This document shows, one piece after another, positions 1-64,000 of a stretch of 64,000 bases of DNA. Each line of letters starts with the position of its first letter. Positions within the stretch are counted from its first letter, which is position 1. The notes below the pieces were generated by a model. The model ran no database searches. It had not been told where the DNA came from and saw only the letters and a program-made list of their open reading frames with translations. Source of the DNA: a virus; IMG/VR virus record IMGVR_UViG_3300042448_002155, positions 32,001 through 96,000 of that record; one strand, 5' to 3'. The translations under genes and the position numbers were made by a program.

Positions 1-3000
1 GTCCATTTTGACCCGATTAGATTCTACAACAATCGGCTCTACCATTTGTTTGCCGGTATAATTATCAATGATTGATACATTTAAAATATCTTCATACGCT
101 AGATAAATTATTTGATCAGCACTGGCGTTCACTATTTCACTATTCTGAAAAGTTAACTTTCCAGGAGTAGCGGCGTCTTCGAAAACAATATTTCTATAGC
201 TCTGACCATTAACATCTACAAGTACGGGTGCGCCATTCCTAGGTGTATTCGAAAGATTAATATTAAAAAATCTTCCAGTAGAAGATTCTGTTACTGGATT
301 TGCATATATGTAATAATCATTTTCATCTAGGTACATCCAGCCTGTATGAAGTGCTGATCGCTGCTCTTCAATTAAGAATCTATCTTTTTTAGCATGTATG
401 TCTACTGACATTTCAATTTCTTGGCTAAAAGAAGAATTCAGATCGCTTAGGAGTCTGTTTCGAGATTCTGCATAAGCTTCTATTTCATCTTGTCCAGTAT
501 CAAATGTTGCATCTTTTATTATATAGACATCATTTTCGATAAGACCAAAAGAACTTTTGTCCAAATATATCTTACTTAAAAAAGAATCAGTATTGAAGTA
601 AGAGTTAGATTCATTTTCGCTTGATTCATAAACATTATCTAATGAATCTATGTATCCACTAAAAAGATTAGGAGTTGTTTGAGCCGTAAATGATTCATAG
701 GTATCAAAATATATTGGATAATAATTTGATGTAGCTGACTCGATTAGTAGATAGTGCGGTGTTGCTGCATAATTAATTGTAGCAGAATCAAAATAATCAG
801 CTGCCCCCAATGACACATCTAAAGAATCAAAAGGTTGCCATAATATATTTGGAGAAGATGAAACTAAATATTGCGAGTTGTCATCTGGATTTATAGTTCT
901 TCCGCCAATAATTCCTGATTCTATATCTTCTGCTCCAAAATATCCTAGGCCATTTGGGGCTTCAACGTTTACATAAAGGTACTGAGGAGTAGCACTCGGG
1001 GGCAAAATGACTCTATCTAGCAAATCATTTACATAAATAGACTTTGTTGAGGTACCTAAGATGGAAGGATCATTTTGCGGATTCAGACTAAAGGTATTTT
1101 TTAATATATTGGTATTTAAAGATACTACTTTTGTTGCGTAGTTTGTAGATCCAATTTTTATGTTTGCATCTTGTGGGCGCCTATTTGGAGTGGCCATTGA
1201 TGTGTAGGAATTGGCAGCTGGGTTAGTATAGTAATTTGGAGTACTCGTAGTAAAGGAGGCCCAATAGCTTGCAGTCGCAAGGGAAGTATCATATGCTTGA
1301 GAGACATAATTCCATCCGCCATTTGAGAAGACTATCTTTACTGAAGAAGCGTCATTAAAGGTAATGTTATTAGTTATGGGAGATGCATGGGTGTTTAGGT
1401 AGATCTGATTATATATTTTATCTTTGAATACCACATCAGGAACTGTGTTACCTTCCTGATCAAATATTCTAATATAGTTAAATTCAGGACTAGCAGAACT
1501 TGTAGCTGGAAATCTATTTCCAACATAAAAATCATCTCTATTGCTATAGTTTAAATTTGAATAGAATGTAGAAGGAGTAGCATAGTTGTCATGTGGCGGC
1601 ATTATTATTTCATATGTTAATCCAACTCCAACATCCTGAACTACTCCAGATTTTCTTCTGCCGGCTTCGTAATCCTGAACAGTTCTTAAGTAGTTAACAT
1701 ACCATGAATAGTCTACAAGGATTGGCGTGTAGGCGTACTCTATCCCGGTTTTATGCACTCCGGCTATAGACATTGACCCATCGAATGATATGGTGGATTT
1801 CTCTAGCGATTCTAGAATAAATCTTCCGTCAGAAAAATCTCCGATACCTGGCTGATAATATTCTGACAGTGGAGATGTACCTATGTCATATATAGCAGGT
1901 ATTCTAGCGACACCTTCGCCATCTAATCCGGAGTAGTCCCAAGTTCCCTCGCCCCATCTAACGTATCCTATATTGGATGGATACCTACTATTTAGATCAT
2001 TTACTAAATCTTTGAAGATTTTTTCTGGCCTACCAGAAGGTGAAAAGTACGGTGTTGTTTTTTCTAAGTCTGAAATTTCATATATACCTGGAAAAGATTG
2101 AGTGCTAGCAGAGTTTACATCTAGGCCGTAAGCATTCCAAATGTCTAACTCTCTTCTCAGTGTTCTCTTTAGGCCGTCGGCATAGATTGCTGGAACATTT
2201 TGTGAAACATCTAATATTCTTTTTTTGTATCTAGAATTAGTTTCTTTATATAGTCTTTGTAAGCCTGTTTTTGCGCCAAACTCATCAAAATCGTTAAAGA
2301 TGTTAACTGCGTACTGCTCGTAGGGAGATCCGTTAATTAATAATGAGACATATTCTCTCATCATGAGAATTTGCTTATCTATTGCATTGTAGTAATAAAC
2401 GTGATCTGTTATTTTACTTCTATGAAAATCTGCCAAAGAGTTTACTGGTACAACATTAACGTCATCTCCAACGACAGTCTGAAGATTGGTTGGAGTATCG
2501 TACGATACGAAAGCCCAAGCGAGCATGTCTTCGTCGGCGCTATTGATAAATGCGTTGATGTCTCTCAAGTCCATTTGTGAAACTATGTCATCTATATTTT
2601 CCTGGACTAATGCTGTCAGGAATTTACCGCCTGTAGATTCAGGAATGGCTAGAGAGGGCGTAGCAGGCTCTAGGGAGTCATCAAATAGCTTTGTCCATGT
2701 TGGGAATCTTCTTAAGATATTCCTTGCTACAGTCGAAACTACTGGAGATGTAGGCTCATGTATGCCTATTTCCAAATAAAATAATAGTCCTAAATTTGAA
2801 ACATCTAAGTTTTCGGAAAATATTTCAAGTTCTATTTTTATCCATGGTTTAGAATTTCTAATAAATATAACATTAGAATCAAATGACAGAGAGGACTTTA
2901 ACCATGGCCCATTTTCTACATCAGATTCATGAATCTGGATATTGAAAGACGGAGTCTCAAGTCCTTGCGTATTAGTGAAAGTGTGCTTATAAGCTAGTAT

Positions 3001-3330
3001 GTCTATTCTTGAGCTAGTGTCCAAAAAGCGTAGCAGGTCGGGCGTAGCGGGCTCATAGACTATTTCTCCAACGTTAGTTACATACACCACATTAGAGCTA
3101 AGGGGTGTAGATGATTCCTGAGAATAGGAAGGCGAAGTAACTTCGGTACCAACGTAAGTATTGTCTCCGATTAAATTAAGACCATAGCGAGACCTGGTGT
3201 AGGAGTAGTTCTTATATTGACTATTGCTATACAGGTTTACGGCGTTACTTGTCCATAGGGGATTTCCTGTTAAAGCGTTAGATGTCTTGACGAAATCTCC
3301 GCTTTTAAAAAGTAACAAGTATTGCTTCAT
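1..3330 (-). CDS. Large baseplate wedge-like structural protein, 3'-truncated by the window edge (>=1110 aa; absent from the ORF track)
   Basis: ATG at 3330 with GAGG upstream. Translates MKQYLLLFKSGDFVK...; the segments I translated in this frame, including the last codons down to position 1, have no stop. Contains FNDFDEFGAKTGLQRLYKETNSRYKKRILD, resembling the LD..G...GL.R...ET...Y..RI wedge signature. Lies directly after baseplate J. Confidence 0.75.
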   Translation of the reverse strand, partial: MKQYLLLFKSGDFVKTSNALTGNPLWTSNAVNLYSNSQYKNYSYTRSRYGLNLIGDNTYVGTEVTSPSYSQESSTPLSSNVVYVTNVGEIVYEPATPDLLRFLDTSSRIDILAYKHTFTNTQGLETPSFNIQIHESDVENGPWLKSSLSFDSNVIFIRNSKPWIKIELEIFSENLDVSNLGLLFYLEIGIHEPTSPVVSTVARNILRRFPTWTKLFDDSLEPATPSLAIPESTGGKFLTALVQENIDDIVSQMDLRDINAFINSADEDMLAWAFVSYDTPTNLQTVVGDDVNVVPVNSLADFHRSKITDHVYYYNAIDKQILMMREYVSLLINGSPYEQYAVNIFNDFDEFGAKTGLQRLYKETNSRYKKRILDVSQNVPAIYADGLKRTLRRELDIWNAYGLDVNSASTQSFPGIYEISDLEKTTPYFSPSGRPEKIFKDLVNDLNSRYPSNIGYVRWGEGTWDYSGLDGEGVARIPAIYDIGTSPLSEYYQPGIGDFSDGRFILESLEKSTISFDGSMSIAGVHKTGIEYAYTPILVDYSWYVNYLRTVQDYEAGRRKSGVVQDVGVGLTYEIIMPPHDNYATPSTFYSNLNYSNRDDFYVGNRFPATSSASPEFNYIRIFDQEGNTVPDVVFKDKIYNQIYLNTHASPITNNITFNDASSVKIVFSNGGWNYVSQAYDTSLATASYWASFTTSTPNYYTNPAANSYTSMATPNRRPQDANIKIGSTNYATKVVSLNTNILKNTFSLNPQNDPSILGTSTKSIYVNDLLDRVILPPSATPQYLYVNVEAPNGLGYFGAEDIESGIIGGRTINPDDNSQYLVSSSPNILWQPFDSLDVSLGAADYFDSATINYAATPHYLLIESATSNYYPIYFDTYESFTAQTTPNLFSGYIDSLDNVYESSENESNSYFNTDSFLSKIYLDKSSFGLIENDVYIIKDATFDTGQDEIEAYAESRNRLLSDLNSSFSQEIEMSVDIHAKKDRFLIEEQRSALHTGWMYLDENDYYIYANPVTESSTGRFFNINLSNTPRNGAPVLVDVNGQSYRNIVFEDAATPGKLTFQNSEIVNASADQIIYLAYEDILNVSIIDNYTGKQMVEPIVVESNRVKMD

Positions 3331-3393
3331 TTAATCCTCAGTTTAATTAAAGTTATTGTATAAATAAAATATATTTATTTATATAGCTTATTT

Positions 3394-4563
3394 TTAATAA
3401 GTTGCAGATCCCATTATAACAGAATTTATAGTGACAGTTCCAGCGGAAACATATTTTTTAATGCCTTCTAAGGAAAAATCTTGTATAGACAATTCCTTGC
3501 CATCCGCTGTGAGACTTGAAACAATTGCACTTCTGATGTAGTCAGACGATCTATTGATTTGGGCTTCAATTTCCTTTATGGATACCGAGTCTCCAATAGT
3601 CAATGAATTTAAATACCTCTTAATGAATAAAGATGCCTGATTTTTAATGCCAGAAGATAAGGTTTCAGATACGCCCATGGGAATTCTGATCGTAGCACCA
3701 ACTGATACTGTTACCTTTTCGGCTATTCGAATATTTAGCTTAATGCCGACGGGCTTAACTGCATTAACTGCTATCAAAACGTTTTGTGGAAGATTACTTA
3801 AACCACTTGTAGTCTCTGGCACAACTACAACATCGCAAGATCCAATTCCATACGATCCTTCTCTAATTCTTACATCCCTTACTCCTCTTACGGCGAGGGC
3901 AGCAAACCTTACCGACTCAGCGCTTCCTATGGCTTTTGACTTAATCGAGGCAATTATTCTTCTTCTAAAGTTGGAGTCAGATTCTGAATTTATATTGGAA
4001 TATACTTCCTTAGGATTATTGCAAAATAGTATTACTCCAGCTGGAGAAAAGAAGTTATGCTTTGTTAAGGAGTTAACTGGAGCGACATAGGCGTTGTCGG
4101 AAAAGTTTGGTTCCACCCTACCATAAGCCCTAGTGGACCCAACCGGAATAACTACATCTCCAGCTAATTTAAAGCCATATTGTGTAGAGATAAAGTTAGA
4201 CACATCATTGTATACTAATACGCCTTTTGGTATTGTAATTGATGTACTATGGGCTTTATCTATGAAGAATTCTATATTGAATGATTGCCTGTCTTCAGAG
4301 GCATACTCTGTTATGCTCTTTCTTGAAATCCCATAAAGGTCGCCAATAAGATCTAAGTTTCTACCGGATGCGCTAGACAAATTACTTTGATTTATATTAA
4401 ATTTTAATGCCTCATAAAGATCTGACACTTCAGAGCTAAACGCCTCAGCAAATGCCCTGGCAATAGACCCTGGATAGACTGCAGATATTCCTGCATCTTT
4501 CTGTAAAGAATTTAATATATTTATTAATATATCTGACTTGCTCTTAATACCGTAAACAGACAT
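3394..4563 (-). CDS. Baseplate J / gp6-like wedge protein
   Basis: PGSIARAF, SASGRNLDLIGDLYGISRK, ESDSNFRRRI, AVKPVGI motifs; follows a gp25-like gene. Confidence 0.9.
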   Translation of the reverse strand: MSVYGIKSKSDILINILNSLQKDAGISAVYPGSIARAFAEAFSSEVSDLYEALKFNINQSNLSSASGRNLDLIGDLYGISRKSITEYASEDRQSFNIEFFIDKAHSTSITIPKGVLVYNDVSNFISTQYGFKLAGDVVIPVGSTRAYGRVEPNFSDNAYVAPVNSLTKHNFFSPAGVILFCNNPKEVYSNINSESDSNFRRRIIASIKSKAIGSAESVRFAALAVRGVRDVRIREGSYGIGSCDVVVVPETTSGLSNLPQNVLIAVNAVKPVGIKLNIRIAEKVTVSVGATIRIPMGVSETLSSGIKNQASLFIKRYLNSLTIGDSVSIKEIEAQINRSSDYIRSAIVSSLTADGKELSIQDFSLEGIKKYVSAGTVTINSVIMGSATY

Positions 4564-4566
4564 TTA

Positions 4567-4947
4567 TTAATCTCCTAGATTTTGACTTACTGATAAAATT
4601 ATGGGCTCATCTATATCTGACACTATATGAATATCAAACTTAATAGTATCCTTACTGGTTGGGACTGCGGTTATCTTAATATTGCGCCCCTTGAAAAGCC
4701 CCTCCCTTTGAAGGCCAGCTCGAATAAGATTTTTTCCAAATTCCGCTGTTTCCTTTGTTTGTGGCAATCCGTAAAGTCTAGACAGATCTATACCAAGCTG
4801 AGGATATATATAAAAGTCTCCAGGCTCTGTCATCAATCTTAAGTAGATTTGTTGTATATCTTCCTGCATAGACGATGGAGCTAAGGATAAGTCTTTATTT
4901 CCATTGATGAGAAAGTCTCCATTTAAAGTAAAATATAGGTCACTCAT
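4567..4947 (-). CDS. Baseplate wedge gp25-like (sheath initiator) protein
   Basis: 126 aa; QQIYLRLMTEPGDFYIYPQLGIDL resembles the gp25/GPW pattern; position upstream of baseplate J. Confidence 0.85.
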   Translation of the reverse strand: MSDLYFTLNGDFLINGNKDLSLAPSSMQEDIQQIYLRLMTEPGDFYIYPQLGIDLSRLYGLPQTKETAEFGKNLIRAGLQREGLFKGRNIKITAVPTSKDTIKFDIHIVSDIDEPIILSVSQNLGD

Positions 4948-5584
4948 TAATTTCCTCTAATGCTAACTGATGTGCTTGTTCGAAAGATGCTCCATCCTTC
5001 ATGAGATTTATCATGTACAGGATATGCTCTTTAGAATAGTCAGATTGATATATCTCCAATAGTCCTATTTGTTCGTTTGTCAGTCCATCTATGCTATATT
5101 CTGACTGATAATTCTGCTTAAGAGGGTCTATTGATGGGGCAAATCCATATTCACCTGTTATAGTAATAGGTTTTTGCTTTTCTTCCTGATCATATTTTTT
5201 AGCTGAATCTAAATAATAACTAACGCCATTTTGTGCAGAATGTATCAAATTATGATTTATTTTAACTAAAGTTGGCTCAATATAGGATGAGGCTGCGTAG
5301 TTAAAATTGTAGCTATTCCACCTAAGGCCGTCTTCTTTTGTGTTAATTCGAACAGAATCTCCAAAAAAAGAAATAGATTTTGACCTTGCGCTGATTATTA
5401 TTCCTATCCCTGGCGCAGCAAAAATCTCTATATCGCCTTGATCATTTAGTCTTATAAAGCTAGATAGGTCCGGATGACTTAAACCTACCTCTCTGTCGGA
5501 AAACTCTTTTCTTTTTTTTATCTCAGACGATACTGGTATGGGGGAATCTTGGTAGTTTATTTTATTTATTGATTGCCTGCTCAT
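4940..5584 (-). CDS. Putative baseplate spike protein, beta-strand repeat part
   Basis: SFIRLNDQGDIEIFAAPGIGIIISARSKSISFFGDSVRI resembles gp5/gpV beta-helix strands; position between an OB-fold gene and gp25. Confidence 0.5.
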   Translation of the reverse strand: MSRQSINKINYQDSPIPVSSEIKKRKEFSDREVGLSHPDLSSFIRLNDQGDIEIFAAPGIGIIISARSKSISFFGDSVRINTKEDGLRWNSYNFNYAASSYIEPTLVKINHNLIHSAQNGVSYYLDSAKKYDQEEKQKPITITGEYGFAPSIDPLKQNYQSEYSIDGLTNEQIGLLEIYQSDYSKEHILYMINLMKDGASFEQAHQLALEEINE

Positions 5585-5952
5585 TAGTGAACCATAAACC
5601 TTGGTACTCCTGTATTGACCCTATACTGATATGCTCTATTGTATCCAGAATTTGTATCATCATAGTAATTAATTATATAAGGTCTAGATTCATTATTGTC
5701 TCTAAAGCCTATCAGGCATCTTGAGCCCGGGACTGGCGCTACTACTTGAACGCCCCTTAGACTGGGACAAACTACATCTTTAACTATATTTCCTAGATTT
5801 TCAGAATACTGATCTTCCAATACTACAACCGCAGTGTTGCTAATATTACTATAGGACATGATAACTCCAGGCCTCGTCTTGGCCTTTTGCATTTCGGACA
5901 AATTAATTTGGTCCTGTATTTTTTTATCAAACTTTGGATAATTAACTGGCAT
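5584..5952 (-). CDS. Putative baseplate spike N-terminal OB-fold protein (gpV/gp5-like)
   Basis: VVAPVPGSRCLIGFRDNNESRPYII resembles the P..G..V.v.F..g....P.i OB-fold pattern. Confidence 0.6.
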   Translation of the reverse strand: MPVNYPKFDKKIQDQINLSEMQKAKTRPGVIMSYSNISNTAVVVLEDQYSENLGNIVKDVVCPSLRGVQVVAPVPGSRCLIGFRDNNESRPYIINYYDDTNSGYNRAYQYRVNTGVPRFMVH

Positions 5953-5983
5953 AAAAAATCTCCTTATTCATAAACTATAATAC

Positions 5984-8218
5984 TTAATTATTATTTACTA
6001 AAATTGCGCCATCTAGCCATTGGGTGATATACGCAGCAGAATTCTTGTTTTGCGTACCAGAATCTTTGGCGTATACATCTTTAACCCATTGCTTCAGTGC
6101 TGCTCGAGTTCCTCCACCACTTTCATAAACCCTTACGGCGTCGTCAAATTTAACTGATCCTATCCATCCATAAGGCTTCTTGTAGTTATCGCCCCACGCT
6201 TGGAATTGATATCCGGTCTCTGGCGTCATTCCTAATTTTGTAAAACCATAGGATGGGGGACCTCCCATTCTCAAGGTATAAAACATGTATGCTTGATTTA
6301 ATGGTATCCAAACTCTATGGTCAACTAGTTCTCTTAATTTTTCAACAGTGGAATTGTATGTGCCTTGTGCTCGATAGTATTTATATTTTTCACTTAATTT
6401 TCTATTATAGGTATCTGCAGTAGGGGGTTGTTCTCCTGGAAAAACTGTGGTCCAGTTTTTGCTTGCCATTTGCCAACCCTGAAGCTGCTCTTTTCTTGAG
6501 CCTTCTGTTAATTCATAAAGTTTCCCACCATGTGCATTTGTTGACATATTGATCTGAAATATACCTAAAGACATGAAGTCACCGGTACTAGTATTAGGAT
6601 TACATGAAGTTGGACAGCCTCCACCACTTTCTCTGACGGTAATTGCCGTAAAAATTGCTGCGACTTCCTTTGAGCATACGGTCGTATGCAGTAGCTCGTA
6701 AACTGCGTCTTGTCCTATATTCTCTCCCCAACGACCATAATAATTTGTTGTAAGAATAGAACTAGGAGTAGTTGTTCTTGTATCGGGGAATGTGCCAATT
6801 CCCGGAATATAGATTGTTCCAGGGGGTGAAGCTGTTTCATTGGAATAATCATCATAAATTATTCCTGCTGCATTCATTTGTCCATCAGGGCCCGTATACT
6901 TTCCTGCGCGCATTCCACTAAAACTTAGGTGTATATGATTTGTGTGAGCGTTATCTCTGTTGTCGGCAAAGAAGTTTACATATTCTAACTCTGGTCGACT
7001 TATTTTAAATGCGCATGTGCTAGCGTCATCGTTACCACTTTGATCAATTCCATAACTGATGGCATAGTCCTGATGAACGCACATCAAATCAGGAAGTAAA
7101 TATCTAGGAACTTCCACTAATGCGTCCAGTAACATATACAATGCGTCATCGTATATTGTTCTGGAAACTCCACCACTTAGATTTATTGGATCTTTATTTA
7201 TTTTACCAACAGATGATATGTCTACAGCTCTTCCACTAGAGTGATCACTCATCCATAATTCGTTCTTTTCATTCAGATCCATTCCCCACTGTCTTCCGGA
7301 ATCAAAACTACCACTAATAACTATTCCCTGTCCGTGCAAATGCAGTAAAAGTTCTATGAGTGCCGGAGCTACATAAGCGTTAGCGTCGGTTGGATTTTGC
7401 AGAATAATATCTTTAGAGATAACTCTTTGTGAAAGATTTACTTTTGCATCTGGAAAAGATGTATCTTCACCATTGTATACCGTAACTCCTTCGCGAGCAA
7501 ACTCGTTAGGAATGTCAAATTTAAAACTTGTACTAAGAAAAGTGCTAGGATACTTGGAACGCAATAATGCTATTCTTCCTTGATACCACCCTTTTTCTTC
7601 TTCAGTCATCTGGGCAAAAAACGCTACATTTCTAAATCCTCCACTTTGCGTTTCAGCGGAGGCTGTTTTATCATTGGAAGACGACGTTGAGTCACTTCCT
7701 CCGTCTTTGCCGCTAAAATTTCCAACACTTATTTGCTGCAGATTTGCTACAGATCTACCTACGAAAGACCCACTGAAATTTTTTCCAGCCAATGAATTTG
7801 CTATAACCCTATTAATTGCATCTCCGCCTGTTAGCTTAACAGTTCCGGTTTCCGCGTTTGATGCAGCGGTTATTTCATCTTCTCCTTGACTTTCTGGATT
7901 ATTAACTGTCAAGTAATCTGGATTTTCTACAGTCCCTGCTGTGGCTATTGATCCACTTCCCGTAATTAAAGTATTTAAAGATGAAGATACACCTCTGGAC
8001 ATTGCTGCAATTGCATACTTTGGGCTCCTAAAAAATGCATCACCGTTAACTACATCGGACAAAGTTCTGGCACTTAAGGTTTGGCCGACCATCGGTCGAC
8101 TTATTGATGCGCTAGTATTTTTGACTGGAGTTTTTCCACCAGGGAAGAAGTCTGCGTGAAGTGAGGTGGCAAACGACGCAGAATCAGATAGAGCTGCATT
8201 ATTAAAACTAAAAGACAT
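5984..8218 (-). CDS. Tail-associated peptidoglycan hydrolase (M15-like Zn peptidase plus lysozyme-like transglycosylase)
   Basis: SDHSSGRAVD and HTNHIHLSF zinc motifs; AITVRESGG...SLGIFQINM SLT motifs; baseplate context. Confidence 0.75.
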   Translation of the reverse strand: MSFSFNNAALSDSASFATSLHADFFPGGKTPVKNTSASISRPMVGQTLSARTLSDVVNGDAFFRSPKYAIAAMSRGVSSSLNTLITGSGSIATAGTVENPDYLTVNNPESQGEDEITAASNAETGTVKLTGGDAINRVIANSLAGKNFSGSFVGRSVANLQQISVGNFSGKDGGSDSTSSSNDKTASAETQSGGFRNVAFFAQMTEEEKGWYQGRIALLRSKYPSTFLSTSFKFDIPNEFAREGVTVYNGEDTSFPDAKVNLSQRVISKDIILQNPTDANAYVAPALIELLLHLHGQGIVISGSFDSGRQWGMDLNEKNELWMSDHSSGRAVDISSVGKINKDPINLSGGVSRTIYDDALYMLLDALVEVPRYLLPDLMCVHQDYAISYGIDQSGNDDASTCAFKISRPELEYVNFFADNRDNAHTNHIHLSFSGMRAGKYTGPDGQMNAAGIIYDDYSNETASPPGTIYIPGIGTFPDTRTTTPSSILTTNYYGRWGENIGQDAVYELLHTTVCSKEVAAIFTAITVRESGGGCPTSCNPNTSTGDFMSLGIFQINMSTNAHGGKLYELTEGSRKEQLQGWQMASKNWTTVFPGEQPPTADTYNRKLSEKYKYYRAQGTYNSTVEKLRELVDHRVWIPLNQAYMFYTLRMGGPPSYGFTKLGMTPETGYQFQAWGDNYKKPYGWIGSVKFDDAVRVYESGGGTRAALKQWVKDVYAKDSGTQNKNSAAYITQWLDGAILVNNN

Positions 8219-8227
8219 TTATTACTC

Positions 8228-11200
8228 CTAAGTTCCGGGATTCAATGTAACTTGTTTTGGAATTAGTGCAGATTCTTCTGCGCTAATAACGGACTGTGAT
8301 TCGACTAAGAGCTGCTTTGTGTATACTGTAGCTAGATTATTGGCTACCAGTTCCCAGTTCAAGCTAACTGGATGGCCATCCTCATAGTACTCGTCCCAAA
8401 ATATAGTAGGCCATTCATCTACTTTATTGTAAGTAGCTTCTAAGACCTTGAAGCAGACTAGGTCATTATAGAATCTATTAAATTCTTGTTCCGGAATTCC
8501 ATAATCATCTAATGCGCTAATTGACAGACTTAATGGTGGAGCATACTGAATATCTAAAGATTTAATTTTATCAAAAATATTACTTCTTTTTATAAAAATT
8601 GGAGACTCTTTATAGATTGAACCCAATCCTGGAAAATCTTTACCAAAGAACTCTTTAGTAACGGGGTTGTCTATGTCTGTTGTAACTATTGTTTTTCCTC
8701 GATTTAACATAAAGCACTGGTTGACAAAGTCTTTTATTTGATTGATCATTGATTCTGGCTGGTAGTACCAAACAGTTCCCAGGATTCGATCGAAAACGTC
8801 TTTTGTATAATTTTCTAATCTATTCTCAGTAGCGCCTGGTTCAAATTGAGCTTCAAATATAACGTTTGTATCTGCTTTGTTTGTAACTTTTATTCTTAAG
8901 ACGAATACTCTATTTTTTAGCTTTGCTTCCGTATACAACATAGCTCTACCTCCAGGAGTGGAAATAGGTGTTATAGTTGTTCCATCGGCACCTGGCTCAT
9001 CTGGAATAGACCCAACTTTCATAGGGCTGGTTTCCCCAGTATTTATTCCATCAAATCTAACAGTAAATGTAGCACCAGATATGACATCCTCAACATCAAA
9101 CGTGTCACCGTCGTTAAACTTAGTAACTGTTGCTATCACCTTAAATAAAGATGTTTGCAGATTTGCTTTTTCTGGACCTAATCCAGAAAGGCTAAGTACG
9201 CGAGCGTGCGTTAGGGCGTTTTCGTAATCGGTATATCTTACTAGATCTTTTATTTCTGTTTCTTGCCAGCCAAGACTCTTTAGTAAGTCATCACTTCTTA
9301 TGAAGGTATTTCCATCGGCAGTTTTGACTTTTGTTCTTGCGCCTAATATTCCTGGCAATAAAGCTTTTGTATGATACCTACCCACTACCATTCCTTGATT
9401 ATACGATAGGCCGGCGTCCATTGGTTGACCATTCTTATTAAGATACTGAACATAGCAGCCATGCTGATCGAGTACATTGTCCCTTAACCATGTCCAACCC
9501 CTCCAGGCTAACTGGCCAACGATTGGAACTGCTCTTGCTACGCTTGCACCCACAACTTGCATAATAGTATCTGCCCCTGAAGCCTTACCCTGCCCCTTGC
9601 TTTCTATTTCTTGTAGTGCTTTATCTGGGAGACTTAGAGCAGTTTGATTTGCCATAATGTCTTTCATCAATGCGGAAGATCCGTGAGTATACTGGACTCC
9701 ACCAATCATTTGAGTGCTCAGTGAATCTGCTAGCGCATCTATGGAAATGTTTCCACCCATATTTATTCCAGTGTTTGATGCCATGATATTATCCATGTAG
9801 AATCTAGTGTCATTCCTCATGTTTTGCATGCTGAGCCATGAGTGCAGCCATGATGACATGAACCATCTGGATGGATCATTTACAGTAACTAAAGCGTTGG
9901 GTGTGACAGTAGTAATGTATCCCATCTCTGAAGTGAAGTGATGCACTACTTGTTCTACTTCAAATATTCCATACATTCTATTATAGACATCAGATAGATA
10001 TACTAAGTCGTGAGGCCTAATGTCTGGATTGCCGATCAGCGTGAGTTCCCCACCATAAATATCTTTAATTGATTCCTTCAAATGAGATAGTGCTACTCTT
10101 CTTGCGGAGAGTTCGTCTGGTGTGCCCTGTAATGTTTTTGCATATCCCCTAAATGATTCTAGCGGGTGCATAAATGGGTGCAGCACTCCGAGGAAACCTG
10201 AGCCAACCATATTATCATAATATAACCCAGTCTCTACTGTAGTTTCTGTTTGGCGCTCGGATGGCGCACCCTTATCTAATGCCACGGTGACTGGATTTTT
10301 TCCATCTGACACTGCGGTGATAACAGTAGAAACATTATTTAAATTCTCTTGAATTTGATTAGATATAATATGAGAGAAGGAACTTAGGTAATGTATTCTC
10401 TGAAATGGCTGACGAATTTCAATTACCGGTTCTCCATATTCTCTAGTGAAAGGATTGTCAACAGCTCTCAATAAGGTACCCGGCCTGCCAAGGGAATAAT
10501 AAATTGAATCATTCAATACTTTATTGAGGATATGAGCTTGTTTACTAAAGTTTCCAACTTCAGAAAGTGCATATCCCATTTGCATCATACTTAGCTTGAA
10601 CATACCCAAGAGTGAGCTCAGACCATCCCCAATAGCCCCAAGTATCGGACCTATATTCTCGCTATAAAAATCTCCTATATCTTCATCTAATCCACCGATA
10701 AATGTTGAAGAATTACTTCCTTCTCCTTTTGTGCTAACTAATAATTTTAAGAATTTATCATTATTTTTAGCGTACTGGCTATAGGGACTGATGAATGCTT
10801 CGAAAACTTTATCTACCGGCTTGAAAGACCATTGCCCATCTTCTCCGCCTCCACCTGGGGTAATAAATCCACGCTTTCTATCCGGTCTGAGGACTAACCA
10901 AGCCCTACCGTAACCTGTACTCCAAAGCTTTTGTCTAAATAATCCAACCATTAATAGGAAGAGCTGCTTAGGCGTATTGATCACTTCAGCTAGCTTTATA
11001 GCTGCTGCTGGATCATCTTTATTTTCAATTGAAATTGAAAGCGCGTTATTAATTACCTGTGATTCAAAAAAGTTTGATCGAATTCCATCTAGAGATCTAG
11101 TGATGACACTATTAAAGTACTGTATTATTCCAGCGTCTCCGCGTATTCCCTTACTTTCGTAATCTATATAGTTTTTTCTAATAAATTCTACAGCTTCTAT

Positions 11201-14200
11201 TCTAGATGAGGCACCATTGAGGCCGACACCAGATCCCAAGTCAGTCGTAGTGTCTGGCGCGTTAAAAAAGTCAGAACCTAAAAGAATAGCCAATTCATCT
11301 ACTCCTGTGGCGTCTGATCTTCCAACTGTAGAAAGCCCAGGAATGCTGACAATAGATTCTGAGAATTTTTTGAATGGAGTAGTATTAGTTCCTCCTAATA
11401 TTTTTCTAAACTCTTCAGGAAAAGGATCGGTTGAATCAGCGTCCATGCCATAATGTCTAGTGAATATAGCTTTAACGCTATCGTATGTGTGATAGCCAAA
11501 TCTAAATTGGTCCCAGATATCGGAAGCTTGACTAAGGGTTCTTCCATTTCCGGCAATCACTGAAACATTGGGGTCATAATTTTCATCATAGAAAGATCTA
11601 GCTTCTACTGATGTGCTATCCAATACGGAATAAACTGGAGCAAAGCCTACTCGTCCACTGCCAGTTTCTTCATCTCCTGTTGTATAAAGCTCAGCGTCTA
11701 GGCGGTCCCATAGTTTACCTTTATCTAGGGCATCATAATCTAAATCTACAATTGCTTGAAAGTAGCTTGGATCATCTCCGCTTTGAAGAATGTTTCCACC
11801 GTATGCATAGTTATATGCAGTGACTTCGGAATTTGTTGCAGAGTATTCCTCTAGTGAGCTATTTTTATCGCCATCAAGCTTAAAGTAATCTCCTACGCTA
11901 GGCTGACCAAAATCTCCAGGACCAATTATTTTTGGTGAGGCGGTAAACTTATTAGCATCTCCGTTGTCGTCTATAGCGAAATTACCAAAACCAATAATAT
12001 AAGAATTTTTATCTGCGTCATTAAAAAATCTTTTTACTGGTGCTGCGCCGGACGAGACAACTCCCAATGGAGTATCGTCAGGGACAAACCCAAAAAAACA
12101 ATCAACGTCTCGAGGGAAAGTGCTTAGTCCTGTTTCGCCTTCTATTTTTTTTAGGATAGAATTTTCAAGGCCTACTCCATCATGCAGCGAGAGATTTGCC
12201 CACGCTGGCAAGGACTCCGCTAACTGGCTGCCATCTATAGTTATTTTGTCGTCTACTGTAGAAACAAAAGTGCCTAAATACCACGCAGCATCGGGGGACA
12301 CAACTGCCTCAACGTCATCGTCACCTTCTCCCCATAGGAAATAAGCTGGAGCACAAACGACTGCCCTTCCTGTTAAGGGGCTGAATACAAGTACTTTTCT
12401 TTTCTTATAATCTGCGGCGCTACCGTATAGATCTTCGAATCCATATACTTCTTTAAATCTTTCCAAAGAGGCGTCTACTGCATCGGGCTTGTATGGCCAT
12501 CTCATTGCTATGTAAAATTGCTCTTCTTCTGCGGTGGCAGGAGATCCCCACTCCTGGTAGGATATGGGCTGACTTAACTCATACTCAAAACTAAAATCAT
12601 CTTTATTTTCTTCAGTCGAAGCTTTTGCACTATTAACTAGCACAAATTCCTTGGGTCTACCTTGTGACTCGACCGATGGCAACGGCATTCTGCTGTATGT
12701 CGTTTGACCTAGACCAATTAAATCAGAGACGCTTGAATCAACTGCTGCCATAAAACTAGCAAAACCCAATGGTCTATCTAGCTCTAAGATGCCGGAACTA
12801 GGCTTTATGGTAATTCCTGTTTCATTTAAAAATTCTGCTTCCAATTGAAGAAAGTATATAAGATTAGCAGAAAGTGCAGCTCCGCCTATTGAAAAAGATT
12901 TTGAGTTAGCTTCGCTAATTCGTTCCTGTAGATTTTGTTTGCTAGACATATTTGACAATTGTGCTTCATTACTTTCACCATCTTCAAATGAGTCTACTAC
13001 TTTAGCGGCAGCGCTGACGGGGTTGAACCAGCCGAGAAAATTACCTCCAACACTATCAACAACTCTAGATAGTGTTGATGCCTGATTGCCACTAATGTCA
13101 TCTACGTAATTGCCGAATAATCCACCATCTCTAACTTCGTAAGACTTTTTGTCAAGAACTGTAGCTTCTGATATTGTATAGTACGGGTATTTAAATCTTG
13201 GGGGAATATTATCTAATTGCCTATGGTCCACACTTAGGCTTGCATAGGTCTTCTCTCCGTCAATTGGTAGGTGGAAGCCCATCTTAACCCTACCAATACT
13301 GGCAGGTAGTTGAGATAAAACAATATCATTTCCATCACTATCTTTACTAACTCTTTTCGTAGCTAACTGTGAATTAAAGTTTAGTAATTTTCCTGTTAGC
13401 CTTTCTGTGGGAGCGTATATTCCAGTGGAAGAAGCTTGATCTTTTGCAAGCGCAGCCATAACATCGCTAAGCTCTGAAGACCTTTTGAAAGCTTCATAAT
13501 CAGCCATTGAGTTTGACTGCCTATTGATATTATTCATAATCGTTTGAATATCTTCATCAGGACTTCTATGCTTTGGATAGCCCGGAAGGTCTAATTCATT
13601 AGCTTTCTTCACACTTGGGAAGCCCGTAGTGACTGGCACTACGCCAGAGGTATATAACCAATGCGGCTTTCCATAAAAAATGGTAGACCTATCTTCAAAA
13701 GGCCTAACTGCTACTATATAATTTGGTAACAGCCTTGCACATATCTGGAAAAGGTCCCATACAGTTCTCATATATGTTTGTGCGCGGAATGACACTTCAT
13801 CGAATCCACTTAAGTCATCATCGGCATTGGGTGCAATGATTCCCATTGTCCTAAATACGTTAGTGCCACCCCTTCCTCTCAGTAGACCACCTAGGGCTGC
13901 GCCTCCCGTCAGTCCTGCGACAACATTGACTCCTGGTATGGCAGCAATTCCGGCTGCGAATCCGCCCAGTAGAGCATTTTTTACGGCTCCCGCTCTCCCT
14001 TCTGCTGAAACTAACTTGTTATCTTCAACGACGGAATCTATGGTATTACTGGAAGATACTGAACCATTTTGAGCCTCTGCAATTAATCTATTCCATGATC
14101 TATCTGTGCCAGCTTCTAAATATCTTTGACCAGCTAAAGTTTTAGTATCGCTTTCCACTAGGGATGTCGCTGTTGACCAACCGTCATCTAAATCTCCGCC

Positions 14201-17200
14201 TAAGAATTGTGCAAATCCCGTTCCATTTCCAGGATAAATATTTCTTTTATATAATTCAAGATCTACCTCTGCGCAAAAGTTGGACATTAGTTGTCCCATA
14301 CTTGTCATTATGGTGCCGTCTCCAAAAAATGTACTGACGGGATTTCTTTGGAATATATTTGTTGATAATTTAAATGTTGCTGCATTAGCTGCTCCGCCCA
14401 AATCGCCTTGTCCCGCATTGGAGTAGGCATTGGAAACAACATTTCTCAGTCCATCGGCTCTTTGTTTTTCAACTTCGTTAATTGGTTCATATAGCATTGT
14501 GCCGAAGTGTCTAATTCCAAAACGATTTTCGGAAAATATAGTTCCATTTGTCGCTCTAGCTAAAGCCTCTCTTGTTCTGGATGCGCCCATACTCAAAAGT
14601 CTAACCATTAAATCTCTTGGTTCAGAAAGATACATTCCAGTATCTACTCCACCATCAATTTTTCCAGAGTCACCTTTTTTATTTGTTGAGTTAACAACAG
14701 CGCCAAGTTCAATTGCGTCAGATTGGGCAGTAACAGTAACTATCTCTCCCTCTTCAACGTTGGTTATGACTCCGTTAAACAAAGTTTGCAAGGAATTTGG
14801 ATTTGATCCATAGCCTCCCCTGAGGTGAACTCTAACTCCTGGCTTTAATCTTATATTATTAATATCAACTACGTAGTCATTTCTCATTCCTGAGACAATA
14901 TTTTTAGCTATATTTAAAGTTCGGTCCAAGATAGCACTAATTCCGTCTATAGAGTTCAAGGGATCGCTATTAAAATCGTCATTTCGCGCATTAAATATAT
15001 CTGTAGATGGGCGTGTTGTTAGCTTTGAGTACATATTCGAAACTCTTAGTATTAGCGTATCTCCTAGTAAATCTTCAGATGATACAACTGAAAAATCTAT
15101 AACAGATTGAAGACCATAGAAATTATCAAACAGTTTGACTCCTGCGAACATTCCCCCTTCGTCTATTAGCCATAGCATGTAGGTCGGAAATGCTCTAAGC
15201 ATGCGCCCTGATATATCCCTGTACTGAACATCATTTAACATCTTTTCCATATGATTATTAAATGAGCCGTCGTAAGCTTTTTGATATTCGGACAATGGCT
15301 GAGCTCCACTAATTCCAGTCAAAGATTTATCACAACCAACGTCTGGAGTTTGCATGTCTTTCGTGTAATTGCTTTCAATTTTTTTTGCGCCATCAGATTC
15401 AATTGTAACATTAGTTCCATCTGCAGTAAGATAAAATCTTCCATTATCTTTATTTATATATCCGAAATGGGACCCCAAAGCGGTATACATAATTGCAGGT
15501 AGCTCGCTAGGATCATCTACCTCTGGATTGCCCAGTGGCATCAAATATATCATTTTATGAAATTCAACTTCGTCTGGATCAAAACTGACAAATTCCTCTT
15601 CGGCCAGTTTGCTGGTCGCTAATATAGTTTTGATCATATTTTCTGTTTCCCCGTTTGTCACTCCCACATTTCCTATGAGAAATGGTGATCCATTAATTTC
15701 TTCGAAAAGTGGGTCCCCTTCAGAGGATTGCGAAGCTAAAAATATAAAATCAGTTAATAAAGTATTTTTTGAAACGTCAGCGTTTGCTTCGTTGATTACT
15801 TCTTGAAAGATAGAAACAAAATTATGTGGACTAATTCCAGATTGATTTACGTAGTCTATTATTTCGTTAATTAAATCTTCATTGGTCTGTACCCTTGCAT
15901 CTACTGCAGCTGCGTTAGCTACGTTAGTTGTTGAATATCTTCTAAGAAAATTTCTAATTGTATATTTTACAGATTCTTTTTTTTGTGCTATTTCATTATC
16001 TGATCCCTGGAAGAAACCATCAGAGCTATCAAAAGTGAAATTTTTAGTTAAATCTATCTGAGTAGTGGTATTATTTATGATATCGCGATCAAACATTTCA
16101 AAACTTCTAAAATAGAAATCTGGATCTAGATTGCCAACAATATCTCCTTCCTTATTTTTGACGCCCAATGGAAGGTCTGGATAGGCATTGAATGATCCCC
16201 ATAGCTGCTTGATTCTTAGGAAGGGGTTTCTCTTTGTGCCAAAATGCTCAATTAATTCTGTCTGTTGCTTTGAGGATATTTTTTCTCTTTGTTGTTGGAA
16301 TATGTCAAAGTCTACCAAGCTCAACTGCACTGCATAAACGTGAGGAAAGTTAGGTATGGTGTCAACCTTATAGTTAAGGGGAAGAACATATTTAATTCCG
16401 CATAAAGCTGTTATGATATTTTTTATTCCCAAAAATCCTATAACACCAGTAGAATGCTCAAGCCTAGCTAACGCATTAGTGTGATCAAATACTGATCTAA
16501 TTTTTAATAATTCTTTTTCGCCAAAAACAGTCATCGATACATTAATATAGCTGTCTTTTCCTCCAATGTACTGATAACTTGGTTCGTCTTGCATTTGGAT
16601 CTGTAGCTTTGCTAGATTATTCCCCATTGATATACTAACGCCATTTACTATGGCGGTCTTTGGGTCAAGATCTACTCGATTCATTGGAACTTCCCACTCA
16701 TTGAAGTGGTAGTCTCCATCTTTTAATCTTGTTGCTTCCATCATATTTTTGATGAAGCCGTCAGTAAAAAATCTTTCATACATATTGACTTGAAAGGCTT
16801 CAGTAACTTGCTGTGCAATTTTTGCTCTATCTGGCTCTACTCCAGCGCTTTTAGTCTGTCTGACAAATTCCTCATCAATAAGTTTTTCTAAAATAGTTCC
16901 AGACGAACTAGCTTTAAGGTGAAGGTCTTTTTTGATATTGTTCAAACTGCCCTGAACTAATACTCCATTTATAAAGTATGACTCTGCCGTACTTTCATAC
17001 TGTGTAAAATAACCATTTACCCCGCGAAGCTCTATCTTTTCTTGATAATCTAAGAACCACCTTTTTTGTTCATTATCTAATCTTGTATCGTTATTGGATA
17101 TAAAGGATTGCGCTAGGTAAAGGTAAACTTTTTTATATTCATCAGTAGTCGAGATGCCAGCTGTCAGAATATCAATTGCTTGTCTAACCATATTCTTAAC

Positions 17201-19492
17201 AGATTTTGGAAAGTTTGATTCGGTAGCCATTGAATCAATATCTTTAATATCTTTTATTAAAGGAGTCTCTAAAGTTCTTTCTATCCCAAATGAATTAAGA
17301 AGTTTATCCCATAGCCCAGAAGCTGTATCGTTTAATATTTTTTCTTGTTCACTTCTAAAGGAAGTGTTGTCTGGTAAGAATATTTTTGTCTGTGTCTCAG
17401 CCGGAGTAAATAAAGTTATATTACTTCCGTCTCTCCATTGAGTAATTATGTTAGTCTCTAAAACGTCATTTTCAAAAGAATTTTTTCTTTCGATTTCAAA
17501 ATCTTCCCGCTGTTCCATCAAAGTAGATACGTCTACGCCTATATGTGTTCCATAGTCAATCACATCCACATTGGCCGTGTCGGAAACCTTACTGTCAGAC
17601 GTCTTCAATAAGAAGCTTTCGTTAACATATCTGTGCATTTCTCCAGCGGCTTTGCCCATATACTGACGATACTTACCCCAGTGTATTGCCTGATTAAAAT
17701 CTTTTAGCATCGGTAAGAATGGCTTGTGATTAAAGTGCACCATTTCCAAATCAATAACTAGAGCGAATGGATAATTTGGAACTGTTGATACTGACATATT
17801 AGAAAGTCCAACGGCAGTGATTCCATGTATTGAGTTAAGGTATTGATTCTTTACTGGTAGTATTGGCGAATATTTAAATGCTGCGACTAGACCTCTAAGG
17901 GAAGAAAGAAATTTATCTATTTTCTCTTCGTCATGTCCACCTTTTTTGAAGTCAATCTTAAAGCTTTCGTCTAGATTTATTGACGCTGCGTCATCTATGG
18001 ATAAGCCCCATATCTCTTCATAGTTAGGAAAGAAGAGCCGCATAGAAATAATGGTTTCTTTGTAACCTGCGTTAAACTTAGGAGTATTTTTTTGTCTAAT
18101 GGCTCCACCAGTTAATGATCCTGTTTTGTAATTAGAATTAACACTAATTGAAATCGGAGGAACGTAGAAGTTTGCTGCACCCAATCGAAGATGGAACATG
18201 TCTGGTTTTCTAGGTGGAATGTTTTCTCTAAAGGGAAAATCTTCAATTGCCTTTTTAATTTGTTGTGCGGTATTTTTTATCTGAAAAGCCAAGGTAAATA
18301 TTGGCCTATTATCTTTGGTGACTCCAAAAGCTCTTTCCAATGATATAATTGCATCAGCCTCATTGTTTAGCGTGTCTTCTGCTCCACCGCCTTGACCATT
18401 ATTGGAATAGTCCCCGACTACTGCTAGAGCATCAAAGACAAAGGTAACTAGGCTCGGAAAATAATAATTAATTATTGAAAATGATATTGGATCTCTTTGA
18501 AGGTTGTAAACTACTTCACTCAATATTGTTAACCACGGCGTATCTATTGCCGGATCAATATATTCATCCATTGATGTTTTAGCTGTTGCAACACTCTGCA
18601 GTCTTTTTTTTGCAAAGTTGCTAATTTCGTACGCGAATGACGCTAGGTACAGAAGTCCACTAGACTCTAGCTTAGCATAAACTGATTTAGAAGATGCCTC
18701 ATCCAAGCTTGAGGCAAGAGAGTTTAAGGAAAATACCCTACTAGTCGTCCCTTGAGCGTTGGCATCTGACACATAATCTTGACCTCTAGTCTCAGTAAAG
18801 TATCTACCTATTACTCCATTGATATCATTAGTCTCATTTACTGGATCGCTCCCGTATACATTATGTAAAAATATTTTAAATTCCGCTAAATATTCTAAGG
18901 TCAATTCGCCTTCAGTGTTGCCATCACTTAGTTCTTCATCTTTTTCTGATGTATTTATTTTTTCCGTTTGCTCAAGAGCAGCTAATTCCTCATCAGTTAT
19001 TCCGTCTTCACCTATATAACTTTTCCAGATATTAAGCCTGTCAAGAATAATTGACTTAGCTGTTTGCATTGTGATTTTTTTTGGAGAATTGTTAGGTAAG
19101 TAGGCGTAAAAAAACCAACTTAATGCTTCAGATAGTGTTGGAACATTTATGGTAGCATACCCGAAATTAACTGCCCATGTCTGAAATGTTTCAAGTACAA
19201 ATTCTAAATTTGAATCTTTATCTAAAACTTCGCAGTTTGCCAAACGAAGTATTGACAAATAGGCGTACTGGTCGCCTGTGCTTTTGAAGTCATCATCAAT
19301 TGCATAAATAAGGGCTTTTCCAGCTTGATTGTTATCGTAACCAATTATATCCGGATAATATCCTGGCAAAATTAAGAACGCGTACATATCGTTTTCATCG
19401 AAGCCCGTAATATCTTCAATTATTGAATTAATACGATCTTCATCTTCAGATAGATACTTTAAAAGATCTTTTGCTATTGGATTAATTGCCAT
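8228..19492 (-). CDS. Giant multidomain baseplate hub/tail protein (3754 aa) with gp27/late-control-D-like, RlpA-like and C-terminal thermonuclease domains
   Basis: GGELTLIGNPDIRPHDLVYL...GIFEVEQVVHHF (hub); GVRVHLRGGYGSN...LFNGVITNV; DGDT...RFDGINTGE...DVFDRILG...NWELVANNLA (SNase). Confidence 0.75.
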   Translation of the reverse strand: MAINPIAKDLLKYLSEDEDRINSIIEDITGFDENDMYAFLILPGYYPDIIGYDNNQAGKALIYAIDDDFKSTGDQYAYLSILRLANCEVLDKDSNLEFVLETFQTWAVNFGYATINVPTLSEALSWFFYAYLPNNSPKKITMQTAKSIILDRLNIWKSYIGEDGITDEELAALEQTEKINTSEKDEELSDGNTEGELTLEYLAEFKIFLHNVYGSDPVNETNDINGVIGRYFTETRGQDYVSDANAQGTTSRVFSLNSLASSLDEASSKSVYAKLESSGLLYLASFAYEISNFAKKRLQSVATAKTSMDEYIDPAIDTPWLTILSEVVYNLQRDPISFSIINYYFPSLVTFVFDALAVVGDYSNNGQGGGAEDTLNNEADAIISLERAFGVTKDNRPIFTLAFQIKNTAQQIKKAIEDFPFRENIPPRKPDMFHLRLGAANFYVPPISISVNSNYKTGSLTGGAIRQKNTPKFNAGYKETIISMRLFFPNYEEIWGLSIDDAASINLDESFKIDFKKGGHDEEKIDKFLSSLRGLVAAFKYSPILPVKNQYLNSIHGITAVGLSNMSVSTVPNYPFALVIDLEMVHFNHKPFLPMLKDFNQAIHWGKYRQYMGKAAGEMHRYVNESFLLKTSDSKVSDTANVDVIDYGTHIGVDVSTLMEQREDFEIERKNSFENDVLETNIITQWRDGSNITLFTPAETQTKIFLPDNTSFRSEQEKILNDTASGLWDKLLNSFGIERTLETPLIKDIKDIDSMATESNFPKSVKNMVRQAIDILTAGISTTDEYKKVYLYLAQSFISNNDTRLDNEQKRWFLDYQEKIELRGVNGYFTQYESTAESYFINGVLVQGSLNNIKKDLHLKASSSGTILEKLIDEEFVRQTKSAGVEPDRAKIAQQVTEAFQVNMYERFFTDGFIKNMMEATRLKDGDYHFNEWEVPMNRVDLDPKTAIVNGVSISMGNNLAKLQIQMQDEPSYQYIGGKDSYINVSMTVFGEKELLKIRSVFDHTNALARLEHSTGVIGFLGIKNIITALCGIKYVLPLNYKVDTIPNFPHVYAVQLSLVDFDIFQQQREKISSKQQTELIEHFGTKRNPFLRIKQLWGSFNAYPDLPLGVKNKEGDIVGNLDPDFYFRSFEMFDRDIINNTTTQIDLTKNFTFDSSDGFFQGSDNEIAQKKESVKYTIRNFLRRYSTTNVANAAAVDARVQTNEDLINEIIDYVNQSGISPHNFVSIFQEVINEANADVSKNTLLTDFIFLASQSSEGDPLFEEINGSPFLIGNVGVTNGETENMIKTILATSKLAEEEFVSFDPDEVEFHKMIYLMPLGNPEVDDPSELPAIMYTALGSHFGYINKDNGRFYLTADGTNVTIESDGAKKIESNYTKDMQTPDVGCDKSLTGISGAQPLSEYQKAYDGSFNNHMEKMLNDVQYRDISGRMLRAFPTYMLWLIDEGGMFAGVKLFDNFYGLQSVIDFSVVSSEDLLGDTLILRVSNMYSKLTTRPSTDIFNARNDDFNSDPLNSIDGISAILDRTLNIAKNIVSGMRNDYVVDINNIRLKPGVRVHLRGGYGSNPNSLQTLFNGVITNVEEGEIVTVTAQSDAIELGAVVNSTNKKGDSGKIDGGVDTGMYLSEPRDLMVRLLSMGASRTREALARATNGTIFSENRFGIRHFGTMLYEPINEVEKQRADGLRNVVSNAYSNAGQGDLGGAANAATFKLSTNIFQRNPVSTFFGDGTIMTSMGQLMSNFCAEVDLELYKRNIYPGNGTGFAQFLGGDLDDGWSTATSLVESDTKTLAGQRYLEAGTDRSWNRLIAEAQNGSVSSSNTIDSVVEDNKLVSAEGRAGAVKNALLGGFAAGIAAIPGVNVVAGLTGGAALGGLLRGRGGTNVFRTMGIIAPNADDDLSGFDEVSFRAQTYMRTVWDLFQICARLLPNYIVAVRPFEDRSTIFYGKPHWLYTSGVVPVTTGFPSVKKANELDLPGYPKHRSPDEDIQTIMNNINRQSNSMADYEAFKRSSELSDVMAALAKDQASSTGIYAPTERLTGKLLNFNSQLATKRVSKDSDGNDIVLSQLPASIGRVKMGFHLPIDGEKTYASLSVDHRQLDNIPPRFKYPYYTISEATVLDKKSYEVRDGGLFGNYVDDISGNQASTLSRVVDSVGGNFLGWFNPVSAAAKVVDSFEDGESNEAQLSNMSSKQNLQERISEANSKSFSIGGAALSANLIYFLQLEAEFLNETGITIKPSSGILELDRPLGFASFMAAVDSSVSDLIGLGQTTYSRMPLPSVESQGRPKEFVLVNSAKASTEENKDDFSFEYELSQPISYQEWGSPATAEEEQFYIAMRWPYKPDAVDASLERFKEVYGFEDLYGSAADYKKRKVLVFSPLTGRAVVCAPAYFLWGEGDDDVEAVVSPDAAWYLGTFVSTVDDKITIDGSQLAESLPAWANLSLHDGVGLENSILKKIEGETGLSTFPRDVDCFFGFVPDDTPLGVVSSGAAPVKRFFNDADKNSYIIGFGNFAIDDNGDANKFTASPKIIGPGDFGQPSVGDYFKLDGDKNSSLEEYSATNSEVTAYNYAYGGNILQSGDDPSYFQAIVDLDYDALDKGKLWDRLDAELYTTGDEETGSGRVGFAPVYSVLDSTSVEARSFYDENYDPNVSVIAGNGRTLSQASDIWDQFRFGYHTYDSVKAIFTRHYGMDADSTDPFPEEFRKILGGTNTTPFKKFSESIVSIPGLSTVGRSDATGVDELAILLGSDFFNAPDTTTDLGSGVGLNGASSRIEAVEFIRKNYIDYESKGIRGDAGIIQYFNSVITRSLDGIRSNFFESQVINNALSISIENKDDPAAAIKLAEVINTPKQLFLLMVGLFRQKLWSTGYGRAWLVLRPDRKRGFITPGGGGEDGQWSFKPVDKVFEAFISPYSQYAKNNDKFLKLLVSTKGEGSNSSTFIGGLDEDIGDFYSENIGPILGAIGDGLSSLLGMFKLSMMQMGYALSEVGNFSKQAHILNKVLNDSIYYSLGRPGTLLRAVDNPFTREYGEPVIEIRQPFQRIHYLSSFSHIISNQIQENLNNVSTVITAVSDGKNPVTVALDKGAPSERQTETTVETGLYYDNMVGSGFLGVLHPFMHPLESFRGYAKTLQGTPDELSARRVALSHLKESIKDIYGGELTLIGNPDIRPHDLVYLSDVYNRMYGIFEVEQVVHHFTSEMGYITTVTPNALVTVNDPSRWFMSSWLHSWLSMQNMRNDTRFYMDNIMASNTGINMGGNISIDALADSLSTQMIGGVQYTHGSSALMKDIMANQTALSLPDKALQEIESKGQGKASGADTIMQVVGASVARAVPIVGQLAWRGWTWLRDNVLDQHGCYVQYLNKNGQPMDAGLSYNQGMVVGRYHTKALLPGILGARTKVKTADGNTFIRSDDLLKSLGWQETEIKDLVRYTDYENALTHARVLSLSGLGPEKANLQTSLFKVIATVTKFNDGDTFDVEDVISGATFTVRFDGINTGETSPMKVGSIPDEPGADGTTITPISTPGGRAMLYTEAKLKNRVFVLRIKVTNKADTNVIFEAQFEPGATENRLENYTKDVFDRILGTVWYYQPESMINQIKDFVNQCFMLNRGKTIVTTDIDNPVTKEFFGKDFPGLGSIYKESPIFIKRSNIFDKIKSLDIQYAPPLSLSISALDDYGIPEQEFNRFYNDLVCFKVLEATYNKVDEWPTIFWDEYYEDGHPVSLNWELVANNLATVYTKQLLVESQSVISAEESALIPKQVTLNPGT

Positions 19493-19501
19493 TGCGCTTT
19501 C

Positions 19502-19951
19502 CTATTTAAACATCATATTGTTACGAATAATAGTTCTAAGTCTATCACTTGAAGAATCTTTCATAGTAATAGAACTATAGTTATCTATTATACTAGACTT
19601 TGTTTCTCTTTTGAATGAATCTAGAGTAAAACTTTGTTTTTTTGTTTGCAGGTCTTTATTGTATCTGGCTTGCTGATGTCTTTTTCCGCTATATCCACTG
19701 CCATTCATCTGGATATGCGTACTTGGAGCATTGTCTAGCCCCTCTTTGGAGTACTTGATTTTGTCAGATTTTCCTGATGACTCCATTTTTTGGCGCGATT
19801 CACCAACAACATTTTGCGATGGAGTTTTGCTTGAGACTATCTTTGCTGCGTACTTACTTGCCGTTAAGGATCTATGAGACGTATCTTTGGGTTGTTTAGC
19901 AGCAGCACTTAATGCTTTATTTTGGTCCTTGACATTTAAAATCATATACAT
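19502..19951 (-). CDS. Hypothetical basic (Lys/Ser-rich) protein
   Basis: 149-aa ORF co-oriented and tightly packed in the tail operon. Confidence 0.6.
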   Translation of the reverse strand: MYMILNVKDQNKALSAAAKQPKDTSHRSLTASKYAAKIVSSKTPSQNVVGESRQKMESSGKSDKIKYSKEGLDNAPSTHIQMNGSGYSGKRHQQARYNKDLQTKKQSFTLDSFKRETKSSIIDNYSSITMKDSSSDRLRTIIRNNMMFK

Positions 19952-19957
19952 TTAACC

Positions 19958-22900
19958 TTAATAAGATCGGGCTATCGATTGATATGGGTCTCTTGCCACA
20001 TCCGGGATTCTATTATACATAGTACTGTTAATACTCCCATTAGTGAGTCCCGATGCTGCTGCACTAAATTTTTGTATTTGGTCCCTATCGCCAAATAGGG
20101 AGACCTTATAATTCATGCCCGCAGTAAAGCCTTGACCTCGTGCCTGTGGAATTTCTGACATTCTCTTTGGATAGTCGGACTCATAAGCTGATCCTCCTGG
20201 CAAAAGGGGTGGGCCGGACATGGCTTCCTGAGTGTGATCTTTTTTGTTTTGATATAAAAAGCTAGCTGCTATAGCTATTCCAGCACCTATGGCTGCATTG
20301 CGGACTCCGGGTTTGGCGAACTGCTCTGCTAGATATTGTTTGTTCATTCTTTTGTACATCGATTGTGAGGCAGTTGATTTCTTTACCTGCGACAGGTCCC
20401 TAAGGGTGTCTGCAACAACTCCTGGAGTTGTTTCTGTTATATCATCTGCGGAAGAAAGAATTCTACTTGAAGCTAAATCTCCATTTAAGAAGGCTGCAGC
20501 TTCCTTGTCTGCCTGTGCATTCAATTCAAAGGCAGTTTTATTTCTTAGCGCTCTAGCTATTTGCTGTTCTTCCATAGTGCCTGCCCCTTCCTCGGCCTGG
20601 CCTTTTATGATTGATGAAATAACAGAAGAAGTTTTGCCTGTTCCAAAAAAGTCATCTGCAAAATCTAAGTCCAGCGCATCATCCATGATGCCTGCCTTTT
20701 GAGTATCGGACATATTGCCAAAAATGTCATCGACGTATTGTCTTAGTTGAAGGTTCTTAGTTGACTTTTCGTATATAGCCTTTTGATCTGACATTTGCAT
20801 ATACCTATGAAAGAGATTAAGGCTCTCATTGTCTATGTTTGTTGATGAGTCTGGAAGTTTTGTAAAAAACTCTGGAGCTATTTTTCTTCTTAATCCGCCA
20901 TATTGAAGGGCGCTAGTTAGTTCATACCCAGATATGCCCATTGATTTTTGCACGTCTTGAAGATTTCTTAGTAAATTATCTCCCAGTTCTATTTTTTTTA
21001 TCTCTAATGCTATTTTTGATGATTCTGCAAAAGAGCCACTTTGTATTTCGTCAGCTAAACTTTGTACTGCTTTTATTCTTTCTTGATTTTCGTCTAATAT
21101 TTTTTCTGCTGCAATTCGTGATCTTTCGCTTGTCCTGGAGACTAGCTCTTGTTCTTGACTGATTTGCGCATTTCTTCCCAGTTTTGCCATGGCTTCTAGG
21201 TAATAGTTTGAAGTATTAGCTACGTCTACTATCTCAGAGAGTGATCCTTTTGCTATAATTCCTCTGGCCCTTAAAACTTTTTCTACTTCGTCATATTGTT
21301 GAGATTCTACGGCTTTATTAATGTCAGTTACATCTGCAGCGTTGTCTGCCTCCAACATCCCTGCTGATAAACTTCTTGCAAAATTTATAAGATCATTCTT
21401 ATTCATTTTTTTACTAGTTAAGAAAGCTTCATCGAGTACAAGGGCCTTACGTGGATCCATTGGATCCATTCCATCAAGTTTGTGTTTTTGCCTTAAGTAA
21501 CCAAACATTTTTCCATACTGTTGCATTGTTTTGTCGCCAAAATCATTTAGGTTAGTTTCTTTTCCGTATAATTCTTTTAGTACTTTTACTCCCAAGTTTG
21601 GATCTCCATTTGCAAGCTTAGTAGTTTGCCCCAACAGCATTCGTCCAGATGTAAAAGTTTGCGTCATGTCAATGACGGTTTCAGCTGGAGTAAAAGCTAA
21701 CATTAGCTTCTTATTTATCAAGTCCTCTTGTATGCCAGGAATTGTCCCCAGCATGTCTTCCATCTGCCTTAGGCCATGTCCAACCACAGTAGCTCTATTA
21801 ATGTACTGTCCAAGGATGTTTGTATTTTCTATTGCTGAGTCAATACTCTTATTTATGAAAGATTTTCCTAGTGCAATACTTTTTTGTTCAGGGCTAATAT
21901 TTAACGCATTGACTGTCTTATAAAACTTATCTGATAAACTTTGTATTTCCCTATCGGCGTCTTCAAGATCAACTCCGCCTAAATTTAAACGATTTTTTCT
22001 TTGATCTTTTAATTCTTTCGTCATCTGTTGAAGTTGACTTTTTTGCGATCTACTTATCAGGCTCATGCTATCTAGACTTGATAAGACTTCTTGTTCGAGT
22101 GGCATTTCTGCCACTTCTGCCACTAGCCTCTGGAACCCAAGTGACATTAGTCCTGGATCTTGGTCACCTAAAGCGATTAATTTTGTTGCAGAGAAATGAG
22201 TAACTCCTTCTGTGCCATCGTCTAAAGTTCCAAAAACTCCTAATTTTTTAAAAAAGTTTTTATTAAAATCTCGCATTCCGCCAGTTCTAACACCATTGTC
22301 GAACTTAGCGCCGCTTAAGATGTCATTAACCTCAATGGTTAATTGTTCAATTGTACCCATCATTGAACTATTTATGACATCATCTGAAACTCCAGATCCG
22401 TCAAATGCCATTTTTAATCCAAGAAATTTAGAATCTCCTTTAGCCATCTCATCCAAAGTCTTCATAAAGAATCTATTGCCACCAAAAATTTCACGATAGC
22501 TTTCTATGTCCTCAAACCTAGTAAGGCCAATAACTTCGCCCATTGAAGTAGGCTGACGGACCATGGCGGCACCTAGTCTGCGCTTACCTTCAGACATATA
22601 GGTTCCAAGTATAGGCAATCCCTTATCGTCTAAGTCGAAACCTCCTAGTGCATGATAGAACTTTCTAATGTCATCTTCATGAAATAAAATATTATGATTA
22701 GAAACTCTGAACTGCGCAATCTGTGCGGAAATTTCATCGCCAGCTTCACCTATCGTTACCTTAATCGGCTTTCCTGATAATATCTTTGTTGGGTCAATGT
22801 CAATTGACTTTCCTGATAGCGTCTTTCTTCCAGTAGTTCCAGTCATTGCATTTGCTTCCGAGTTAAGAGCAAATCTATATACATCACCAACCACTGGAAG

Positions 22901-24811
22901 TCTCTGCCCATTTTTTGTTTTATACAACTCAGCTTCATAGTATTTTTTTAACAGATTTAAATATTCTGGAGAATCATTAATGCTTATACCACTTCTATGC
23001 AGATCTAAGATTCTTTGCGCAAAGTCTCTATTTAACATTTTTGAAAATTGCTGAGGTTCCGCAAACTGTTCAATATCTTGTTGTGCAAGTTTTTTAATCC
23101 CCTGCAAAACTTCACTGTTATCGGTTAAGCGCCCACTTTCCAATATCCCCTTAAATTCATCTAACACATTTCTTGAGTACTTGCTGGATATTGCTATATC
23201 TTCTGTGTTTCCAAATATTGCGTCATGGAAAGAAGCCAACATTGGGTCCGTGTACACTCTAGAAGTGGATTCAGCTAGTCCGCTTAGATTTAATACAGGA
23301 GTACCTGCTGCTATTCCTGTTTCTTTCTTTAATCCACTAATTGATGTTATGATTCCATACTTCTCAAATCTTTTTGAAAAATTTTTAAATTGAGCCGCTG
23401 ACTTATAAGAGTAATCAACACCGCCAATTCGCACAGAACCTCTAACCGTACCCTGAGATAAACCTATGGCCTCTCCGTCTTTTATATTTAGCTCAGATAA
23501 CTGCCTTCTTAATTCAACCTTACGAATCATTGATTGTTCATCCCTATTTTGGGTTAGACTCCCCAATTCTTGGTGCAAGGTTTTTCTTAATTCACTTGCA
23601 AATTTTGTATTGATTAACGATGAACCATCTCGACCTTTCTCCAACTCATCTAGCAGGCTCTTAATAACTCCGCTTGTTTCATCATCAATTAAACTTGAAT
23701 TGTTAGGGTCGTTTAGGAACTTTTTTATTTCATTGGTGCCGAATATGCCCTTATCGGAGTCATTCTTTCCGTCTCTAATAATATCTTTTACGAGATTTTC
23801 TAGTGAATTAAGTATTTTTGTTTTATCTAAATTTGACGTCGGTGTTGTCCGAGATTTAATTATTTCATCTAATACATTATTAACATAACTGCTTGCTTCT
23901 TCAACCGCTGTTCCGCCACCCTTATACTGAAAAGATTCTTCCATAAATGCTCTTACGTCAAATTGCTTTGTGCCTAGGGCAAAGTTCTTAGCGGTGTCCT
24001 GATCAAAGCCTAAGGCTATTGTCTCAAACACATTGTCCATAGCAAGAGTGGCTTGTGATAATTCATCCATTATTCCTTTAGGCCCAAAAACTGTAGGCTT
24101 GCTCAGGAACGATTTCATGAGGTCTCCGGATATGGAAATATCTCTTGGAGAAAGAACACCTTTTAATCTTTTTGGAAGCTTTGCAAATAATTTAGATAAG
24201 CCTTCGTTTCCACCTTTTAATGCTTTATCTAATTCGTCTGGAGTGAACAAAGGTCTTCCGCCTTTGGACATTGCCTCTAGGGTTTCCTCCATTGACAATA
24301 CTCGATCACCTTGGCGAAGACTAAGAGCCATTCCACCCTCATCGGTAGGAAATATTAATCCAGCCTTTTGATTTTTCATGTCCTGAAGGAATTTTCCAAT
24401 ACTTTCAGAGCCAGCTTCTGCTTTATGAATTTTGATTTGAGCACCGTATTGCTGATCTCCAGTCAACCCTAATGCTTCATTAATATCCATGAGCACCTGC
24501 CCGTAACCCCTGTACGTGGAAGGGCCAAGAGTTCCTGGCTCGATATTTACTAGCTCAGTCAATCCAAAGCTAGATACATGCTGCGCAACCTCTTCTATTG
24601 AATCGGATACGAACTGTGCTGATTGGCCTGCCTTTAGCCTTAGGGGGTCAATGTAGGTTGATTTAAATTTTAATTTTCCGTCAACATCAACAACTTCTAT
24701 CAATCCTTTTTGGCCAAGATAGCTTTTACTTAAAGCCTGTTTGGCTAAAAGTAATCGTCTCTCCCTTGGCATGGGAGATAGGTATGACTGAATATAATCA
24801 GATACAGACAT
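19958..24811 (-). CDS. Large virion protein with putative single-subunit two-barrel RNA polymerase-like core and C-terminal hydrophobic segment
   Basis: Ordered motifs RDGSSLI, R-IGG...YK, SGLKKE, GGFDLDD, RQPT..GE, LGQYIN, ETVID; hydrophobic AAIGAGIAIAASFLY near the C-terminus; TAATG overlap with the tape measure gene. Confidence 0.55.
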   Translation of the reverse strand: MSVSDYIQSYLSPMPRERRLLLAKQALSKSYLGQKGLIEVVDVDGKLKFKSTYIDPLRLKAGQSAQFVSDSIEEVAQHVSSFGLTELVNIEPGTLGPSTYRGYGQVLMDINEALGLTGDQQYGAQIKIHKAEAGSESIGKFLQDMKNQKAGLIFPTDEGGMALSLRQGDRVLSMEETLEAMSKGGRPLFTPDELDKALKGGNEGLSKLFAKLPKRLKGVLSPRDISISGDLMKSFLSKPTVFGPKGIMDELSQATLAMDNVFETIALGFDQDTAKNFALGTKQFDVRAFMEESFQYKGGGTAVEEASSYVNNVLDEIIKSRTTPTSNLDKTKILNSLENLVKDIIRDGKNDSDKGIFGTNEIKKFLNDPNNSSLIDDETSGVIKSLLDELEKGRDGSSLINTKFASELRKTLHQELGSLTQNRDEQSMIRKVELRRQLSELNIKDGEAIGLSQGTVRGSVRIGGVDYSYKSAAQFKNFSKRFEKYGIITSISGLKKETGIAAGTPVLNLSGLAESTSRVYTDPMLASFHDAIFGNTEDIAISSKYSRNVLDEFKGILESGRLTDNSEVLQGIKKLAQQDIEQFAEPQQFSKMLNRDFAQRILDLHRSGISINDSPEYLNLLKKYYEAELYKTKNGQRLPVVGDVYRFALNSEANAMTGTTGRKTLSGKSIDIDPTKILSGKPIKVTIGEAGDEISAQIAQFRVSNHNILFHEDDIRKFYHALGGFDLDDKGLPILGTYMSEGKRRLGAAMVRQPTSMGEVIGLTRFEDIESYREIFGGNRFFMKTLDEMAKGDSKFLGLKMAFDGSGVSDDVINSSMMGTIEQLTIEVNDILSGAKFDNGVRTGGMRDFNKNFFKKLGVFGTLDDGTEGVTHFSATKLIALGDQDPGLMSLGFQRLVAEVAEMPLEQEVLSSLDSMSLISRSQKSQLQQMTKELKDQRKNRLNLGGVDLEDADREIQSLSDKFYKTVNALNISPEQKSIALGKSFINKSIDSAIENTNILGQYINRATVVGHGLRQMEDMLGTIPGIQEDLINKKLMLAFTPAETVIDMTQTFTSGRMLLGQTTKLANGDPNLGVKVLKELYGKETNLNDFGDKTMQQYGKMFGYLRQKHKLDGMDPMDPRKALVLDEAFLTSKKMNKNDLINFARSLSAGMLEADNAADVTDINKAVESQQYDEVEKVLRARGIIAKGSLSEIVDVANTSNYYLEAMAKLGRNAQISQEQELVSRTSERSRIAAEKILDENQERIKAVQSLADEIQSGSFAESSKIALEIKKIELGDNLLRNLQDVQKSMGISGYELTSALQYGGLRRKIAPEFFTKLPDSSTNIDNESLNLFHRYMQMSDQKAIYEKSTKNLQLRQYVDDIFGNMSDTQKAGIMDDALDLDFADDFFGTGKTSSVISSIIKGQAEEGAGTMEEQQIARALRNKTAFELNAQADKEAAAFLNGDLASSRILSSADDITETTPGVVADTLRDLSQVKKSTASQSMYKRMNKQYLAEQFAKPGVRNAAIGAGIAIAASFLYQNKKDHTQEAMSGPPLLPGGSAYESDYPKRMSEIPQARGQGFTAGMNYKVSLFGDRDQIQKFSAAASGLTNGSINSTMYNRIPDVARDPYQSIARSY

Positions 24812-27800
24812 TATCTAACACCGGCATTAATATCAATTTGCTCCGATCCAAAAGGATTCATAACTGGGATAACAGACCCTGATACTCCCATGCCACTCAT
24901 GAGTGATCTCAATCTTGATGCGGTGTCCGTTTGAGATCCAGATCCACCACCAAATCTAGGATAGCTAGGATTAGATAAACTAGCTTCCTGTAGCTGTTGA
25001 GGATAGTAACCCATCTGCGACATTTCTAGACCCATGCTTTGACCAATTTTTATTTTAACTTGATCCATACTAGTGTTTGGGTGCCAACCCTCCCAGCTTT
25101 CATCTGGTAGTTCGTGTCTAGCAAAGTAGTCAGTTAACTCTGGCCTCTTCTCTACATCCATACCCCAGGCTGCTTCATATATTCTTCTTTCAAGCCTTCC
25201 TGCTGTATCTAATATTCTTTTTCTTTCCTCTACGGGAGCATTAATCATGGCTTTAAAATGTTCTCTTTTTCTTTTGGGTATAGATAGAGAAAGCGATTCT
25301 ACATCAGTTCCATATTTTCCTGAATTTATATCTTCTATTGGAGCGCCGTACATTGTTCTCTTAGCCGCCGATTCATACTGGAAAGCTGCTCCCTTATCTC
25401 CAGCCATGTTAGCCATCTTAGCTAATCTAGTATTTTTAGTATAATTTAAAATGTCTGCATATTCTTCTAACGCAAGTTCTTTCTTTCTCGTTCTTGGTAT
25501 AAACTTTTCTCCAGTAATGGCCTCATTGGCCGAATGCAATGATGAGACGGTAAGCCCTGTTATTGCTCCTAATGTGGACATCACCAATTTACCCTTAGAG
25601 GTTTCTCCGAAAAATGAACCAGCTACTGCTAATGCAGCTGTTGCAGATATAGGATCTCTATTGCCAGCCTTATTTATCATTGGGGCTATGAAACTTTCAA
25701 AAGGTCTTTGCCATTCTGGGAAGGTTGCCCCGTATACGTTATTTCTTTCCCAATCCTCAGTTGCAGTTTGTTTGTTTACAAACTTCTTATTAATAAAAGT
25801 GTCTTTATGGGCCAGCATTTCGCCCATTCTGCCAAGAGCATGTACATTTGGATTAACGCCCATTTGCTCTGGAGTACTATTCTTGTATTTATATTCAGTA
25901 AATTCTTTTTTCTGTTGTAATGACGCTGATCGTTCTCTGAGTTCTTGAACTTTTAATTTATCTGCGGGGCCGTTCACCATCGAGTCTATGGTTTTATCTA
26001 GCGATCTGAATTGCTTTGAATACGGGGCAACATCGCCAAGTATCTTATATTGATCCATAACCCCATAGCGACCAGAGGCATCGGAGCTGAGTCTATTTAG
26101 TCTTTCATAGGCTACTCCTGGTAGTCTAAGTTCTCCTTCTGGGACTTTTGCAAACGGGTCACCCGTGGTAAAGTCAGTAAAGTATTCTGACCCAGGAAGA
26201 AATGGATACTGTCTTCCCATTGTATTCTTAATTGGGTTTATATAATCAACGCCAGATCTTTCTTTGGGTATAAATCTTCTTGTTATTTCGGAAAACTCGA
26301 TAGAACCTATTTGGCCTCCGCCTAACATAGGCACGTCCCCCAGGCCTCCTAGGTTCAGATCCCAAAATTGTCTTCCAGTTCCATACGCTTTAGAGGCTGA
26401 TTGTAATACTGATCTTTGAGGTGCAAAATCTCTTTGGCCTAATCCAAAACTTTCTCGCACACTGCTTGCTGCGAAACCATAAATTCCTAACATTTCTTGA
26501 GCCCTATATCCAAATTCTTGTGCTTGGATTTGTGGGTTACCAACACTCAATGGACTGCCAGCAGGTACGATTCGTTGGGGCATAATTCCAGATACTTTAG
26601 GTGGGCCATAAGCCATCTGCATGTATTGATTATTTATACCTGATATTGTATTTCTAGTTTCATTTCTTGCGGTGTTAAGGGATCCAGCCCTTCCTGCTAA
26701 CATTGCGTTAGAAGACGCCTGTGCGCCGTTTGGAGGGCCTCCAAAGCCTCCCATGGTCATTCCACCAGCAACTCCGCCCATACCGCCAAAAACGCCACCT
26801 CTGCCGTTAATGTATGGGTCTGCATTATATGCTCCAGACTGACCAGCCGGTGCATAGTTAGCTAGGCCTGCTGCCACTTCCTGTTGGTGCATCATCGTTT
26901 GAGGTTTCAGTATTTTACCGACAGTAGCATTTAAGGCTGGAACAAGAGGTCCGAATGGTCCACTGAAATATTCGCCAGATACAGGATATGGCCTATCTTC
27001 AAAATGCTTTCGCTCATAGCGATATGGATCAAATGGCCTAAGCGGAGAAATATCAGTATGGAACAATGCTCTTTCTATTGGGCTCCCCATATTATCTGAG
27101 GTAAACATTGCTCCAGCTTCTAATTTTCTGTATATACTTGGGCGGTAGTACATAATTTTTCCACCCATAAATGGAGTATTGCCTAACGGCCAAAACCGGC
27201 CTTGCCTAATAGCAACTTCGCCCTCAAATAATTGTTCTTTCTTTTCTTGAAAATTCATTCCACCGGGAGTAATGCCAGAACCAAGAGCTTGCAGATTTCC
27301 TACTGCTTTAGCAGCTCCGCCGATAAAGAATGGCGAGTAAACCCTTTCTCCCCTATCGTCCTTTTCATTGACCATGCCACCGATAGTTCTATCGACGGTC
27401 ATTACTCCTAAGCCAGCGCCATAAAGTGGTAGAACTCTTTTGCCCACCATTCCACTTGTAAATAGACCTATGGGAGAACCATATTGTGAGACATTAAGCT
27501 GTAAGCCAATAGTTCCAAAATATTTATTTAATCTTTCAATGCTATGCGACATTGCCGTAGATGCGCTGGAGTAGCTTTCTACGCTACTGTAGGTATTAAT
27601 TCCTAGTGCGCTTTTAACAGCGCCATATGGATTTTTGGCAAAGACGGTTCCAAAGGTTGGAACTAGAAGAGTGTCAGTTGCTGGACCCATAGCTGACCCA
27701 AGAGCATCACTAGATGATTCCGATATTCGGTAGGGGGCTGTGCTAAGTCTTGGATAAAGTGCTTTTTTGATTAATCCAGACTTTCCTACTTCTCCTATTC

Positions 27801-30800
27801 TTTGTGAGGTTCCAGTGACAAAAGGATCCAGTAAACCTTCAGCGCCCTTAAGAGTCTCTGCAGTGTTTCTTAACGCTCCTCTCTGTACTGCCAATTCGCT
27901 CAGTCCAGCTTTATTTGCTCTCATGGAACTTATATTGAATAGCGTAGCGAGTCCGGCGGCTTGTGCTTCTGCTAGCTGGCCAGGTGGCAGTTCTTTAGCC
28001 ATTGCGGTAAGAACATTGTTTAGCTCAATGAAAGTATTGGAGAAATTTTTTCCAGCTGCCCCAGCTGAGCTCGATGCTAGTAGCTCATTTCTTTGAATTA
28101 AATATTTATATAACTCGTCCTTGAGTGCATCTTCTCTTGTTAAGATTGTCGGGCTTGTAGATCTAATATGAGATCCTGAAAGTAGGTCATCTTTTTGTAG
28201 CAGATTTTGGATCCTGCTACCCGCCTGCTCCAGCGTCTGAGTTTCGTATCCCATTTGTCTTATTCTTGAAGCGTCGTGAAACCTTGCCTGAAGAACGTCG
28301 TTAGCAAATTGCTGAGTATCTTGAACATTATTAAGAGAAGAAACTCTTCTACCATTAAATAATCCTATGCCAGAATCCTCAAGGCGCGTCATTACTCTTC
28401 TTGGGAATGGATTTTTGAAGGATTGATTTCTGAAGTTTTCAAATGCACGCAACATTTGGCCTTCAGTAATCATTTCCTGTCCAGTGCCGGGAGATATACC
28501 TGTAACTGCGCCAGTATCATCTGCGAAGTTTAATTTGAACTGCTTACCCTTGGCTTCGACTGTTTCATTCTTAAGAAGACGCGCAAAAAAGGCTGGGTTT
28601 TCTGGATCAGTTTTTCTTTTTGCAAATCTTGACAACATGCGCCCAATTGAATTGGGTTGCTCATAATCAACGTCAAACTTCTGCCTGAGGGCCAGTTCTC
28701 TTTCTGGACTAACTCCAAGCCTCTTTAATAGATTTGATCTATTTTTACCATCAGCAAATTCTAATTCATTAAGCGATTTAGCCTTACCCTCTGAGGCTGC
28801 GTTTCTAGCAGACCTTGAGAGCATTTCGTTACTTCTTCTTGAGAGTGGCCTATAAAAACCTTGTAGTTCTTTTGCTTCGAATTCACCCGTAAGCGATCCC
28901 TGCTTAAAAGCCATTACATTGCTTTTACTTTTACCTCCACCATATGATAGATAAAAATCTGCGCCTTGTTCTCCCTTGGGAAGGAATGGTTGAGATATCT
29001 TGCCCTGTTGTATTTGAAAAAATGTACTTCCTGACATTTCATCAAATGAACCCTTTCCAAGCATTCGTGCTGGGTTGAAGTTGACTATGGGAATTTTTAA
29101 ATCATTAGCTAAAAAGTTACCAATGTTTGATACAGATTGTTTTAGTCCAGAAAAATCTAATACATTTCCAGATCGAGTAGTGTACATACCTTTCATTACG
29201 GAAACGCTAGATGATGTAGTGGTCGGGTCTGCTAACGCCATCCTCTTAGAGATTTCACCAAGTGCGACTCGTTCGTCTGCCCCAAGCCCCGCAAACAGAC
29301 CTTTGCTAACTCCTTCATCTAGGGTCATAGCTTTTAGTCCGAATACATTAAAGCCACCACTAAATATACCCGTACCTATTTGTTTTTCTCTAACTAAGAA
29401 ACTTCTTAGGCTGTCTAAATTGTCGGTATCTAAACCTCTTTTTCCTAACCTTTCAGCCAGTACTGCATTAGATACTTCTCTGCCGTTTGCATCTTTTAGA
29501 TTAATGCCTAATCTCTGTGCTGATCTTTTAATTAAAAAATCTTTTTTAGAAACTGATAAATTATTTAAATCTGCAAAGTCTTCAAAGTTTGCTTTTTTAG
29601 TTTTTAGAACTTTTGACGCTGCTCGAGGAATTCCATTCTCTAGTACAGAGTTCCATCCCTTTTCTGCCTTTGACATTATCGCGGCTTGAAATTCTTTTCC
29701 TTCAAATATTCTATTAGTATTTTCTATAGATGTTTTCAGGGCGTCCGTACTAAGAAAGCCTCCCTCAATCGGATCATCTACTGTTGTTGAAAATCTTTTT
29801 AATATTTCATCAAAAGCGTCGTCGCCCTCTTTTATGATTTTAGTTTTGCCAATAGTTATTTTTCTGCTAGTTTCCGTAGCTGAACTACTAACACTTATAT
29901 CATCTATGAATTTTCCTAACGTTTCAGAAAATCCCTGTCGGCTAGAGTTAGGTGTTAAATCTAATATTTGCTTTTGAAGTAGCTTCTTATATTCTACCTG
30001 CTCTATTGATCTATGGAATTCTGAACCACTAAACGACTTACTTCCAACTCCTCCGCCTCCAGTATTAGCTATCTTATTAGCTAGCCTAGATGTACCGCTA
30101 GAAAAGTTTGCTTGCACAGACTTAACTATGCCGACTAGGTCATCGGATGTCATTCCATCTTTACGTAGTGCCCCGCCCTTACGTAGTGCTGCATCAAAGC
30201 TTAACGCTTTATTTACTACGTCATATCCAATTCCAGTTTCTTTGAATTTGTTTACACCCTGATTGACTGCTCCGCCGACTCCCCTTAGTCCGGGTATTAG
30301 ATCTACATAACCAAAATTACCATCTGCCCCATCACCAAACGCTAACCTTCGACCAAATATAGCAGCCCTCTTTAAGGTATTATCATCTGCAGAGTTCGCT
30401 AAAGCCTGTCTAGCGTTGGTATTTCTTACGCTATGCAGGACTTCAGTTATGTTTGGACGGTTTTCGTAATACTTAGTCGTTGCTGCTCTAATGCCCGCTG
30501 AGGTTTGAGAGGAAACTTTTAAAGCCTGGTTTGTTATTTTACCTAAGTCATGACCTACTTCTCCAAGAATATCATCTAAGTCAGTGAATCGCTGAGCTGC
30601 TTTTGTCTTAAAGGAACTAACCCCAGACGACCTTGCAACGTCTCCCATTGATTGCCTGAAGTTATGAAGAGATGATCTTGCATTGCCTGCTGCTGCCCCA
30701 GCTAACTCAAATGGCAGGATCATAGTAGCTAAAGCTATTGATGATTCTTTAATAAAATCTGTAACAACATCTACTGGATTGTACCAATTAACCTTAGGCT

Positions 30801-31434
30801 TATCTTCTCTTCCTCCAAAAATTGGATCCACTAAGGCTTTTTGTCCAACATACAATGCTGGCAGTTCGTATGGCATTCGTCTTGCGGACGCAACCATTCT
30901 GGTCTGAATGGAGTCTCTACGCGCCCAGATTGCTGCTGGCTCATTTTCAATGCCTTTGCCCGCCTGATTGAGTTCTGCGGTAGTGAAATAATCACCCTTA
31001 TCAGTCAACTTTGTTTGACCTGCGGTTAACCTGCCATTGCTTTCAAAAACTAGATTACTATATGGGTCTAGCTGATCTGGATCCGCTCCGTCTATGGCTC
31101 TATTGACGCCACCTAGTTGGTCCATCTCTTTTCTGAGGCCAGTAAGACTTTTTACTGTCCTTGAAGAGAAACCTTCTGGATTAATGGAAGCCTGATCCTG
31201 AAGGGTTTTAGCTAGCTTCAGTCCACCTTCTCTAGTGATCTTACTAAGGACAAACATGGCGCCTAAAGTGGCTGCGCTCGTTGCAAAGAACCTTAGTACT
31301 GGATGGCCATTTAAGGCCTTGCTTACAAAGCCAGAGTTAGGAGCGTCACCTCGCTCCTCATCATTCATTGTCGGTAGGTCTCTAGACGTTACATTATAAC
31401 CTAAGTTTTGTATGGGTCCTGGATCTCTTACCAC
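24811..31434 (-). CDS. Tape measure-like protein (2207 aa)
   Basis: Very long, Ala/Gly-rich, probably helical protein with hydrophobic segments, directly downstream of two tail chaperone genes. Confidence 0.7.
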   Translation of the reverse strand: MVRDPGPIQNLGYNVTSRDLPTMNDEERGDAPNSGFVSKALNGHPVLRFFATSAATLGAMFVLSKITREGGLKLAKTLQDQASINPEGFSSRTVKSLTGLRKEMDQLGGVNRAIDGADPDQLDPYSNLVFESNGRLTAGQTKLTDKGDYFTTAELNQAGKGIENEPAAIWARRDSIQTRMVASARRMPYELPALYVGQKALVDPIFGGREDKPKVNWYNPVDVVTDFIKESSIALATMILPFELAGAAAGNARSSLHNFRQSMGDVARSSGVSSFKTKAAQRFTDLDDILGEVGHDLGKITNQALKVSSQTSAGIRAATTKYYENRPNITEVLHSVRNTNARQALANSADDNTLKRAAIFGRRLAFGDGADGNFGYVDLIPGLRGVGGAVNQGVNKFKETGIGYDVVNKALSFDAALRKGGALRKDGMTSDDLVGIVKSVQANFSSGTSRLANKIANTGGGGVGSKSFSGSEFHRSIEQVEYKKLLQKQILDLTPNSSRQGFSETLGKFIDDISVSSSATETSRKITIGKTKIIKEGDDAFDEILKRFSTTVDDPIEGGFLSTDALKTSIENTNRIFEGKEFQAAIMSKAEKGWNSVLENGIPRAASKVLKTKKANFEDFADLNNLSVSKKDFLIKRSAQRLGINLKDANGREVSNAVLAERLGKRGLDTDNLDSLRSFLVREKQIGTGIFSGGFNVFGLKAMTLDEGVSKGLFAGLGADERVALGEISKRMALADPTTTSSSVSVMKGMYTTRSGNVLDFSGLKQSVSNIGNFLANDLKIPIVNFNPARMLGKGSFDEMSGSTFFQIQQGKISQPFLPKGEQGADFYLSYGGGKSKSNVMAFKQGSLTGEFEAKELQGFYRPLSRRSNEMLSRSARNAASEGKAKSLNELEFADGKNRSNLLKRLGVSPERELALRQKFDVDYEQPNSIGRMLSRFAKRKTDPENPAFFARLLKNETVEAKGKQFKLNFADDTGAVTGISPGTGQEMITEGQMLRAFENFRNQSFKNPFPRRVMTRLEDSGIGLFNGRRVSSLNNVQDTQQFANDVLQARFHDASRIRQMGYETQTLEQAGSRIQNLLQKDDLLSGSHIRSTSPTILTREDALKDELYKYLIQRNELLASSSAGAAGKNFSNTFIELNNVLTAMAKELPPGQLAEAQAAGLATLFNISSMRANKAGLSELAVQRGALRNTAETLKGAEGLLDPFVTGTSQRIGEVGKSGLIKKALYPRLSTAPYRISESSSDALGSAMGPATDTLLVPTFGTVFAKNPYGAVKSALGINTYSSVESYSSASTAMSHSIERLNKYFGTIGLQLNVSQYGSPIGLFTSGMVGKRVLPLYGAGLGVMTVDRTIGGMVNEKDDRGERVYSPFFIGGAAKAVGNLQALGSGITPGGMNFQEKKEQLFEGEVAIRQGRFWPLGNTPFMGGKIMYYRPSIYRKLEAGAMFTSDNMGSPIERALFHTDISPLRPFDPYRYERKHFEDRPYPVSGEYFSGPFGPLVPALNATVGKILKPQTMMHQQEVAAGLANYAPAGQSGAYNADPYINGRGGVFGGMGGVAGGMTMGGFGGPPNGAQASSNAMLAGRAGSLNTARNETRNTISGINNQYMQMAYGPPKVSGIMPQRIVPAGSPLSVGNPQIQAQEFGYRAQEMLGIYGFAASSVRESFGLGQRDFAPQRSVLQSASKAYGTGRQFWDLNLGGLGDVPMLGGGQIGSIEFSEITRRFIPKERSGVDYINPIKNTMGRQYPFLPGSEYFTDFTTGDPFAKVPEGELRLPGVAYERLNRLSSDASGRYGVMDQYKILGDVAPYSKQFRSLDKTIDSMVNGPADKLKVQELRERSASLQQKKEFTEYKYKNSTPEQMGVNPNVHALGRMGEMLAHKDTFINKKFVNKQTATEDWERNNVYGATFPEWQRPFESFIAPMINKAGNRDPISATAALAVAGSFFGETSKGKLVMSTLGAITGLTVSSLHSANEAITGEKFIPRTRKKELALEEYADILNYTKNTRLAKMANMAGDKGAAFQYESAAKRTMYGAPIEDINSGKYGTDVESLSLSIPKRKREHFKAMINAPVEERKRILDTAGRLERRIYEAAWGMDVEKRPELTDYFARHELPDESWEGWHPNTSMDQVKIKIGQSMGLEMSQMGYYPQQLQEASLSNPSYPRFGGGSGSQTDTASRLRSLMSGMGVSGSVIPVMNPFGSEQIDINAGVR

Positions 31435-31448
31435 GTTTTTTCCTTAGT

Positions 31449-32078
31449 TCAGCCTGAACCCCACAGCTTTTGAGCAATGGGGTCTTGATAAGCTGCTTCT
31501 CCTTCTTTCTTAGAAAGATTATGACGAGCAGCTGAAACTTTTTGTTTTTGCACTTCTTCTTCAGGATCAATTAATTGAAGCGTTAAATTGGTTGCTTCCA
31601 TGCCGTTCATGTTTTGCTTTATTTCAATTATTTTTTCTGAAAGAGCTACATTTTCAGCTAATTCAGAGAATGTCATATTCTCTAAATCATCTGGAGTATA
31701 TGTAGATATAGTAGCGAGAACAAAGGCTTTCATTAAATTCTTAACTTCTGTAGCTTGATATCTTTTTTCTTCAAGAACGCTTTTAGCTAAGGATACGGTA
31801 AAGAAACCTGATATATCTAATATCTCTTGAGACAATGAAGAAACTGCCCCAGGAGGTATTGACATTAGGTCAAAATCTTCTGGATGGATAATAGCGTATG
31901 ACAAGATTAAGTCTTCCATATCTGCGGAAGAAAAACCATCCAAACCTTGTAGGTATAATATTTTATTATATTCTTTAAAGGTTAGTTCTCTAAAAACTAA
32001 AGATTGACCTTTAACGTCAACGCTGTAGATATTTCCATATTTACTTTTTAAAGTAAATACTAACTCTGGATCTATCAT
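31449..32078 (-). CDS. Tail assembly chaperone (paralogue 2)
   Basis: LKSKYGNIYSV...VFRELTFKEY...PGAVSSLSQEILDISGF; paralogous to the upstream gene; precedes the tape measure. Confidence 0.7.
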   Translation of the reverse strand: MIDPELVFTLKSKYGNIYSVDVKGQSLVFRELTFKEYNKILYLQGLDGFSSADMEDLILSYAIIHPEDFDLMSIPPGAVSSLSQEILDISGFFTVSLAKSVLEEKRYQATEVKNLMKAFVLATISTYTPDDLENMTFSELAENVALSEKIIEIKQNMNGMEATNLTLQLIDPEEEVQKQKVSAARHNLSKKEGEAAYQDPIAQKLWGSG

Positions 32079-32081
32079 ATG

Positions 32082-32636
32082 TTACAGCTGTCTTACCTCT
32101 AGCGCCACGAAGCCTGAAGCCTCTAGTACCTCTTGAGCAATCAGGGATGGAAGGCCAGCCATAAATCCAACAGCGTTGTTCTTATCAAACTTTGGATAAA
32201 GCATACACAGTTCAGATATGGTCTCTTCATTCCAGAGATTAGCTTCTGCTGTGGTTAATTGTCCTGCCTGAACTAACTGTTCCATTTTTTTAACAATCTG
32301 CTTATATTCAGCGCGATTCAAAACTCTCCACACGATATGCTTATCGTAGGTAATGGAAGTGACATAGATATCGCCGTACTGCTTTTTCCAGTCTTTGACT
32401 GTGCCAGCTAATGGCCCACCATTCCAGATTGCTTCTTCGTCCGGAACATCTTCTATATCTTGATAATCAACATTTACTTCTGGATCTTCTGTGTCTTCTA
32501 AGCCGGTAGAATATCCCGATAAAAGGTCACTTGCCTTTGGGTCATCCGATAACTCTAAGTCTACAGTAGTAGTTTCAAAGTCTTCTCCAGATTCAATATC
32601 TAAATTTTTAATAACAACTTTTCTCTTGGAATCCAT
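32082..32636 (-). CDS. Tail assembly chaperone (paralogue 1)
   Basis: WKKQYGDIYV...VWRVLNRAEY...AGLPSLIAQEVLEASGF; lies between tube genes and tape measure. Confidence 0.7.
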   Translation of the reverse strand: MDSKRKVVIKNLDIESGEDFETTTVDLELSDDPKASDLLSGYSTGLEDTEDPEVNVDYQDIEDVPDEEAIWNGGPLAGTVKDWKKQYGDIYVTSITYDKHIVWRVLNRAEYKQIVKKMEQLVQAGQLTTAEANLWNEETISELCMLYPKFDKNNAVGFMAGLPSLIAQEVLEASGFVALEVRQL

Positions 32637-32664
32637 AATTACTCTCTTTCATTTCAATTAATTC

Positions 32665-32675
32665 ATTATATCATA
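32665..32675 (-). promoter_or_regulatory. Extended -10 promoter (TGaTATAAT) upstream of the tail chaperone
   Basis: Minus strand reads TATGATATAAT about 30 nt upstream of the ATG at 32636. Confidence 0.6.
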
Positions 32676-32737
32676 TAATACTTATTTGAGCAAGCGCTTT
32701 AAGAGGTTAAAAACTGAGTCGTATTCCTTATTGACTC

Positions 32738-33673
32738 CTACCCTCTCTGTAAATTGCCCACTGTAGATGTCGTTGTTGCCGCAGCTGCAGCTGCTTCTGC
32801 TGTTGCAGAAAGGTTAGAGGCTACGCCAGACTTAATGAACGAAAGGTCACCTTCAGTGAAATAGTGATCTCTTGCCATGAATTGGTAGCTTTCGCCAATA
32901 GGTTGACCACCCGGCCCGTATGCTATTGACATATTTGTCAAATTTATTTCCTGTATCACTATTTTCATGGGATTGACAATTCCATCTGACTTGATAGTTC
33001 TTTGGTTGACGTCAGAAATCATCATTCTGTCTATATTGTCGGAAATATTAATATCTTCAGATTGATATAAATTTAATGGAGACAATGCTACTTCTTCCAA
33101 CCCATATACTATAATTAAATTAAATGGTGGATGAGCGCTAAAAATATTTCTATTGGAATTTTCTATATTCTTAGCGAAGGGATCATCTGTTATTCTGTCA
33201 AGCTGACCTCTAGCCCAATACTTCTCTACTAACTTTTCTTCTTCTTCTGTTTCAAAACTAGATCTTAAATCAGATATCGTTCCATTAGTTGAACGGTTTT
33301 TTCTTTCTGTGCGAGCCCTAACAGCGGCTGCTTTTTCTAAAAGCTCTGTCATTCGTCTCGGATACTTAGAAAACATTGTCATTTCTCCGGTAATAATTCT
33401 AGTACCGTACATCATGGCATCATAGTTATAGGACCAGAATCCATATAGCGGCTGCTTTTCTTGTCTTACGTTAAAGGCAAAGCTGGCAATATCTAGTTCA
33501 TCTTCAGGAGAGAATAATCCGTCTATATATATTCGGATATCTTCTCCGCTGAAATAATAATCATAATAATTACTAAAGCGTAGATCGTCCTTTTTACCAC
33601 CGCTCCACAAGGAGTCTATTGTTTCATGGAGAGGATCGTACTCTCTCATGTTATTTGTGTTTCTAATTGTCAT
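32738..33673 (-). CDS. Tail tube-like protein, paralogue 3
   Basis: YFSGEDI...FNVRQEKQPLYGF...GTRIITGEM...PPFNLII; similar to the two upstream tube genes. Confidence 0.7.
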   Translation of the reverse strand: MTIRNTNNMREYDPLHETIDSLWSGGKKDDLRFSNYYDYYFSGEDIRIYIDGLFSPEDELDIASFAFNVRQEKQPLYGFWSYNYDAMMYGTRIITGEMTMFSKYPRRMTELLEKAAAVRARTERKNRSTNGTISDLRSSFETEEEEKLVEKYWARGQLDRITDDPFAKNIENSNRNIFSAHPPFNLIIVYGLEEVALSPLNLYQSEDINISDNIDRMMISDVNQRTIKSDGIVNPMKIVIQEINLTNMSIAYGPGGQPIGESYQFMARDHYFTEGDLSFIKSGVASNLSATAEAAAAAATTTSTVGNLQRG

Positions 33674-34455
33674 GCTGGAGGCTTCACCTGAGTTGTATTA
33701 TTTTCGTTCTTTTTAGGATTATATTTCTTTTCATAGTATTCTTCTTCATTCAAGGAAGCTAGCTCTTCCACTATAAGATCGCCAAATATATTTGAACCAA
33801 TATTTAAATCTCTTGATTTCATTGCCTGTGTATATGTCGGATCAGTGGGCACTAAACTATCATTCGGCATCTTGATAAGTGGCTGGATTCCTCTTGCCAT
33901 ATATGTATATGTCTGCTCTGTTATCAAGTCATCTATGGATAATGTTTGACCTTCGTCAACTATAGTAACTCCAAAAATTTTCATCTTAGCCCCAATTCCA
34001 TATTCATTAAAAAATGTAATGACAATATCAAATGGTGGCAACATATCTGCAAGCGGAGCAAAAAAGCCTTGCTTCCTGGCTAGGTATTCTCTAAACTGCT
34101 TTATTCTGTAGAAAGCATACTCATTAAAAACGGTAAATATTAAACTTCCAGCAATAGTTCTTCCACCCTTAACAAAACCCCTGACATTTACATGGCCCAA
34201 TGTTCTTATGGGGGAGTTCTCTCTGTGTATCGAGTATGAAATTGTTTGAAGTTCTCCAAGCGTTATTATGTCGCCCTGTGCTTCAACGTTGCCTGTTTTA
34301 CCTATCACTGGAACTATCATAGTCGCTACTGCGTCTGCTCCAGAGAAGGACATATTTGACATGTATTTATCAAAGTCGAATAAGTCAGTACCAGCGTTTT
34401 CTTTATTCTCTTCTTTTTTTGTCAACTTAAAAGGGAATGTTTGCCCTCGTGTCAT
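33670..34455 (-). CDS. Tail tube-like protein, paralogue 2
   Basis: SFSGADAVA...ISYSIHRENSPIRTLG...RTIAGSLIFTVF...LPPFDIVITFFNEYG...TYMAR. Confidence 0.75.
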   Translation of the reverse strand: MTRGQTFPFKLTKKEENKENAGTDLFDFDKYMSNMSFSGADAVATMIVPVIGKTGNVEAQGDIITLGELQTISYSIHRENSPIRTLGHVNVRGFVKGGRTIAGSLIFTVFNEYAFYRIKQFREYLARKQGFFAPLADMLPPFDIVITFFNEYGIGAKMKIFGVTIVDEGQTLSIDDLITEQTYTYMARGIQPLIKMPNDSLVPTDPTYTQAMKSRDLNIGSNIFGDLIVEELASLNEEEYYEKKYNPKKNENNTTQVKPPA

Positions 34456-34466
34456 ATGTTTCTCCT

Positions 34467-34508
34467 AAAAATAAAAAGGTGCATGGAAGAAGCCTCCCAT
34501 GCACCTTT
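34467..34508 (-). terminator. Rho-independent terminator after the major tail tube gene
   Basis: Minus strand AAAGGTGCATGG-GAGGCTTCTT-CCATGCACCTTT followed by TTATTTTT. Confidence 0.9.
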
Positions 34509-34527
34509 CACATAAAATTACACTCTA

Positions 34528-35190
34528 TCAGGGTCTGATAATTGTGGTGTTCAATCCTTCAGGCGGAATGCCTACCAGATTAGTCGGATCGACAAGAGTA
34601 TCATTTCTGATGACATACATGGGACCAAGCTCACGAGCTACATAGGTCATTGTTTCTTCAATAACGATATCGTCCATTGATGCGCCCGAACCTTCGTTCA
34701 AAAGTTCGCAACCATAGATTGATCTTACTGCAGCTTGACCGTATTCGTTAGCAAAAGTCACGGTAATGTCAAATGGCGGAATCTGATCAGCGTAGTAAGG
34801 AACTTTTCTTACGACGCCAGTCTTCTGCTCGTTGACATCAGCAATACCTCGTCTGTGACCATTGTCGCCAGGTAATGTATTGTGGCTTCTTGTGTAGAAG
34901 TCCATGGGTCTGTTTTGTGTATAGTTTTGTTCCAACATCTTATAAAGCGCGGGACGATCAAACACTGTAAAGATTAAAGAGCCAGCTATTCCTCTTTTGC
35001 CTCTTGAGAAAGAGCGAGGATTAGGTGAACCCATAGTATAGATTGGAGCCTTTTCTCTAGTGACAGAGAACGTAATGCCTGATAAGGCACCGATCTCTAC
35101 TCCACCAAATGTGGCTACAATGTCCGCTCCTGAGAACGTGGTGTAAGTATTGAGATACTTATTAACTGATGTATATTCTTCTGCTGCCAT
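34528..35190 (-). CDS. Major tail tube protein
   Basis: TFSGADIVATF...SVTREKAPIYTMG...RGIAGSLIFTVFDR...IPPFDITVTFANEYG; follows sheath; AGGAGG SD; followed by a terminator. Confidence 0.85.
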   Translation of the reverse strand: MAAEEYTSVNKYLNTYTTFSGADIVATFGGVEIGALSGITFSVTREKAPIYTMGSPNPRSFSRGKRGIAGSLIFTVFDRPALYKMLEQNYTQNRPMDFYTRSHNTLPGDNGHRRGIADVNEQKTGVVRKVPYYADQIPPFDITVTFANEYGQAAVRSIYGCELLNEGSGASMDDIVIEETMTYVARELGPMYVIRNDTLVDPTNLVGIPPEGLNTTIIRP

Positions 35191-35216
35191 TTAAGTTACC
35201 CTCCTAGTCGGTAAAT

Positions 35217-36455
35217 TTATAGACTAATGGCCACTCTGACTTCGATCTCTTTGAGTTCGAAGGCAGGTGTTAAAATAAGGTCTACAACCGCCTTGTTTTC
35301 GTTCGGGATATAAGAGACCGTGAAGTCACTACCGAGCAAGGCTCCTACTATTTGCATACCTCTCAAGCCAGAAGTAATTGCTGTTTCCATCGAATTTCTT
35401 GTTTGAATATTTGATGGCTCACCAACGAATCTCTGGCAGGCTTGTCTAACAACTGAAGTAGCATCGTTGATGATTCTCTTGGTTGATAGTCGAGTGTAAT
35501 CTGATGTGGACCATGCAAAGGTTAGTCCATCTCCGAATACTGGGATCTTGTTAAAGTTAATAACAACAGTGTTAATACCCTTAGCTGATAAAGCTGTTTG
35601 CTGTGTTCTCGTAGGCGAGTATCTTACTGATTCAACATTATAAACAGCCTTGTTAACGATTGAGCTGTACGAAGGCAATATGCTCATTGTAGCAGCGAGG
35701 TGTGCTGCGCCGTTTGCATAGCCAAAGTCAGTTGTTCCAGAAACGTAATTAACTGGCTTGATTTCTGCAGCAACGACGACTACATACGGTCCAGTCTCCT
35801 TCAACAGGTCGCTGGCGTCTCTGTCGGGAAGATTGGTAAGAGCCAAATGCGTGTTTGTGTTTCCTGGAGTCATCGTTTCCGAAGCTCCATTGTAAGACTT
35901 GACGCCCATAACTGCTATGCAAGGATTAATATTTTCCGAAATATCTTTAACTTTTACCGAAACCTTATATGCCCAGTTATAGTCTACAGTAGCAGAGTTA
36001 TCTGCGTAGAAGGCACGGGTTGAGTCATCGGGTGAATCCGGCGTTGCTGCCCATTCGCTAGGGCGACCACCACGACCCCAAGGGACAATAATGTCTGGGA
36101 TGCATGATTCTGCTGCAATAAAAATATCATTAAAAATGTCTACTCCGCCACTGGTGACGGCACCGGTAGCTGGGACAAATGTGGTATTGCTTGGCAACGG
36201 GACGATATAAATTCTTCCCGCTCCACCAATAATAAGCTCAAGAAACGCTCTGTGTGCATCTGAGCCATTACCAAAAGCTGTGATAACGTCTGCTTCATTG
36301 GAGGCCCGGACAACATCAAGATCTGATATTCCACCAGTTCCACTAGCTGTACTCCGCTTTGCTATTGCAACAATTCTAGGACCAGCTGGCGTGTCCTGAC
36401 GTGAGACGCTATAAAAGCGATCTCTGATTAAAGTTCTTACTCCAGGTATAGCCAT
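35217..36455 (-). CDS. Tail sheath protein (major)
   Basis: C-terminal sheath pattern LSAKGINTV...YTRLSTKRII...FVGEPSN...LTPAFELKEIEV; GGAGG SD. Confidence 0.85.
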   Translation of the reverse strand: MAIPGVRTLIRDRFYSVSRQDTPAGPRIVAIAKRSTASGTGGISDLDVVRASNEADVITAFGNGSDAHRAFLELIIGGAGRIYIVPLPSNTTFVPATGAVTSGGVDIFNDIFIAAESCIPDIIVPWGRGGRPSEWAATPDSPDDSTRAFYADNSATVDYNWAYKVSVKVKDISENINPCIAVMGVKSYNGASETMTPGNTNTHLALTNLPDRDASDLLKETGPYVVVVAAEIKPVNYVSGTTDFGYANGAAHLAATMSILPSYSSIVNKAVYNVESVRYSPTRTQQTALSAKGINTVVINFNKIPVFGDGLTFAWSTSDYTRLSTKRIINDATSVVRQACQRFVGEPSNIQTRNSMETAITSGLRGMQIVGALLGSDFTVSYIPNENKAVVDLILTPAFELKEIEVRVAISL

Positions 36456-36504
36456 TTTATTTTTTATCCTCCAAATTTCAAAACTCTATTTGAATCTTTC
36501 TTTA

Positions 36505-36524
36505 TAGTAACACATAACTTATAA
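36505..36524 (-). promoter_or_regulatory. Putative phage late promoter TTATAA-N8-TTACTA upstream of sheath
   Basis: Motif recurs upstream of several structural operons. Confidence 0.55.
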
Positions 36525-36569
36525 AAACAACTACAAACTTAATTTTGGCAGAGATTAATATATACCATA

Positions 36570-37433
36570 TTAGATATTGGGTGTTGCACCCTGGAAAAGG
36601 TCTATTATATTCACTTCTGTTCCAGCGTAGTTTGGTGTTGCTAGTTGATTCCTAATAAGATCTTTTTCATAGGCCATCCATGTTCTTGCGTCAACGACAA
36701 TTTTTTCAATTCTATTATTAGCTATTGCAAACGTTTTTTCAGTAGTTAACATATATGTGACGGTTCTTTTGTGTATATCCTTGCCGTCTCTGTTTATTTC
36801 TGAATCTGATAATCTTCTAGAATATACTAATTCAGATGCGCCTGCGGCTTTAAAAATTGAAGTATATTCCAGCATAAAGTCTTCAAAAGCTTCCATGACC
36901 TGATCACATAAAACCGCTGCGTCAAGATCATCTCTGGTTGTCGTACTATTTGCCCCTTGGAAAGTTCCGACCTTACTCATGACCGTAAAACCTACGACGT
37001 TTTGGAATTTCTGACCATAGATTGTTACCGAATTAGAAAGTACATTTTGACGCATTCTTGGCTTTGGCTCTGTGGTGTGGGATTTTCTTAGCTCTAAATG
37101 ATAACCAATTATTGCTGGAAAGTCATCTAGTCCAACACTCGTAGAAGACGGGGCTGATGAAAGATCTCTTGTGGAGTTTTCAATACCTCCAGAGTCACTA
37201 TACGTGACGGATGATTCTCTATTTATACTTAATGGCAGTATTGGTATTGTTGGATAGCTTTCTTCCCATATTTTTTTAACTAAACTAACAAACTCTAGGT
37301 AATTTAGATTTCCAGTGTATACCTCTTCGATTCCATCGCTATCTAACCTGCGATAGCCAGGAGCCTGTAGAGCCGGTAAACCGTATCTTGCATTTTCAGA
37401 AAAGTGAGGAAAATCTCTATTTAAATAACTCAT
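36570..37433 (-). CDS. Putative tail completion/terminator protein
   Basis: Lies between neck/sheath-like genes and the sheath; YGQKFQNVVGFTV...FEDFMLEY. Confidence 0.5.
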   Translation of the reverse strand: MSYLNRDFPHFSENARYGLPALQAPGYRRLDSDGIEEVYTGNLNYLEFVSLVKKIWEESYPTIPILPLSINRESSVTYSDSGGIENSTRDLSSAPSSTSVGLDDFPAIIGYHLELRKSHTTEPKPRMRQNVLSNSVTIYGQKFQNVVGFTVMSKVGTFQGANSTTTRDDLDAAVLCDQVMEAFEDFMLEYTSIFKAAGASELVYSRRLSDSEINRDGKDIHKRTVTYMLTTEKTFAIANNRIEKIVVDARTWMAYEKDLIRNQLATPNYAGTEVNIIDLFQGATPNI

Positions 37434-37434
37434 A

Positions 37435-39033
37435 TTATGCTCCTGGTCCAGCTGCTAGTGAAAAGTCTATTCTTTTTAGCCCAAAGGATGAAAGCAATTC
37501 GACCTCAAAAATAAAAACACCTCTTTGTGTTTCTGATATCTGAACGTTAAATGAGAAGTCATTTATGACTGAATTTCTTTTAAGTAGCTGTAAAAATTCT
37601 CTAGTTTCAGAAACTATTTGATCAAAAGCCATAATATCGAAATGTGATAATGCTATTCCTTTTATTTCGCTAACGACTAAAGAGACTAATCTCATTTGCG
37701 CTAGTTTCGTAAAGGTTGAATACTGATTGGCCATCGTGTATTCGTTAGTCAAATACACCTCAAAAGGTACTGCTCTTCTCGTTTTCTTGCCACGATATAA
37801 TGTATTAATTCCAATATTTTCTAATCTCTGGTATTCTGCCTGAGTAAGATCGTTACCAAATAAAGACATGGCGCCTGGAACTCGACTTCTAATCAAAGCC
37901 TTATTGAGCGGAGAATCTGATACCATTCCAGCTACCGCCGCTGCAGCGCCAGAGACATAGCTTAGCTTTATCTGAGGATGCTGGAAAACCATTTCTCCAT
38001 AGACTGGCACTATGTATCTGCCTTTATCTGAGGATATTTGACCTGTAGCCTGATTGTATACAGTAAATTTATCAGTAAATATAGGATTCTGCTCAAGTAT
38101 ATCTATGTCTGATGACTTTATTCCATTAGTTTTAGATCCTATAATTCCTATCTGTACATTTCCTGTACTATTGTGGAAATCTGAACAATAATTTGCTAGC
38201 TGCGTAACAAAGTCTACTGAACCCGTTTCGATAATAGATGTTTCCAGTGGGACTATTATATCTACAAAATCCAAATCTATTATATCTTCATAGGTTTGTT
38301 CAAGTCTTTCATAATATTTTTCATAAAAAGTTTGAGAACTAGGAGTTGCTTGATCTCGATTAAATACTGTAGTAGATATGAATCTTCCCTCATAACTTTG
38401 AACATACTCTATCATTGGCGCAGATGCGCATATCATTATGTCTCTTGCCCCGCAGGAGTATGCGTCTAAAACTCCTCGCAAAAGTGGACTGTCAAGATCT
38501 GCTTGGAGCAAATCTACTGCCTGCTGTATGGAGTTAATTTTTACTGGATAGTTTAATTGCACACCATCAGCGTGCCCTATTAGTAGAATCGTGCTCGTAT
38601 TATTTCTATTTAATTGCTGATATGTCGGCTTATAGTTTATAACGCTAGACTTAGGGGAGGTTATAGTTGCCGGAGATAATGTATTGGTAGATTGTTTTAC
38701 CTGAAAAACTGAGCCTATATTAATGTCTCTTGCTGAACTGTTAGTTCTCGCTAAAACTGTGTAGTTATATTCATATAGGTTTTGAGGAACAGTATAATGG
38801 AATGTATATTCTCCATTGGAGATTTTTTCGATTCTATTGCCGGTAGCTTCTGGATCTTGATCTAAATAAAGATATGGACCATCAATTATTGGCCCCGCTC
38901 CGTTGTCGCCTCTAACGACATATACACTTATGTCTACTGGGGTAGCCAAACTCGTTGGATCATAAATTGTTCCATCAAAATCTGTAAACACAAATTTAAA
39001 TTGGGCTGTCTGCCCCTTGGATAAAACTAACAT
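37435..39033 (-). CDS. Second tail sheath-like protein with N-terminal Ig-like domain
   Basis: LENIGINTLY...LAQMRLVSLVVSEIK...VINDFSF resembles the sheath C-terminus; probable ATG at 39033 (MLVLSKGQ). Confidence 0.7.
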   Translation of the reverse strand: MLVLSKGQTAQFKFVFTDFDGTIYDPTSLATPVDISVYVVRGDNGAGPIIDGPYLYLDQDPEATGNRIEKISNGEYTFHYTVPQNLYEYNYTVLARTNSSARDINIGSVFQVKQSTNTLSPATITSPKSSVINYKPTYQQLNRNNTSTILLIGHADGVQLNYPVKINSIQQAVDLLQADLDSPLLRGVLDAYSCGARDIMICASAPMIEYVQSYEGRFISTTVFNRDQATPSSQTFYEKYYERLEQTYEDIIDLDFVDIIVPLETSIIETGSVDFVTQLANYCSDFHNSTGNVQIGIIGSKTNGIKSSDIDILEQNPIFTDKFTVYNQATGQISSDKGRYIVPVYGEMVFQHPQIKLSYVSGAAAAVAGMVSDSPLNKALIRSRVPGAMSLFGNDLTQAEYQRLENIGINTLYRGKKTRRAVPFEVYLTNEYTMANQYSTFTKLAQMRLVSLVVSEIKGIALSHFDIMAFDQIVSETREFLQLLKRNSVINDFSFNVQISETQRGVFIFEVELLSSFGLKRIDFSLAAGPGA

Positions 39034-39035
39034 TT

Positions 39036-39407
39036 TTACTTCTCTCTTGTGGCTCCGACAGTCCAATAGTTTATTTTGCCGAACCTACCTCTAACTGCAG
39101 TGACCGCAGCTATGCTGAACATCGTATAATTTTTACTTGATTTTAAAGAATAATTTTCATATATTCTATCCCCTTCTTTAGGGAAGATATTTTCTTCAAA
39201 ATAGTATACTGCGTCGTAGTTGGTTAAAATTCCTTGTTGAGTTTCAGTAGAAGAATTTGCATTGGTTATACCAGACTGACCAACCTGACGTGTTGTTACT
39301 CTTTCAAAGTGATCAGAATGATTTCCATTTGATAGTATTCTTTGCACATAAACGTCGTGTCCCCATTGCCTAAGTATGCGATTAAAGGATTTCTTTGCAT
39401 CAATCAT
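39036..39407 (-). CDS. Putative head closure/neck protein
   Basis: About 123 aa, probable start MIDAKK; YYFEENIFPKEGDRIYE; neck position. Confidence 0.5.
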   Translation of the reverse strand: MIDAKKSFNRILRQWGHDVYVQRILSNGNHSDHFERVTTRQVGQSGITNANSSTETQQGILTNYDAVYYFEENIFPKEGDRIYENYSLKSSKNYTMFSIAAVTAVRGRFGKINYWTVGATREK

Positions 39408-49351: not shown

Positions 49352-50984
49352 CTATGCCTTTCTCATCATTAGTGTAAACGATAGTATACTCTGATTCTAG
49401 AGCATTTTCAACTAATGTGAGCCATGAATTATCAGATCTTCTAATATTTGGTGAAGTTTTTCTTCCTTGTTGATTTGCTGGTCGGATAGTATTGCCAGAT
49501 CCTCTTTTGGTATTGGGAAGATTTCTTTGCCCTTTTGTGGCGGGCGTTTGCTTATCTCCATCCCGCTGAACATCTACGGCTTTTGTACCTGAGGTAATTT
49601 CAGCTTGATTCTTAGCCATTTCCATTTGGATCTTAGCTTGAATTGATGCGTAAAGATCTTCTTCGTCGTATTCTGGATCAAGGCCAAGTTCCAATCTAGC
49701 TTCCTTAAGGCCAATTATATTATTGGCATACTTTTGGATAACATGAGTTTCTTTCTTAACCTGAGTGTCTACGTCTATTTCGTTAAACTTGAAATAGCAA
49801 CGATCTGATATACCAGACTCTATAGGATTAGATATGGGATCAAATCCGCCCTCCATTAAAATTTCGTTAAAGATATGAACTCTGACCATATCAGAAAACA
49901 GCTTTTGATATTGCTTTACCTTATCGTACAGGGCAGTATCTAAGCGATCTGTCACTGATCTATTTCCGCCATTCATCATCATTCCCAAATGGTGCGGAGC
50001 GACTCCTAGTCCAACTGCTACTCTTTCTTTGAAGTGTTGCAGATATGCCGTTGCGTCCAGTGCTGCGTTGTTTGCCCCGATGACATCTATTGAATGACGA
50101 TAAGGAAGTATTAAGCCACCCTCTGCTCTAAGGTTTTCGATTTCTATGGCAGCCTTGTCTATTTCATCGGGCTCTGCTGGTTGGTCTGCGGTTCCTATTG
50201 TATATCTATACAGAGGGAATAGTTCTCTGTGAACTAAGTTTTGAATATCCTCTTCCATCTGTCTAAGTGCAACAACATCGTCAAGCACGGTCCCCATGAA
50301 GGGTGTCCCAAAAGCTCTACCAGTCTTCTTATCGGTGTGCATATGGATAACGCGGTCAGCTGACCAAACCGGATCACGCTCTGTTGGAGCGTACGTCAGA
50401 GGGTCCGAAGCCTGCTGATATGACCTAGGTCTATTGAACTTATCTCTCAATATTCTTACTTGTTCAGTGGGAATTAAATAGTATCCTACGACCGGAAGCT
50501 CCGCATTGACCCCTGATATTTCAGTGGGAAAGTACTCCGAAATATCTCCTCTAGCCTTGACTATGAAAACATTTCCATACTTGAAAAGGTGATCAGTAAC
50601 CTCTATCAGGAAGTCTAGAAATGGGCGCTTCATTGCCATTTCCATAAAATCTATTCTTTGATAAAGATAAGAAACTGCTTCTGGATTTTCGCCAACAATG
50701 TTCCAGCTTTCTTTCCAGAAGAGTTCCTTATGCTTATTCAACGCCTGCTTGACGTAAGAGTCAGTATCTGCCGCCTGCATAATCCGATCAAAGTCATACG
50801 GAGAAGGCTCAAATGTAGCCCTATTGTTATAATAAAATGTATTACCCTGAAAGCCGAGTGCCAAGGCAGCGACTTTCATAGCTCTGCCTACTGATTTAAT
50901 TTCATCAGGTTGCAATGCCTTAGCAATAACATTATTTTGTGATTTATCTCTTTGCCTAAAGGGCAAAAAATCAAAAGCTGCCAT
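49320..50984 (-). CDS. Portal protein
   Basis: LFKYGNVFIVK, VIHMHTDKKTGRAFGTP, VAVGLGVAPHHLG, YFKFNEID, EARLELG; probable ATG at 50984 with GGAG SD. Confidence 0.9.
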   Translation of the reverse strand: MAAFDFLPFRQRDKSQNNVIAKALQPDEIKSVGRAMKVAALALGFQGNTFYYNNRATFEPSPYDFDRIMQAADTDSYVKQALNKHKELFWKESWNIVGENPEAVSYLYQRIDFMEMAMKRPFLDFLIEVTDHLFKYGNVFIVKARGDISEYFPTEISGVNAELPVVGYYLIPTEQVRILRDKFNRPRSYQQASDPLTYAPTERDPVWSADRVIHMHTDKKTGRAFGTPFMGTVLDDVVALRQMEEDIQNLVHRELFPLYRYTIGTADQPAEPDEIDKAAIEIENLRAEGGLILPYRHSIDVIGANNAALDATAYLQHFKERVAVGLGVAPHHLGMMMNGGNRSVTDRLDTALYDKVKQYQKLFSDMVRVHIFNEILMEGGFDPISNPIESGISDRCYFKFNEIDVDTQVKKETHVIQKYANNIIGLKEARLELGLDPEYDEEDLYASIQAKIQMEMAKNQAEITSGTKAVDVQRDGDKQTPATKGQRNLPNTKRGSGNTIRPANQQGRKTSPNIRRSDNSWLTLVENALESEYTIVYTNDEKGIDDVREDNNKE

Positions 50985-51008
50985 CTTCTTCTCCACTTTA
51001 AAAACTAC

Positions 51009-51026
51009 TAGTAATAGTAGTTATAA
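51009..51026 (-). promoter_or_regulatory. Putative late promoter TTATAA-N6-TTACTA upstream of portal
   Basis: Recurrent motif in the intergenic region, with a shorter spacer. Confidence 0.45.
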
Positions 51027-51043
51027 TGACTTTTTTATATCAG

Positions 51044-51247
51044 TTACTCAGATGGAGTCTGATTAACCTTATCAAAGGCGTTTTTTAAGATTAATGTCTT
51101 AACTGATTCCATCCAAAAGACTGTTTCAGCTTCATTAAAATCGCTCTTGTATTGAAGGTTTGCGTTTGAAATTTTGATTTCAATAACAAATTCTTTATTT
51201 TCTACGGGTTGACTTGCTTCACTTATTTCAATTATTTCTTCTGACAT
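51044..51247 (-). CDS. Small hypothetical protein
   Basis: Probable start MSEEII at 51247 with GAGG SD. Confidence 0.6.
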   Translation of the reverse strand: MSEEIIEISEASQPVENKEFVIEIKISNANLQYKSDFNEAETVFWMESVKTLILKNAFDKVNQTPSE

Positions 51248-51257
51248 TTTATTTACC

Positions 51258-51440
51258 TCACTCAAAATCATCTGTTTTTGTTTTTGTTGTTTTTACTGTT
51301 TTTTGCTGTGCTGTCAATTGTTCAATCTGAGCGGTCAGCTGTTTAATTGTAGCTTCTTTGATTATAATTTCTGTCATCATTTGAGCCATTCTTTCATTAA
51401 AAGTTTGAACTAATATATTTACATCAATATCATTATTCAT
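51258..51440 (-). CDS. Small coiled-coil protein (possible fibre chaperone)
   Basis: 60 aa with heptads IKQLTAQIEQL; AAGGAG SD; follows the tail spike gene. Confidence 0.6.
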   Translation of the reverse strand: MNNDIDVNILVQTFNERMAQMMTEIIIKEATIKQLTAQIEQLTAQQKTVKTTKTKTDDFE

Positions 51441-51464
51441 TTTTTTCTCCTTATGCGCACTTGC

Positions 51465-51494
51465 ATTATATCATAATATCTAATTATATCATAA
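51465..51494 (-). promoter_or_regulatory. Two tandem extended -10 elements (TTATGATATAAT, twice)
   Basis: 12-bp direct repeat at 51465-51476 and 51483-51494. Confidence 0.6.
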
Positions 51495-53438
51495 CATCTG
51501 ATTATTTTTCATTATCTTCAATATATCTTTGATTGCAGCAACACATACTGCAATCATAGCTGATTCTGACCAGTAGCTTGGAATCCATGATTCTAAATCT
51601 TTCATCTGTGCAATTTTATCCTCTTCAGTCATAGCGTCCGATGACACTGGTTCCCATACTGCTAGCTGAGCATCTACTTCAGCTACCTCTTCTGCGATAA
51701 ATCCGTAATCAGTAACGAATTCTCGCAGACTAGCTTTCAAATCGTCATCATCAGGCATTCTATTCCATTTAAATGTAGATGGTTTTAATTTATCAATTAT
51801 TGATAATGAGTTAGATATTTCATTAATATTATTTTTATATTTTCTTTTAGATGATGGATAGCCTAACCATGTATATCCGCTGTAATGAAGAAAAGATCTA
51901 ACCGTTGTTGAATTACTGGTGAGCGGAGTCCTGGCTATCACGTATGGATCAGAGGTGAAAAAGATTGGAACCTCTCCCCCTGCTGCGACTCCAAATTGGT
52001 TGGCATCTACTTGATAAAATCCCGTATCATCATCACCCGCAAAGCCAATAGCGGGCGATGCCTGACTGCCACCATTTACCCTTATGGTTGAACCAACCAT
52101 TATAATGTTATTGGAATTTAAAGCTGTGCCAGCTTTAAAGCCACTGGAATCTACCTCCCAATATATCACTCCATCATTGCCTCTAATCTTTCCGCTGTTT
52201 ACCTGGATAATTGCGCTAGCAGATCCAAACGTTAAAGTTGAGTTTAACGTTGTTGCCCCACTGACGGTTAAGCCACCGCTAATTGTTGTTGTACTTCCAA
52301 CGTTTAATGTACCAGCAATTGTAGTTGTGCTAGATGCTCCGCCTATGCCAATAGTTGTACCATTTACTGTTAAATTTCCAGAAACTGTTGTTGAGCTTGA
52401 AACGCTTAATGTACCAGTTACATAGGTTGTTCCAGCTAACACAGTTGTACCATTTACCCTAAGAAGCTCACTATGGGGAGCGAGACCAGCGTTAGTTCCG
52501 GAACCAATTGTAGTATTACCTGTTACACTTAATGCACCAGAAATAGTTCCCGTACCTGTTGCTGTAAAGTTACCTGTATTTGTAATTTTAAATTTTGCGC
52601 TTGCAAAAGCTCTATTTCCGATCCAGAAATTACCATCGGTATCAACCTGCAGAGAATCGTTATCTGTACCATCTCCACCACCTATGTCCAATGCCCCCTT
52701 GAAAGTTCCAGCCGTCGCTTCTACTGTTCCTCTTACAGTTATGTTATTAAATTCTGCTTGACCATCACCTCTAATCAACCAGCCAGTTGAACCAGATTGA
52801 TAATTAGAAGTTCTTATTACTGCCATATTAGCTGGAGGAGTATAAGAATATGCTGTTCCTGGTTGAGTTAATATTATTTCATGTGCGCCAATTGTTCCAG
52901 CAGTTATTTTTGCTGCCGTCAAAGAACCAATAAAATCTTCATCAATCAGTGGAGTATCGCCAGATGCAACTATAGATGTCCATCCGCTAATATTGCCAGC
53001 TGTATCAATTGTCCTTACTCTTCCATAATACTTAACGGGATTAGTTGTGGAAGAGGTACTTGTTGTTGTGCTGTTATCATCTACTGAAACGACAAAAACA
53101 TTTGTTTGAACATATCCAGTTCTATGAGGTGTTTCACCAGAAATAACCTGGTATTGTGCACTAATTAATTGTACTTGATCTTCTTTATATAATTCATATT
53201 CATATTTTGCCGTATCTTCATCAATGCTGTCTGTGTATTGAAATAACACATTAAGGAAAGATGCTGCGAGTACAAGTCCTGTTGGAGCTTCTGGAATTGT
53301 TGAATCTGTTGGAGTTCTAAATCTTACTGAATCTGTGTAGCCTGACAAAACATTAATGTCATTATTTTTTGCGCGAACAGTAACAATATACTCTTTATTT
53401 GGTTTTAAGTTTTCTATATTTTTAGATATAATACTCAT
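51489..53438 (-). CDS. Tail fibre/spike with FN3-like N-terminus and C-terminal peptidase S74 intramolecular chaperone
   Basis: NLKPNKEYIVTVRAKN (FN3); SLTAAKITAGTI; GWLIRGDGQAEFNNITVRG; PSSKRKYKNNI...LKPSTFKW...YGFIAEEV (S74). Confidence 0.8.
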   Translation of the reverse strand: MSIISKNIENLKPNKEYIVTVRAKNNDINVLSGYTDSVRFRTPTDSTIPEAPTGLVLAASFLNVLFQYTDSIDEDTAKYEYELYKEDQVQLISAQYQVISGETPHRTGYVQTNVFVVSVDDNSTTTSTSSTTNPVKYYGRVRTIDTAGNISGWTSIVASGDTPLIDEDFIGSLTAAKITAGTIGAHEIILTQPGTAYSYTPPANMAVIRTSNYQSGSTGWLIRGDGQAEFNNITVRGTVEATAGTFKGALDIGGGDGTDNDSLQVDTDGNFWIGNRAFASAKFKITNTGNFTATGTGTISGALSVTGNTTIGSGTNAGLAPHSELLRVNGTTVLAGTTYVTGTLSVSSSTTVSGNLTVNGTTIGIGGASSTTTIAGTLNVGSTTTISGGLTVSGATTLNSTLTFGSASAIIQVNSGKIRGNDGVIYWEVDSSGFKAGTALNSNNIIMVGSTIRVNGGSQASPAIGFAGDDDTGFYQVDANQFGVAAGGEVPIFFTSDPYVIARTPLTSNSTTVRSFLHYSGYTWLGYPSSKRKYKNNINEISNSLSIIDKLKPSTFKWNRMPDDDDLKASLREFVTDYGFIAEEVAEVDAQLAVWEPVSSDAMTEEDKIAQMKDLESWIPSYWSESAMIAVCVAAIKDILKIMKNNQML

Positions 53439-53971
53439 TATCTTATGCCACCTATCAGCGTAAATGTATTATTAGATTGATTAACTAGTTCATTTCCAAT
53501 TTGTAAATATAGATTATAACTAAATGAGTAAGAAGTTATTTTAATATTATTTCCATTAGATAAAACATTTTTATCATATAATGTTTCTATTTCGACAAAA
53601 TAATCTCTTTCTTCAAAATCTGTCTTTGCAAAAAGCTGTTGATTATCAGAGTAAGTTCTAGCAAATGAATCAATTGTTTGCCAATCTAAAGCTAAAGAAT
53701 TATTCGTATTTACATTATCGGAAAGTGCCGTAAATTTAATTCTAAATTTTCCATAATTAGGACCCTTACCTCCGTATAATGTAAACTTTGGGCCAGTAAA
53801 ATTCATATATAGCTTAGATGCTGGTTTTGTAGATAACCCATTATTCCAATCTGTCATTGGATTAATAAATGAAAAATTATATGATGAATCTGAATTTAGA
53901 TCAACTAAATATTGATCAGTATTTACATTGGAATAAAATTCATAATATGGATTGGTATATAATATTGTCAT
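53438..53971 (-). CDS. Hypothetical beta-sandwich structural protein
   Basis: FTGPKFTLYGGKGPNYGKFRI...IDSF resembles a carbohydrate-binding-like sandwich. Confidence 0.55.
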   Translation of the reverse strand: MTILYTNPYYEFYSNVNTDQYLVDLNSDSSYNFSFINPMTDWNNGLSTKPASKLYMNFTGPKFTLYGGKGPNYGKFRIKFTALSDNVNTNNSLALDWQTIDSFARTYSDNQQLFAKTDFEERDYFVEIETLYDKNVLSNGNNIKITSYSFSYNLYLQIGNELVNQSNNTFTLIGGIR

Positions 53972-53991
53972 AAGAATCCCTTAATCAAATC

Positions 53992-54309
53992 CTAAGATTC
54001 AGTTTCTTCTTCTTCAACTATGTCCCATTGACATGTTGTTTCGTTCAAAACCCATTCGTGTTCTTCGGGCTTAGGTGGGATGAAGGCATCCCGAGTTTCG
54101 TCGTAAGTGTATCCAATACCAGCGTAGTTAAATCTTACTGGTTCTTTACCTTGCGAGTGTTCTCCAGCAAAAGTATTGACAGATGTCTTAATCCAACGCC
54201 CACCAAGGTTGTCAATTAACCATTGATAGCCTTCGTCGGGTTCGTCATTATTACCTACTGTAATATTGATAACAATATTGTTTTCGTCTATTTGTGCCCA
54301 ATGACTCAT
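53992..54309 (-). CDS. Small phage protein of the type that accompanies Gly-rich fibre tips
   Basis: MSHWAQIDENNIV...WIKTS...RFNYAGIGYTYDETRDAFIPPKP...WVLNETTCQW; ATGA overlap with the upstream gene. Confidence 0.7.
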   Translation of the reverse strand: MSHWAQIDENNIVINITVGNNDEPDEGYQWLIDNLGGRWIKTSVNTFAGEHSQGKEPVRFNYAGIGYTYDETRDAFIPPKPEEHEWVLNETTCQWDIVEEEETES

Positions 54310-57300
54310 GTTAACCACCTTAAGAAAACTACTCCAGCCCTACCCTCAGATGCTGTGGCCCCACCGCTTCCGGTTCCTCCTCCACCAGAGCCTAAATTAG
54401 TGGATGTAGTTCCGGCCGTAGAGGCGCCTCCGCTTCCGCCTTGACCGACAGTAAATGTTGAGGCTATGGTTGGATTTAATGCTACTCCGCCCGCGCCACG
54501 AGTATTTAATGATGCGGCTTCACCACTGCCGCCAATTCCTGCACCTCCGCCACCAGCCCTAAAGATGCCACTGCCTGAAGCGCTGGCTCCAGCACCTCCC
54601 AAATAATGATTATTAGAAGAACCATTACCGCCACTAGCGCCCCAGGCCCCGGCCCCTCCTGGGGACCCACCACTAGGCCCTGAACTGCTGACTATGGTGG
54701 AACCTGAATAAACTATTGAAGTGGTACCACCACTACTGCCGCCGGTGCCAGCATAGGTAAAACCAGTATTACTACCAGAAACATATGTACCACGGCTTCC
54801 ACCGCCACCAATAGTAATTACGTAATCACCCGTGCTGCTACTTGTTCGTGTTCCAGATGTGTAGTTTCCACCCGCTCCTCCTCCACCGCCACCACGGTTA
54901 GCGAGACCAGTGTTATTACCTGCGCCTCCACCTCCTGAACCACCACTCAAAGCAAAATATTCAATATCTTTAGCGCCAGTTGAAATTGTAAAAGTACCGT
55001 TAGCAGTAAAGTACACACCTGTATATCCAGCACCAGCATCATATGAAGTGCCACCTGAGGTCGTAAAAGGAATCGCTATTGACCAAGTAAATTCTTTAGT
55101 GACATTACCCGCGGTATTTTCTGCCCTAACAGTAAATGTATAGGAAAAAGAAGAGCCATTAACAGGTGTTGTATACGTCCCAGTAATTGCTCCAGTAGAA
55201 GAATTAATACTGAATCCACTAGGTAGTGATCCCGCACTAATGCTATACGTTACTGCAGAATAAGAGGCATTGCTTGATACTCCATCGGAATAAGCGGTGT
55301 TGTATGTTGGAGTTGCTAATGTTTCGTCATTCCATGTTGGAGGAGTATTTACGTTAAGGCTAAAACTTTTACTTATACTACCAACCGTATTAGTTGCCGT
55401 TATAGTGAAAGTGCTGGCATCAGCCGATAGTGGGGTTCCGGTTACTGCTCCAGTAGAAGAATTCAGAGAAAGTCCGCTTGGCAAAGATCCAGACGTAATA
55501 GAAAACGTTACACTAGGGTATCCTATAGCCGTTACTCCATCGGAATATATTAAAGATAAATTTGCATCCGCTAAAGTTTCATCAACCCATGTTGGAGCCC
55601 TATTAATTGCGCCAGAAAATGATTGTGTGACAGATCCAGTTTCATTAGCTGCCTGAATAGTGAAGGAGTATGCTCCATAATATGTTGGAGTGCCAGTAAC
55701 CGCTACAGCACTTGCAGTAAAAGCCCTCACAGGACGCACGGAGTTCGTGCTCGGCTTGCTGTCCGGGTTCGGATTGGGTTCGTTGAAATGCTGGTACCAT
55801 GCGGCTGCAGTCGAGCGCTCAGTAGAACTCCAATAGAGAACAACCGTCGAAAAACCTGCGTTCAAAGCAACTCTGTTGACATACATTTGGGTTAGTTCGT
55901 CTTTTGATGGCAAAAACCAGTCAGAATAACCACCATAAGTTAACTCACTACAATACACGGCAGCCGATGTTGCTGCCACATTTCCTGATTGAGCAACAAT
56001 ATCAATAGTGTTTTGCGCACCCGTACCTATTGCAGTACCATCAGCGCCAGAAACTAATGCTGACTGGTTCGCCCCAGTAGACCAAGTTCTTTGAACTTCA
56101 ACGGCGACAGGTGCTACCTCAAAATATTTACCTGTGGAGTTCCCCACTGTAGAGGGAGTAATAAATATTTTTCCTCCACCAGGACCAGTATCACCAATAC
56201 TAAATGTCGGACTTAAAGAAGTCGGACTTAAAGAAAGCCCCGTTGGTAAAGTTCCAGAACTAATTGTATATGTTGGACTTCCCGTAGCGACTACTTCATC
56301 CGAATAAGCTGTATTGTAAGTGAATGTTGCCAGTGTATTATCCGTCCATGCAGGCGTTACATATAGGTCATCGGTGAATAGCTGAGTAACATTCCCGGCT
56401 GCATTTTCAGCCTTGACAGTAAAGGAATATGATCCAGCTGTTGTTGAAGTTCCAGTAATTGCACCAGTCGAAGAATTTAGAGTTATTCCAGATGGAAGTG
56501 CTCCGGCAGAAATAGAATATGTCACTGCGGGATAACCTGAAGCTGCAACTGCGTCACTATAAGCCTGCCCGTAAATCATATTTGCAATTGCTGAATCAGT
56601 CCACGCTGGAGCTGTGTATATCGTTCCGCTAAAAGCTTTTTCAATATAGCCCCAAGAGTTTGTTGCGCGAATTATAAAACTATAAGATCCGGTAGAACCA
56701 GTATTTCCAGTTATAGCACCAGTTGACGAGTTGAGCGATAAGCCAGTTGGAAGAGAGCCAGAATAGATAGAGTAAACTATGGTTGCTGTACCTGCCGCTG
56801 AAACGCCATCACTATATGCTACGCCTTGGGTAATGGCGCCGAGTGCTTGATCAGACCAAGATGGCGGAGATTGTACTGTGCCGGTAAATGATTGAGTTAT
56901 TGAACTAGATAAATTTTGTGCTTTAATCGTAAATGAATATGATCCACTAGATGTTGTCAAGCCGCTAAGTAGCCCAGTTGTTGCGTTCAATGTTATTCCA
57001 CCTGGTAAGGCTCCAGAAGAAATAGAATAAGTTGGACTAGGAACTCCGTATGCCAAAATAGAATCTGAGTAAGATGAGTTATAATTTATATTTGCTAACG
57101 TATTATCAATCCATGATGTTATTTCATTTATTACTCCAGAAAAGCTGGCTTCATTATAATATTTTCCATCATCGGTTGTTGCTCGAATCGAGAAAGAATA
57201 GTTACCAGTTTCACTGACCGTACCAGTTATCCGTCCAGTAGATGAATTAATCGAAAGCCCTGCTGGTAAAGCTCCAGAAGAAACAGAATATATAGTTCCA

Positions 57301-57791
57301 ACTGCGGAAATTAAATCATCATAAGTTCGGCCATATACAAATAAATCTAATTCGATTGATTTCCAAACCGGAGCTAGATTAACTTGATAATCATCTATTC
57401 CAGCATTATCTACTTCGTTTAATTTTCTTAAATTTGGCGTATTATAATAGACGGCGTATTGTCCAACTATTTCTTCTGCTGCCGTATGCAATTCATATGT
57501 TTTAAAATAAATATAGTCGCCTTCTATTACAGTTTGAACTGGATATGCATTGTCGCCCTTTTCATAAGTCACAATATATGATGCTTCATCTGTTTGATCT
57601 TCTAGAGAGGTATCTTTATATGTATTAATGTTGACATCTGATATATTAGCAAATATCCAAGTTCCAGAATTTATTGTATCCCTTGGCGTAAATCTACCTA
57701 TAAACCTCTTGCAATAGGGGTATGAGTAGACAGTGTTGGGTGTAGCCAAGTTTAAATTTTCAGTAGATTTAAAATATTTAAACCAAGCCAT
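54306..57791 (-). CDS. Adhesin/fibre: seven He_PIG-type Ig repeats, an inserted DUF1566 (C-type lectin fold) domain and a Gly-rich C-terminal domain
   Basis: Seven G.LP.G..(L/I)...TG..(T/S)G repeats; YSDWFLPSKDEL...YWSSTE...AW...VRPVRAF; GGGGGAGG tail. Confidence 0.85.
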   Translation of the reverse strand: MAWFKYFKSTENLNLATPNTVYSYPYCKRFIGRFTPRDTINSGTWIFANISDVNINTYKDTSLEDQTDEASYIVTYEKGDNAYPVQTVIEGDYIYFKTYELHTAAEEIVGQYAVYYNTPNLRKLNEVDNAGIDDYQVNLAPVWKSIELDLFVYGRTYDDLISAVGTIYSVSSGALPAGLSINSSTGRITGTVSETGNYSFSIRATTDDGKYYNEASFSGVINEITSWIDNTLANINYNSSYSDSILAYGVPSPTYSISSGALPGGITLNATTGLLSGLTTSSGSYSFTIKAQNLSSSITQSFTGTVQSPPSWSDQALGAITQGVAYSDGVSAAGTATIVYSIYSGSLPTGLSLNSSTGAITGNTGSTGSYSFIIRATNSWGYIEKAFSGTIYTAPAWTDSAIANMIYGQAYSDAVAASGYPAVTYSISAGALPSGITLNSSTGAITGTSTTAGSYSFTVKAENAAGNVTQLFTDDLYVTPAWTDNTLATFTYNTAYSDEVVATGSPTYTISSGTLPTGLSLSPTSLSPTFSIGDTGPGGGKIFITPSTVGNSTGKYFEVAPVAVEVQRTWSTGANQSALVSGADGTAIGTGAQNTIDIVAQSGNVAATSAAVYCSELTYGGYSDWFLPSKDELTQMYVNRVALNAGFSTVVLYWSSTERSTAAAWYQHFNEPNPNPDSKPSTNSVRPVRAFTASAVAVTGTPTYYGAYSFTIQAANETGSVTQSFSGAINRAPTWVDETLADANLSLIYSDGVTAIGYPSVTFSITSGSLPSGLSLNSSTGAVTGTPLSADASTFTITATNTVGSISKSFSLNVNTPPTWNDETLATPTYNTAYSDGVSSNASYSAVTYSISAGSLPSGFSINSSTGAITGTYTTPVNGSSFSYTFTVRAENTAGNVTKEFTWSIAIPFTTSGGTSYDAGAGYTGVYFTANGTFTISTGAKDIEYFALSGGSGGGGAGNNTGLANRGGGGGGAGGNYTSGTRTSSSTGDYVITIGGGGSRGTYVSGSNTGFTYAGTGGSSGGTTSIVYSGSTIVSSSGPSGGSPGGAGAWGASGGNGSSNNHYLGGAGASASGSGIFRAGGGGAGIGGSGEAASLNTRGAGGVALNPTIASTFTVGQGGSGGASTAGTTSTNLGSGGGGTGSGGATASEGRAGVVFLRWLT
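56206..56235. repeat. Perfect 15-bp tandem duplication (GTCGGACTTAAAGAA twice) at the edge of the DUF1566 insertion
   Basis: Read directly from sequence; encodes SLSPT-SLSPT. Confidence 0.95.
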
Positions 57792-57792
57792 G

Positions 57793-59595
57793 TCATGTTA
57801 CTTCCGTATATATTATTTCATATTCATGATTATCTAAAATGTTATCATTAATTTCTATATTAACCACTGCATCGCATCTAGGTACACTATTTACGATATC
57901 AACATTAAATTGTGCAATAGATATTGATATAGGGGCGGTTACAGCTTCTTTCATTATATCAGAATTTCTTGCTGTTTCATAGTCTATATCAAGGGAAGAA
58001 ATTTTAATAGATCCATCCGTGCCAGTATGCTTATGCTGATTAAGATCTACTCCATCTATAGTAACACCTTCAGCCACAAGAATATCCCCTATTATTCTCC
58101 CGCCATCCTTTAATAAGTACTGAGGATGGTGATCTTCCTCTAGATCTTGCAGTAGGCTATGGCTGGACTTTAAATCATCTTTTCTAGTGGGACTTATTAC
58201 TATCTGCCTAAATAAAGAGGATGCCCAATCATCAGATACTGGTAGCAGAACATTTGGTTTTTGCACACCCTTAAAAGACATCTGCGCAATAAAGTTTGCA
58301 TACTTTCTTTTTTCATGAATTAATCTCAATAGTGCATCCGTCTTACCTATTACGATATTGTGTCTATCAATAATATCGGCAACTACTGAAGTAAAATTAC
58401 CCTTCATCAACACTGACGCTATCAGCAGTTCTTCAGCTAGAAATGGAATACTTTTTCCTACTGATGTAGTTTGATAATCTAATTCTAAGGGGTTTGAAAT
58501 CTCCGAAGAAAATTTTAAAGCTGGATTAATATATCTTGTATAAAATATTTCAGAGTTATCATGTAGGTCCCTCTTGAGGGAGCTAAGGATATCTTCAATC
58601 TCAGAGTTTACAGCGTTTAGTTTAATCGCAAAAAAAGCTTGAAATTTAGAGGCTTGTTCTTTTGAGATTTGATCCAATTCGGTTCCGGGAATTTCTCCCG
58701 GCTTTGATATGATCGTCTTTGCAATCCTGCTCGTATAGTGCAGGGCCGTTTTCCCCCACGAGTCATAATGGACTGCGATTTTTTGCTGTAACTCATTTTC
58801 ATAGGCGTCTCCAAAGTCTGTGCGTAGTGATATTTGTATTGATTTAACTTCATTTAATAAATAGTTTAAAACTTTTCTAAATTGAAAAAAATAAGAAAAT
58901 GTTGAGTGAGCTATTGACTGTTCATATTCCTGTAAAAATTTACGGGAAATTGTTGAATTCATTCTTTCTGCAAAAGAAACTTCGTCGTAACAAATATAAA
59001 ATGGAATAGATATTTTAATGTTTGATGGCTTACTAGACTCTGGAGGATAGGGTTGGATCGTCATAAATTCGTCGTCTTCAGATGATGGATCATCATTAAT
59101 AATTTTTGGAAAGTCCTCTAGATAAGGGTCCTCTTTGGGATCGATTAAACCAAAGCTAATGTCTATGTTTTTATCTTCCTCTTTTGAGACCGTAGAATAA
59201 GAACTATTATTTATCTTTTTATTAAAAAATTCAATAGTTTCTGGAGATTCTATTCTTAAAGTTTTGTTTAATTCATTCCATAAATTTTGATGAGAAATTA
59301 ATAAATCTGTACTTAAACTTGGATTTATAAAAACTTTTTTCATTAGATCTTCAATATCTTTTATCGTATCCATTATTACTTTTTCAGCCAAAGATATCTG
59401 TCTTCTTATGAAATCAAGTGGAATTGAATATGTTTCCATTACAGAACTATTGGAATTCTTTCCAATATTATTCATCATTTCTCTTGCATAAGCTTGATTG
59501 TCTGAAGTATTTACAAAAGATGAATCAGAAAATTTATAATCTCCATGAATTTCATTATTAACTTCTGTATACTGATTGCTATTATTTACCGACAT
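57793..59595 (-). CDS. Hypothetical virion protein with helical body and C-terminal fibre-like HHPQY/HxH region
   Basis: 600 aa; EDHHPQYLLKDGG...IDGVDLNQHKHTGTDG. Confidence 0.55.
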   Translation of the reverse strand: MSVNNSNQYTEVNNEIHGDYKFSDSSFVNTSDNQAYAREMMNNIGKNSNSSVMETYSIPLDFIRRQISLAEKVIMDTIKDIEDLMKKVFINPSLSTDLLISHQNLWNELNKTLRIESPETIEFFNKKINNSSYSTVSKEEDKNIDISFGLIDPKEDPYLEDFPKIINDDPSSEDDEFMTIQPYPPESSKPSNIKISIPFYICYDEVSFAERMNSTISRKFLQEYEQSIAHSTFSYFFQFRKVLNYLLNEVKSIQISLRTDFGDAYENELQQKIAVHYDSWGKTALHYTSRIAKTIISKPGEIPGTELDQISKEQASKFQAFFAIKLNAVNSEIEDILSSLKRDLHDNSEIFYTRYINPALKFSSEISNPLELDYQTTSVGKSIPFLAEELLIASVLMKGNFTSVVADIIDRHNIVIGKTDALLRLIHEKRKYANFIAQMSFKGVQKPNVLLPVSDDWASSLFRQIVISPTRKDDLKSSHSLLQDLEEDHHPQYLLKDGGRIIGDILVAEGVTIDGVDLNQHKHTGTDGSIKISSLDIDYETARNSDIMKEAVTAPISISIAQFNVDIVNSVPRCDAVVNIEINDNILDNHEYEIIYTEVT

Positions 59596-59601
59596 TTTTT
59601 C

Positions 59602-61455
59602 CTAAAACATTTTTCTAGTTTTTTTGGAGCTAGTTGATCTTTTAAAGCTTCCAGTTGAATTCAAACCATTTGTTCTCCCAGTGATTACAAATTTTGGCTT
59701 TTCATCTTCCGAATCTGAATTATTTTGTTTGGGCATAAAAAACTCATTGGAAAAACTTTCTGTTCTGGTAGCGTAGTTACCCTGTGAAAATTCTCCATAG
59801 TTTTGCGTTATTGCCAATAGTGCCAACATCAATGCATCGTGTGCGTGATCCATTGCGGAACCAGCAGCTTCGAATACTGGCCGACCAGTTTGAGTTGTTC
59901 TAATAACAACATATGAAATTAGCTGCATATAGATTTCTTCATCTGACTCTGGAATAAGTATTCTTTCTTTTTCCAAGAACTGCCTAAGATTGTCAACCAT
60001 AAAAGGTTTCATTTCTTTCTTAATCATTAACTTGGTATATGGATCTCTAACATCAATGCTTTCACCAAAGCTAATGCCCTTAACTTTATCCCTAAGACCA
60101 GAATATGGATTTTCTACTCCATGCTTCTTCAGTAGCTCCACTTGCACTTCTCCATATCCTCTGTCAACATAAATGTGCTTAGGATTAAATGCCCGATTTA
60201 ATTCAATAATTCTATCTACAGCTTTTGTTAAGGTATATTCTGATCTGGGTATTTCTTCTCTATAACAGATTCTACTCTTGCCTCTAAATCTAGTATCTTC
60301 ATAATTCTCTGCACATGTTTCTACTATGACTATATTTGTTCCCGCACCATACTTATCCCAGTCAACTCCAATTGTATGGAAAGATCTAGCTGAAGTAATT
60401 TCAGGAGTGTAATCCCATGATGGCGAAATGAAAGCTCTGTCAACAAACTTTCTGGGATAAACACCTTCAGAGTCTTCACCCCAGTCAGCTTCTATTTCAT
60501 GACGATATCCACTTGGGGAATATTGTTCTCTAAATTCTTCTTCTTGTTCTTTAGAAAAATATGGATTGCAATAGCTGGGAAACCAAAACTCTGTAAATCT
60601 AGGAGATCTACACCATTCCCAAAAACGTTCTCTACGACCAGTAGGAGTAGAGGCGCCAATCATGACTTTATCAGGCTGATCTTCTGCCGTCTTCTGAAGC
60701 ATGGCGTACAGTGCATCAAGGTCGTCTGCATGCATGTAATCCATTTCGTCAAGGACAATCAAGTGCGCTTCCTGACCACGAGCAACGTCGCTCTTTCCGC
60801 CTGACTTCATTCCTGAAGTAAAGAACCTGATTGTTGATCCATTAGAAAACTGAATCATAAACTGCGGACTTGTGACTTTTCTAGTAATTGAATTTGTGAC
60901 TACTTCGTTCTTAGAAGCTATTCGTAATATTTCCTGATAGATAAGTTCTACTTGAGTTTTCATTGGCGCAATAACCAATGATCTTCCATCCTTATGCGTA
61001 TAGCTATAGTGTAACAACATTATTGCTAAACTAAATGTTTTACCTAAGCGACGACCAGCTCTAAGAACTTTTCTTAATCCTGGATCTCTTAATATTAGTA
61101 TTTGATATACTCTAAGTTCAGCTCCAAGGAATTGCTTAGCCCATACTACTGGATCTTTTGAAATATGCAATTGCCTTTGATGTTCGGTGCTAACGCCTGC
61201 TGCCAATAAATCAAGATCCATTTCGAATGGCTCATCAACAAGTAAAGCTAATTCTTTATTAGTTAACTTTCTTTCAATTACCGGAGTTCCGTCGCTCCAT
61301 GAAATATGATTTAGCTTGTTTTCAAAAACCCATTCAATTCTATTTATTTGCTTTATGAGTTCGGGATCTTGATCTTTTATTATCTCAAATAAATCTTCTC
61401 TTGAAAGACCTTCTAGTGCTTCTCTGAATTTTTGCGTTTTATTAAAAATACCCAT
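59602..61455 (-). CDS. terL: Terminase large subunit
   Basis: Walker A RAGRRLGKT, Walker B LIVLDE, coupling motif ASTP, nuclease IGVDW and DHAHDA. Confidence 0.95.
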   Translation of the reverse strand: MGIFNKTQKFREALEGLSREDLFEIIKDQDPELIKQINRIEWVFENKLNHISWSDGTPVIERKLTNKELALLVDEPFEMDLDLLAAGVSTEHQRQLHISKDPVVWAKQFLGAELRVYQILILRDPGLRKVLRAGRRLGKTFSLAIMLLHYSYTHKDGRSLVIAPMKTQVELIYQEILRIASKNEVVTNSITRKVTSPQFMIQFSNGSTIRFFTSGMKSGGKSDVARGQEAHLIVLDEMDYMHADDLDALYAMLQKTAEDQPDKVMIGASTPTGRRERFWEWCRSPRFTEFWFPSYCNPYFSKEQEEEFREQYSPSGYRHEIEADWGEDSEGVYPRKFVDRAFISPSWDYTPEITSARSFHTIGVDWDKYGAGTNIVIVETCAENYEDTRFRGKSRICYREEIPRSEYTLTKAVDRIIELNRAFNPKHIYVDRGYGEVQVELLKKHGVENPYSGLRDKVKGISFGESIDVRDPYTKLMIKKEMKPFMVDNLRQFLEKERILIPESDEEIYMQLISYVVIRTTQTGRPVFEAAGSAMDHAHDALMLALLAITQNYGEFSQGNYATRTESFSNEFFMPKQNNSDSEDEKPKFVITGRTNGLNSTGSFKRSTSSKKTRKMF

Positions 61456-61457
61456 AA

Positions 61458-62975
61458 TCACCCATAGTGCGCTGCCATCATTGCACCCTCTGTTCCAAGG
61501 GCGCTTCTTGCGTTAAGTCTGGAATTTTGAATTGCCTGGACTCCTCTAGCTCTAGAAGTTGCTGCCGCTTCTGTGTCCTTATATCCCATTCCAAAAGTAG
61601 GTTTAGCTATTGAACCTTGAAGAGACTTGTTTGCGTCTTTGGCTAAGTTTATACCACTTTTCACTACTTCGCCAGCCATTTGACCAATATCATATATAAA
61701 GGATGCTGCCGCTACTAGTTGAACGCCCGGAAGGAGCATGGCTGCACCTCTCATTGCTAACATTTTTCCAGCGCCAGCAGCTGCTAATTTCTTTGTAGCA
61801 ACGGATCCGAGTGGCCTAAAAAACTGCTTGCCCTTGCCTCCAGTGCTTCTTAGGAAGTCTATAGCTCCGTCACTGCCCTTTATTAACTTGCCTCCAATTT
61901 CCAAACCATCATCACCAAATGCTTTTGCAAATGCATCCCCGAAAGCTTTTTCTGCGCTCCGAGCACCTTCCAATGCCCTGCCCCTTAACGCGCCTTTTCC
62001 AGTCAAACCACCAAAGCCTAACGAACCTCTGGCATACCCTGCCATATATCCGACACCAGCTGAGCCCATTGCCGAAGCATACATGTTTCCTCTCACTCCG
62101 ACTTGTCCTGCCATAGCTCCGGGCGTTCCAGATACTGCACCAGAAAGTGCGGATTGAAATCCTGCTTGCGTAAAGCCAACTGCTCTAGCTTGTGCAAGTC
62201 TCTGCTGAGCAGTTAACATATGAGGGCCAGCGTATCGAGCATTCTGTCTTGCCATTTGAACTGCGTTAAAATTTGTATTATTCATTTTAGCTAACATACC
62301 TAGGGCATCATCTGCTTTAGCCAATTTTTTAGCTGCTCTTCTACTACCCTTAAGGGCTCTACTCTCTAAAAGGTCAACTCTTCTGCCTGCACTAATTCCT
62401 GATACCATTCCTGGACCAAAAGCTGTCTCTCCTTCTTTAAGTGTTATACCCATTCCTTCTAATGCTTTTTGGCCAAGTTTAGTTTTACCCAAAAAACCAG
62501 AAGCTCCAAATGGTGTGTATGCGTTCTCGGAAGGGTTTGCAAAAACGCTGAGAGAATGAAACCCAGTGAGATTTCTTGGCCTTAAGCTAACATTGTTTAA
62601 TCTGGATGATCTAAGGAACGGAGTTTTTCTTGCGCTTCCCGTAGCAGCTCCAAGAGTTTGGTTTCTTTGTGCTCCACCAAGAAATTGTTTCGTAGCAGAA
62701 CCATAACTATTTAGTGTGCCACCCTGTAGGGTTCTGAATTTAGCTGCTCTGCTGGCATCTATTTTTTGCCCTAGTCCTCTATACCCCGGAATTCTCTTGC
62801 CTAATTTGCCGGTACCTCGTTTTGATGCACTGTCCATGTATCCGCCACGCAATAGCGTGTTGGAGCCCCTCGTGGTACTAAGGCCTATTGACGCAGCTAT
62901 TCCCGGAAATGTTTCCAATATGCGAGCATATAGCGGTGCCTCCATTTGATCTATAGGCATATCCCCCTCGAGCAT
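61458..62975 (-). CDS. Gly/Ala-rich basic protein with hydrophobic segment (putative internal/ejection protein)
   Basis: Probable ATG at 62975 or 62960; AAMLLPGVQLVAAASFIY; ends AATSRARGVQAIQNSRLNARSALG. Confidence 0.55.
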   Translation of the reverse strand: MLEGDMPIDQMEAPLYARILETFPGIAASIGLSTTRGSNTLLRGGYMDSASKRGTGKLGKRIPGYRGLGQKIDASRAAKFRTLQGGTLNSYGSATKQFLGGAQRNQTLGAATGSARKTPFLRSSRLNNVSLRPRNLTGFHSLSVFANPSENAYTPFGASGFLGKTKLGQKALEGMGITLKEGETAFGPGMVSGISAGRRVDLLESRALKGSRRAAKKLAKADDALGMLAKMNNTNFNAVQMARQNARYAGPHMLTAQQRLAQARAVGFTQAGFQSALSGAVSGTPGAMAGQVGVRGNMYASAMGSAGVGYMAGYARGSLGFGGLTGKGALRGRALEGARSAEKAFGDAFAKAFGDDGLEIGGKLIKGSDGAIDFLRSTGGKGKQFFRPLGSVATKKLAAAGAGKMLAMRGAAMLLPGVQLVAAASFIYDIGQMAGEVVKSGINLAKDANKSLQGSIAKPTFGMGYKDTEAAATSRARGVQAIQNSRLNARSALGTEGAMMAAHYG

Positions 62976-62979
62976 ATTA

Positions 62980-63690
62980 TTAATATCCTCTTCTAGAGTT
63001 GTGCATTCCGAGAACAATATCTCCAGATGCGCTTAATTGACTTGCTGTTGAAGATGACGATGTATAGGGGGACTGTCTATAGAATTCTTGATTTCTATTA
63101 ATATGCCCTCCTATGGTAGCTGCTGCAGGTAGGGCTACTCCCATTGAACCACCAATAGCACCACCAATGCCGGCACCAGCGATAGCGCCCATTGCACCCA
63201 TTCCCATTGCCGCTATTCCTTTTCCAATATAGCCACCCTTTGGAATCTTACCAGCTAAACCTACCCCAGCCTTTGCCCCTAATGGACCTCCAAATATTCC
63301 TGCGCCGATACCTGCTCCGATGACTCCACCAGCCATAGCTTCCCCCGCGCCCATAGTTACCAAACCCGGATTTGCAGCCAATGCATCACCTGGAGCAGTT
63401 GCTCTCATCAATCCCCCAGCGAGTCCGCCAGTCATACTTCCTAGCAAAAATCTAGAATCTAAATCTCTTCCAGTAAAGTATTGGTCGGCATTTTCGTCCC
63501 CGAAAGCTGCTCCTAGTGCTGCGTCTTTGGTTGCCGGACCAACTCTTGACCCAAAGCCAAGAGCAAGAGCACCAACGCCTATGGCGCCCATTGCTGCCTT
63601 ACTAGACATGATTGAAGCTGGAGCTCTGCCCAGTCTTTCCGCAGCACCTACTCCTACTCTTTTTCCAAAATTTAATATCCCCATTGTCAC
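62980..63690 (-). CDS. Glycine-zipper membrane-like protein (putative ejection protein)
   Basis: Multiple GxxxG runs (GGVIGAGIGAGIFGG; GAIAGAGIGGAIGG). Confidence 0.55.
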   Translation of the reverse strand: MTMGILNFGKRVGVGAAERLGRAPASIMSSKAAMGAIGVGALALGFGSRVGPATKDAALGAAFGDENADQYFTGRDLDSRFLLGSMTGGLAGGLMRATAPGDALAANPGLVTMGAGEAMAGGVIGAGIGAGIFGGPLGAKAGVGLAGKIPKGGYIGKGIAAMGMGAMGAIAGAGIGGAIGGSMGVALPAAATIGGHINRNQEFYRQSPYTSSSSTASQLSASGDIVLGMHNSRRGY

Positions 63691-64000
63691 CCTCCGTATA
63701 GGTGATTGTATTTATTATTGCCCATTTGCGTATGGCCTATTTTTCTATTGTCAAGATTTCCTACTACTCCAGCTGTCACTAAAGGATCTCTTCTAACAGA
63801 GTTTAAAGATGTCACTGGAGAGTTAAAGCTATTAGGTCTATTCTGGCGAAAAGATTCAGTTGGCTGTTGATCTAGCGTCTCATCATATAAGTTTGTTTCT
63901 TGTTTTCTCTTACCTATATAGTAACCTCCAGCGAGTGCTGTTAAACCTAATGCTGCTATTCCTACTGGGCCCTTAAATTTATTATAATTTTCTACTGCTG
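63687..64000 (-). CDS. 3' end of a gene entering from the right edge (hydrophobic segment plus basic tail)
   Basis: Open frame ...GPVGIAALGLTALAGGYYIGKRKQ...GNNKYNHLYGG*, with TGA at 63687-63689; not in the ORF track. Confidence 0.75.
   Translation of the reverse strand, partial: AVENYNKFKGPVGIAALGLTALAGGYYIGKRKQETNLYDETLDQQPTESFRQNRPNSFNSPVTSLNSVRRDPLVTAGVVGNLDNRKIGHTQMGNNKYNHLYGG

Follow-up and report, generated by a model that had tools for sequence, protein, structure and literature searches.

Why should a single tripeptide, Ala-Thr-Pro (hereafter ATP), recur in the virion proteins of a phage? The question is raised by a window of 64,000 nucleotides from an uncultured aquatic myovirus lineage related to Bacillus phage 0305phi8-36, a group of which we know of no cultured member. 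In the 20,938 amino acids encoded in this window, ATP occurs 18 times (7+3+2+2+2+1+1, each count agreeing with that of the first-pass annotation), compared to 4.47 copies expected from composition, and it ranks first by over-representation among all 8000 tripeptides (Poisson p 1.2e-6). The expected density of 0.21 per 1000 aa is close to the earlier background estimate of about 0.2, and none of 300 per-protein shuffles reached the observed p. Under a per-protein first-order model, which itself soaks up part of the ATP signal, 8.7 copies are expected (p 3.6e-3). The ATP codons vary at all three positions, and the DNA pattern GCNACNCC is distributed 12/0/0 by reading frame in the gene of the baseplate protein described below. 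Thus, the motif is a protein-level one, as had been proposed, and a DNA-level motif or repeat is ruled out. The genes concerned are as follows.

1..3330 (-), baseplate protein, first 1110 of 1534 aa, encoded after the phrog_6 baseplate wedge gene; ATP codons at 3040-3048, 2656-2664, 1573-1581, 1186-1194, 985-993, 757-765 and 163-171
35217..36455 (-), tail sheath; one ATP at 36039-36047 (residue 137)
36570..37433 (-), 287-aa virion structural protein matching phrog_20284; ATP at 36633-36641 and 36579-36587
37435..39066 (-), 543-aa protein encoded upstream of the sheath gene; ATP at 38938-38946 and 38341-38349
43713..44486 (-), 257-aa Ig-like (Big_5-like) protein; ATP at 44358-44366, 44154-44162 and 43794-43802
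45736..46500 (-), 254-aa protein, gene just upstream of the capsid gene; one ATP at 46210-46218
48235..49014 (-), head-module glycosyltransferase (head GT) of predicted GT-A fold, 259 aa, between the portal gene (49320-50996) and a 544-aa gene
54306..57791 (-), He_PIG/Ig-repeat protein, 1161 aa; ATP at 57738-57746 and 55308-55316

The enrichment within this genome comes almost wholly from one protein, the 1534-aa baseplate protein. Its gene, preceded by the wedge gene at 3394-4563, runs 1274 bases past the window start (genome coordinates 30726-35330), and five further ATP copies lie outside the window in addition to the seven inside it. The full-length protein therefore contains 12 copies, compared to 0.32 expected (p 1.6e-15); when it is set aside, ATP is unremarkable in the rest of the genome (12 vs. 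6.7, rank 283). The copies are not products of duplication within the protein: self-BLAST returned the identity match only, which rules out internal repeats, and hhalign of 26 site-centred profiles gave at most 14% probability for any non-overlapping pair, which rules out homology between the sites. In the AF2 model of residues 1-970 (pLDDT 78), for which a Foldseek search of the PDB yielded no meaningful match, all 17 [AS][TS]P sites are assigned to coil by their DSSP states, and most of them sit 1-4 residues ahead of a beta-strand; the ATP sites are predicted by this model to lie in loops. Residues 203-531 match a protein of Bacillus phage WH1 that is encoded beside baseplate J. Because this homologue, gp087, has one ATP, the tag does not extend to the Bacillus phage group.

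Across homologues, the ATP sites are conserved and non-repetitive. Among 121 homologues, ATP is 34-fold above expectation and is the top tripeptide, and the site positions in baseplate homologues are stable down to 27-37% identity. The conservation of Thr is 76% at ATP sites, compared to 46% elsewhere, and that of the flanks is 47%. The number of copies is distributed in two classes: 183 of the 189 full-length baseplate homologues hold 6-21 copies and six (P0142, P0158, P0176, P0177, P0199 and P0200) hold 0-1, with none at 2-5, and the composition-based expectation is similar for both classes. P0177 clusters with two sisters of 11 ATP each (support 1.0), and the five other ATP-less proteins fall in one clade common to three ATP-rich members; P0161 and P0198 are among the ATP-rich sisters. 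The ATP-less lineages are thus nested within ATP-rich ones and would represent four or five losses that are independent of each other. At the former sites in the ATP-less proteins, Ala and Pro often remain and Thr is replaced by Y, H, L, E, V or R. Given that the ATP-less homologues often keep Ala and Pro yet swap Thr, the fold does not need ATP, and something else probably reads the motif. Likewise, ATP behaves as if it were read by another factor, given that certain lineages have lost every copy together.

The sites in the five smaller tagged proteins are also kept among relatives. In the tail sheath, of which PHROG sheath families match residues 245-410 only, the ATP site is N-terminal to the matched part and is found in 14-16 of 16 distinct relatives. 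Both copies in the 287-aa protein are C-terminal; one is present in 16/16 relatives and the other in 15/16, with ASP in the remaining relative. The 543-aa protein probably starts at the ATG at 39033; its residue-240 ATP is kept in 17/17 relatives, while its residue-41 site switches among ATP, STP and ASP. The 257-aa protein, whose Big_5 match is weak and whose gene is just downstream of the capsid gene, has three copies, compared to 0.05 expected, and may take part in head decoration. These copies are retained in 37/40, 40/40 and 36/40 distinct relatives, and where they are not, STP or TTP takes their place. The single copy in the 254-aa protein is kept in 49/49 distinct relatives and in the orthologue (66% identical) of G002, a complete 231-kb relative. 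The G002 orthologues of the sheath and of the 287-aa protein contain two ATP each, and the G002 orthologues of the five small proteins together contain 6, compared to 0.5 expected. With the baseplate protein left out, ATP still ranks first among the tripeptides of G002 (42 vs. 13.2).

The first-pass annotation had described exterior virion proteins as enriched in ATP. This stands for a fixed subset of virion proteins, the baseplate protein and the five smaller ones, and does not stand for exterior proteins in general. Neither the major capsid protein (MCP; 44621-45685) nor the tube-like proteins (33670-35190) contain ATP, and the five large proteins adjoining the baseplate gene (4468 aa) have none. 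Together with the MCP, a Thr-rich fibre and the accessory domains inserted into homologues (10,749 aa in total; 2 ATP vs. 3.4 expected) are at background. The 1161-aa protein, in which Pfam identifies He_PIG six times and Lcl_C, had been counted among the enriched proteins; its 2 copies compare to 0.59 expected (p 0.12), and because ATP is not significantly enriched there, its place in the tagged set is doubtful. The reported absence of ATP from the tape measure (2207 aa), the 1617-aa protein and the 3754-aa hub is correct as a count. Since only 1.2 copies are expected in these three large interior proteins together, it is not statistically meaningful and does not amount to depletion.

The gene at 48235-49014 had been singled out earlier as a glycosyltransferase (GT), and fold, DxD motif and COLGALT1-type matches agree with that assignment. 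The AF2 model of the head GT (pLDDT 91, pTM 0.90) places COLGALT1 first in Foldseek (E 2e-17), followed by LH3, mimivirus R699, TarP and SpsA, with a Foldseek probability of 1.0, and a profile search of the PDB also finds COLGALT1 (E 8e-8). Its invariant residues are D114-S-D116, H231 and Q204-G-E-D207, and the DxD motif S112-L-D-S-D116 shows no variation among 14 sequences, the most distant of which are 39% identical. The nearest ESM Atlas clusters carry PF13704 (Glyco_tranf_2_4-like), which is precomputed on all 120 listed homologues, these being the best 120 of 583 matches and all from the near clade; two of the listed PF13704 clusters are 100% identical to the head GT with 100% coverage. 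In direct searches with family profiles, hmmscan of the head GT reports Anp1 alone, at 17.7 bits vs. a cut-off of 28.8, and the head GT is not among the matches of a PF13704 profile search of its own genome at E <= 0.01. As modelled, the gene encodes a GT-A glycosyltransferase, and it is a candidate reader and writer of the ATP motif. It is syntenic in the loci of 45/45 close relatives.

Three further GT genes lie outside the window. GT2a and GT2b sit among nucleotide-metabolism genes and could act on DNA or a polysaccharide instead; a GT-D-like gene is found in the close clade only and is for that reason rejected as the motif's partner. Each of the six ATP-rich records with a completeness of at least 69% has the head GT, GT2a and GT2b. 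In an ATP-less lineage, G006/G007, which we count once given the identical match coordinates and lengths of the two records, all three are absent and there is an empty slot between the portal and 544-aa homologues; the baseplate homologue has 0 ATP, and the proteome has 9 copies vs. 9.7 expected. GT and motif are thus found together wherever checked and are both missing from G006/G007. The presence of the GT2 family (PF00535) as such fails as a discriminator, as G006/G007 carry two unrelated GT2 genes. It should be added that G006/G007 are distant (MCP 32-36% identical, only 26 shared ORFs) and that, therefore, many other genes also co-vary with the motif. An alignment-based scan of IMG/VR found ATP-rich loci and this distant pair only, and the correlation between motif and GTs is one independent contrast.

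Glycosylation at ATP by a GT system of the phage is in our view the best reading of the motif, and we put its chance of being right at about even. The first-pass annotation had offered Thr O-glycosylation, proline-directed phosphorylation or docking of a decoration protein, an interpretation that is partly supported as a whole. In the proposed mechanism, ATP, or more loosely [S/G/A]-[A/S]-T-P-[S/N/D/G], would be a short linear recognition motif in loops; it would be borne by a baseplate protein at the periphery, the sheath in its outer part, the two tagged proteins whose genes lie upstream of the sheath gene and the two small proteins on either side of the capsid gene. Its most likely reader would be the phage-encoded GT system, at work in the cytoplasm while virions are assembled. 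The head GT, or GT2a or GT2b, would transfer a sugar from a host nucleotide-sugar onto the Thr hydroxyl, the remaining GTs may lengthen the glycan, and the surface of baseplate, tail and head would become decorated with glycans. From the sequence patterns we infer an enzymatic reader, its identity as one of these GTs, Thr as the acceptor residue, and shielding or adhesion as the purpose. The excess of the motif, its conservation above the flanks and its non-homologous contexts are all as expected for an enzyme-read sequon. A general surface-coating system would, however, be expected to tag the inserted domains and the five neighbours of the baseplate gene too, and the absence of any excess there counts against glycosylation. 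Stated in full, ATP would be an undescribed O-glycosylation sequon of a large clade of uncultured aquatic myoviruses of ~200 kb, used by small soluble GT-A enzymes in the host cytoplasm to equip a single baseplate protein with 10-20 glycans and selected proteins of tail and head with a few; this fuller version we hold tentatively, at slightly below an even chance. A literature search for Ala-Thr-Pro glycosylation returned nothing relevant.

To our knowledge, few phages have been found to carry glycosylated proteins on their particles, and such glycosylation has no defined short sequon so far. If the reading is true, ATP would be the first such sequon for protein glycosylation encoded by a phage, with natural knock-out lineages that shed the enzymes and every site together. 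It would then serve as a sequence-readable marker of glycosylated virion proteins in hundreds of uncultured aquatic phages, and enzyme and tag would form a compact pair, possibly usable for site-directed cytoplasmic O-glycosylation. The ATP-rich and ATP-less sisters provide a natural experiment on what a baseplate coating does, be it access to the receptor, defence against proteases or grazers, or adhesion.

The alternative that survives best, although we consider it unlikely, is that ATP serves for the docking of a partner that is not an enzyme, such as a decoration, cement or fibre-anchoring protein or an assembly chaperone, and that the motif was lost after the partner was lost. All-or-none loss and conservation fit any trans-acting reader equally, the correlation with the GTs is a single contrast, and a fixed protein subset with untagged inserted domains fits docking better than it fits general surface glycosylation. 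However, the 12-21 sites are scattered over non-homologous contexts and extend to six proteins from head, tail and baseplate, a large number for a single partner to bind, and no candidate partner was identified. A length of three residues is also typical of sequons read by enzymes, and little for a stable docking site. Should the reader nevertheless be a docking protein, the motif would still be an unrecognised assembly code common to head, tail and baseplate.

An improbable alternative is that ATP is a structural element of the fold family, a loop or beta-strand N-cap kept by descent without any reader. In its favour, every site in the AF2 model is coil just before a beta-strand, Pro is often kept in the ATP-less homologues and the motif is missing from inserted foreign domains. 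Against this, six full-length homologues persist with 0-1 ATP and none has 2-5, and Thr is replaced at the same positions by bulky or charged residues. Moreover, six proteins of this phage that are unrelated to one another share the motif, which does not recur in this way in the related G006; the single copy in the Bacillus phage homologue and the absence of repeats point the same way. Judged from these sequence comparisons, the bimodal counts and the nested losses argue strongly against a purely structural role.

Somewhat less probable still is another modification at Thr-Pro, either phosphorylation by a proline-directed kinase or hydroxylation of Pro with subsequent O-glycosylation of the hydroxyproline; the enzyme could come from the host or from the phage. 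Proline-directed kinases classically act at S/T-P, Hyp-glycosylation in plants takes place in the context [A/S/T]-P, and two 2OG-Fe(II) oxygenase genes are present in the close relative G008. Nevertheless, profile searches with PF13640 and PF00069 found no prolyl hydroxylase or protein kinase conserved across ATP-rich genomes: PF00069 is absent from G000, G004 and G008 with a sub-threshold match only in G002, and PF13640 is absent from G000, the complete G002 and G004. The phosphorylation suggested earlier thus finds no conserved kinase, and after motif loss it is Thr that changes while Pro stays. Chance or a composition artefact can be dismissed: although the excess in this genome is not significant outside the baseplate protein and the first-order model weakens the window p, the p for the baseplate protein, the shuffles and the repetition of the excess in ~180 homologues and an independent proteome rule it out.

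Glycosylation at ATP by phage GTs would resemble several known systems in part. HMW1C/NGT is a cytoplasmic GT41 enzyme that acts at N-X-S/T, and the general O-glycosylation of Bacteroidota is periplasmic and lipid-linked and uses the motif D-(S/T)-(A/I/L/V/M/T). As in these systems, a three-residue motif in loops would suffice to label numerous positions of a single large surface protein; unlike in these systems, the motif is A-T-P and the candidate enzymes are small soluble phage GT-A proteins.

The head GT shares the GT-A fold and DxD motif with COLGALT1/GLT25D1 (PDB 9evj), the GT/accessory domains of LH3 and R699 (Foldseek E 2e-17 to 4e-10). However, the GT1 domain of COLGALT1, the region matched by the head GT, is structural and non-catalytic (PMC12003778); therefore, nothing about a protein acceptor can be read from the structural match. 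The acceptor of COLGALT1 is collagen hydroxylysine, the head GT is only 16-18% identical, and no collagen repeats or lysyl hydroxylase were seen in this phage.

Mycobacteriophages (Che8 and relatives) are described as having virions glycosylated by phage GTs, with glycans, proven chemically, at the C-termini of capsid and tail-tube subunits (Freeman et al., 2023, Cell Host Microbe 31:1216, as presented in PMC12619734 and PMC11256854). As in those phages, several GT genes are encoded per genome, virion structural proteins are the proposed targets, the reaction would be cytoplasmic and the GT genes are conserved with structural genes (synteny in 45/45 loci; three GTs in six genomes). The targeting differs: the MCP and tube-like proteins are without ATP, and the sites, identified from sequence alone, are a tripeptide in internal loops of the baseplate protein and five others. 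The 'moraphage' is a different-looking aquatic lineage (PMC12619734). In chlorovirus PBCV-1, the capsid is glycosylated by virus-encoded GTs at atypical sequons (reviewed in PMC5408694 and PMC9614988), which is similar to the virus-encoded cytoplasmic glycosylation of a virion protein at a non-canonical short motif that we propose here; PBCV-1 differs from this phage in being a eukaryotic virus whose glycan, chemically solved, is N-linked to Asn of the major capsid protein.

The tripeptide Ala-Thr-Pro (ATP), proposed in the first-pass annotation as a modification sequon on exterior virion proteins, occurred 18 times in the 20,938 aa of the window proteins, compared to 4.47 expected from per-protein composition. 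It ranked first in over-representation among all 8000 tripeptides (p 1.2e-6), and 0 of 300 shuffled proteomes reached the observed value. All ATP counts of the annotation were correct on recount. Its view that the motif resides in protein and is not a DNA repeat also held, as codons differed between sites and the DNA pattern GCNACNCC was found in the reading frame only (12/0/0 by frame). The zero ATP of the tape measure, the hub and the 1617-aa protein is, however, no depletion, because just 1.2 were expected. The signal in the window is dominated by one protein, the 1534-aa baseplate protein, whose gene (ORF 1-3330, minus strand) leaves the window and which at full length contained 12 ATP vs. 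0.32 expected. Without this protein, ATP in the genome was unremarkable (12 vs. 6.7 expected). The observation itself is confirmed and holds across the whole phage clade.

The window covers bases 32001-96000 of a single virus contig of 113,714 bp (CheckV completeness, 54%), and every window gene is on the minus strand. The capsid protein was 38-42% identical to its counterparts in Bacillus phage 0305phi8-36 and related phages, and the capsid gene had 558 relatives in IMG/VR, the best 80 of which were at least 90% identical. The gene order, which also includes tape measure and hub genes, is:

59602-61461, minus strand, terminase
49320-50996, minus strand, portal
44621-45685, minus strand, capsid
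35217-36455, minus strand, sheath
3394-4563, minus strand, baseplate wedge; the next gene along is ORF 1-3330

Directly downstream of the sheath gene are two neighbouring paralogues of 261 and 220 aa (33670-35190, minus strand). Both match phrog_9206, whose label "major head protein" is probably wrong for them; their gene position suggests a tail-tube identity. At 37435-39066 (minus strand), the longest ORF opens with a TTG codon (39066) and shares sequence with its upstream neighbour. The start is more likely the ATG at 39033, as in the annotation.

In all 120 baseplate homologues of the first search (37-97% identical), 6-17 ATP were found vs. 0.2-0.8 expected. Family-wide, ATP was 34-fold above expectation, with the overlapping TPN, STP, TPS and SAT next in rank, and the wider consensus was [S/G/A]-A-T-P-[S/N/D/G/E] followed by hydrophobic residues. 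Neither self-BLAST nor profile-profile comparison of 26 site-centred windows detected homology between the ATP sites. The sites are conserved between homologues, as they kept their alignment columns (T96 in 96 of 112 sequences, T224 in 107 of 120 and T1055 in 103 of 121) and Thr conservation was 76% at ATP sites vs. 46% for other Thr and 47% for the flanks. Columns with STP, ASP, AIP or SFP in the reference protein were ATP in many relatives. When residues 1-970 were modelled with AlphaFold (pLDDT 78), 17 of 17 [AS][TS]P sites were in coil, usually 1-4 residues ahead of a beta-strand. Longer homologues (P0002-P0096) contained accessory domains at a small number of insertion points, among them those following reference residues ~563, ~869 and ~973. 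Lcl_C/DUF1566 (PF07603) was frequent in homologues with an insert after ~563, and PF14312 and PF02018 were also found among the longer homologues. These points look like domain-shuffling hot spots, and ATP in the inserts was at background level (2 in 10,749 aa). In Bacillus phage vB_BceM_WH1, two different baseplate-region proteins shared the hexapeptide ATPDGN (VPAATPDGN and NLYATPDGN), beyond which ATP was not enriched in that region.

Five smaller virion proteins of the window are also tagged:

257-aa Ig-like protein, after the capsid gene, 3 ATP sites
254-aa protein, before the capsid gene, 1 ATP site
287-aa protein, before the sheath gene, 2 ATP sites
543-aa protein, before the sheath gene, 2 ATP sites
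sheath, 35217-36455, 1 ATP site, beyond the conserved core

Their sites were near-invariant in relatives that are 53-99% identical, where STP, ASP or TTP were the sole substitutes. Given that these five were picked post hoc, they were tested through their orthologues in the complete 231-kb genome of an ATP-rich relative (G002), which contained 6 ATP vs. 0.5 expected (p 1.4e-5). Without its baseplate protein, ATP was still the top tripeptide of the G002 proteome (42 vs. 13.2). This relative also encodes a 1618-aa protein with 11 ATP and an adjoining 590-aa protein with 3 (G002:C1:200988-207628), beyond the portal gene on the side opposite from the capsid gene. The flanks of this region match window 49320-50996 and 53438-53971, and the best match of the 1618-aa protein in our genome is not the He_PIG protein. 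ATP was at background in the capsid protein, portal, tape measure, hub and non-structural genes, and absent from the 4468 aa of the five large proteins directly downstream of the baseplate gene. The same was true of the fibre-like 745-aa protein at 40766-43003 (minus strand), which is 20% Thr and 13% Ala, carries repeated units and has the highest Thr content of the window proteins, but no ATP. As the capsid, fibre, downstream neighbours and baseplate inserts are all at background, "exterior virion proteins" is too broad a description; the tagged proteins are a fixed subset.

Searching 1.8 billion representatives brought in baseplate homologues at 27-35% identity. Among 189 full-length homologues, ATP counts were bimodal: 183 had 6-21, six had 0-1 and none had 2-5, with similar composition-expected values for both classes. 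The ATP-less homologues were nested within the ATP-rich ones; one (P0177) grouped with two 11-ATP sisters (support 1.0), and five others shared a clade with three ATP-rich members (support 0.96). At their former sites Ala and Pro were often kept, while Thr was replaced by Tyr, His, Leu, Glu, Val or Arg. Selection on all sites seems to turn off jointly, which points to a trans-acting reader. Such a reader, whether it acts by glycosylation, docking or another modification, is likely and well supported. Thr O-glycosylation by the phage's own glycosyltransferases (GTs) is the best single reading, with about an even chance of being correct, and its main rival is a docking partner that binds the motif. 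A purely structural motif is poorly supported, since ATP-less homologues persist with Thr replaced and their fold is therefore independent of it. Phosphorylation is poorly supported too, as no kinase conserved across the ATP-rich genomes was found, and so is chance. Nor was any prolyl hydroxylase conserved across these genomes.

With regard to O-glycosylation, a candidate reader is the 259-aa product of 48235-49014 (head GT), annotated as a GT, which is a glycosyltransferase of the GT-A type. Its neighbours in the ESM Atlas carry PF13704, as do 120 of 120 among the homologues listed, and a profile search of PDB matched COLGALT1 (E 8e-8). With its AlphaFold model (pLDDT 91), Foldseek ranked COLGALT1, LH3 and mimivirus R699 first, followed by TarP and SpsA. 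Its invariant residues include D114-S-D116, H231 and QGED 204-207. What it matches in COLGALT1 is the GT1 domain, which is non-catalytic (PMC12003778), so that this likeness is no pointer to a protein acceptor. Three further genes lie outside the window on the same contig:

genome 5692-6333, GT-D-like (PF22882)
genome 6343-7083, GT2
genome 8539-9330, GT2

Their targets may be protein, DNA or polysaccharide. They are set among nucleotide-metabolism genes, with a helicase, HD protein, nucleoside deoxyribosyltransferase, DenV, SNase, dCMP deaminase, ThyX and RNR as neighbours.

The head GT lies between the portal gene and a 544-aa gene (46519-48153) in each of the 45 related loci that had sufficient flank. 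Seven IMG/VR records whose baseplate proteins are rich in ATP (11-18 copies) contained it, and the six of these that are at least 69% complete also contained orthologues of both GT2 genes. In two records from a single distant lineage, G006 (161 kb) and G007 (100 kb), the baseplate homologue contained 0 ATP, and the G006 proteome showed no ATP excess (9 vs. 9.7 expected). Neither the head GT nor either GT2 orthologue was found in these two records, only two unrelated GT2 genes, and their portal homologue directly adjoins the 544-aa homologue. For the co-occurrence of motif and GTs, this amounts to one independent contrast, and as the lineage is distant, many other genes co-vary with the motif as well. 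In G006, the 544-aa homologue is split between an ORF of 309 aa and an adjoining one of 382 aa (G006:C1:146343-148423).

Follow-up and report, generated by a model that had tools for sequence, protein, structure and literature searches.

Virion-delivered RNA polymerases form a class among phages that includes those of N4, the crAss-like gp66, P23-45 gp96 and the phiKZ-like vRNAP. Here we ask whether an unannotated gene, located among the contractile-tail genes of a large, uncultured phage, encodes a further enzyme of this kind. The gene, referred to as P0001, lies within a window of 64,000 nucleotides (positions 32,001 to 96,000 of IMG/VR record IMGVR_UViG_3300042448_002155), and coordinates are those of this window unless another locus is named. 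An original prediction, made from the letters of the window, had proposed that P0001 encodes a single-chain two-barrel RNA polymerase with a variant active site.

Conservation of the P0001 family

Sequence searches did not assign P0001 to any known group. Neither the protein nor its family profile matched Pfam, PHROGs or PDB sequences; a Pfam search of P0001 at E 0.1 was empty, as were profile searches of PDB sequences with the family. A tblastn search of 50,697 phage records returned nothing, the cultured relatives in that set being without the gene, and an ESM Atlas feature search with the core gave uninformative scores of <0.8. The relatives of P0001, from metagenomes only, form a large family (55 homologues; 129 representative clusters), whose full-length members are mostly about 1500-1750 aa.

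We counted residue conservation in 106 diverse homologues, which were collected with HMMER and with no motif filter applied, and built a second family alignment from 32 full-length sequences. G723, D726, D728, D729, R752, P754 and E759 are kept in 106/106 homologues, D395, G396, K470 and K495 in 105/106, R457 in 101 and R646 in 100; the 32 full-length sequences all have G1001, N1005 and D1048. These motif residues are the most conserved columns of the family alignment, and homologues that keep the conserved residues go down to about 22% identity. Conservation of GGxDxDD and RxP had been put forward as a check on the original prediction, and the retention of G723, D726, D728, D729, R752 and P754 in every homologue indicates that the motifs are not due to chance. 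Their predicted positions in the 1617-aa ORF all agree after conversion of residues to window coordinates (Table 1; K470 at 23402-23404 and RQPT at 22547-22558), and ILGQYIN and AETVID fall within the helical region listed there. The protein had also been described as ending in a hydrophobic segment. A moderately hydrophobic, Gly/Ala-rich segment is present, but it lies about 100 residues before the C-terminus, and its best 19-residue Kyte-Doolittle mean, 1.25, is below the usual transmembrane threshold.

Table 1. Features of P0001, its neighbours and its paralogue
Feature	Position	Strand	Basis
P0001, candidate virion two-barrel RNA polymerase, whole gene, 1617 aa	19958..24811	(-)	ORF
N-terminal region, aa 1-380; D157, K211, K214 and R215 invariant	23672..24811	(-)	alignment
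Predicted two-barrel catalytic core, aa 381-800	22412..23671	(-)	AlphaFold2 model m2ff7193a8ef6, VIA-align
D395-G396, proposed counterpart of DPBB-A Asp (QDE-1 D709)	23624..23629	(-)	conservation, QDE-1 alignment
Basic loop R457...K470, proposed counterparts of QDE-1 R738 and K743	23402..23443	(-)	motif order
K495 (LKxE motif), family-specific Lys of first barrel	23327..23329	(-)	alignment
R646 ('VYRFA'), proposed canonical Arg of second barrel (QDE-1 R962, Rpb1 R446)	22874..22876	(-)	
Proposed metal-binding loop G723-G-F-D726-L-D728-D729-K730 (DxDD)	22622..22645	(-)	106/106 conservation
R752-Q-P754...E759, extra beta-hairpin after last barrel strand, family signature	22535..22558	(-)	
Helical region, LGxY(V/I)NR (G1001, N1005) and ExxID (D1048), candidate bridge-helix region	21668..21814	(-)	
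C-terminal module: Gly/Ala-rich, moderately hydrophobic segment (aa 1505-1520), GPPLLPGG, conserved tail	19961..20299	(-)	
2207-aa gene, homologue of 0305phi8-36 gp145	24811..31434	(-)	BLASTP E 2e-47
149-aa Ser/Lys-rich gene, between P0001 and hub gene	19502..19951	(-)	related loci
3754-aa baseplate-hub-like giant protein, cell-wall-degrading domain, gp147 homologue	8228..19492	(-)	phrog_20474 E 1e-119
Two tail-chaperonin-like genes, 209 aa and 184 aa	31449..32636	(-)	BLASTP
Distant non-virion paralogue of P0001	L002:14267-17713		motif order, hhalign

Predicted fold of the core

The core of P0001 (aa 381-800) was modelled with AlphaFold2 (pLDDT 88.3, pTM 0.85), and the model was compared with 48,161 PDB chains in an unbiased manner. 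Five chains reached Z>=5, all of them single-chain two-barrel RNA polymerases: QDE-1 (Z 7.3, with 257 residues aligned), P74-26 gp62 (Z 6.2), maize RDR2 (Z 5.9) and two crystals of P23-45 gp96 (Z 5.8 and 5.7). PolD-type DNA polymerases were absent among the matches from these chains. The phi14:2 gp66 protein aligned with Z 3.6-3.9 across 264-267 residues. In a second comparison, using VIA-align, RDR2 (Z 8.5), QDE-1 (Z 8.0) and eleven RdRP/QDE-1 entries stood at the top, and the next score was only Z 4.2. The RDR2 and QDE-1 alignments span 228-257 residues at 14-18% identity and are collinear across both barrels. These scores are moderate (Z 7-8.5, rmsd 4-5 Å, TM 0.2-0.4), and by the comparison tool's own guidance a Z below about 8 can be due to chance. 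Foldseek searches with both P0001 models placed the same polymerases on top, with best E-values of just 7.4e-3 and 0.13 and no PDB match at E<=0.001. In the viral library, the matches included three uncharacterised phage proteins (E about 4e-8) and proteins of crAss-like phages (E about 7e-3).

The modelled structure of aa 381-800 shows a two-barrel (double-psi beta-barrel) RNA-polymerase fold, which, together with the structural matches, bears out the fold that had been predicted. The first barrel precedes the second in the model, like in QDE-1, and this barrel order and the overall fold of the model place P0001 in the two-barrel RNA polymerase superfamily. An all-helical, tape-measure-like structure, the outcome that had been named as counting against the prediction, was rejected for aa 370-1170, which are predicted to be globular and mixed alpha/beta, with two barrels. 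No sequence method (Pfam, PDB profiles or hhalign to YonO-like proteins) connects the P0001 family to any known polymerase.

Active-site elements

Two-barrel RNA polymerases are described as having eight universal active-site residues in common, including those of the DxDxD and RxP motifs (PMC2919709). We assigned residue equivalences between P0001 and known polymerases from alignment end points and motif order. In the first barrel, the QDE-1 alignment begins at model residue 5, which corresponds to chain residue 701, and D395 lies within about 2 residues of D709. R457 and K470 are located on a beta-hairpin of this barrel in the core model, and from sequence order they are the likely equivalents of R738 and K743 of QDE-1. 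The barrel-A Asp and two basic residues are present in the right order and on the right elements, with a presumed residue-by-residue match. K495 aligns to the NLKxE motif of the non-virion paralogue family described below.

In the second barrel, the reported departure of the metal motif from DxDxD to DxDD extends to the whole family, being found in 106/106 sequences. Alignment ends put D729 at QDE-1 D1011 and at gp66 D1365. Three Asp are kept, but the loop is one residue shorter than canonical DxDxD spacing, and its sequence would be explained by deletion of the Gly from DxDGD. The invariant RQP follows 23 residues downstream of the acidic loop, and the model places it in an added beta-hairpin beyond the barrel, with strands at model residues 363-373 and 380-385; this RQP...E hairpin matches RxPNGxGE in the paralogue family.

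The position of RxP after the metal motif had been taken as a sign of a permuted barrel. This proposal is not supported: structural alignments to QDE-1, RDR2 and gp66 are collinear across both barrels and stop shortly beyond the next strand after the Asp loop. Upstream of this loop, R646 is a conserved Arg at the canonical place of RxP. We therefore rejected circular permutation of barrel B and infer that the canonical Arg stayed put and that its Pro was lost, R646 being the second-barrel Arg. Position 648 is Ala, Ser or Gly, and is Pro in none of the 106 homologues. The R646 segment ('VYRFALNSE') compares with 'FRSPLIHKSE' in gp99 of 0305phi8-36 and with 'FRAT' in the paralogue family.

Beyond the barrels, LGxYVNR and ExxID lie in helices of model 1, and, with the longer model, the alignment to QDE-1 runs as far as chain residue 1148. 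The YonO-like counterparts of these motifs are SIGEITN and SIDFAKTG, and the region may represent the bridge helix.

Tail-gene neighbourhood

Sheath, tube, chaperonin, giant-protein, hub and wedge genes are arranged in order around P0001, which overlaps the preceding gene by 1 nt and is separated from the following gene by 6 nt. The stop/start overlap (TAATG) that had been noted between P0001 and the 2207-aa ORF preceding it was confirmed. We took synteny from IMG/VR loci, and the tail gene order was kept in 66/66 related loci as far as the contigs extend, which upholds the proposed location of P0001 in a tail module and its translational coupling. The 149-aa gene is present in every related locus of sufficient length, and P0001 diverges much faster than its neighbours.

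The closest cultured relative by capsid and terminase is 0305phi8-36. Its two-gene tail chaperonin has been described (PMC2147016), and the 184-aa ORF matches gp143 (E 9e-17) and gp144 (E 9e-9), while the 3754-aa protein matches gp147 by BLASTP (E 6e-24). The published tape measure of 0305phi8-36 is gp146 (PMC2147016), which mass spectrometry found in virions; gp145 is also a virion protein by mass spectrometry. The neighbours of P0001 are gp145 and gp147 homologues, and the supposed location beside the tape measure has to be amended: by synteny, P0001 itself occupies the gp146 slot, between the tail chaperonin and baseplate hub genes with the gp145 homologue intervening as in 0305phi8-36. The position is thus that of a tape measure, but the long, near-all-helical extended structure of such proteins is not predicted for aa 370-1170. 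A C-terminal likeness to gp146 seen by eye found no support when the C-terminal third of P0001 was compared with gp146 by hhalign. For the 2207-aa neighbour, the ESM Atlas gave a weak lead to a tape-measure cluster (0.86).

A distant non-virion paralogue

A family distantly related to P0001 has the same motif order (DG, GRG..KG, LKxE, FRA, HDxDD, RxPNGxGE, GxxCN and VDATQQ), including the DxDD metal loop. With the 106-sequence alignment, hhalign matched the P0001 core to the paralogue core across 270 collinear columns (93.4% probability, E 2.5e-7); with the 32-sequence profile the probability was no more than 34% (E 4e-4). The P0001-family HMM matched no ORF of the 113.7-kb genome except P0001 itself, and tblastn of a paralogue-family member against the 50,697 phage records returned nothing. 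The paralogue-family core was found in 3 of 4 near-complete related genomes, and members of the family are often fused to PIF1-type helicases. Directly upstream of the paralogue gene, the phage-specific motif GAKKATAGRYC (TTTTGAKKATAGRYC) occurs in seven copies, which are confined to 2.3 kb, the last one 44 nt ahead of the ATG.

Proposed role and alternatives

A polymerase-like core with a conserved metal loop, encoded among tail genes, makes it probable that the phage brings a transcription enzyme of its own into the host. We favor, with a probability of roughly 0.6, the explanation that P0001 is a two-barrel RNA polymerase of an undescribed family that is made with the tail, packaged, ejected with the DNA, and transcribes the first phage genes. 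P0001 would be produced alongside the tail proteins and travel inside the particle of this phage, which is contractile-tailed and roughly 200 kb in size. Its DxDD loop would bind catalytic Mg2+, R457 and K470 would hold the RNA 3' end and the NTP, and the RQP...E hairpin would be a family-specific addition near the active site. P0001 could then start a cascade in which early genes, including that of the non-virion paralogue, are transcribed from the repeated GAKKATAGRYC motif. Because P0001 occupies the tape-measure slot of 0305phi8-36, it may itself be a tail-lumen or tape-measure protein, as in Thermus phage P23-45. Packaging and enzymatic activity are both deduced, and several points weigh against this explanation: no sequence method leads to a known polymerase, the structural scores are moderate, a classical tape measure is all-helical and would hardly accommodate a globular core of about 750 residues, and two of the eight 'universal' residues do not occur as written, one through the spacing of DxDxD and the other through the missing Pro in RxP. 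A more specific statement seems to us an even bet, namely that a widespread, uncultured, contractile-tailed lineage of ~200 kb, related to 0305phi8-36, transcribes itself by two deeply diverged paralogous two-barrel polymerases, which constitute a new family (DxDD, loss of the Pro and an added invariant RxP...E hairpin), and that the virion copy, whose gene takes the place of the tape measure in a myovirus, passes through the tail together with the DNA.

The same loss of DxDxD spacing and Pro could be read as the decay of a polymerase-derived domain that is catalytically dead, in which case P0001 would be chiefly a structural tail-lumen or tape-measure protein; the slot it occupies, a divergence that outpaces that of its neighbours, as for tape measures, a fairly constant length and a conserved C-terminal module all fit this reading. 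However, the universal retention of three Asp, R752, P754 and E759, and the near-universal retention of D395, K470 and K495, are the pattern of a working active site, and aa 370-1170 are predicted to be mixed alpha/beta and globular rather than an extended helix, so that we find a chiefly structural role rather improbable. An active enzyme might instead serve another purpose, injected or not, as an RNA-dependent polymerase, a maker of replication primers or a nucleotidyl transferase. The non-canonical metal loop, the RNA-dependent enzymes RDR2 and QDE-1 as top structural matches, and the helicase fusions of the paralogue family, which suggest DNA metabolism, could all be cited for such a role. 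Set against this, the characterised phage members of the clade (gp66, gp96 and gp64) are all DNA-dependent transcriptases, as YonO is described to be, QDE-1 itself is credited with both activities (PMC9508822), and PolD-type DNA polymerases are missing from the structural matches. We therefore regard another enzymatic role as unlikely.

It is also conceivable that P0001 is an active polymerase that is made late and works inside the cell, unpackaged, its place in the tail operon being incidental; a gene in a late structural operon would be made late in any case. This seems quite improbable given the identical position of P0001 in all related loci as far as the contigs extend, its translational coupling and flanking homologues of proven virion proteins, and the separate non-virion paralogue that is already encoded; moreover, an enzyme made late must be brought along into the next cell to be of any use for early transcription. 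Finally, the two-barrel likeness might be an artefact, produced by the modelling or by an arrangement of strands that is common among proteins, since Z values below about 8 are possible by chance and no Foldseek PDB match reached E 0.001. Yet two independent models led to the same family of matches, the high-coverage matches all come from a single superfamily and are set off by a drop in Z from 8.5 to 4.2, and the conserved residues occupy precisely those elements on which the superfamily has its catalytic residues, in the same order. An artefact is accordingly very improbable, and we continue to favor the view that P0001 is an injected polymerase.

If correct, this view would account for the way in which an entire group of large, uncultured phages could begin infection independently of the host polymerase, and P0001 would be the first two-barrel virion polymerase from the tail module, at the tape-measure slot, of a phage with a contractile tail; in the literature searched, the siphovirus P23-45 is the only example with a tape-measure fusion. 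A natural family with a short metal loop and no Pro would also test how much of the 'universal' site is required. The P0001 family is invisible to Pfam, PHROGs and BLAST of 50,697 phage genomes, and enzymes of this kind are therefore probably under-counted.

Comparison with known systems

The best structural matches of P0001 are cellular RNA-dependent RNA polymerases (PF05183), QDE-1 of Neurospora and RDR2 of plants, in which DG, basic loop, Arg and Asp loop follow one another as they do in P0001. Unlike P0001, these enzymes have DxDGD and RxP, and their role in RNA silencing is unrelated. The PF05183 profile detects neither P0001 nor anything else in the whole phage genome, but it does detect gp99 of 0305phi8-36 (69 bits, E 1e-20). 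Both gp99 and YonO of SPbeta are, like P0001, single-chain phage two-barrel enzymes, and local motifs of gp99 and P0001 can be paired (GGADTDGDK/GGFDLDDK, FRSPL/YRFAL, IGEITN/LGQYIN and IDFAKT/IDMTQT). However, gp99 is encoded outside the structural module, YonO-like enzymes have canonical DxDGD and RxP, and hhalign of the P0001 family or the paralogue family against gp99, as a single sequence and as a 19-sequence alignment, was empty. Our literature search found no phage RNA polymerase with DxDD.

The two precedents named in the original prediction, phi14:2 gp66 and P23-45 gp96, are correctly described when checked against the papers. Like P0001, gp66 is a large single-chain two-barrel RNA polymerase; it belongs to the QDE-1-like clade and is delivered by the virion (PDB 6VR4; Drobysheva et al.). 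Its metal loop, DFDID, is a non-Gly variant that keeps the DxDxD spacing, unlike that of P0001, and gp66 differs further in its length (2180 aa), in its podovirus origin and in the weakness of its structural likeness (Z 3.6-3.9).

In P23-45, gp96 is a virion RNA polymerase fused to the tape measure and gp64 is the non-virion RNA polymerase (Chaban et al. 2024, PMC10770324; PDB entries 8H2M, 8H2N, 8F72 and 8F5M). P23-45 is a siphovirus whose fusion protein has 5002 aa and a canonical DFDGD loop, whereas P0001 comes from a myovirus, has 1617 aa and carries DxDD and the extra RxP...E hairpin; DxDD motifs were not found in the supplements of the P23-45 paper (PMC10770324). Packaging and activity have been demonstrated for gp96, while P0001 is known here from its sequence and model; sequence similarity between the two is undetectable, and the P23-45 and P74-26 structures match P0001 at Z 5.7-6.2. 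P0001 nonetheless resembles gp96 in its single-chain two-barrel core and its tape-measure position in the tail module, and its genome likewise contains a distant non-virion paralogue; in both phages the pair probably goes back to an old duplication. We propose that the two systems also work alike, the virion enzyme transcribing the pre-early genes and, among them, that of the second polymerase.

The structural operon and the tail module

The parent record is 113.7 kb long, its bases 32001-96000 forming the window, and CheckV estimates its completeness at 54%. The large genes in the window are all on the minus strand and follow the arrangement of a myovirus late operon. The phage falls near Bacillus phage 0305phi8-36, Moorella phage MTATph1 and a few other jumbo myoviruses, with identities of 38-42% for the capsid protein and 30-38% for the terminase. 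Two genes in the tube position match phrog_9206, labelled 'major head protein'; because of this position and the tube/tube-paralogue pair of 0305phi8-36, they more likely encode tail tube proteins than head proteins, and the PHROG label looks misleading.

Features of the phage genome (window coordinates; L002 is the stretch of the same record beyond the window end, G003 a related complete genome)
Feature	Position	Strand	Remark
Terminase	59602-61461	-	
Portal	49320-50996	-	
Major capsid protein	44621-45685	-	
Sheath	35217-36455	-	
Two tube-like genes	33670-35190	-	after the sheath in operon order; match phrog_9206
Two small chaperonin-like genes		-	between tube-like genes and 2207-aa ORF
2207-aa ORF	24811-31434	-	precedes the candidate in the operon
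Candidate, 1617-aa ORF	19958-24811	-	
149-aa ORF		-	between candidate and 3754-aa ORF
3754-aa ORF	8228-19492	-	cell-wall-degrading domain
P2 gpJ-like wedge gene		-	after 3754-aa ORF, last in operon listing
ClpB/AAA_2-type ATPase	L002:5054-6478	-	adjoins cassette array
RecA, full length	L002:7025-8122	+	E 1e-117; adjoins cassette array
Rhomboid-domain protein	L002:11135-11878	+	adjoins cassette array
Seven cassettes	L002:11887-14270	+	genome 107,887-110,270; beyond window end
P0177, RNAP-like paralogue	L002:14267-17713	+	one open frame running off the contig end, beyond the window
Second match to paralogue-family DxDD region	G003:C1:161593-161946		873-aa ORF; weaker, E 1e-6

The candidate ORF and every motif position originally reported for it agree with the sequence, which also confirms its TAATG overlap with the gene upstream. 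Several of its neighbours have matches in 0305phi8-36: the split tail chaperonins gp143 and gp144 for a 184-aa ORF, gp145 for the 2207-aa ORF (E 2e-47) and the hub protein gp147 for the 3754-aa ORF (E 6e-24). The gene that separates gp145 from the hub in that phage encodes gp146, a virion protein by mass spectrometry that was published as the tape measure from tail length; the chaperonins lie 'one gene removed' from it, and its conservation in relatives is limited to the last 60 residues (PMC2147016). Since the neighbours match gp145 and gp147, the tape-measure slot is occupied by the candidate itself, and the published tape measure does not correspond to the 2207-aa gene. The original prediction had placed the candidate beside the tape measure; it was right about the tail-module context but calls for correction as to which gene is the tape measure. 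The ruler of this phage's tail could be either protein. At roughly double the size of gp147, the hub-like protein has a lysis-type domain (aa 1412-1666) along with a pair of weakly hydrophobic segments, at aa 1015-1033 and aa 1840-1867.

The order orf311, orf184, orf209, orf2207, candidate, orf149, hub is kept in all 66 related IMG/VR loci (L008-L073), as far as each contig reaches. No other gene of this block has diverged nearly as far as the candidate: it gives tblastn E values of 1e-37 to 1e-66 in distant members, and its two giant neighbours give E = 0 in every locus whose contig includes enough of the gene. Fast divergence relative to neighbours is known behaviour of tape measures. Together, the conserved gene order and the slot context are strong contextual evidence, although not proof, that the candidate is a tail-associated, ejected protein.

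Conservation and fold of the candidate

The candidate has no match in Pfam, PHROGs or PDB sequences, or by tblastn in 50,697 phage genomes. Metagenomic homologues are numerous: one search yielded 55 clusters and exhaustive HMMER searching 129 representative clusters, full-length members being mostly 1500-1750 aa, and 154 stretches of IMG/VR match. Across 106 sequences, reaching down to ~22% identity, G723, D726, D728, D729, R752, P754 and E759 are invariant; D395, G396, K470 and K495 are each altered once, and R457 and R646 are retained in 101 and 100 sequences, respectively. The motifs of the original prediction are the most conserved columns of the family.

An AlphaFold2 model of aa 370-1170 had a pLDDT of 75, and every match longer than ~185 residues was to a two-barrel RNA polymerase. 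For the core (aa 381-800), a second model built from a more diverse alignment reached pLDDT 88.3 and pTM 0.85. When this was aligned to one representative per PDB sequence cluster, only five of 48,161 chains gave Z>=5: QDE-1, maize RDR2, two crystals of gp96, the virion RNAP of P23-45, and P74-26 gp62, which is closely homologous to the non-virion RNAP of P23-45 (PMC10770324). Re-alignment of Foldseek candidates to the core model placed eleven RdRP/QDE-1 entries on top, including Arabidopsis RDR2 (Z 8.5) and QDE-1 (Z 8.0) over 228-257 residues at 14-18% identity, with the next score at Z 4.2. The crAss-like virion RNAP gp66 aligned over ~265 residues (Z 3.6-3.9), and in a viral structure library three uncharacterised phage proteins of 850-1140 aa matched at E ~4e-8 and crAss-like phage proteins at E ~7e-3. 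Structural scores are moderate, and no Foldseek match against the PDB passed E 0.001. A chance resemblance is unlikely given how specific the match list is, the coverage and the accord between the two models; the predicted fold is upheld at this level.

A predicted variant active site

Eight residues are common to all two-barrel polymerases, in QDE-1 numbering D709, R738 and K743 in the first barrel and R962, P964, D1007, D1009 and D1011 in the second (PMC2919709). The QDE-1 alignment to the core model runs from model residue 5 (701) to 358 (1020), and that of gp66 ends at model residue 357 (1373). Judging from these end points, D395 would lie within ~2 residues of D709, and D729 would correspond to QDE-1 D1011 and to gp66 D1365, the final Asp of DFDID, if the final few residues are ungapped. 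The YonO-like enzyme of 0305phi8-36, which matches the Pfam RdRP model (E 1e-20), has the acidic loop GGADTDGDK, whereas the candidate family has GGFDLDDK. Its Arg motif, FRSPLIHKSE, lies 44 residues upstream of the loop; in the candidate family YRFALNSE lies ~80 residues upstream, with a variable insert between. On end points and motif order, the simplest reading is that the candidate loop is DxDGD minus its Gly, that R646 is the canonical second-barrel Arg, still in place, and that the Pro following it has been lost. Position 648 is Ala, Ser or Gly in the family, never Pro.

The proposed variant metal loop, DxDD, was borne out by the invariance of its three Asp residues. A circular permutation of the barrel, also proposed, is not supported, since the structural alignments run sequentially through both barrels. 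R752-Q-P754...E759 sits in the core model on a beta-hairpin after the last strand of the second barrel, and appears to be an addition rather than a displaced strand. Because the candidate lies outside the PF05183 sequence definition and departs from the published list of eight 'universal' residues at two of them, we assign this predicted enzyme to the two-barrel RNA polymerase superfamily as a new variant that falls outside every family described so far. Its activity, template preference and packaging are putative.

A non-virion paralogue and a repeated motif

The C-terminal part of P0177, the non-virion paralogue, contains DG, GR..KG, AKTE, FRAG, HDGDD, RIPNGAGE and GQLCN, ordered as in the candidate, and DxDD and RxP are invariant in its family too. 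Comparison of the candidate core (106 sequences) with the P0177-family core by hhalign gave 93.4% probability (E 2.5e-7) over 270 collinear columns, from the basic loop via FRA to DxDD and RxP. Family members either stand alone, at 800-1000 aa, or are fused to PIF1-type helicases or to further domains, PF08719 being another partner of this core in other phages. The core is present in three of four near-complete related genomes. In G003, where the main family match is 898 aa, the 873-aa ORF may be a third polymerase-like gene. The N-terminal parts of P0177 are unrelated; within them, aa 396-469 weakly match a 2OG-Fe(II) oxygenase. Its translation probably begins at MKVSTTT, 38 codons downstream of the start chosen by the ORF finder.

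Ahead of the P0177 gene, within 2.3 kb, are seven cassettes, each consisting of a G+C-rich terminator hairpin with a T-run, then TTTTGAKKATAGRYC and one short gene; the last copy of TTTTGAKKATAGRYC lies 44 nt before the P0177 ATG. This motif, absent from the rest of the 113.7-kb record, is a candidate phage-polymerase promoter. In P23-45, the tape-measure-fused virion enzyme transcribes from its own promoter the pre-early genes, which include the gene for the paralogous non-virion enzyme (PMC10770324). That arrangement appears to be mirrored here by a candidate in the tape-measure slot and a non-virion paralogue preceded by the repeated motif.

Follow-up and report, generated by a model that had tools for sequence, protein, structure and literature searches.

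Introduction

How did a variable region of DGR type come to lie in the middle of a phage structural protein, and is it still being rewritten there? The question was raised by a stretch of 64,000 nucleotides (the window), positions 32,001 to 96,000 of the IMG/VR virus record IMGVR_UViG_3300042448_002155 (G000). Surveys of DGRs seek targets beside an RT, and their variable regions (VRs) have been reported at protein C-termini. According to Roux et al. 2021, their own approach would miss remote targets, and the C-terminal rule was attributed by them to a need for intergenic cis elements (PMC8144416). An earlier sequence-only reading of the window had proposed either a remote, internal DGR target or a frozen variant captured from a DGR-bearing phage. 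Both proposals were followed up here by domain, structure and template comparisons and by searches of related viral and cellular DNA.

Architecture of the interrupted protein

The gene that carries the VR (Table 1) is located between the genes for TerL (59602-61461) and the portal protein (49320-50996), as assigned with PHROGs, and is missing from the collinear relative G006. Its product of 1161 aa is an accessory virion-surface protein, that is, a fibre or a decoration protein. Residues 1-141 were conserved with 66% identity in four other loci (L011-L014), in which the remaining protein was different, and this N-terminal domain of about 150 aa is probably the virion anchor. The central part of the protein matched He_PIG (PF05345) in six stretches (Pfam E 1.4e-66); seven He_PIG repeats were counted by the motif LPxG[LI][ST][LI]N, and the same region was recovered at the DNA level as repeat family D1 with a period of 255-261 nt. 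The glycine-rich C-terminal domain, whose match to Gly_rich_2 (E 0.0022) was below the cut-off, differed strongly between orthologs, and its high GC reflects its amino-acid content.

Table 1. Features of the interrupted gene and its insert (positions in the window)
Feature	Position	Strand	Basis
Host gene, 1161 aa	54306..57791	minus	ORF call; Pfam domains
N-terminal domain, ~150 aa	57342..57791	minus	conserved separately in L011-L014
He_PIG repeats 1-4 and first half of repeat 5	56229..57341	minus	Pfam; L005 collinearity
Perfect 15-bp tandem duplication (copies 56206-56220 and 56221-56235)	56206..56235	minus	repeat family D13
Lcl_C/DUF1566 C-type-lectin-like module, 175 aa, residues 522-696	55704..56228	minus	BLASTP gap, Pfam, phrog_4245
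DGR-type variable region W654-F691, 38 codons	55719..55832	minus	GC3, TR alignment, mismatch bias
He_PIG repeat 5, second half, and repeats 6-7	55077..55703	minus	L005 alignment; Pfam
Glycine-rich C-terminal domain	54309..55004	minus	composition; ortholog comparison

The inserted lectin-like module

By BLASTP against an uninterrupted ortholog (L005), residues 1-521 of the protein were aligned with residues 1-521 and residues 697-1161 with residues 527-1011. The gap between the two alignments identifies residues 522-696 as an insertion replacing NSSTG, in the loop of the fifth of the seven He_PIG repeats by motif count. The interruption of this repeat, estimated at about 170 aa from the letters, was confirmed and measured by this alignment, and about 470 aa do follow the putative VR, as had been stated. 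Lcl_C (PF07603, DUF1566) was matched on residues 602-689 with 42.9 bits against a gathering cut-off of 34.9 (E 6.8e-11), and the module matched phrog_4245 (E 4.1e-28). The module was modelled by AlphaFold with pLDDT >90, and its best match in the PDB was the C-terminal domain of Legionella Lcl (8q4e; Foldseek E 2.8e-6, probability 1.00, TM 0.69 on target), followed by C-type lectin-like domains. Together, the model and the PDB comparison assign a lectin-like fold to the module.

The perfect 15-bp duplication that had been reported at one junction is real and, in the N-terminal linker of the module, is translated as two copies of SLSPT. No copy of the 15-bp sequence was found at the other junction of the insert, and the repeat is therefore a linker duplication; its use as a mark of insertion (target-site duplication) was rejected, the copies being in tandem and at a single junction.

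Modules of this kind were found at internal positions in 39 viral loci, with 20 to 972 aa downstream of the module, and in three different genes within the collinear group of G000. The module can be placed in a family of 'plug-in' type, mobile among the structural genes of freshwater phages. Some relatives of the module have an Mtd_N domain.

Composition of the tip

The GC content of 55721-55820 was 0.61, in agreement with the first count, and 100-nt windows with at least 0.60 GC made up 0.24% of those in the window. The count of 13 codons ending in C or G among the 15 between F and VRPVRAF was also reproduced. In the 38 codons from W654 to F691 (the tip), GC3 was 0.66, against 0.26 elsewhere in the ORF (binomial p = 2e-7) and 0.28 in the body of the module. 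The contrast with the body indicates that the body had acquired the codon usage of the phage by the time the tip was written or copied in, and consequently that the tip was not merely captured along with the module.

The last 21 nt of the VR (GTGCGTCCTGTGAGGGCTTTT) coincide with the 3' end of canonical VRs and are identical, synonymous sites included, to those of four such loci (L098, L111, L127 and L128); within the same 3' end, clearly fossil modules have drifted. The high GC3 of the tip and this identical 3' end together argue that the tip is not old. No strong GC-rich hairpin was found in the coding sequence following the VR. Two plus-strand ORFs in this part of the window (55297-55656 and 55623-55895) were taken as antisense artefacts of the GC-rich coding stretch.

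Homology to a DGR template

A template repeat (TR) from Actinomycetota was aligned to 55719-55856 with 73% over 139 nt (E 1.4e-15). Relative to this nearest TR, the VR differed at 21 of 40 template adenines and at 12 of 56 other positions (p=0.0016); in its 3' 48 nt, differences were found at 10 of 20 adenine sites and at 3 of 28 non-adenine sites. VR and TR were aligned codon by codon, with NNC codons at AAC sites. To judge from the sequence, the window VR descends from a DGR variable region, and the part of the sequence-only reading that recognised a VR signature is upheld in this sense; the further step, to a working remote target, is unsupported by the data in hand.

The adenine bias of the window VR is real, yet far from that of the internal VR of another phage (L019), which, compared in 96 nt with a TR from a MAG (L376), differed at 22 of 40 adenines and at 2 of 56 other positions (p=7e-9). 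Non-adenine mismatches to the closest template numbered 12 in the window VR, versus 2-3 in freshly written relatives. Some canonical VRs, however, have 8-14 such mismatches to the small set of TRs, so that the 12 of the window could reflect an unsampled TR variant and not decay.

An ordinary DUF1566 domain with no DGR history, in which the GC-rich loop arose by chance, amino-acid composition or selection, would share the YWSS...VRPVR frame, which is present throughout the Pfam family, in DGR-served and other members alike. Such an origin is nevertheless highly improbable: the GC3 shift occurs at synonymous positions, the mismatches in the long TR alignment are biased to template adenines, and the same anomaly is present in relatives whose VRs match a TR.

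Search for a cassette in phage records

Neither an RT nor a template repeat had been seen in the window, and this was found to hold for the whole record of 113.7 kb, which is 54% complete. For the TR, the record was searched by BLAST (E up to 10), by repeat search and by an adenine-tolerant scan (ungapped, both strands, only non-adenine mismatches counted), and the VR was matched by itself only. For the RT, no RVT_1 match and no tblastn match with the RTs of Bacuni_F1 or of freshwater cassettes was obtained, and for Avd, no PF05635 match and no tblastn match with two Avd queries; the RT of the Bacteroides phage Bacuni_F1, used as positive control, was detected. Thus, the near-copy of the VR and the DGR RT and Avd that the sequence-only reading had looked to elsewhere in the genome were not present in the record. 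RT, Avd and template were also missing from 25 related virus records, of which G003 and G004 (92%), G008 (100%) and G009 (98%) are the most complete, and no TR was found at a distance of up to 10 kb from 45 related modules or anywhere in the records of L015, L016, L017, L028 and L042. Filling the missing half of the genome with G006, G012 and G013 was unsuccessful, as these are collinear, end in the same region and add 10-20 kb. From the completeness of the record and the coverage of the same structural half by its relatives, about 65-85 kb of the phage genome is estimated to be unseen.

If the VR were an active remote internal target, still rewritten by a cassette of the phage itself in the unsampled 46%, this cassette would be separated from the VR by >26 kb on one side or by >87 kb on the other. 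Non-adjacent targets are known, and those of phages are mostly located ≤50 kb from the RT (PMC5758913). The incompleteness of the record, the stop of all collinear relatives in the same region, the high GC3 of the tip and its intact, IMH-like 3' end are consistent with such a cassette. It is nonetheless unlikely, as no RT was found in the 26 records, four of them 92-100% complete, and as the VR has 12 non-adenine mismatches to its nearest TR and is not followed by a GC-rich hairpin. In BPP-1, a GC-rich hairpin or cruciform located a few bases downstream of the VR and its IMH is needed for efficient homing (PMC3240598), a requirement established only for BPP-1.

Cassettes of freshwater Actinomycetota

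By a metagenome scan, canonical C-terminal VRs built on the same scaffold were obtained, together with five TRs adjoining Avd and RT. Actinomycetota MAGs, in which several VR contigs each were present, contained the same Avd-TR-RT cassettes, flanked by ordinary cellular genes; the freshwater multi-target DGR loci were L348, L355, L356 and L376, and L088, L116, L120, L139 and L151. All cognate cassettes found were located on chromosomes of freshwater Actinomycetota, and the probable template source, on sequence grounds, is Actinomycetota of the acIV, Ilumatobacteraceae/Acidimicrobiaceae type. The freshwater TR was found in no IMG/VR contig. Relatives of the freshwater RT in IMG/VR were limited to four loci, with no gene or module in common with the phages studied here, which also speaks against a cassette of the phage itself. 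A TR-like core that is widespread in viral contigs had at least 27 non-adenine mismatches to the window and was assigned to other DGR subfamilies.

Of the two earlier proposals, the frozen variant fits better, although the cassettes were found only in chromosomes of freshwater Actinomycetota and not, as had been supposed, in a donor phage. The related description of a static captured domain fits better as to the stasis than as to the capture, since the tip was written or copied after the body had adapted and was not simply captured jointly with it.

The Actinomycetota DGRs share with the window a TR that aligns over 139 nt and, in some of their VRs, the 21-nt 3' end. Unlike the phage protein, their targets are bacterial surface proteins in which a signal anchor, collagen-like repeats or a pilin-like N-terminus is combined with a C-terminal VR, at about 50% GC and between cellular flanking genes; outside the VR, the window module and their target domains have only 40-48% identity.

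Rewritten VRs in related phages

L019 and L028 were about 98% identical outside the VR, whereas inside it they differed at 34 first or second codon positions and at only 2 third positions; the swapped tract falls within the limits of the TR. In the pair L016/L017, all seven VR differences (7/7) were non-synonymous and at codon positions 1-2, which is also consistent with an active remote target. Both pairs display DGR-type rewriting of internal VRs on contigs in which no cassette was found; a DGR that was unsampled or supplied by the host therefore has to be taken into account. Completeness is only 15-63% for the contigs in which the VR is freshly written, and fossil-looking VRs are present in G008 and G009, which are complete and RT-less. 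In population data, rare wholesale changes were observed, not continuous variation.

These data are relevant to a borrowed machine, in which the VR would be cognate to a TR on the host chromosome and would from time to time be rewritten in trans while the phage infects, or be converted by short-homology recombination with one of the many DGR-written VRs of the host, and otherwise remain static. TR, Avd and RT were found only in Actinomycetota MAGs or cellular context and in no viral contig, the differences of L019 from the MAG TR are almost all at adenines, those between L019 and L028 are largely confined to the first two codon positions of the VR, and the changes in populations are rare and wholesale, all of which would suit such a machine; in BPP-1, avd, TR and brt act in trans (PMC5758913). 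On the other hand, a host link of this phage is not established, the phage GC of 0.39 is well under that of the cassette loci (0.45-0.57), the incomplete contigs of the freshly written VRs may have belonged to phages with a cassette of their own, G008 and G009 have VRs of fossil appearance, and the window VR is without sign of a recent event. Recombination and retrohoming, moreover, cannot be separated by sequence alone. Borrowing is accordingly regarded as doubtful, though not far-fetched, for the window VR. A modest chance is likewise given to the general form of this account, in which internal lectin VRs of lake phages are rewritten by the DGR of an actinobacterial host, or converted from its DGR-written copies, with no RT, Avd or TR encoded by the phage itself, and the window tip is one borrowed and parked variant.

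Stability of the allele

The exact protein was present on 11 contigs, which may derive from few samples, and formed a singleton 90% cluster. No variant of it was found among 15 billion proteins, in a clustering at 90% that absorbs fragments and VR variants for other proteins, and no shorter homolog with >72% identity or near-identical fragment was found. Other contigs with the flanks of this allele were sought among viral contigs by a junction 23-mer and among metagenomes by a two-flank pattern, and none was found. The invariance of the protein on these contigs is a further point against continued rewriting by a cassette of the phage itself.

Comparison with known systems

DUF1566/DUF823/Fib_succ_major targets of the CLec2 type (category 'd' of Wu et al. 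2018; Legionella LdtA, Bacuni_F1) belong to the same fold family and share with the window a VR that closes the lectin domain (YWSS...K...VRPVRxF) and the NNC codon pattern. In Bacuni_F1 (target-Avd-TR-RT), the scaffold codons AAG...AGC ACG AAC...GT. CG. CC. GT. of VR and TR are also those of the window. In these targets, however, the protein terminates with the VR and a cassette lies next to it, whereas in the window about 470 aa follow a VR placed inside an Ig repeat, in a record without Avd, TR and RT. The remote targets of the TvpA family of Treponema denticola (Wu et al. 2018) resemble the window in having a VR without an adjacent cassette, but for these a TR differing only at adenines is present in the same genome; none was found for the window, whose nearest TR has 12 non-adenine differences. 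Mtd of BPP-1 is likewise a phage receptor-binding protein with a DGR-written tip on a lectin fold, but its VR is C-terminal and followed by IMH and hairpin, its cassette is adjacent, and its tropism switching has been demonstrated (PMC3240598). The best structural match, the C-terminal domain of Legionella Lcl, is static and serves as an adhesin domain at the end of a collagen-like protein; unlike the window module, it is not inserted in an Ig domain.

Discussion

From these results, the tip in the window is probably an orphan, currently static tip, formerly written by a DGR, in a plug-in lectin module. The module sits in frame in a surface loop of the fifth He_PIG repeat, in a lake myovirus of about 200 kb. 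Its last 38 codons, a DGR VR by descent, would make up the binding face of the fold, with a sequence derived from the TR of chromosomal Avd-TR-RT cassettes in freshwater Actinomycetota; a TR of this origin would explain the GC- and NNC-rich patch in an AT-adapted gene. The tip may have arrived by past retrohoming, or by short-homology recombination with a DGR-written donor. The tip, invariant in the sampled copies, would now be an orphan that is starting to drift at non-adenine positions. Most likely, it serves as a putative binding tip of fixed specificity, displayed sideways from the Ig stalk.

The window thus presents a DGR-written tip that lies within an Ig repeat and is separated from the C-terminus by 470 aa, with no cassette seen in the phage. 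The minimal conclusion is that binding tips diversified by DGRs circulate ready-made, among the genes of phages as well as between phages and cells, and such tips are a source of receptor-binding novelty that is uncounted by RT-centred surveys. If the internal VRs of L019 and L028 were indeed rewritten in place, the rule of C-terminal position and cis elements would not be absolute, and a cellular DGR could shape the host range of phages. The shared template is, in addition, a lead for the host assignment of uncultured lake jumbo phages.

Insertion of the lectin module

The gene carrying the module lies in an IMG/VR record of 113,714 bases (estimated to be 54% complete), in which all long ORFs of the window are on the minus strand, and by its large terminase (TerL) the virus is closest, among isolates, to jumbo myoviruses that infect Gram-positive bacteria (30-38% identity). 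The whole He_PIG gene and the next gene, encoding 108 aa (together window 53992-57791), have no counterpart in G006 (C1:107000-108700), a collinear relative, and are therefore an accessory insert between conserved genes of the head region. The glycine-rich C-terminal domain has a GC content of 0.52-0.62 and is strongly divergent among orthologs otherwise 76% identical; in a related protein (P0009) the same domain comes after a module.

Features of the He_PIG gene and its surroundings (window coordinates)
Feature	Position	Strand	Basis or remark
He_PIG protein gene (1161 aa)	54306-57791	minus	ORF call
Large terminase	59602-61461	minus	flanks He_PIG gene
Portal	49320-50996	minus	flanks He_PIG gene
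N-terminal domain (about 150 aa)	start of 1161-aa protein
Seven He_PIG Ig-like repeats	1161-aa protein		Pfam, 1.4e-66
Lcl_C/DUF1566 domain	1161-aa protein		Pfam, 6.8e-11, above gathering score
Insert	55704-56228 (residues 522-696)		BLASTP against L005 ortholog
Tip	55719-55832 (W654-F691)		last 38 codons of module
15-bp tandem duplication	56206-56235		exact
Glycine-rich tail	54309-55004		C-terminus; weak Gly_rich_2 match

The fifth He_PIG repeat, which the sequence-only reading described as interrupted by the module, is uninterrupted in the orthologs of three related loci (L005, L006 and L009). By BLASTP against the L005 ortholog, residues 1-521 and 697-1161 were aligned without internal gaps, so that the intervening residues replace NSSTG. 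The perfect 15-bp duplication reported at one junction was likewise exact: SLSPT occurs twice in the N-terminal linker as a result, and the other junction of the insert has no such copy. In the L002 ortholog the fifth repeat also holds a module, but as another allele (60% identical) and joined by other linkers. This protein (L002:10001-14512, 1503 aa) also contains four additional He_PIG repeats in one block, and at the C-terminal end of its module part of a repeat is duplicated (ITGTPAYGA / IAGIPTYYGA), which suggests that the module takes pieces of flanking He_PIG along when it moves. In the AlphaFold model, pLDDT was above 90 across the module, and the top PDB match of the module was the C-terminal domain of Legionella Lcl, with C-type lectin-like domains ranking next.

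Composition and template match of the tip

The GC content of 55721-55820 was 0.61, as had been counted, and only 0.24% of 100-nt windows across the 64 kb reach 0.60. GC3 was 0.27 in the gene, 0.28 in the module body and 0.66 in the tip (p=2e-7); the anomaly is real and local. A local GC3 jump was also found in related modules of L016/L017 (0.78), L019 (0.76), L028 (0.74) and L029 (0.72), and was absent from some others, e.g. L023, L031, L038 and L044.

Metagenome contigs were scanned for the conserved scaffold of the tip, and 118 matches were obtained from lakes, nearly all of them C-terminal variable regions (VRs) of diversity-generating retroelements (DGRs) ending in ...YVRPVRAF and a stop codon. 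Five matches were template repeats (TRs), rich in asparagine codons, between an Avd gene and a reverse transcriptase (RT) gene, which matched the proteins of the Bacteroides phage Bacuni_F1 at E 1e-12 to 1e-16 and E 1e-79 to 1e-90, respectively; in L120 and L139, the TR is preceded by the VR at a distance of about 725 nt. When the lake TR was used as a BLAST query, a single match was obtained in the window (55719-55856, 73% identity over 139 nt, E 1.4e-15), with the scaffold codons TGG AGT TCT, TGG, CAG, TTC, AAT, AAG, ACG AAC and GTG CGT CC. GTG common to TR and tip. Mismatches were enriched at template adenines, with 21 of 40 A sites and 12 of the 56 remaining sites affected (p=0.0016). By its descent, the segment is a DGR variable region, as the proposed signature had indicated. 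VRs overlapping DUF1566 correspond to category 'd' of Wu et al. (PMC5758913).

In codon usage the module body has become fully phage-like and the tip has not, so the tip was written or copied in only once the module was established in AT-rich phage genomes. Of the two readings proposed from the sequence, the frozen variant fits better than the working remote target, with two changes: the tip did not simply arrive as part of the captured module, and the cognate cassettes found sit in a cellular context and not in a DGR-bearing phage.

Cognate cassettes in freshwater Actinomycetota

Among species-representative genomes, the scaffold pattern matched only freshwater Actinomycetota MAGs (acIV, Ilumatobacteraceae and Acidimicrobiaceae), with several VR contigs per MAG and TR-Avd-RT in four loci. 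L348, L355, L356 and L376 (from Actinomycetota MAGs) and L088, L116, L120, L139 and L151 represent a chromosomal Avd-TR-RT DGR of freshwater acIV-type Actinomycetota with many dispersed C-terminal VR targets; where 2.5 kb or more of sequence followed a VR (19 cases), no RT was found beside it. The L116 cassette is neighboured by genes for a peptidase C26, an MpaB-type oxygenase and an AI-2E transporter, the targets, which include surface proteins, have signal anchors and collagen-like repeats or pilin-type (N_methyl) N-termini, and the GC content of cassette loci is 45-57% vs 39% for the phage. The lake cassettes thus have a cellular context. No description of such a freshwater acIV-type Avd-TR-RT DGR was found in a literature search.

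In L075-L154, AT-rich CTATTTA-like repeats and then a GC-rich hairpin follow 20-70 nt past the stop codon of most canonical VRs. This conserved element, which could be a terminator or a DGR cis element, is absent after the phage internal VRs. Roux et al. (PMC8144416) found VRs at C-termini and attributed this to intergenic cis elements, and in BPP-1 the IMH and a downstream hairpin were enough to target a heterologous gene (Guo et al., PMC3240598); the window VR has an IMH-like end but no evident hairpin downstream.

Absence of a cassette from phage records and invariance of the tip

The sequence-only reading had proposed a search of the rest of the genome for a TR, RT and Avd, and none was found in the record (G000): it gave no RVT_1 or PF05635 match and no tblastn match with RT and Avd of Bacuni_F1 or of the lake cassettes, and neither BLAST nor a scan tolerating mismatches at candidate-template A revealed the segment a second time. 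The same methods recovered the RT and TR of Bacuni_F1. RT was also absent from 25 further virus records (related phages or module carriers), including G003 and G004 (92% complete, without module) and G008 (100%) and G009 (98%), which carry modules with fossil-looking tips, and the lake TR was found in no IMG/VR contig.

The exact 1161-aa protein was found on 11 contigs, which come from three sources, and forms a 90% cluster by itself, although the same clustering absorbs fragments and VR variants for other proteins. No shorter protein was >72% identical over the module, and the allele's flanks were found on no other contig among the viral contigs and metagenomes searched. Four of the 12 non-adenine mismatches with the nearest TR are C-to-G changes at the third position (one TCG, three CCG codons), beyond the reach of adenine mutagenesis. 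The tip looks static; yet it shares the 21 nt of its 3' end exactly with canonical VRs and its GC3 is still high, so it is not an old fossil. On balance we lean towards a tip that is orphaned and static in this phage. Part of the lesser weight remaining falls to a cassette of the phage's own in the unsampled part of its genome: G000, G006, G012 and G013 are collinear and all end in the same region, which leaves some 65-85 kb of the genome of this phage type unseen. According to Wu et al. (PMC5758913), non-adjacent phage targets are mostly within 50 kb of the RT, and remote targets were argued to belong to cellular DGRs; remote targets escape the method of Roux et al. (PMC8144416).

Mobility of the module and DGR-type change in relatives

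The module is carried by 39 viral loci, mostly at internal positions, and is a mobile part. In the G000 group it is hosted by the He_PIG gene (G000, G001), a 1700-aa protein (L015-L017, L044) and a 665-aa protein (L048), and the L019-type protein exists with and without it (582 vs 403 aa). G000 has the module only in its He_PIG gene, the module hopping between genes of close collinear relatives; G000:C1:19413-22157 and 30726-35330 (the latter window 1-3330) are orthologs, without module, of the carriers in L048, L044 and L015-L017. In the phage proteins P0002, P0005, P0008 and P0012 (contigs up to 133 kb), Mtd_N is followed by the module and further domains, the VR being internal; P0005 and P0008 have an identical C-terminal half and different VRs. 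Chimeric targets built by intragenic recombination were suggested by Roux et al. (PMC8144416).

The orthologous 582-aa proteins of L019:9161-10909 and L028:6562-8310, with 120 aa downstream of the VR, share about 98% DNA identity outside it; within it, 34 differences are at first and second codon positions and 2 at third. Against an Actinomycetota MAG template, adenine vs non-adenine mismatches were, respectively, 22/40 vs 2/56 and 21/40 vs 3/56, and the swapped tract stays inside the TR limits. Between L016 and L017 (1700-aa ORF, VR codons 669-712), 7 codons differ, all 7 non-synonymously at codon positions 1-2. These changes are of N/D/S/Y type between strains 1.8% apart; in the adjoining codons 573-658 differences are dense and mostly synonymous, and this stretch resembles a patch left by recombination. 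Both pairs of near-identical phage genes show DGR-type change at an internal VR. RT and TR were absent from the contigs of L019/L028 (18-38 kb) and L016/L017, which are incomplete, and in populations the VRs of these relatives are mostly stable, with rare wholesale replacement. Episodic rewriting of the phage VR from a host DGR takes the other part of the weight left beside an orphaned, static tip. No paper describing a cellular DGR that serves VRs carried by phages was found in a literature search of limited reach, which does not prove novelty.

The observation is confirmed: a lectin tip written by a DGR sits within an Ig repeat. In the relatives, rewriting would proceed either by retrohoming or by short-homology recombination with DGR-written donor copies; retrohoming could be due to a phage cassette not yet seen or to a host cassette acting in trans.
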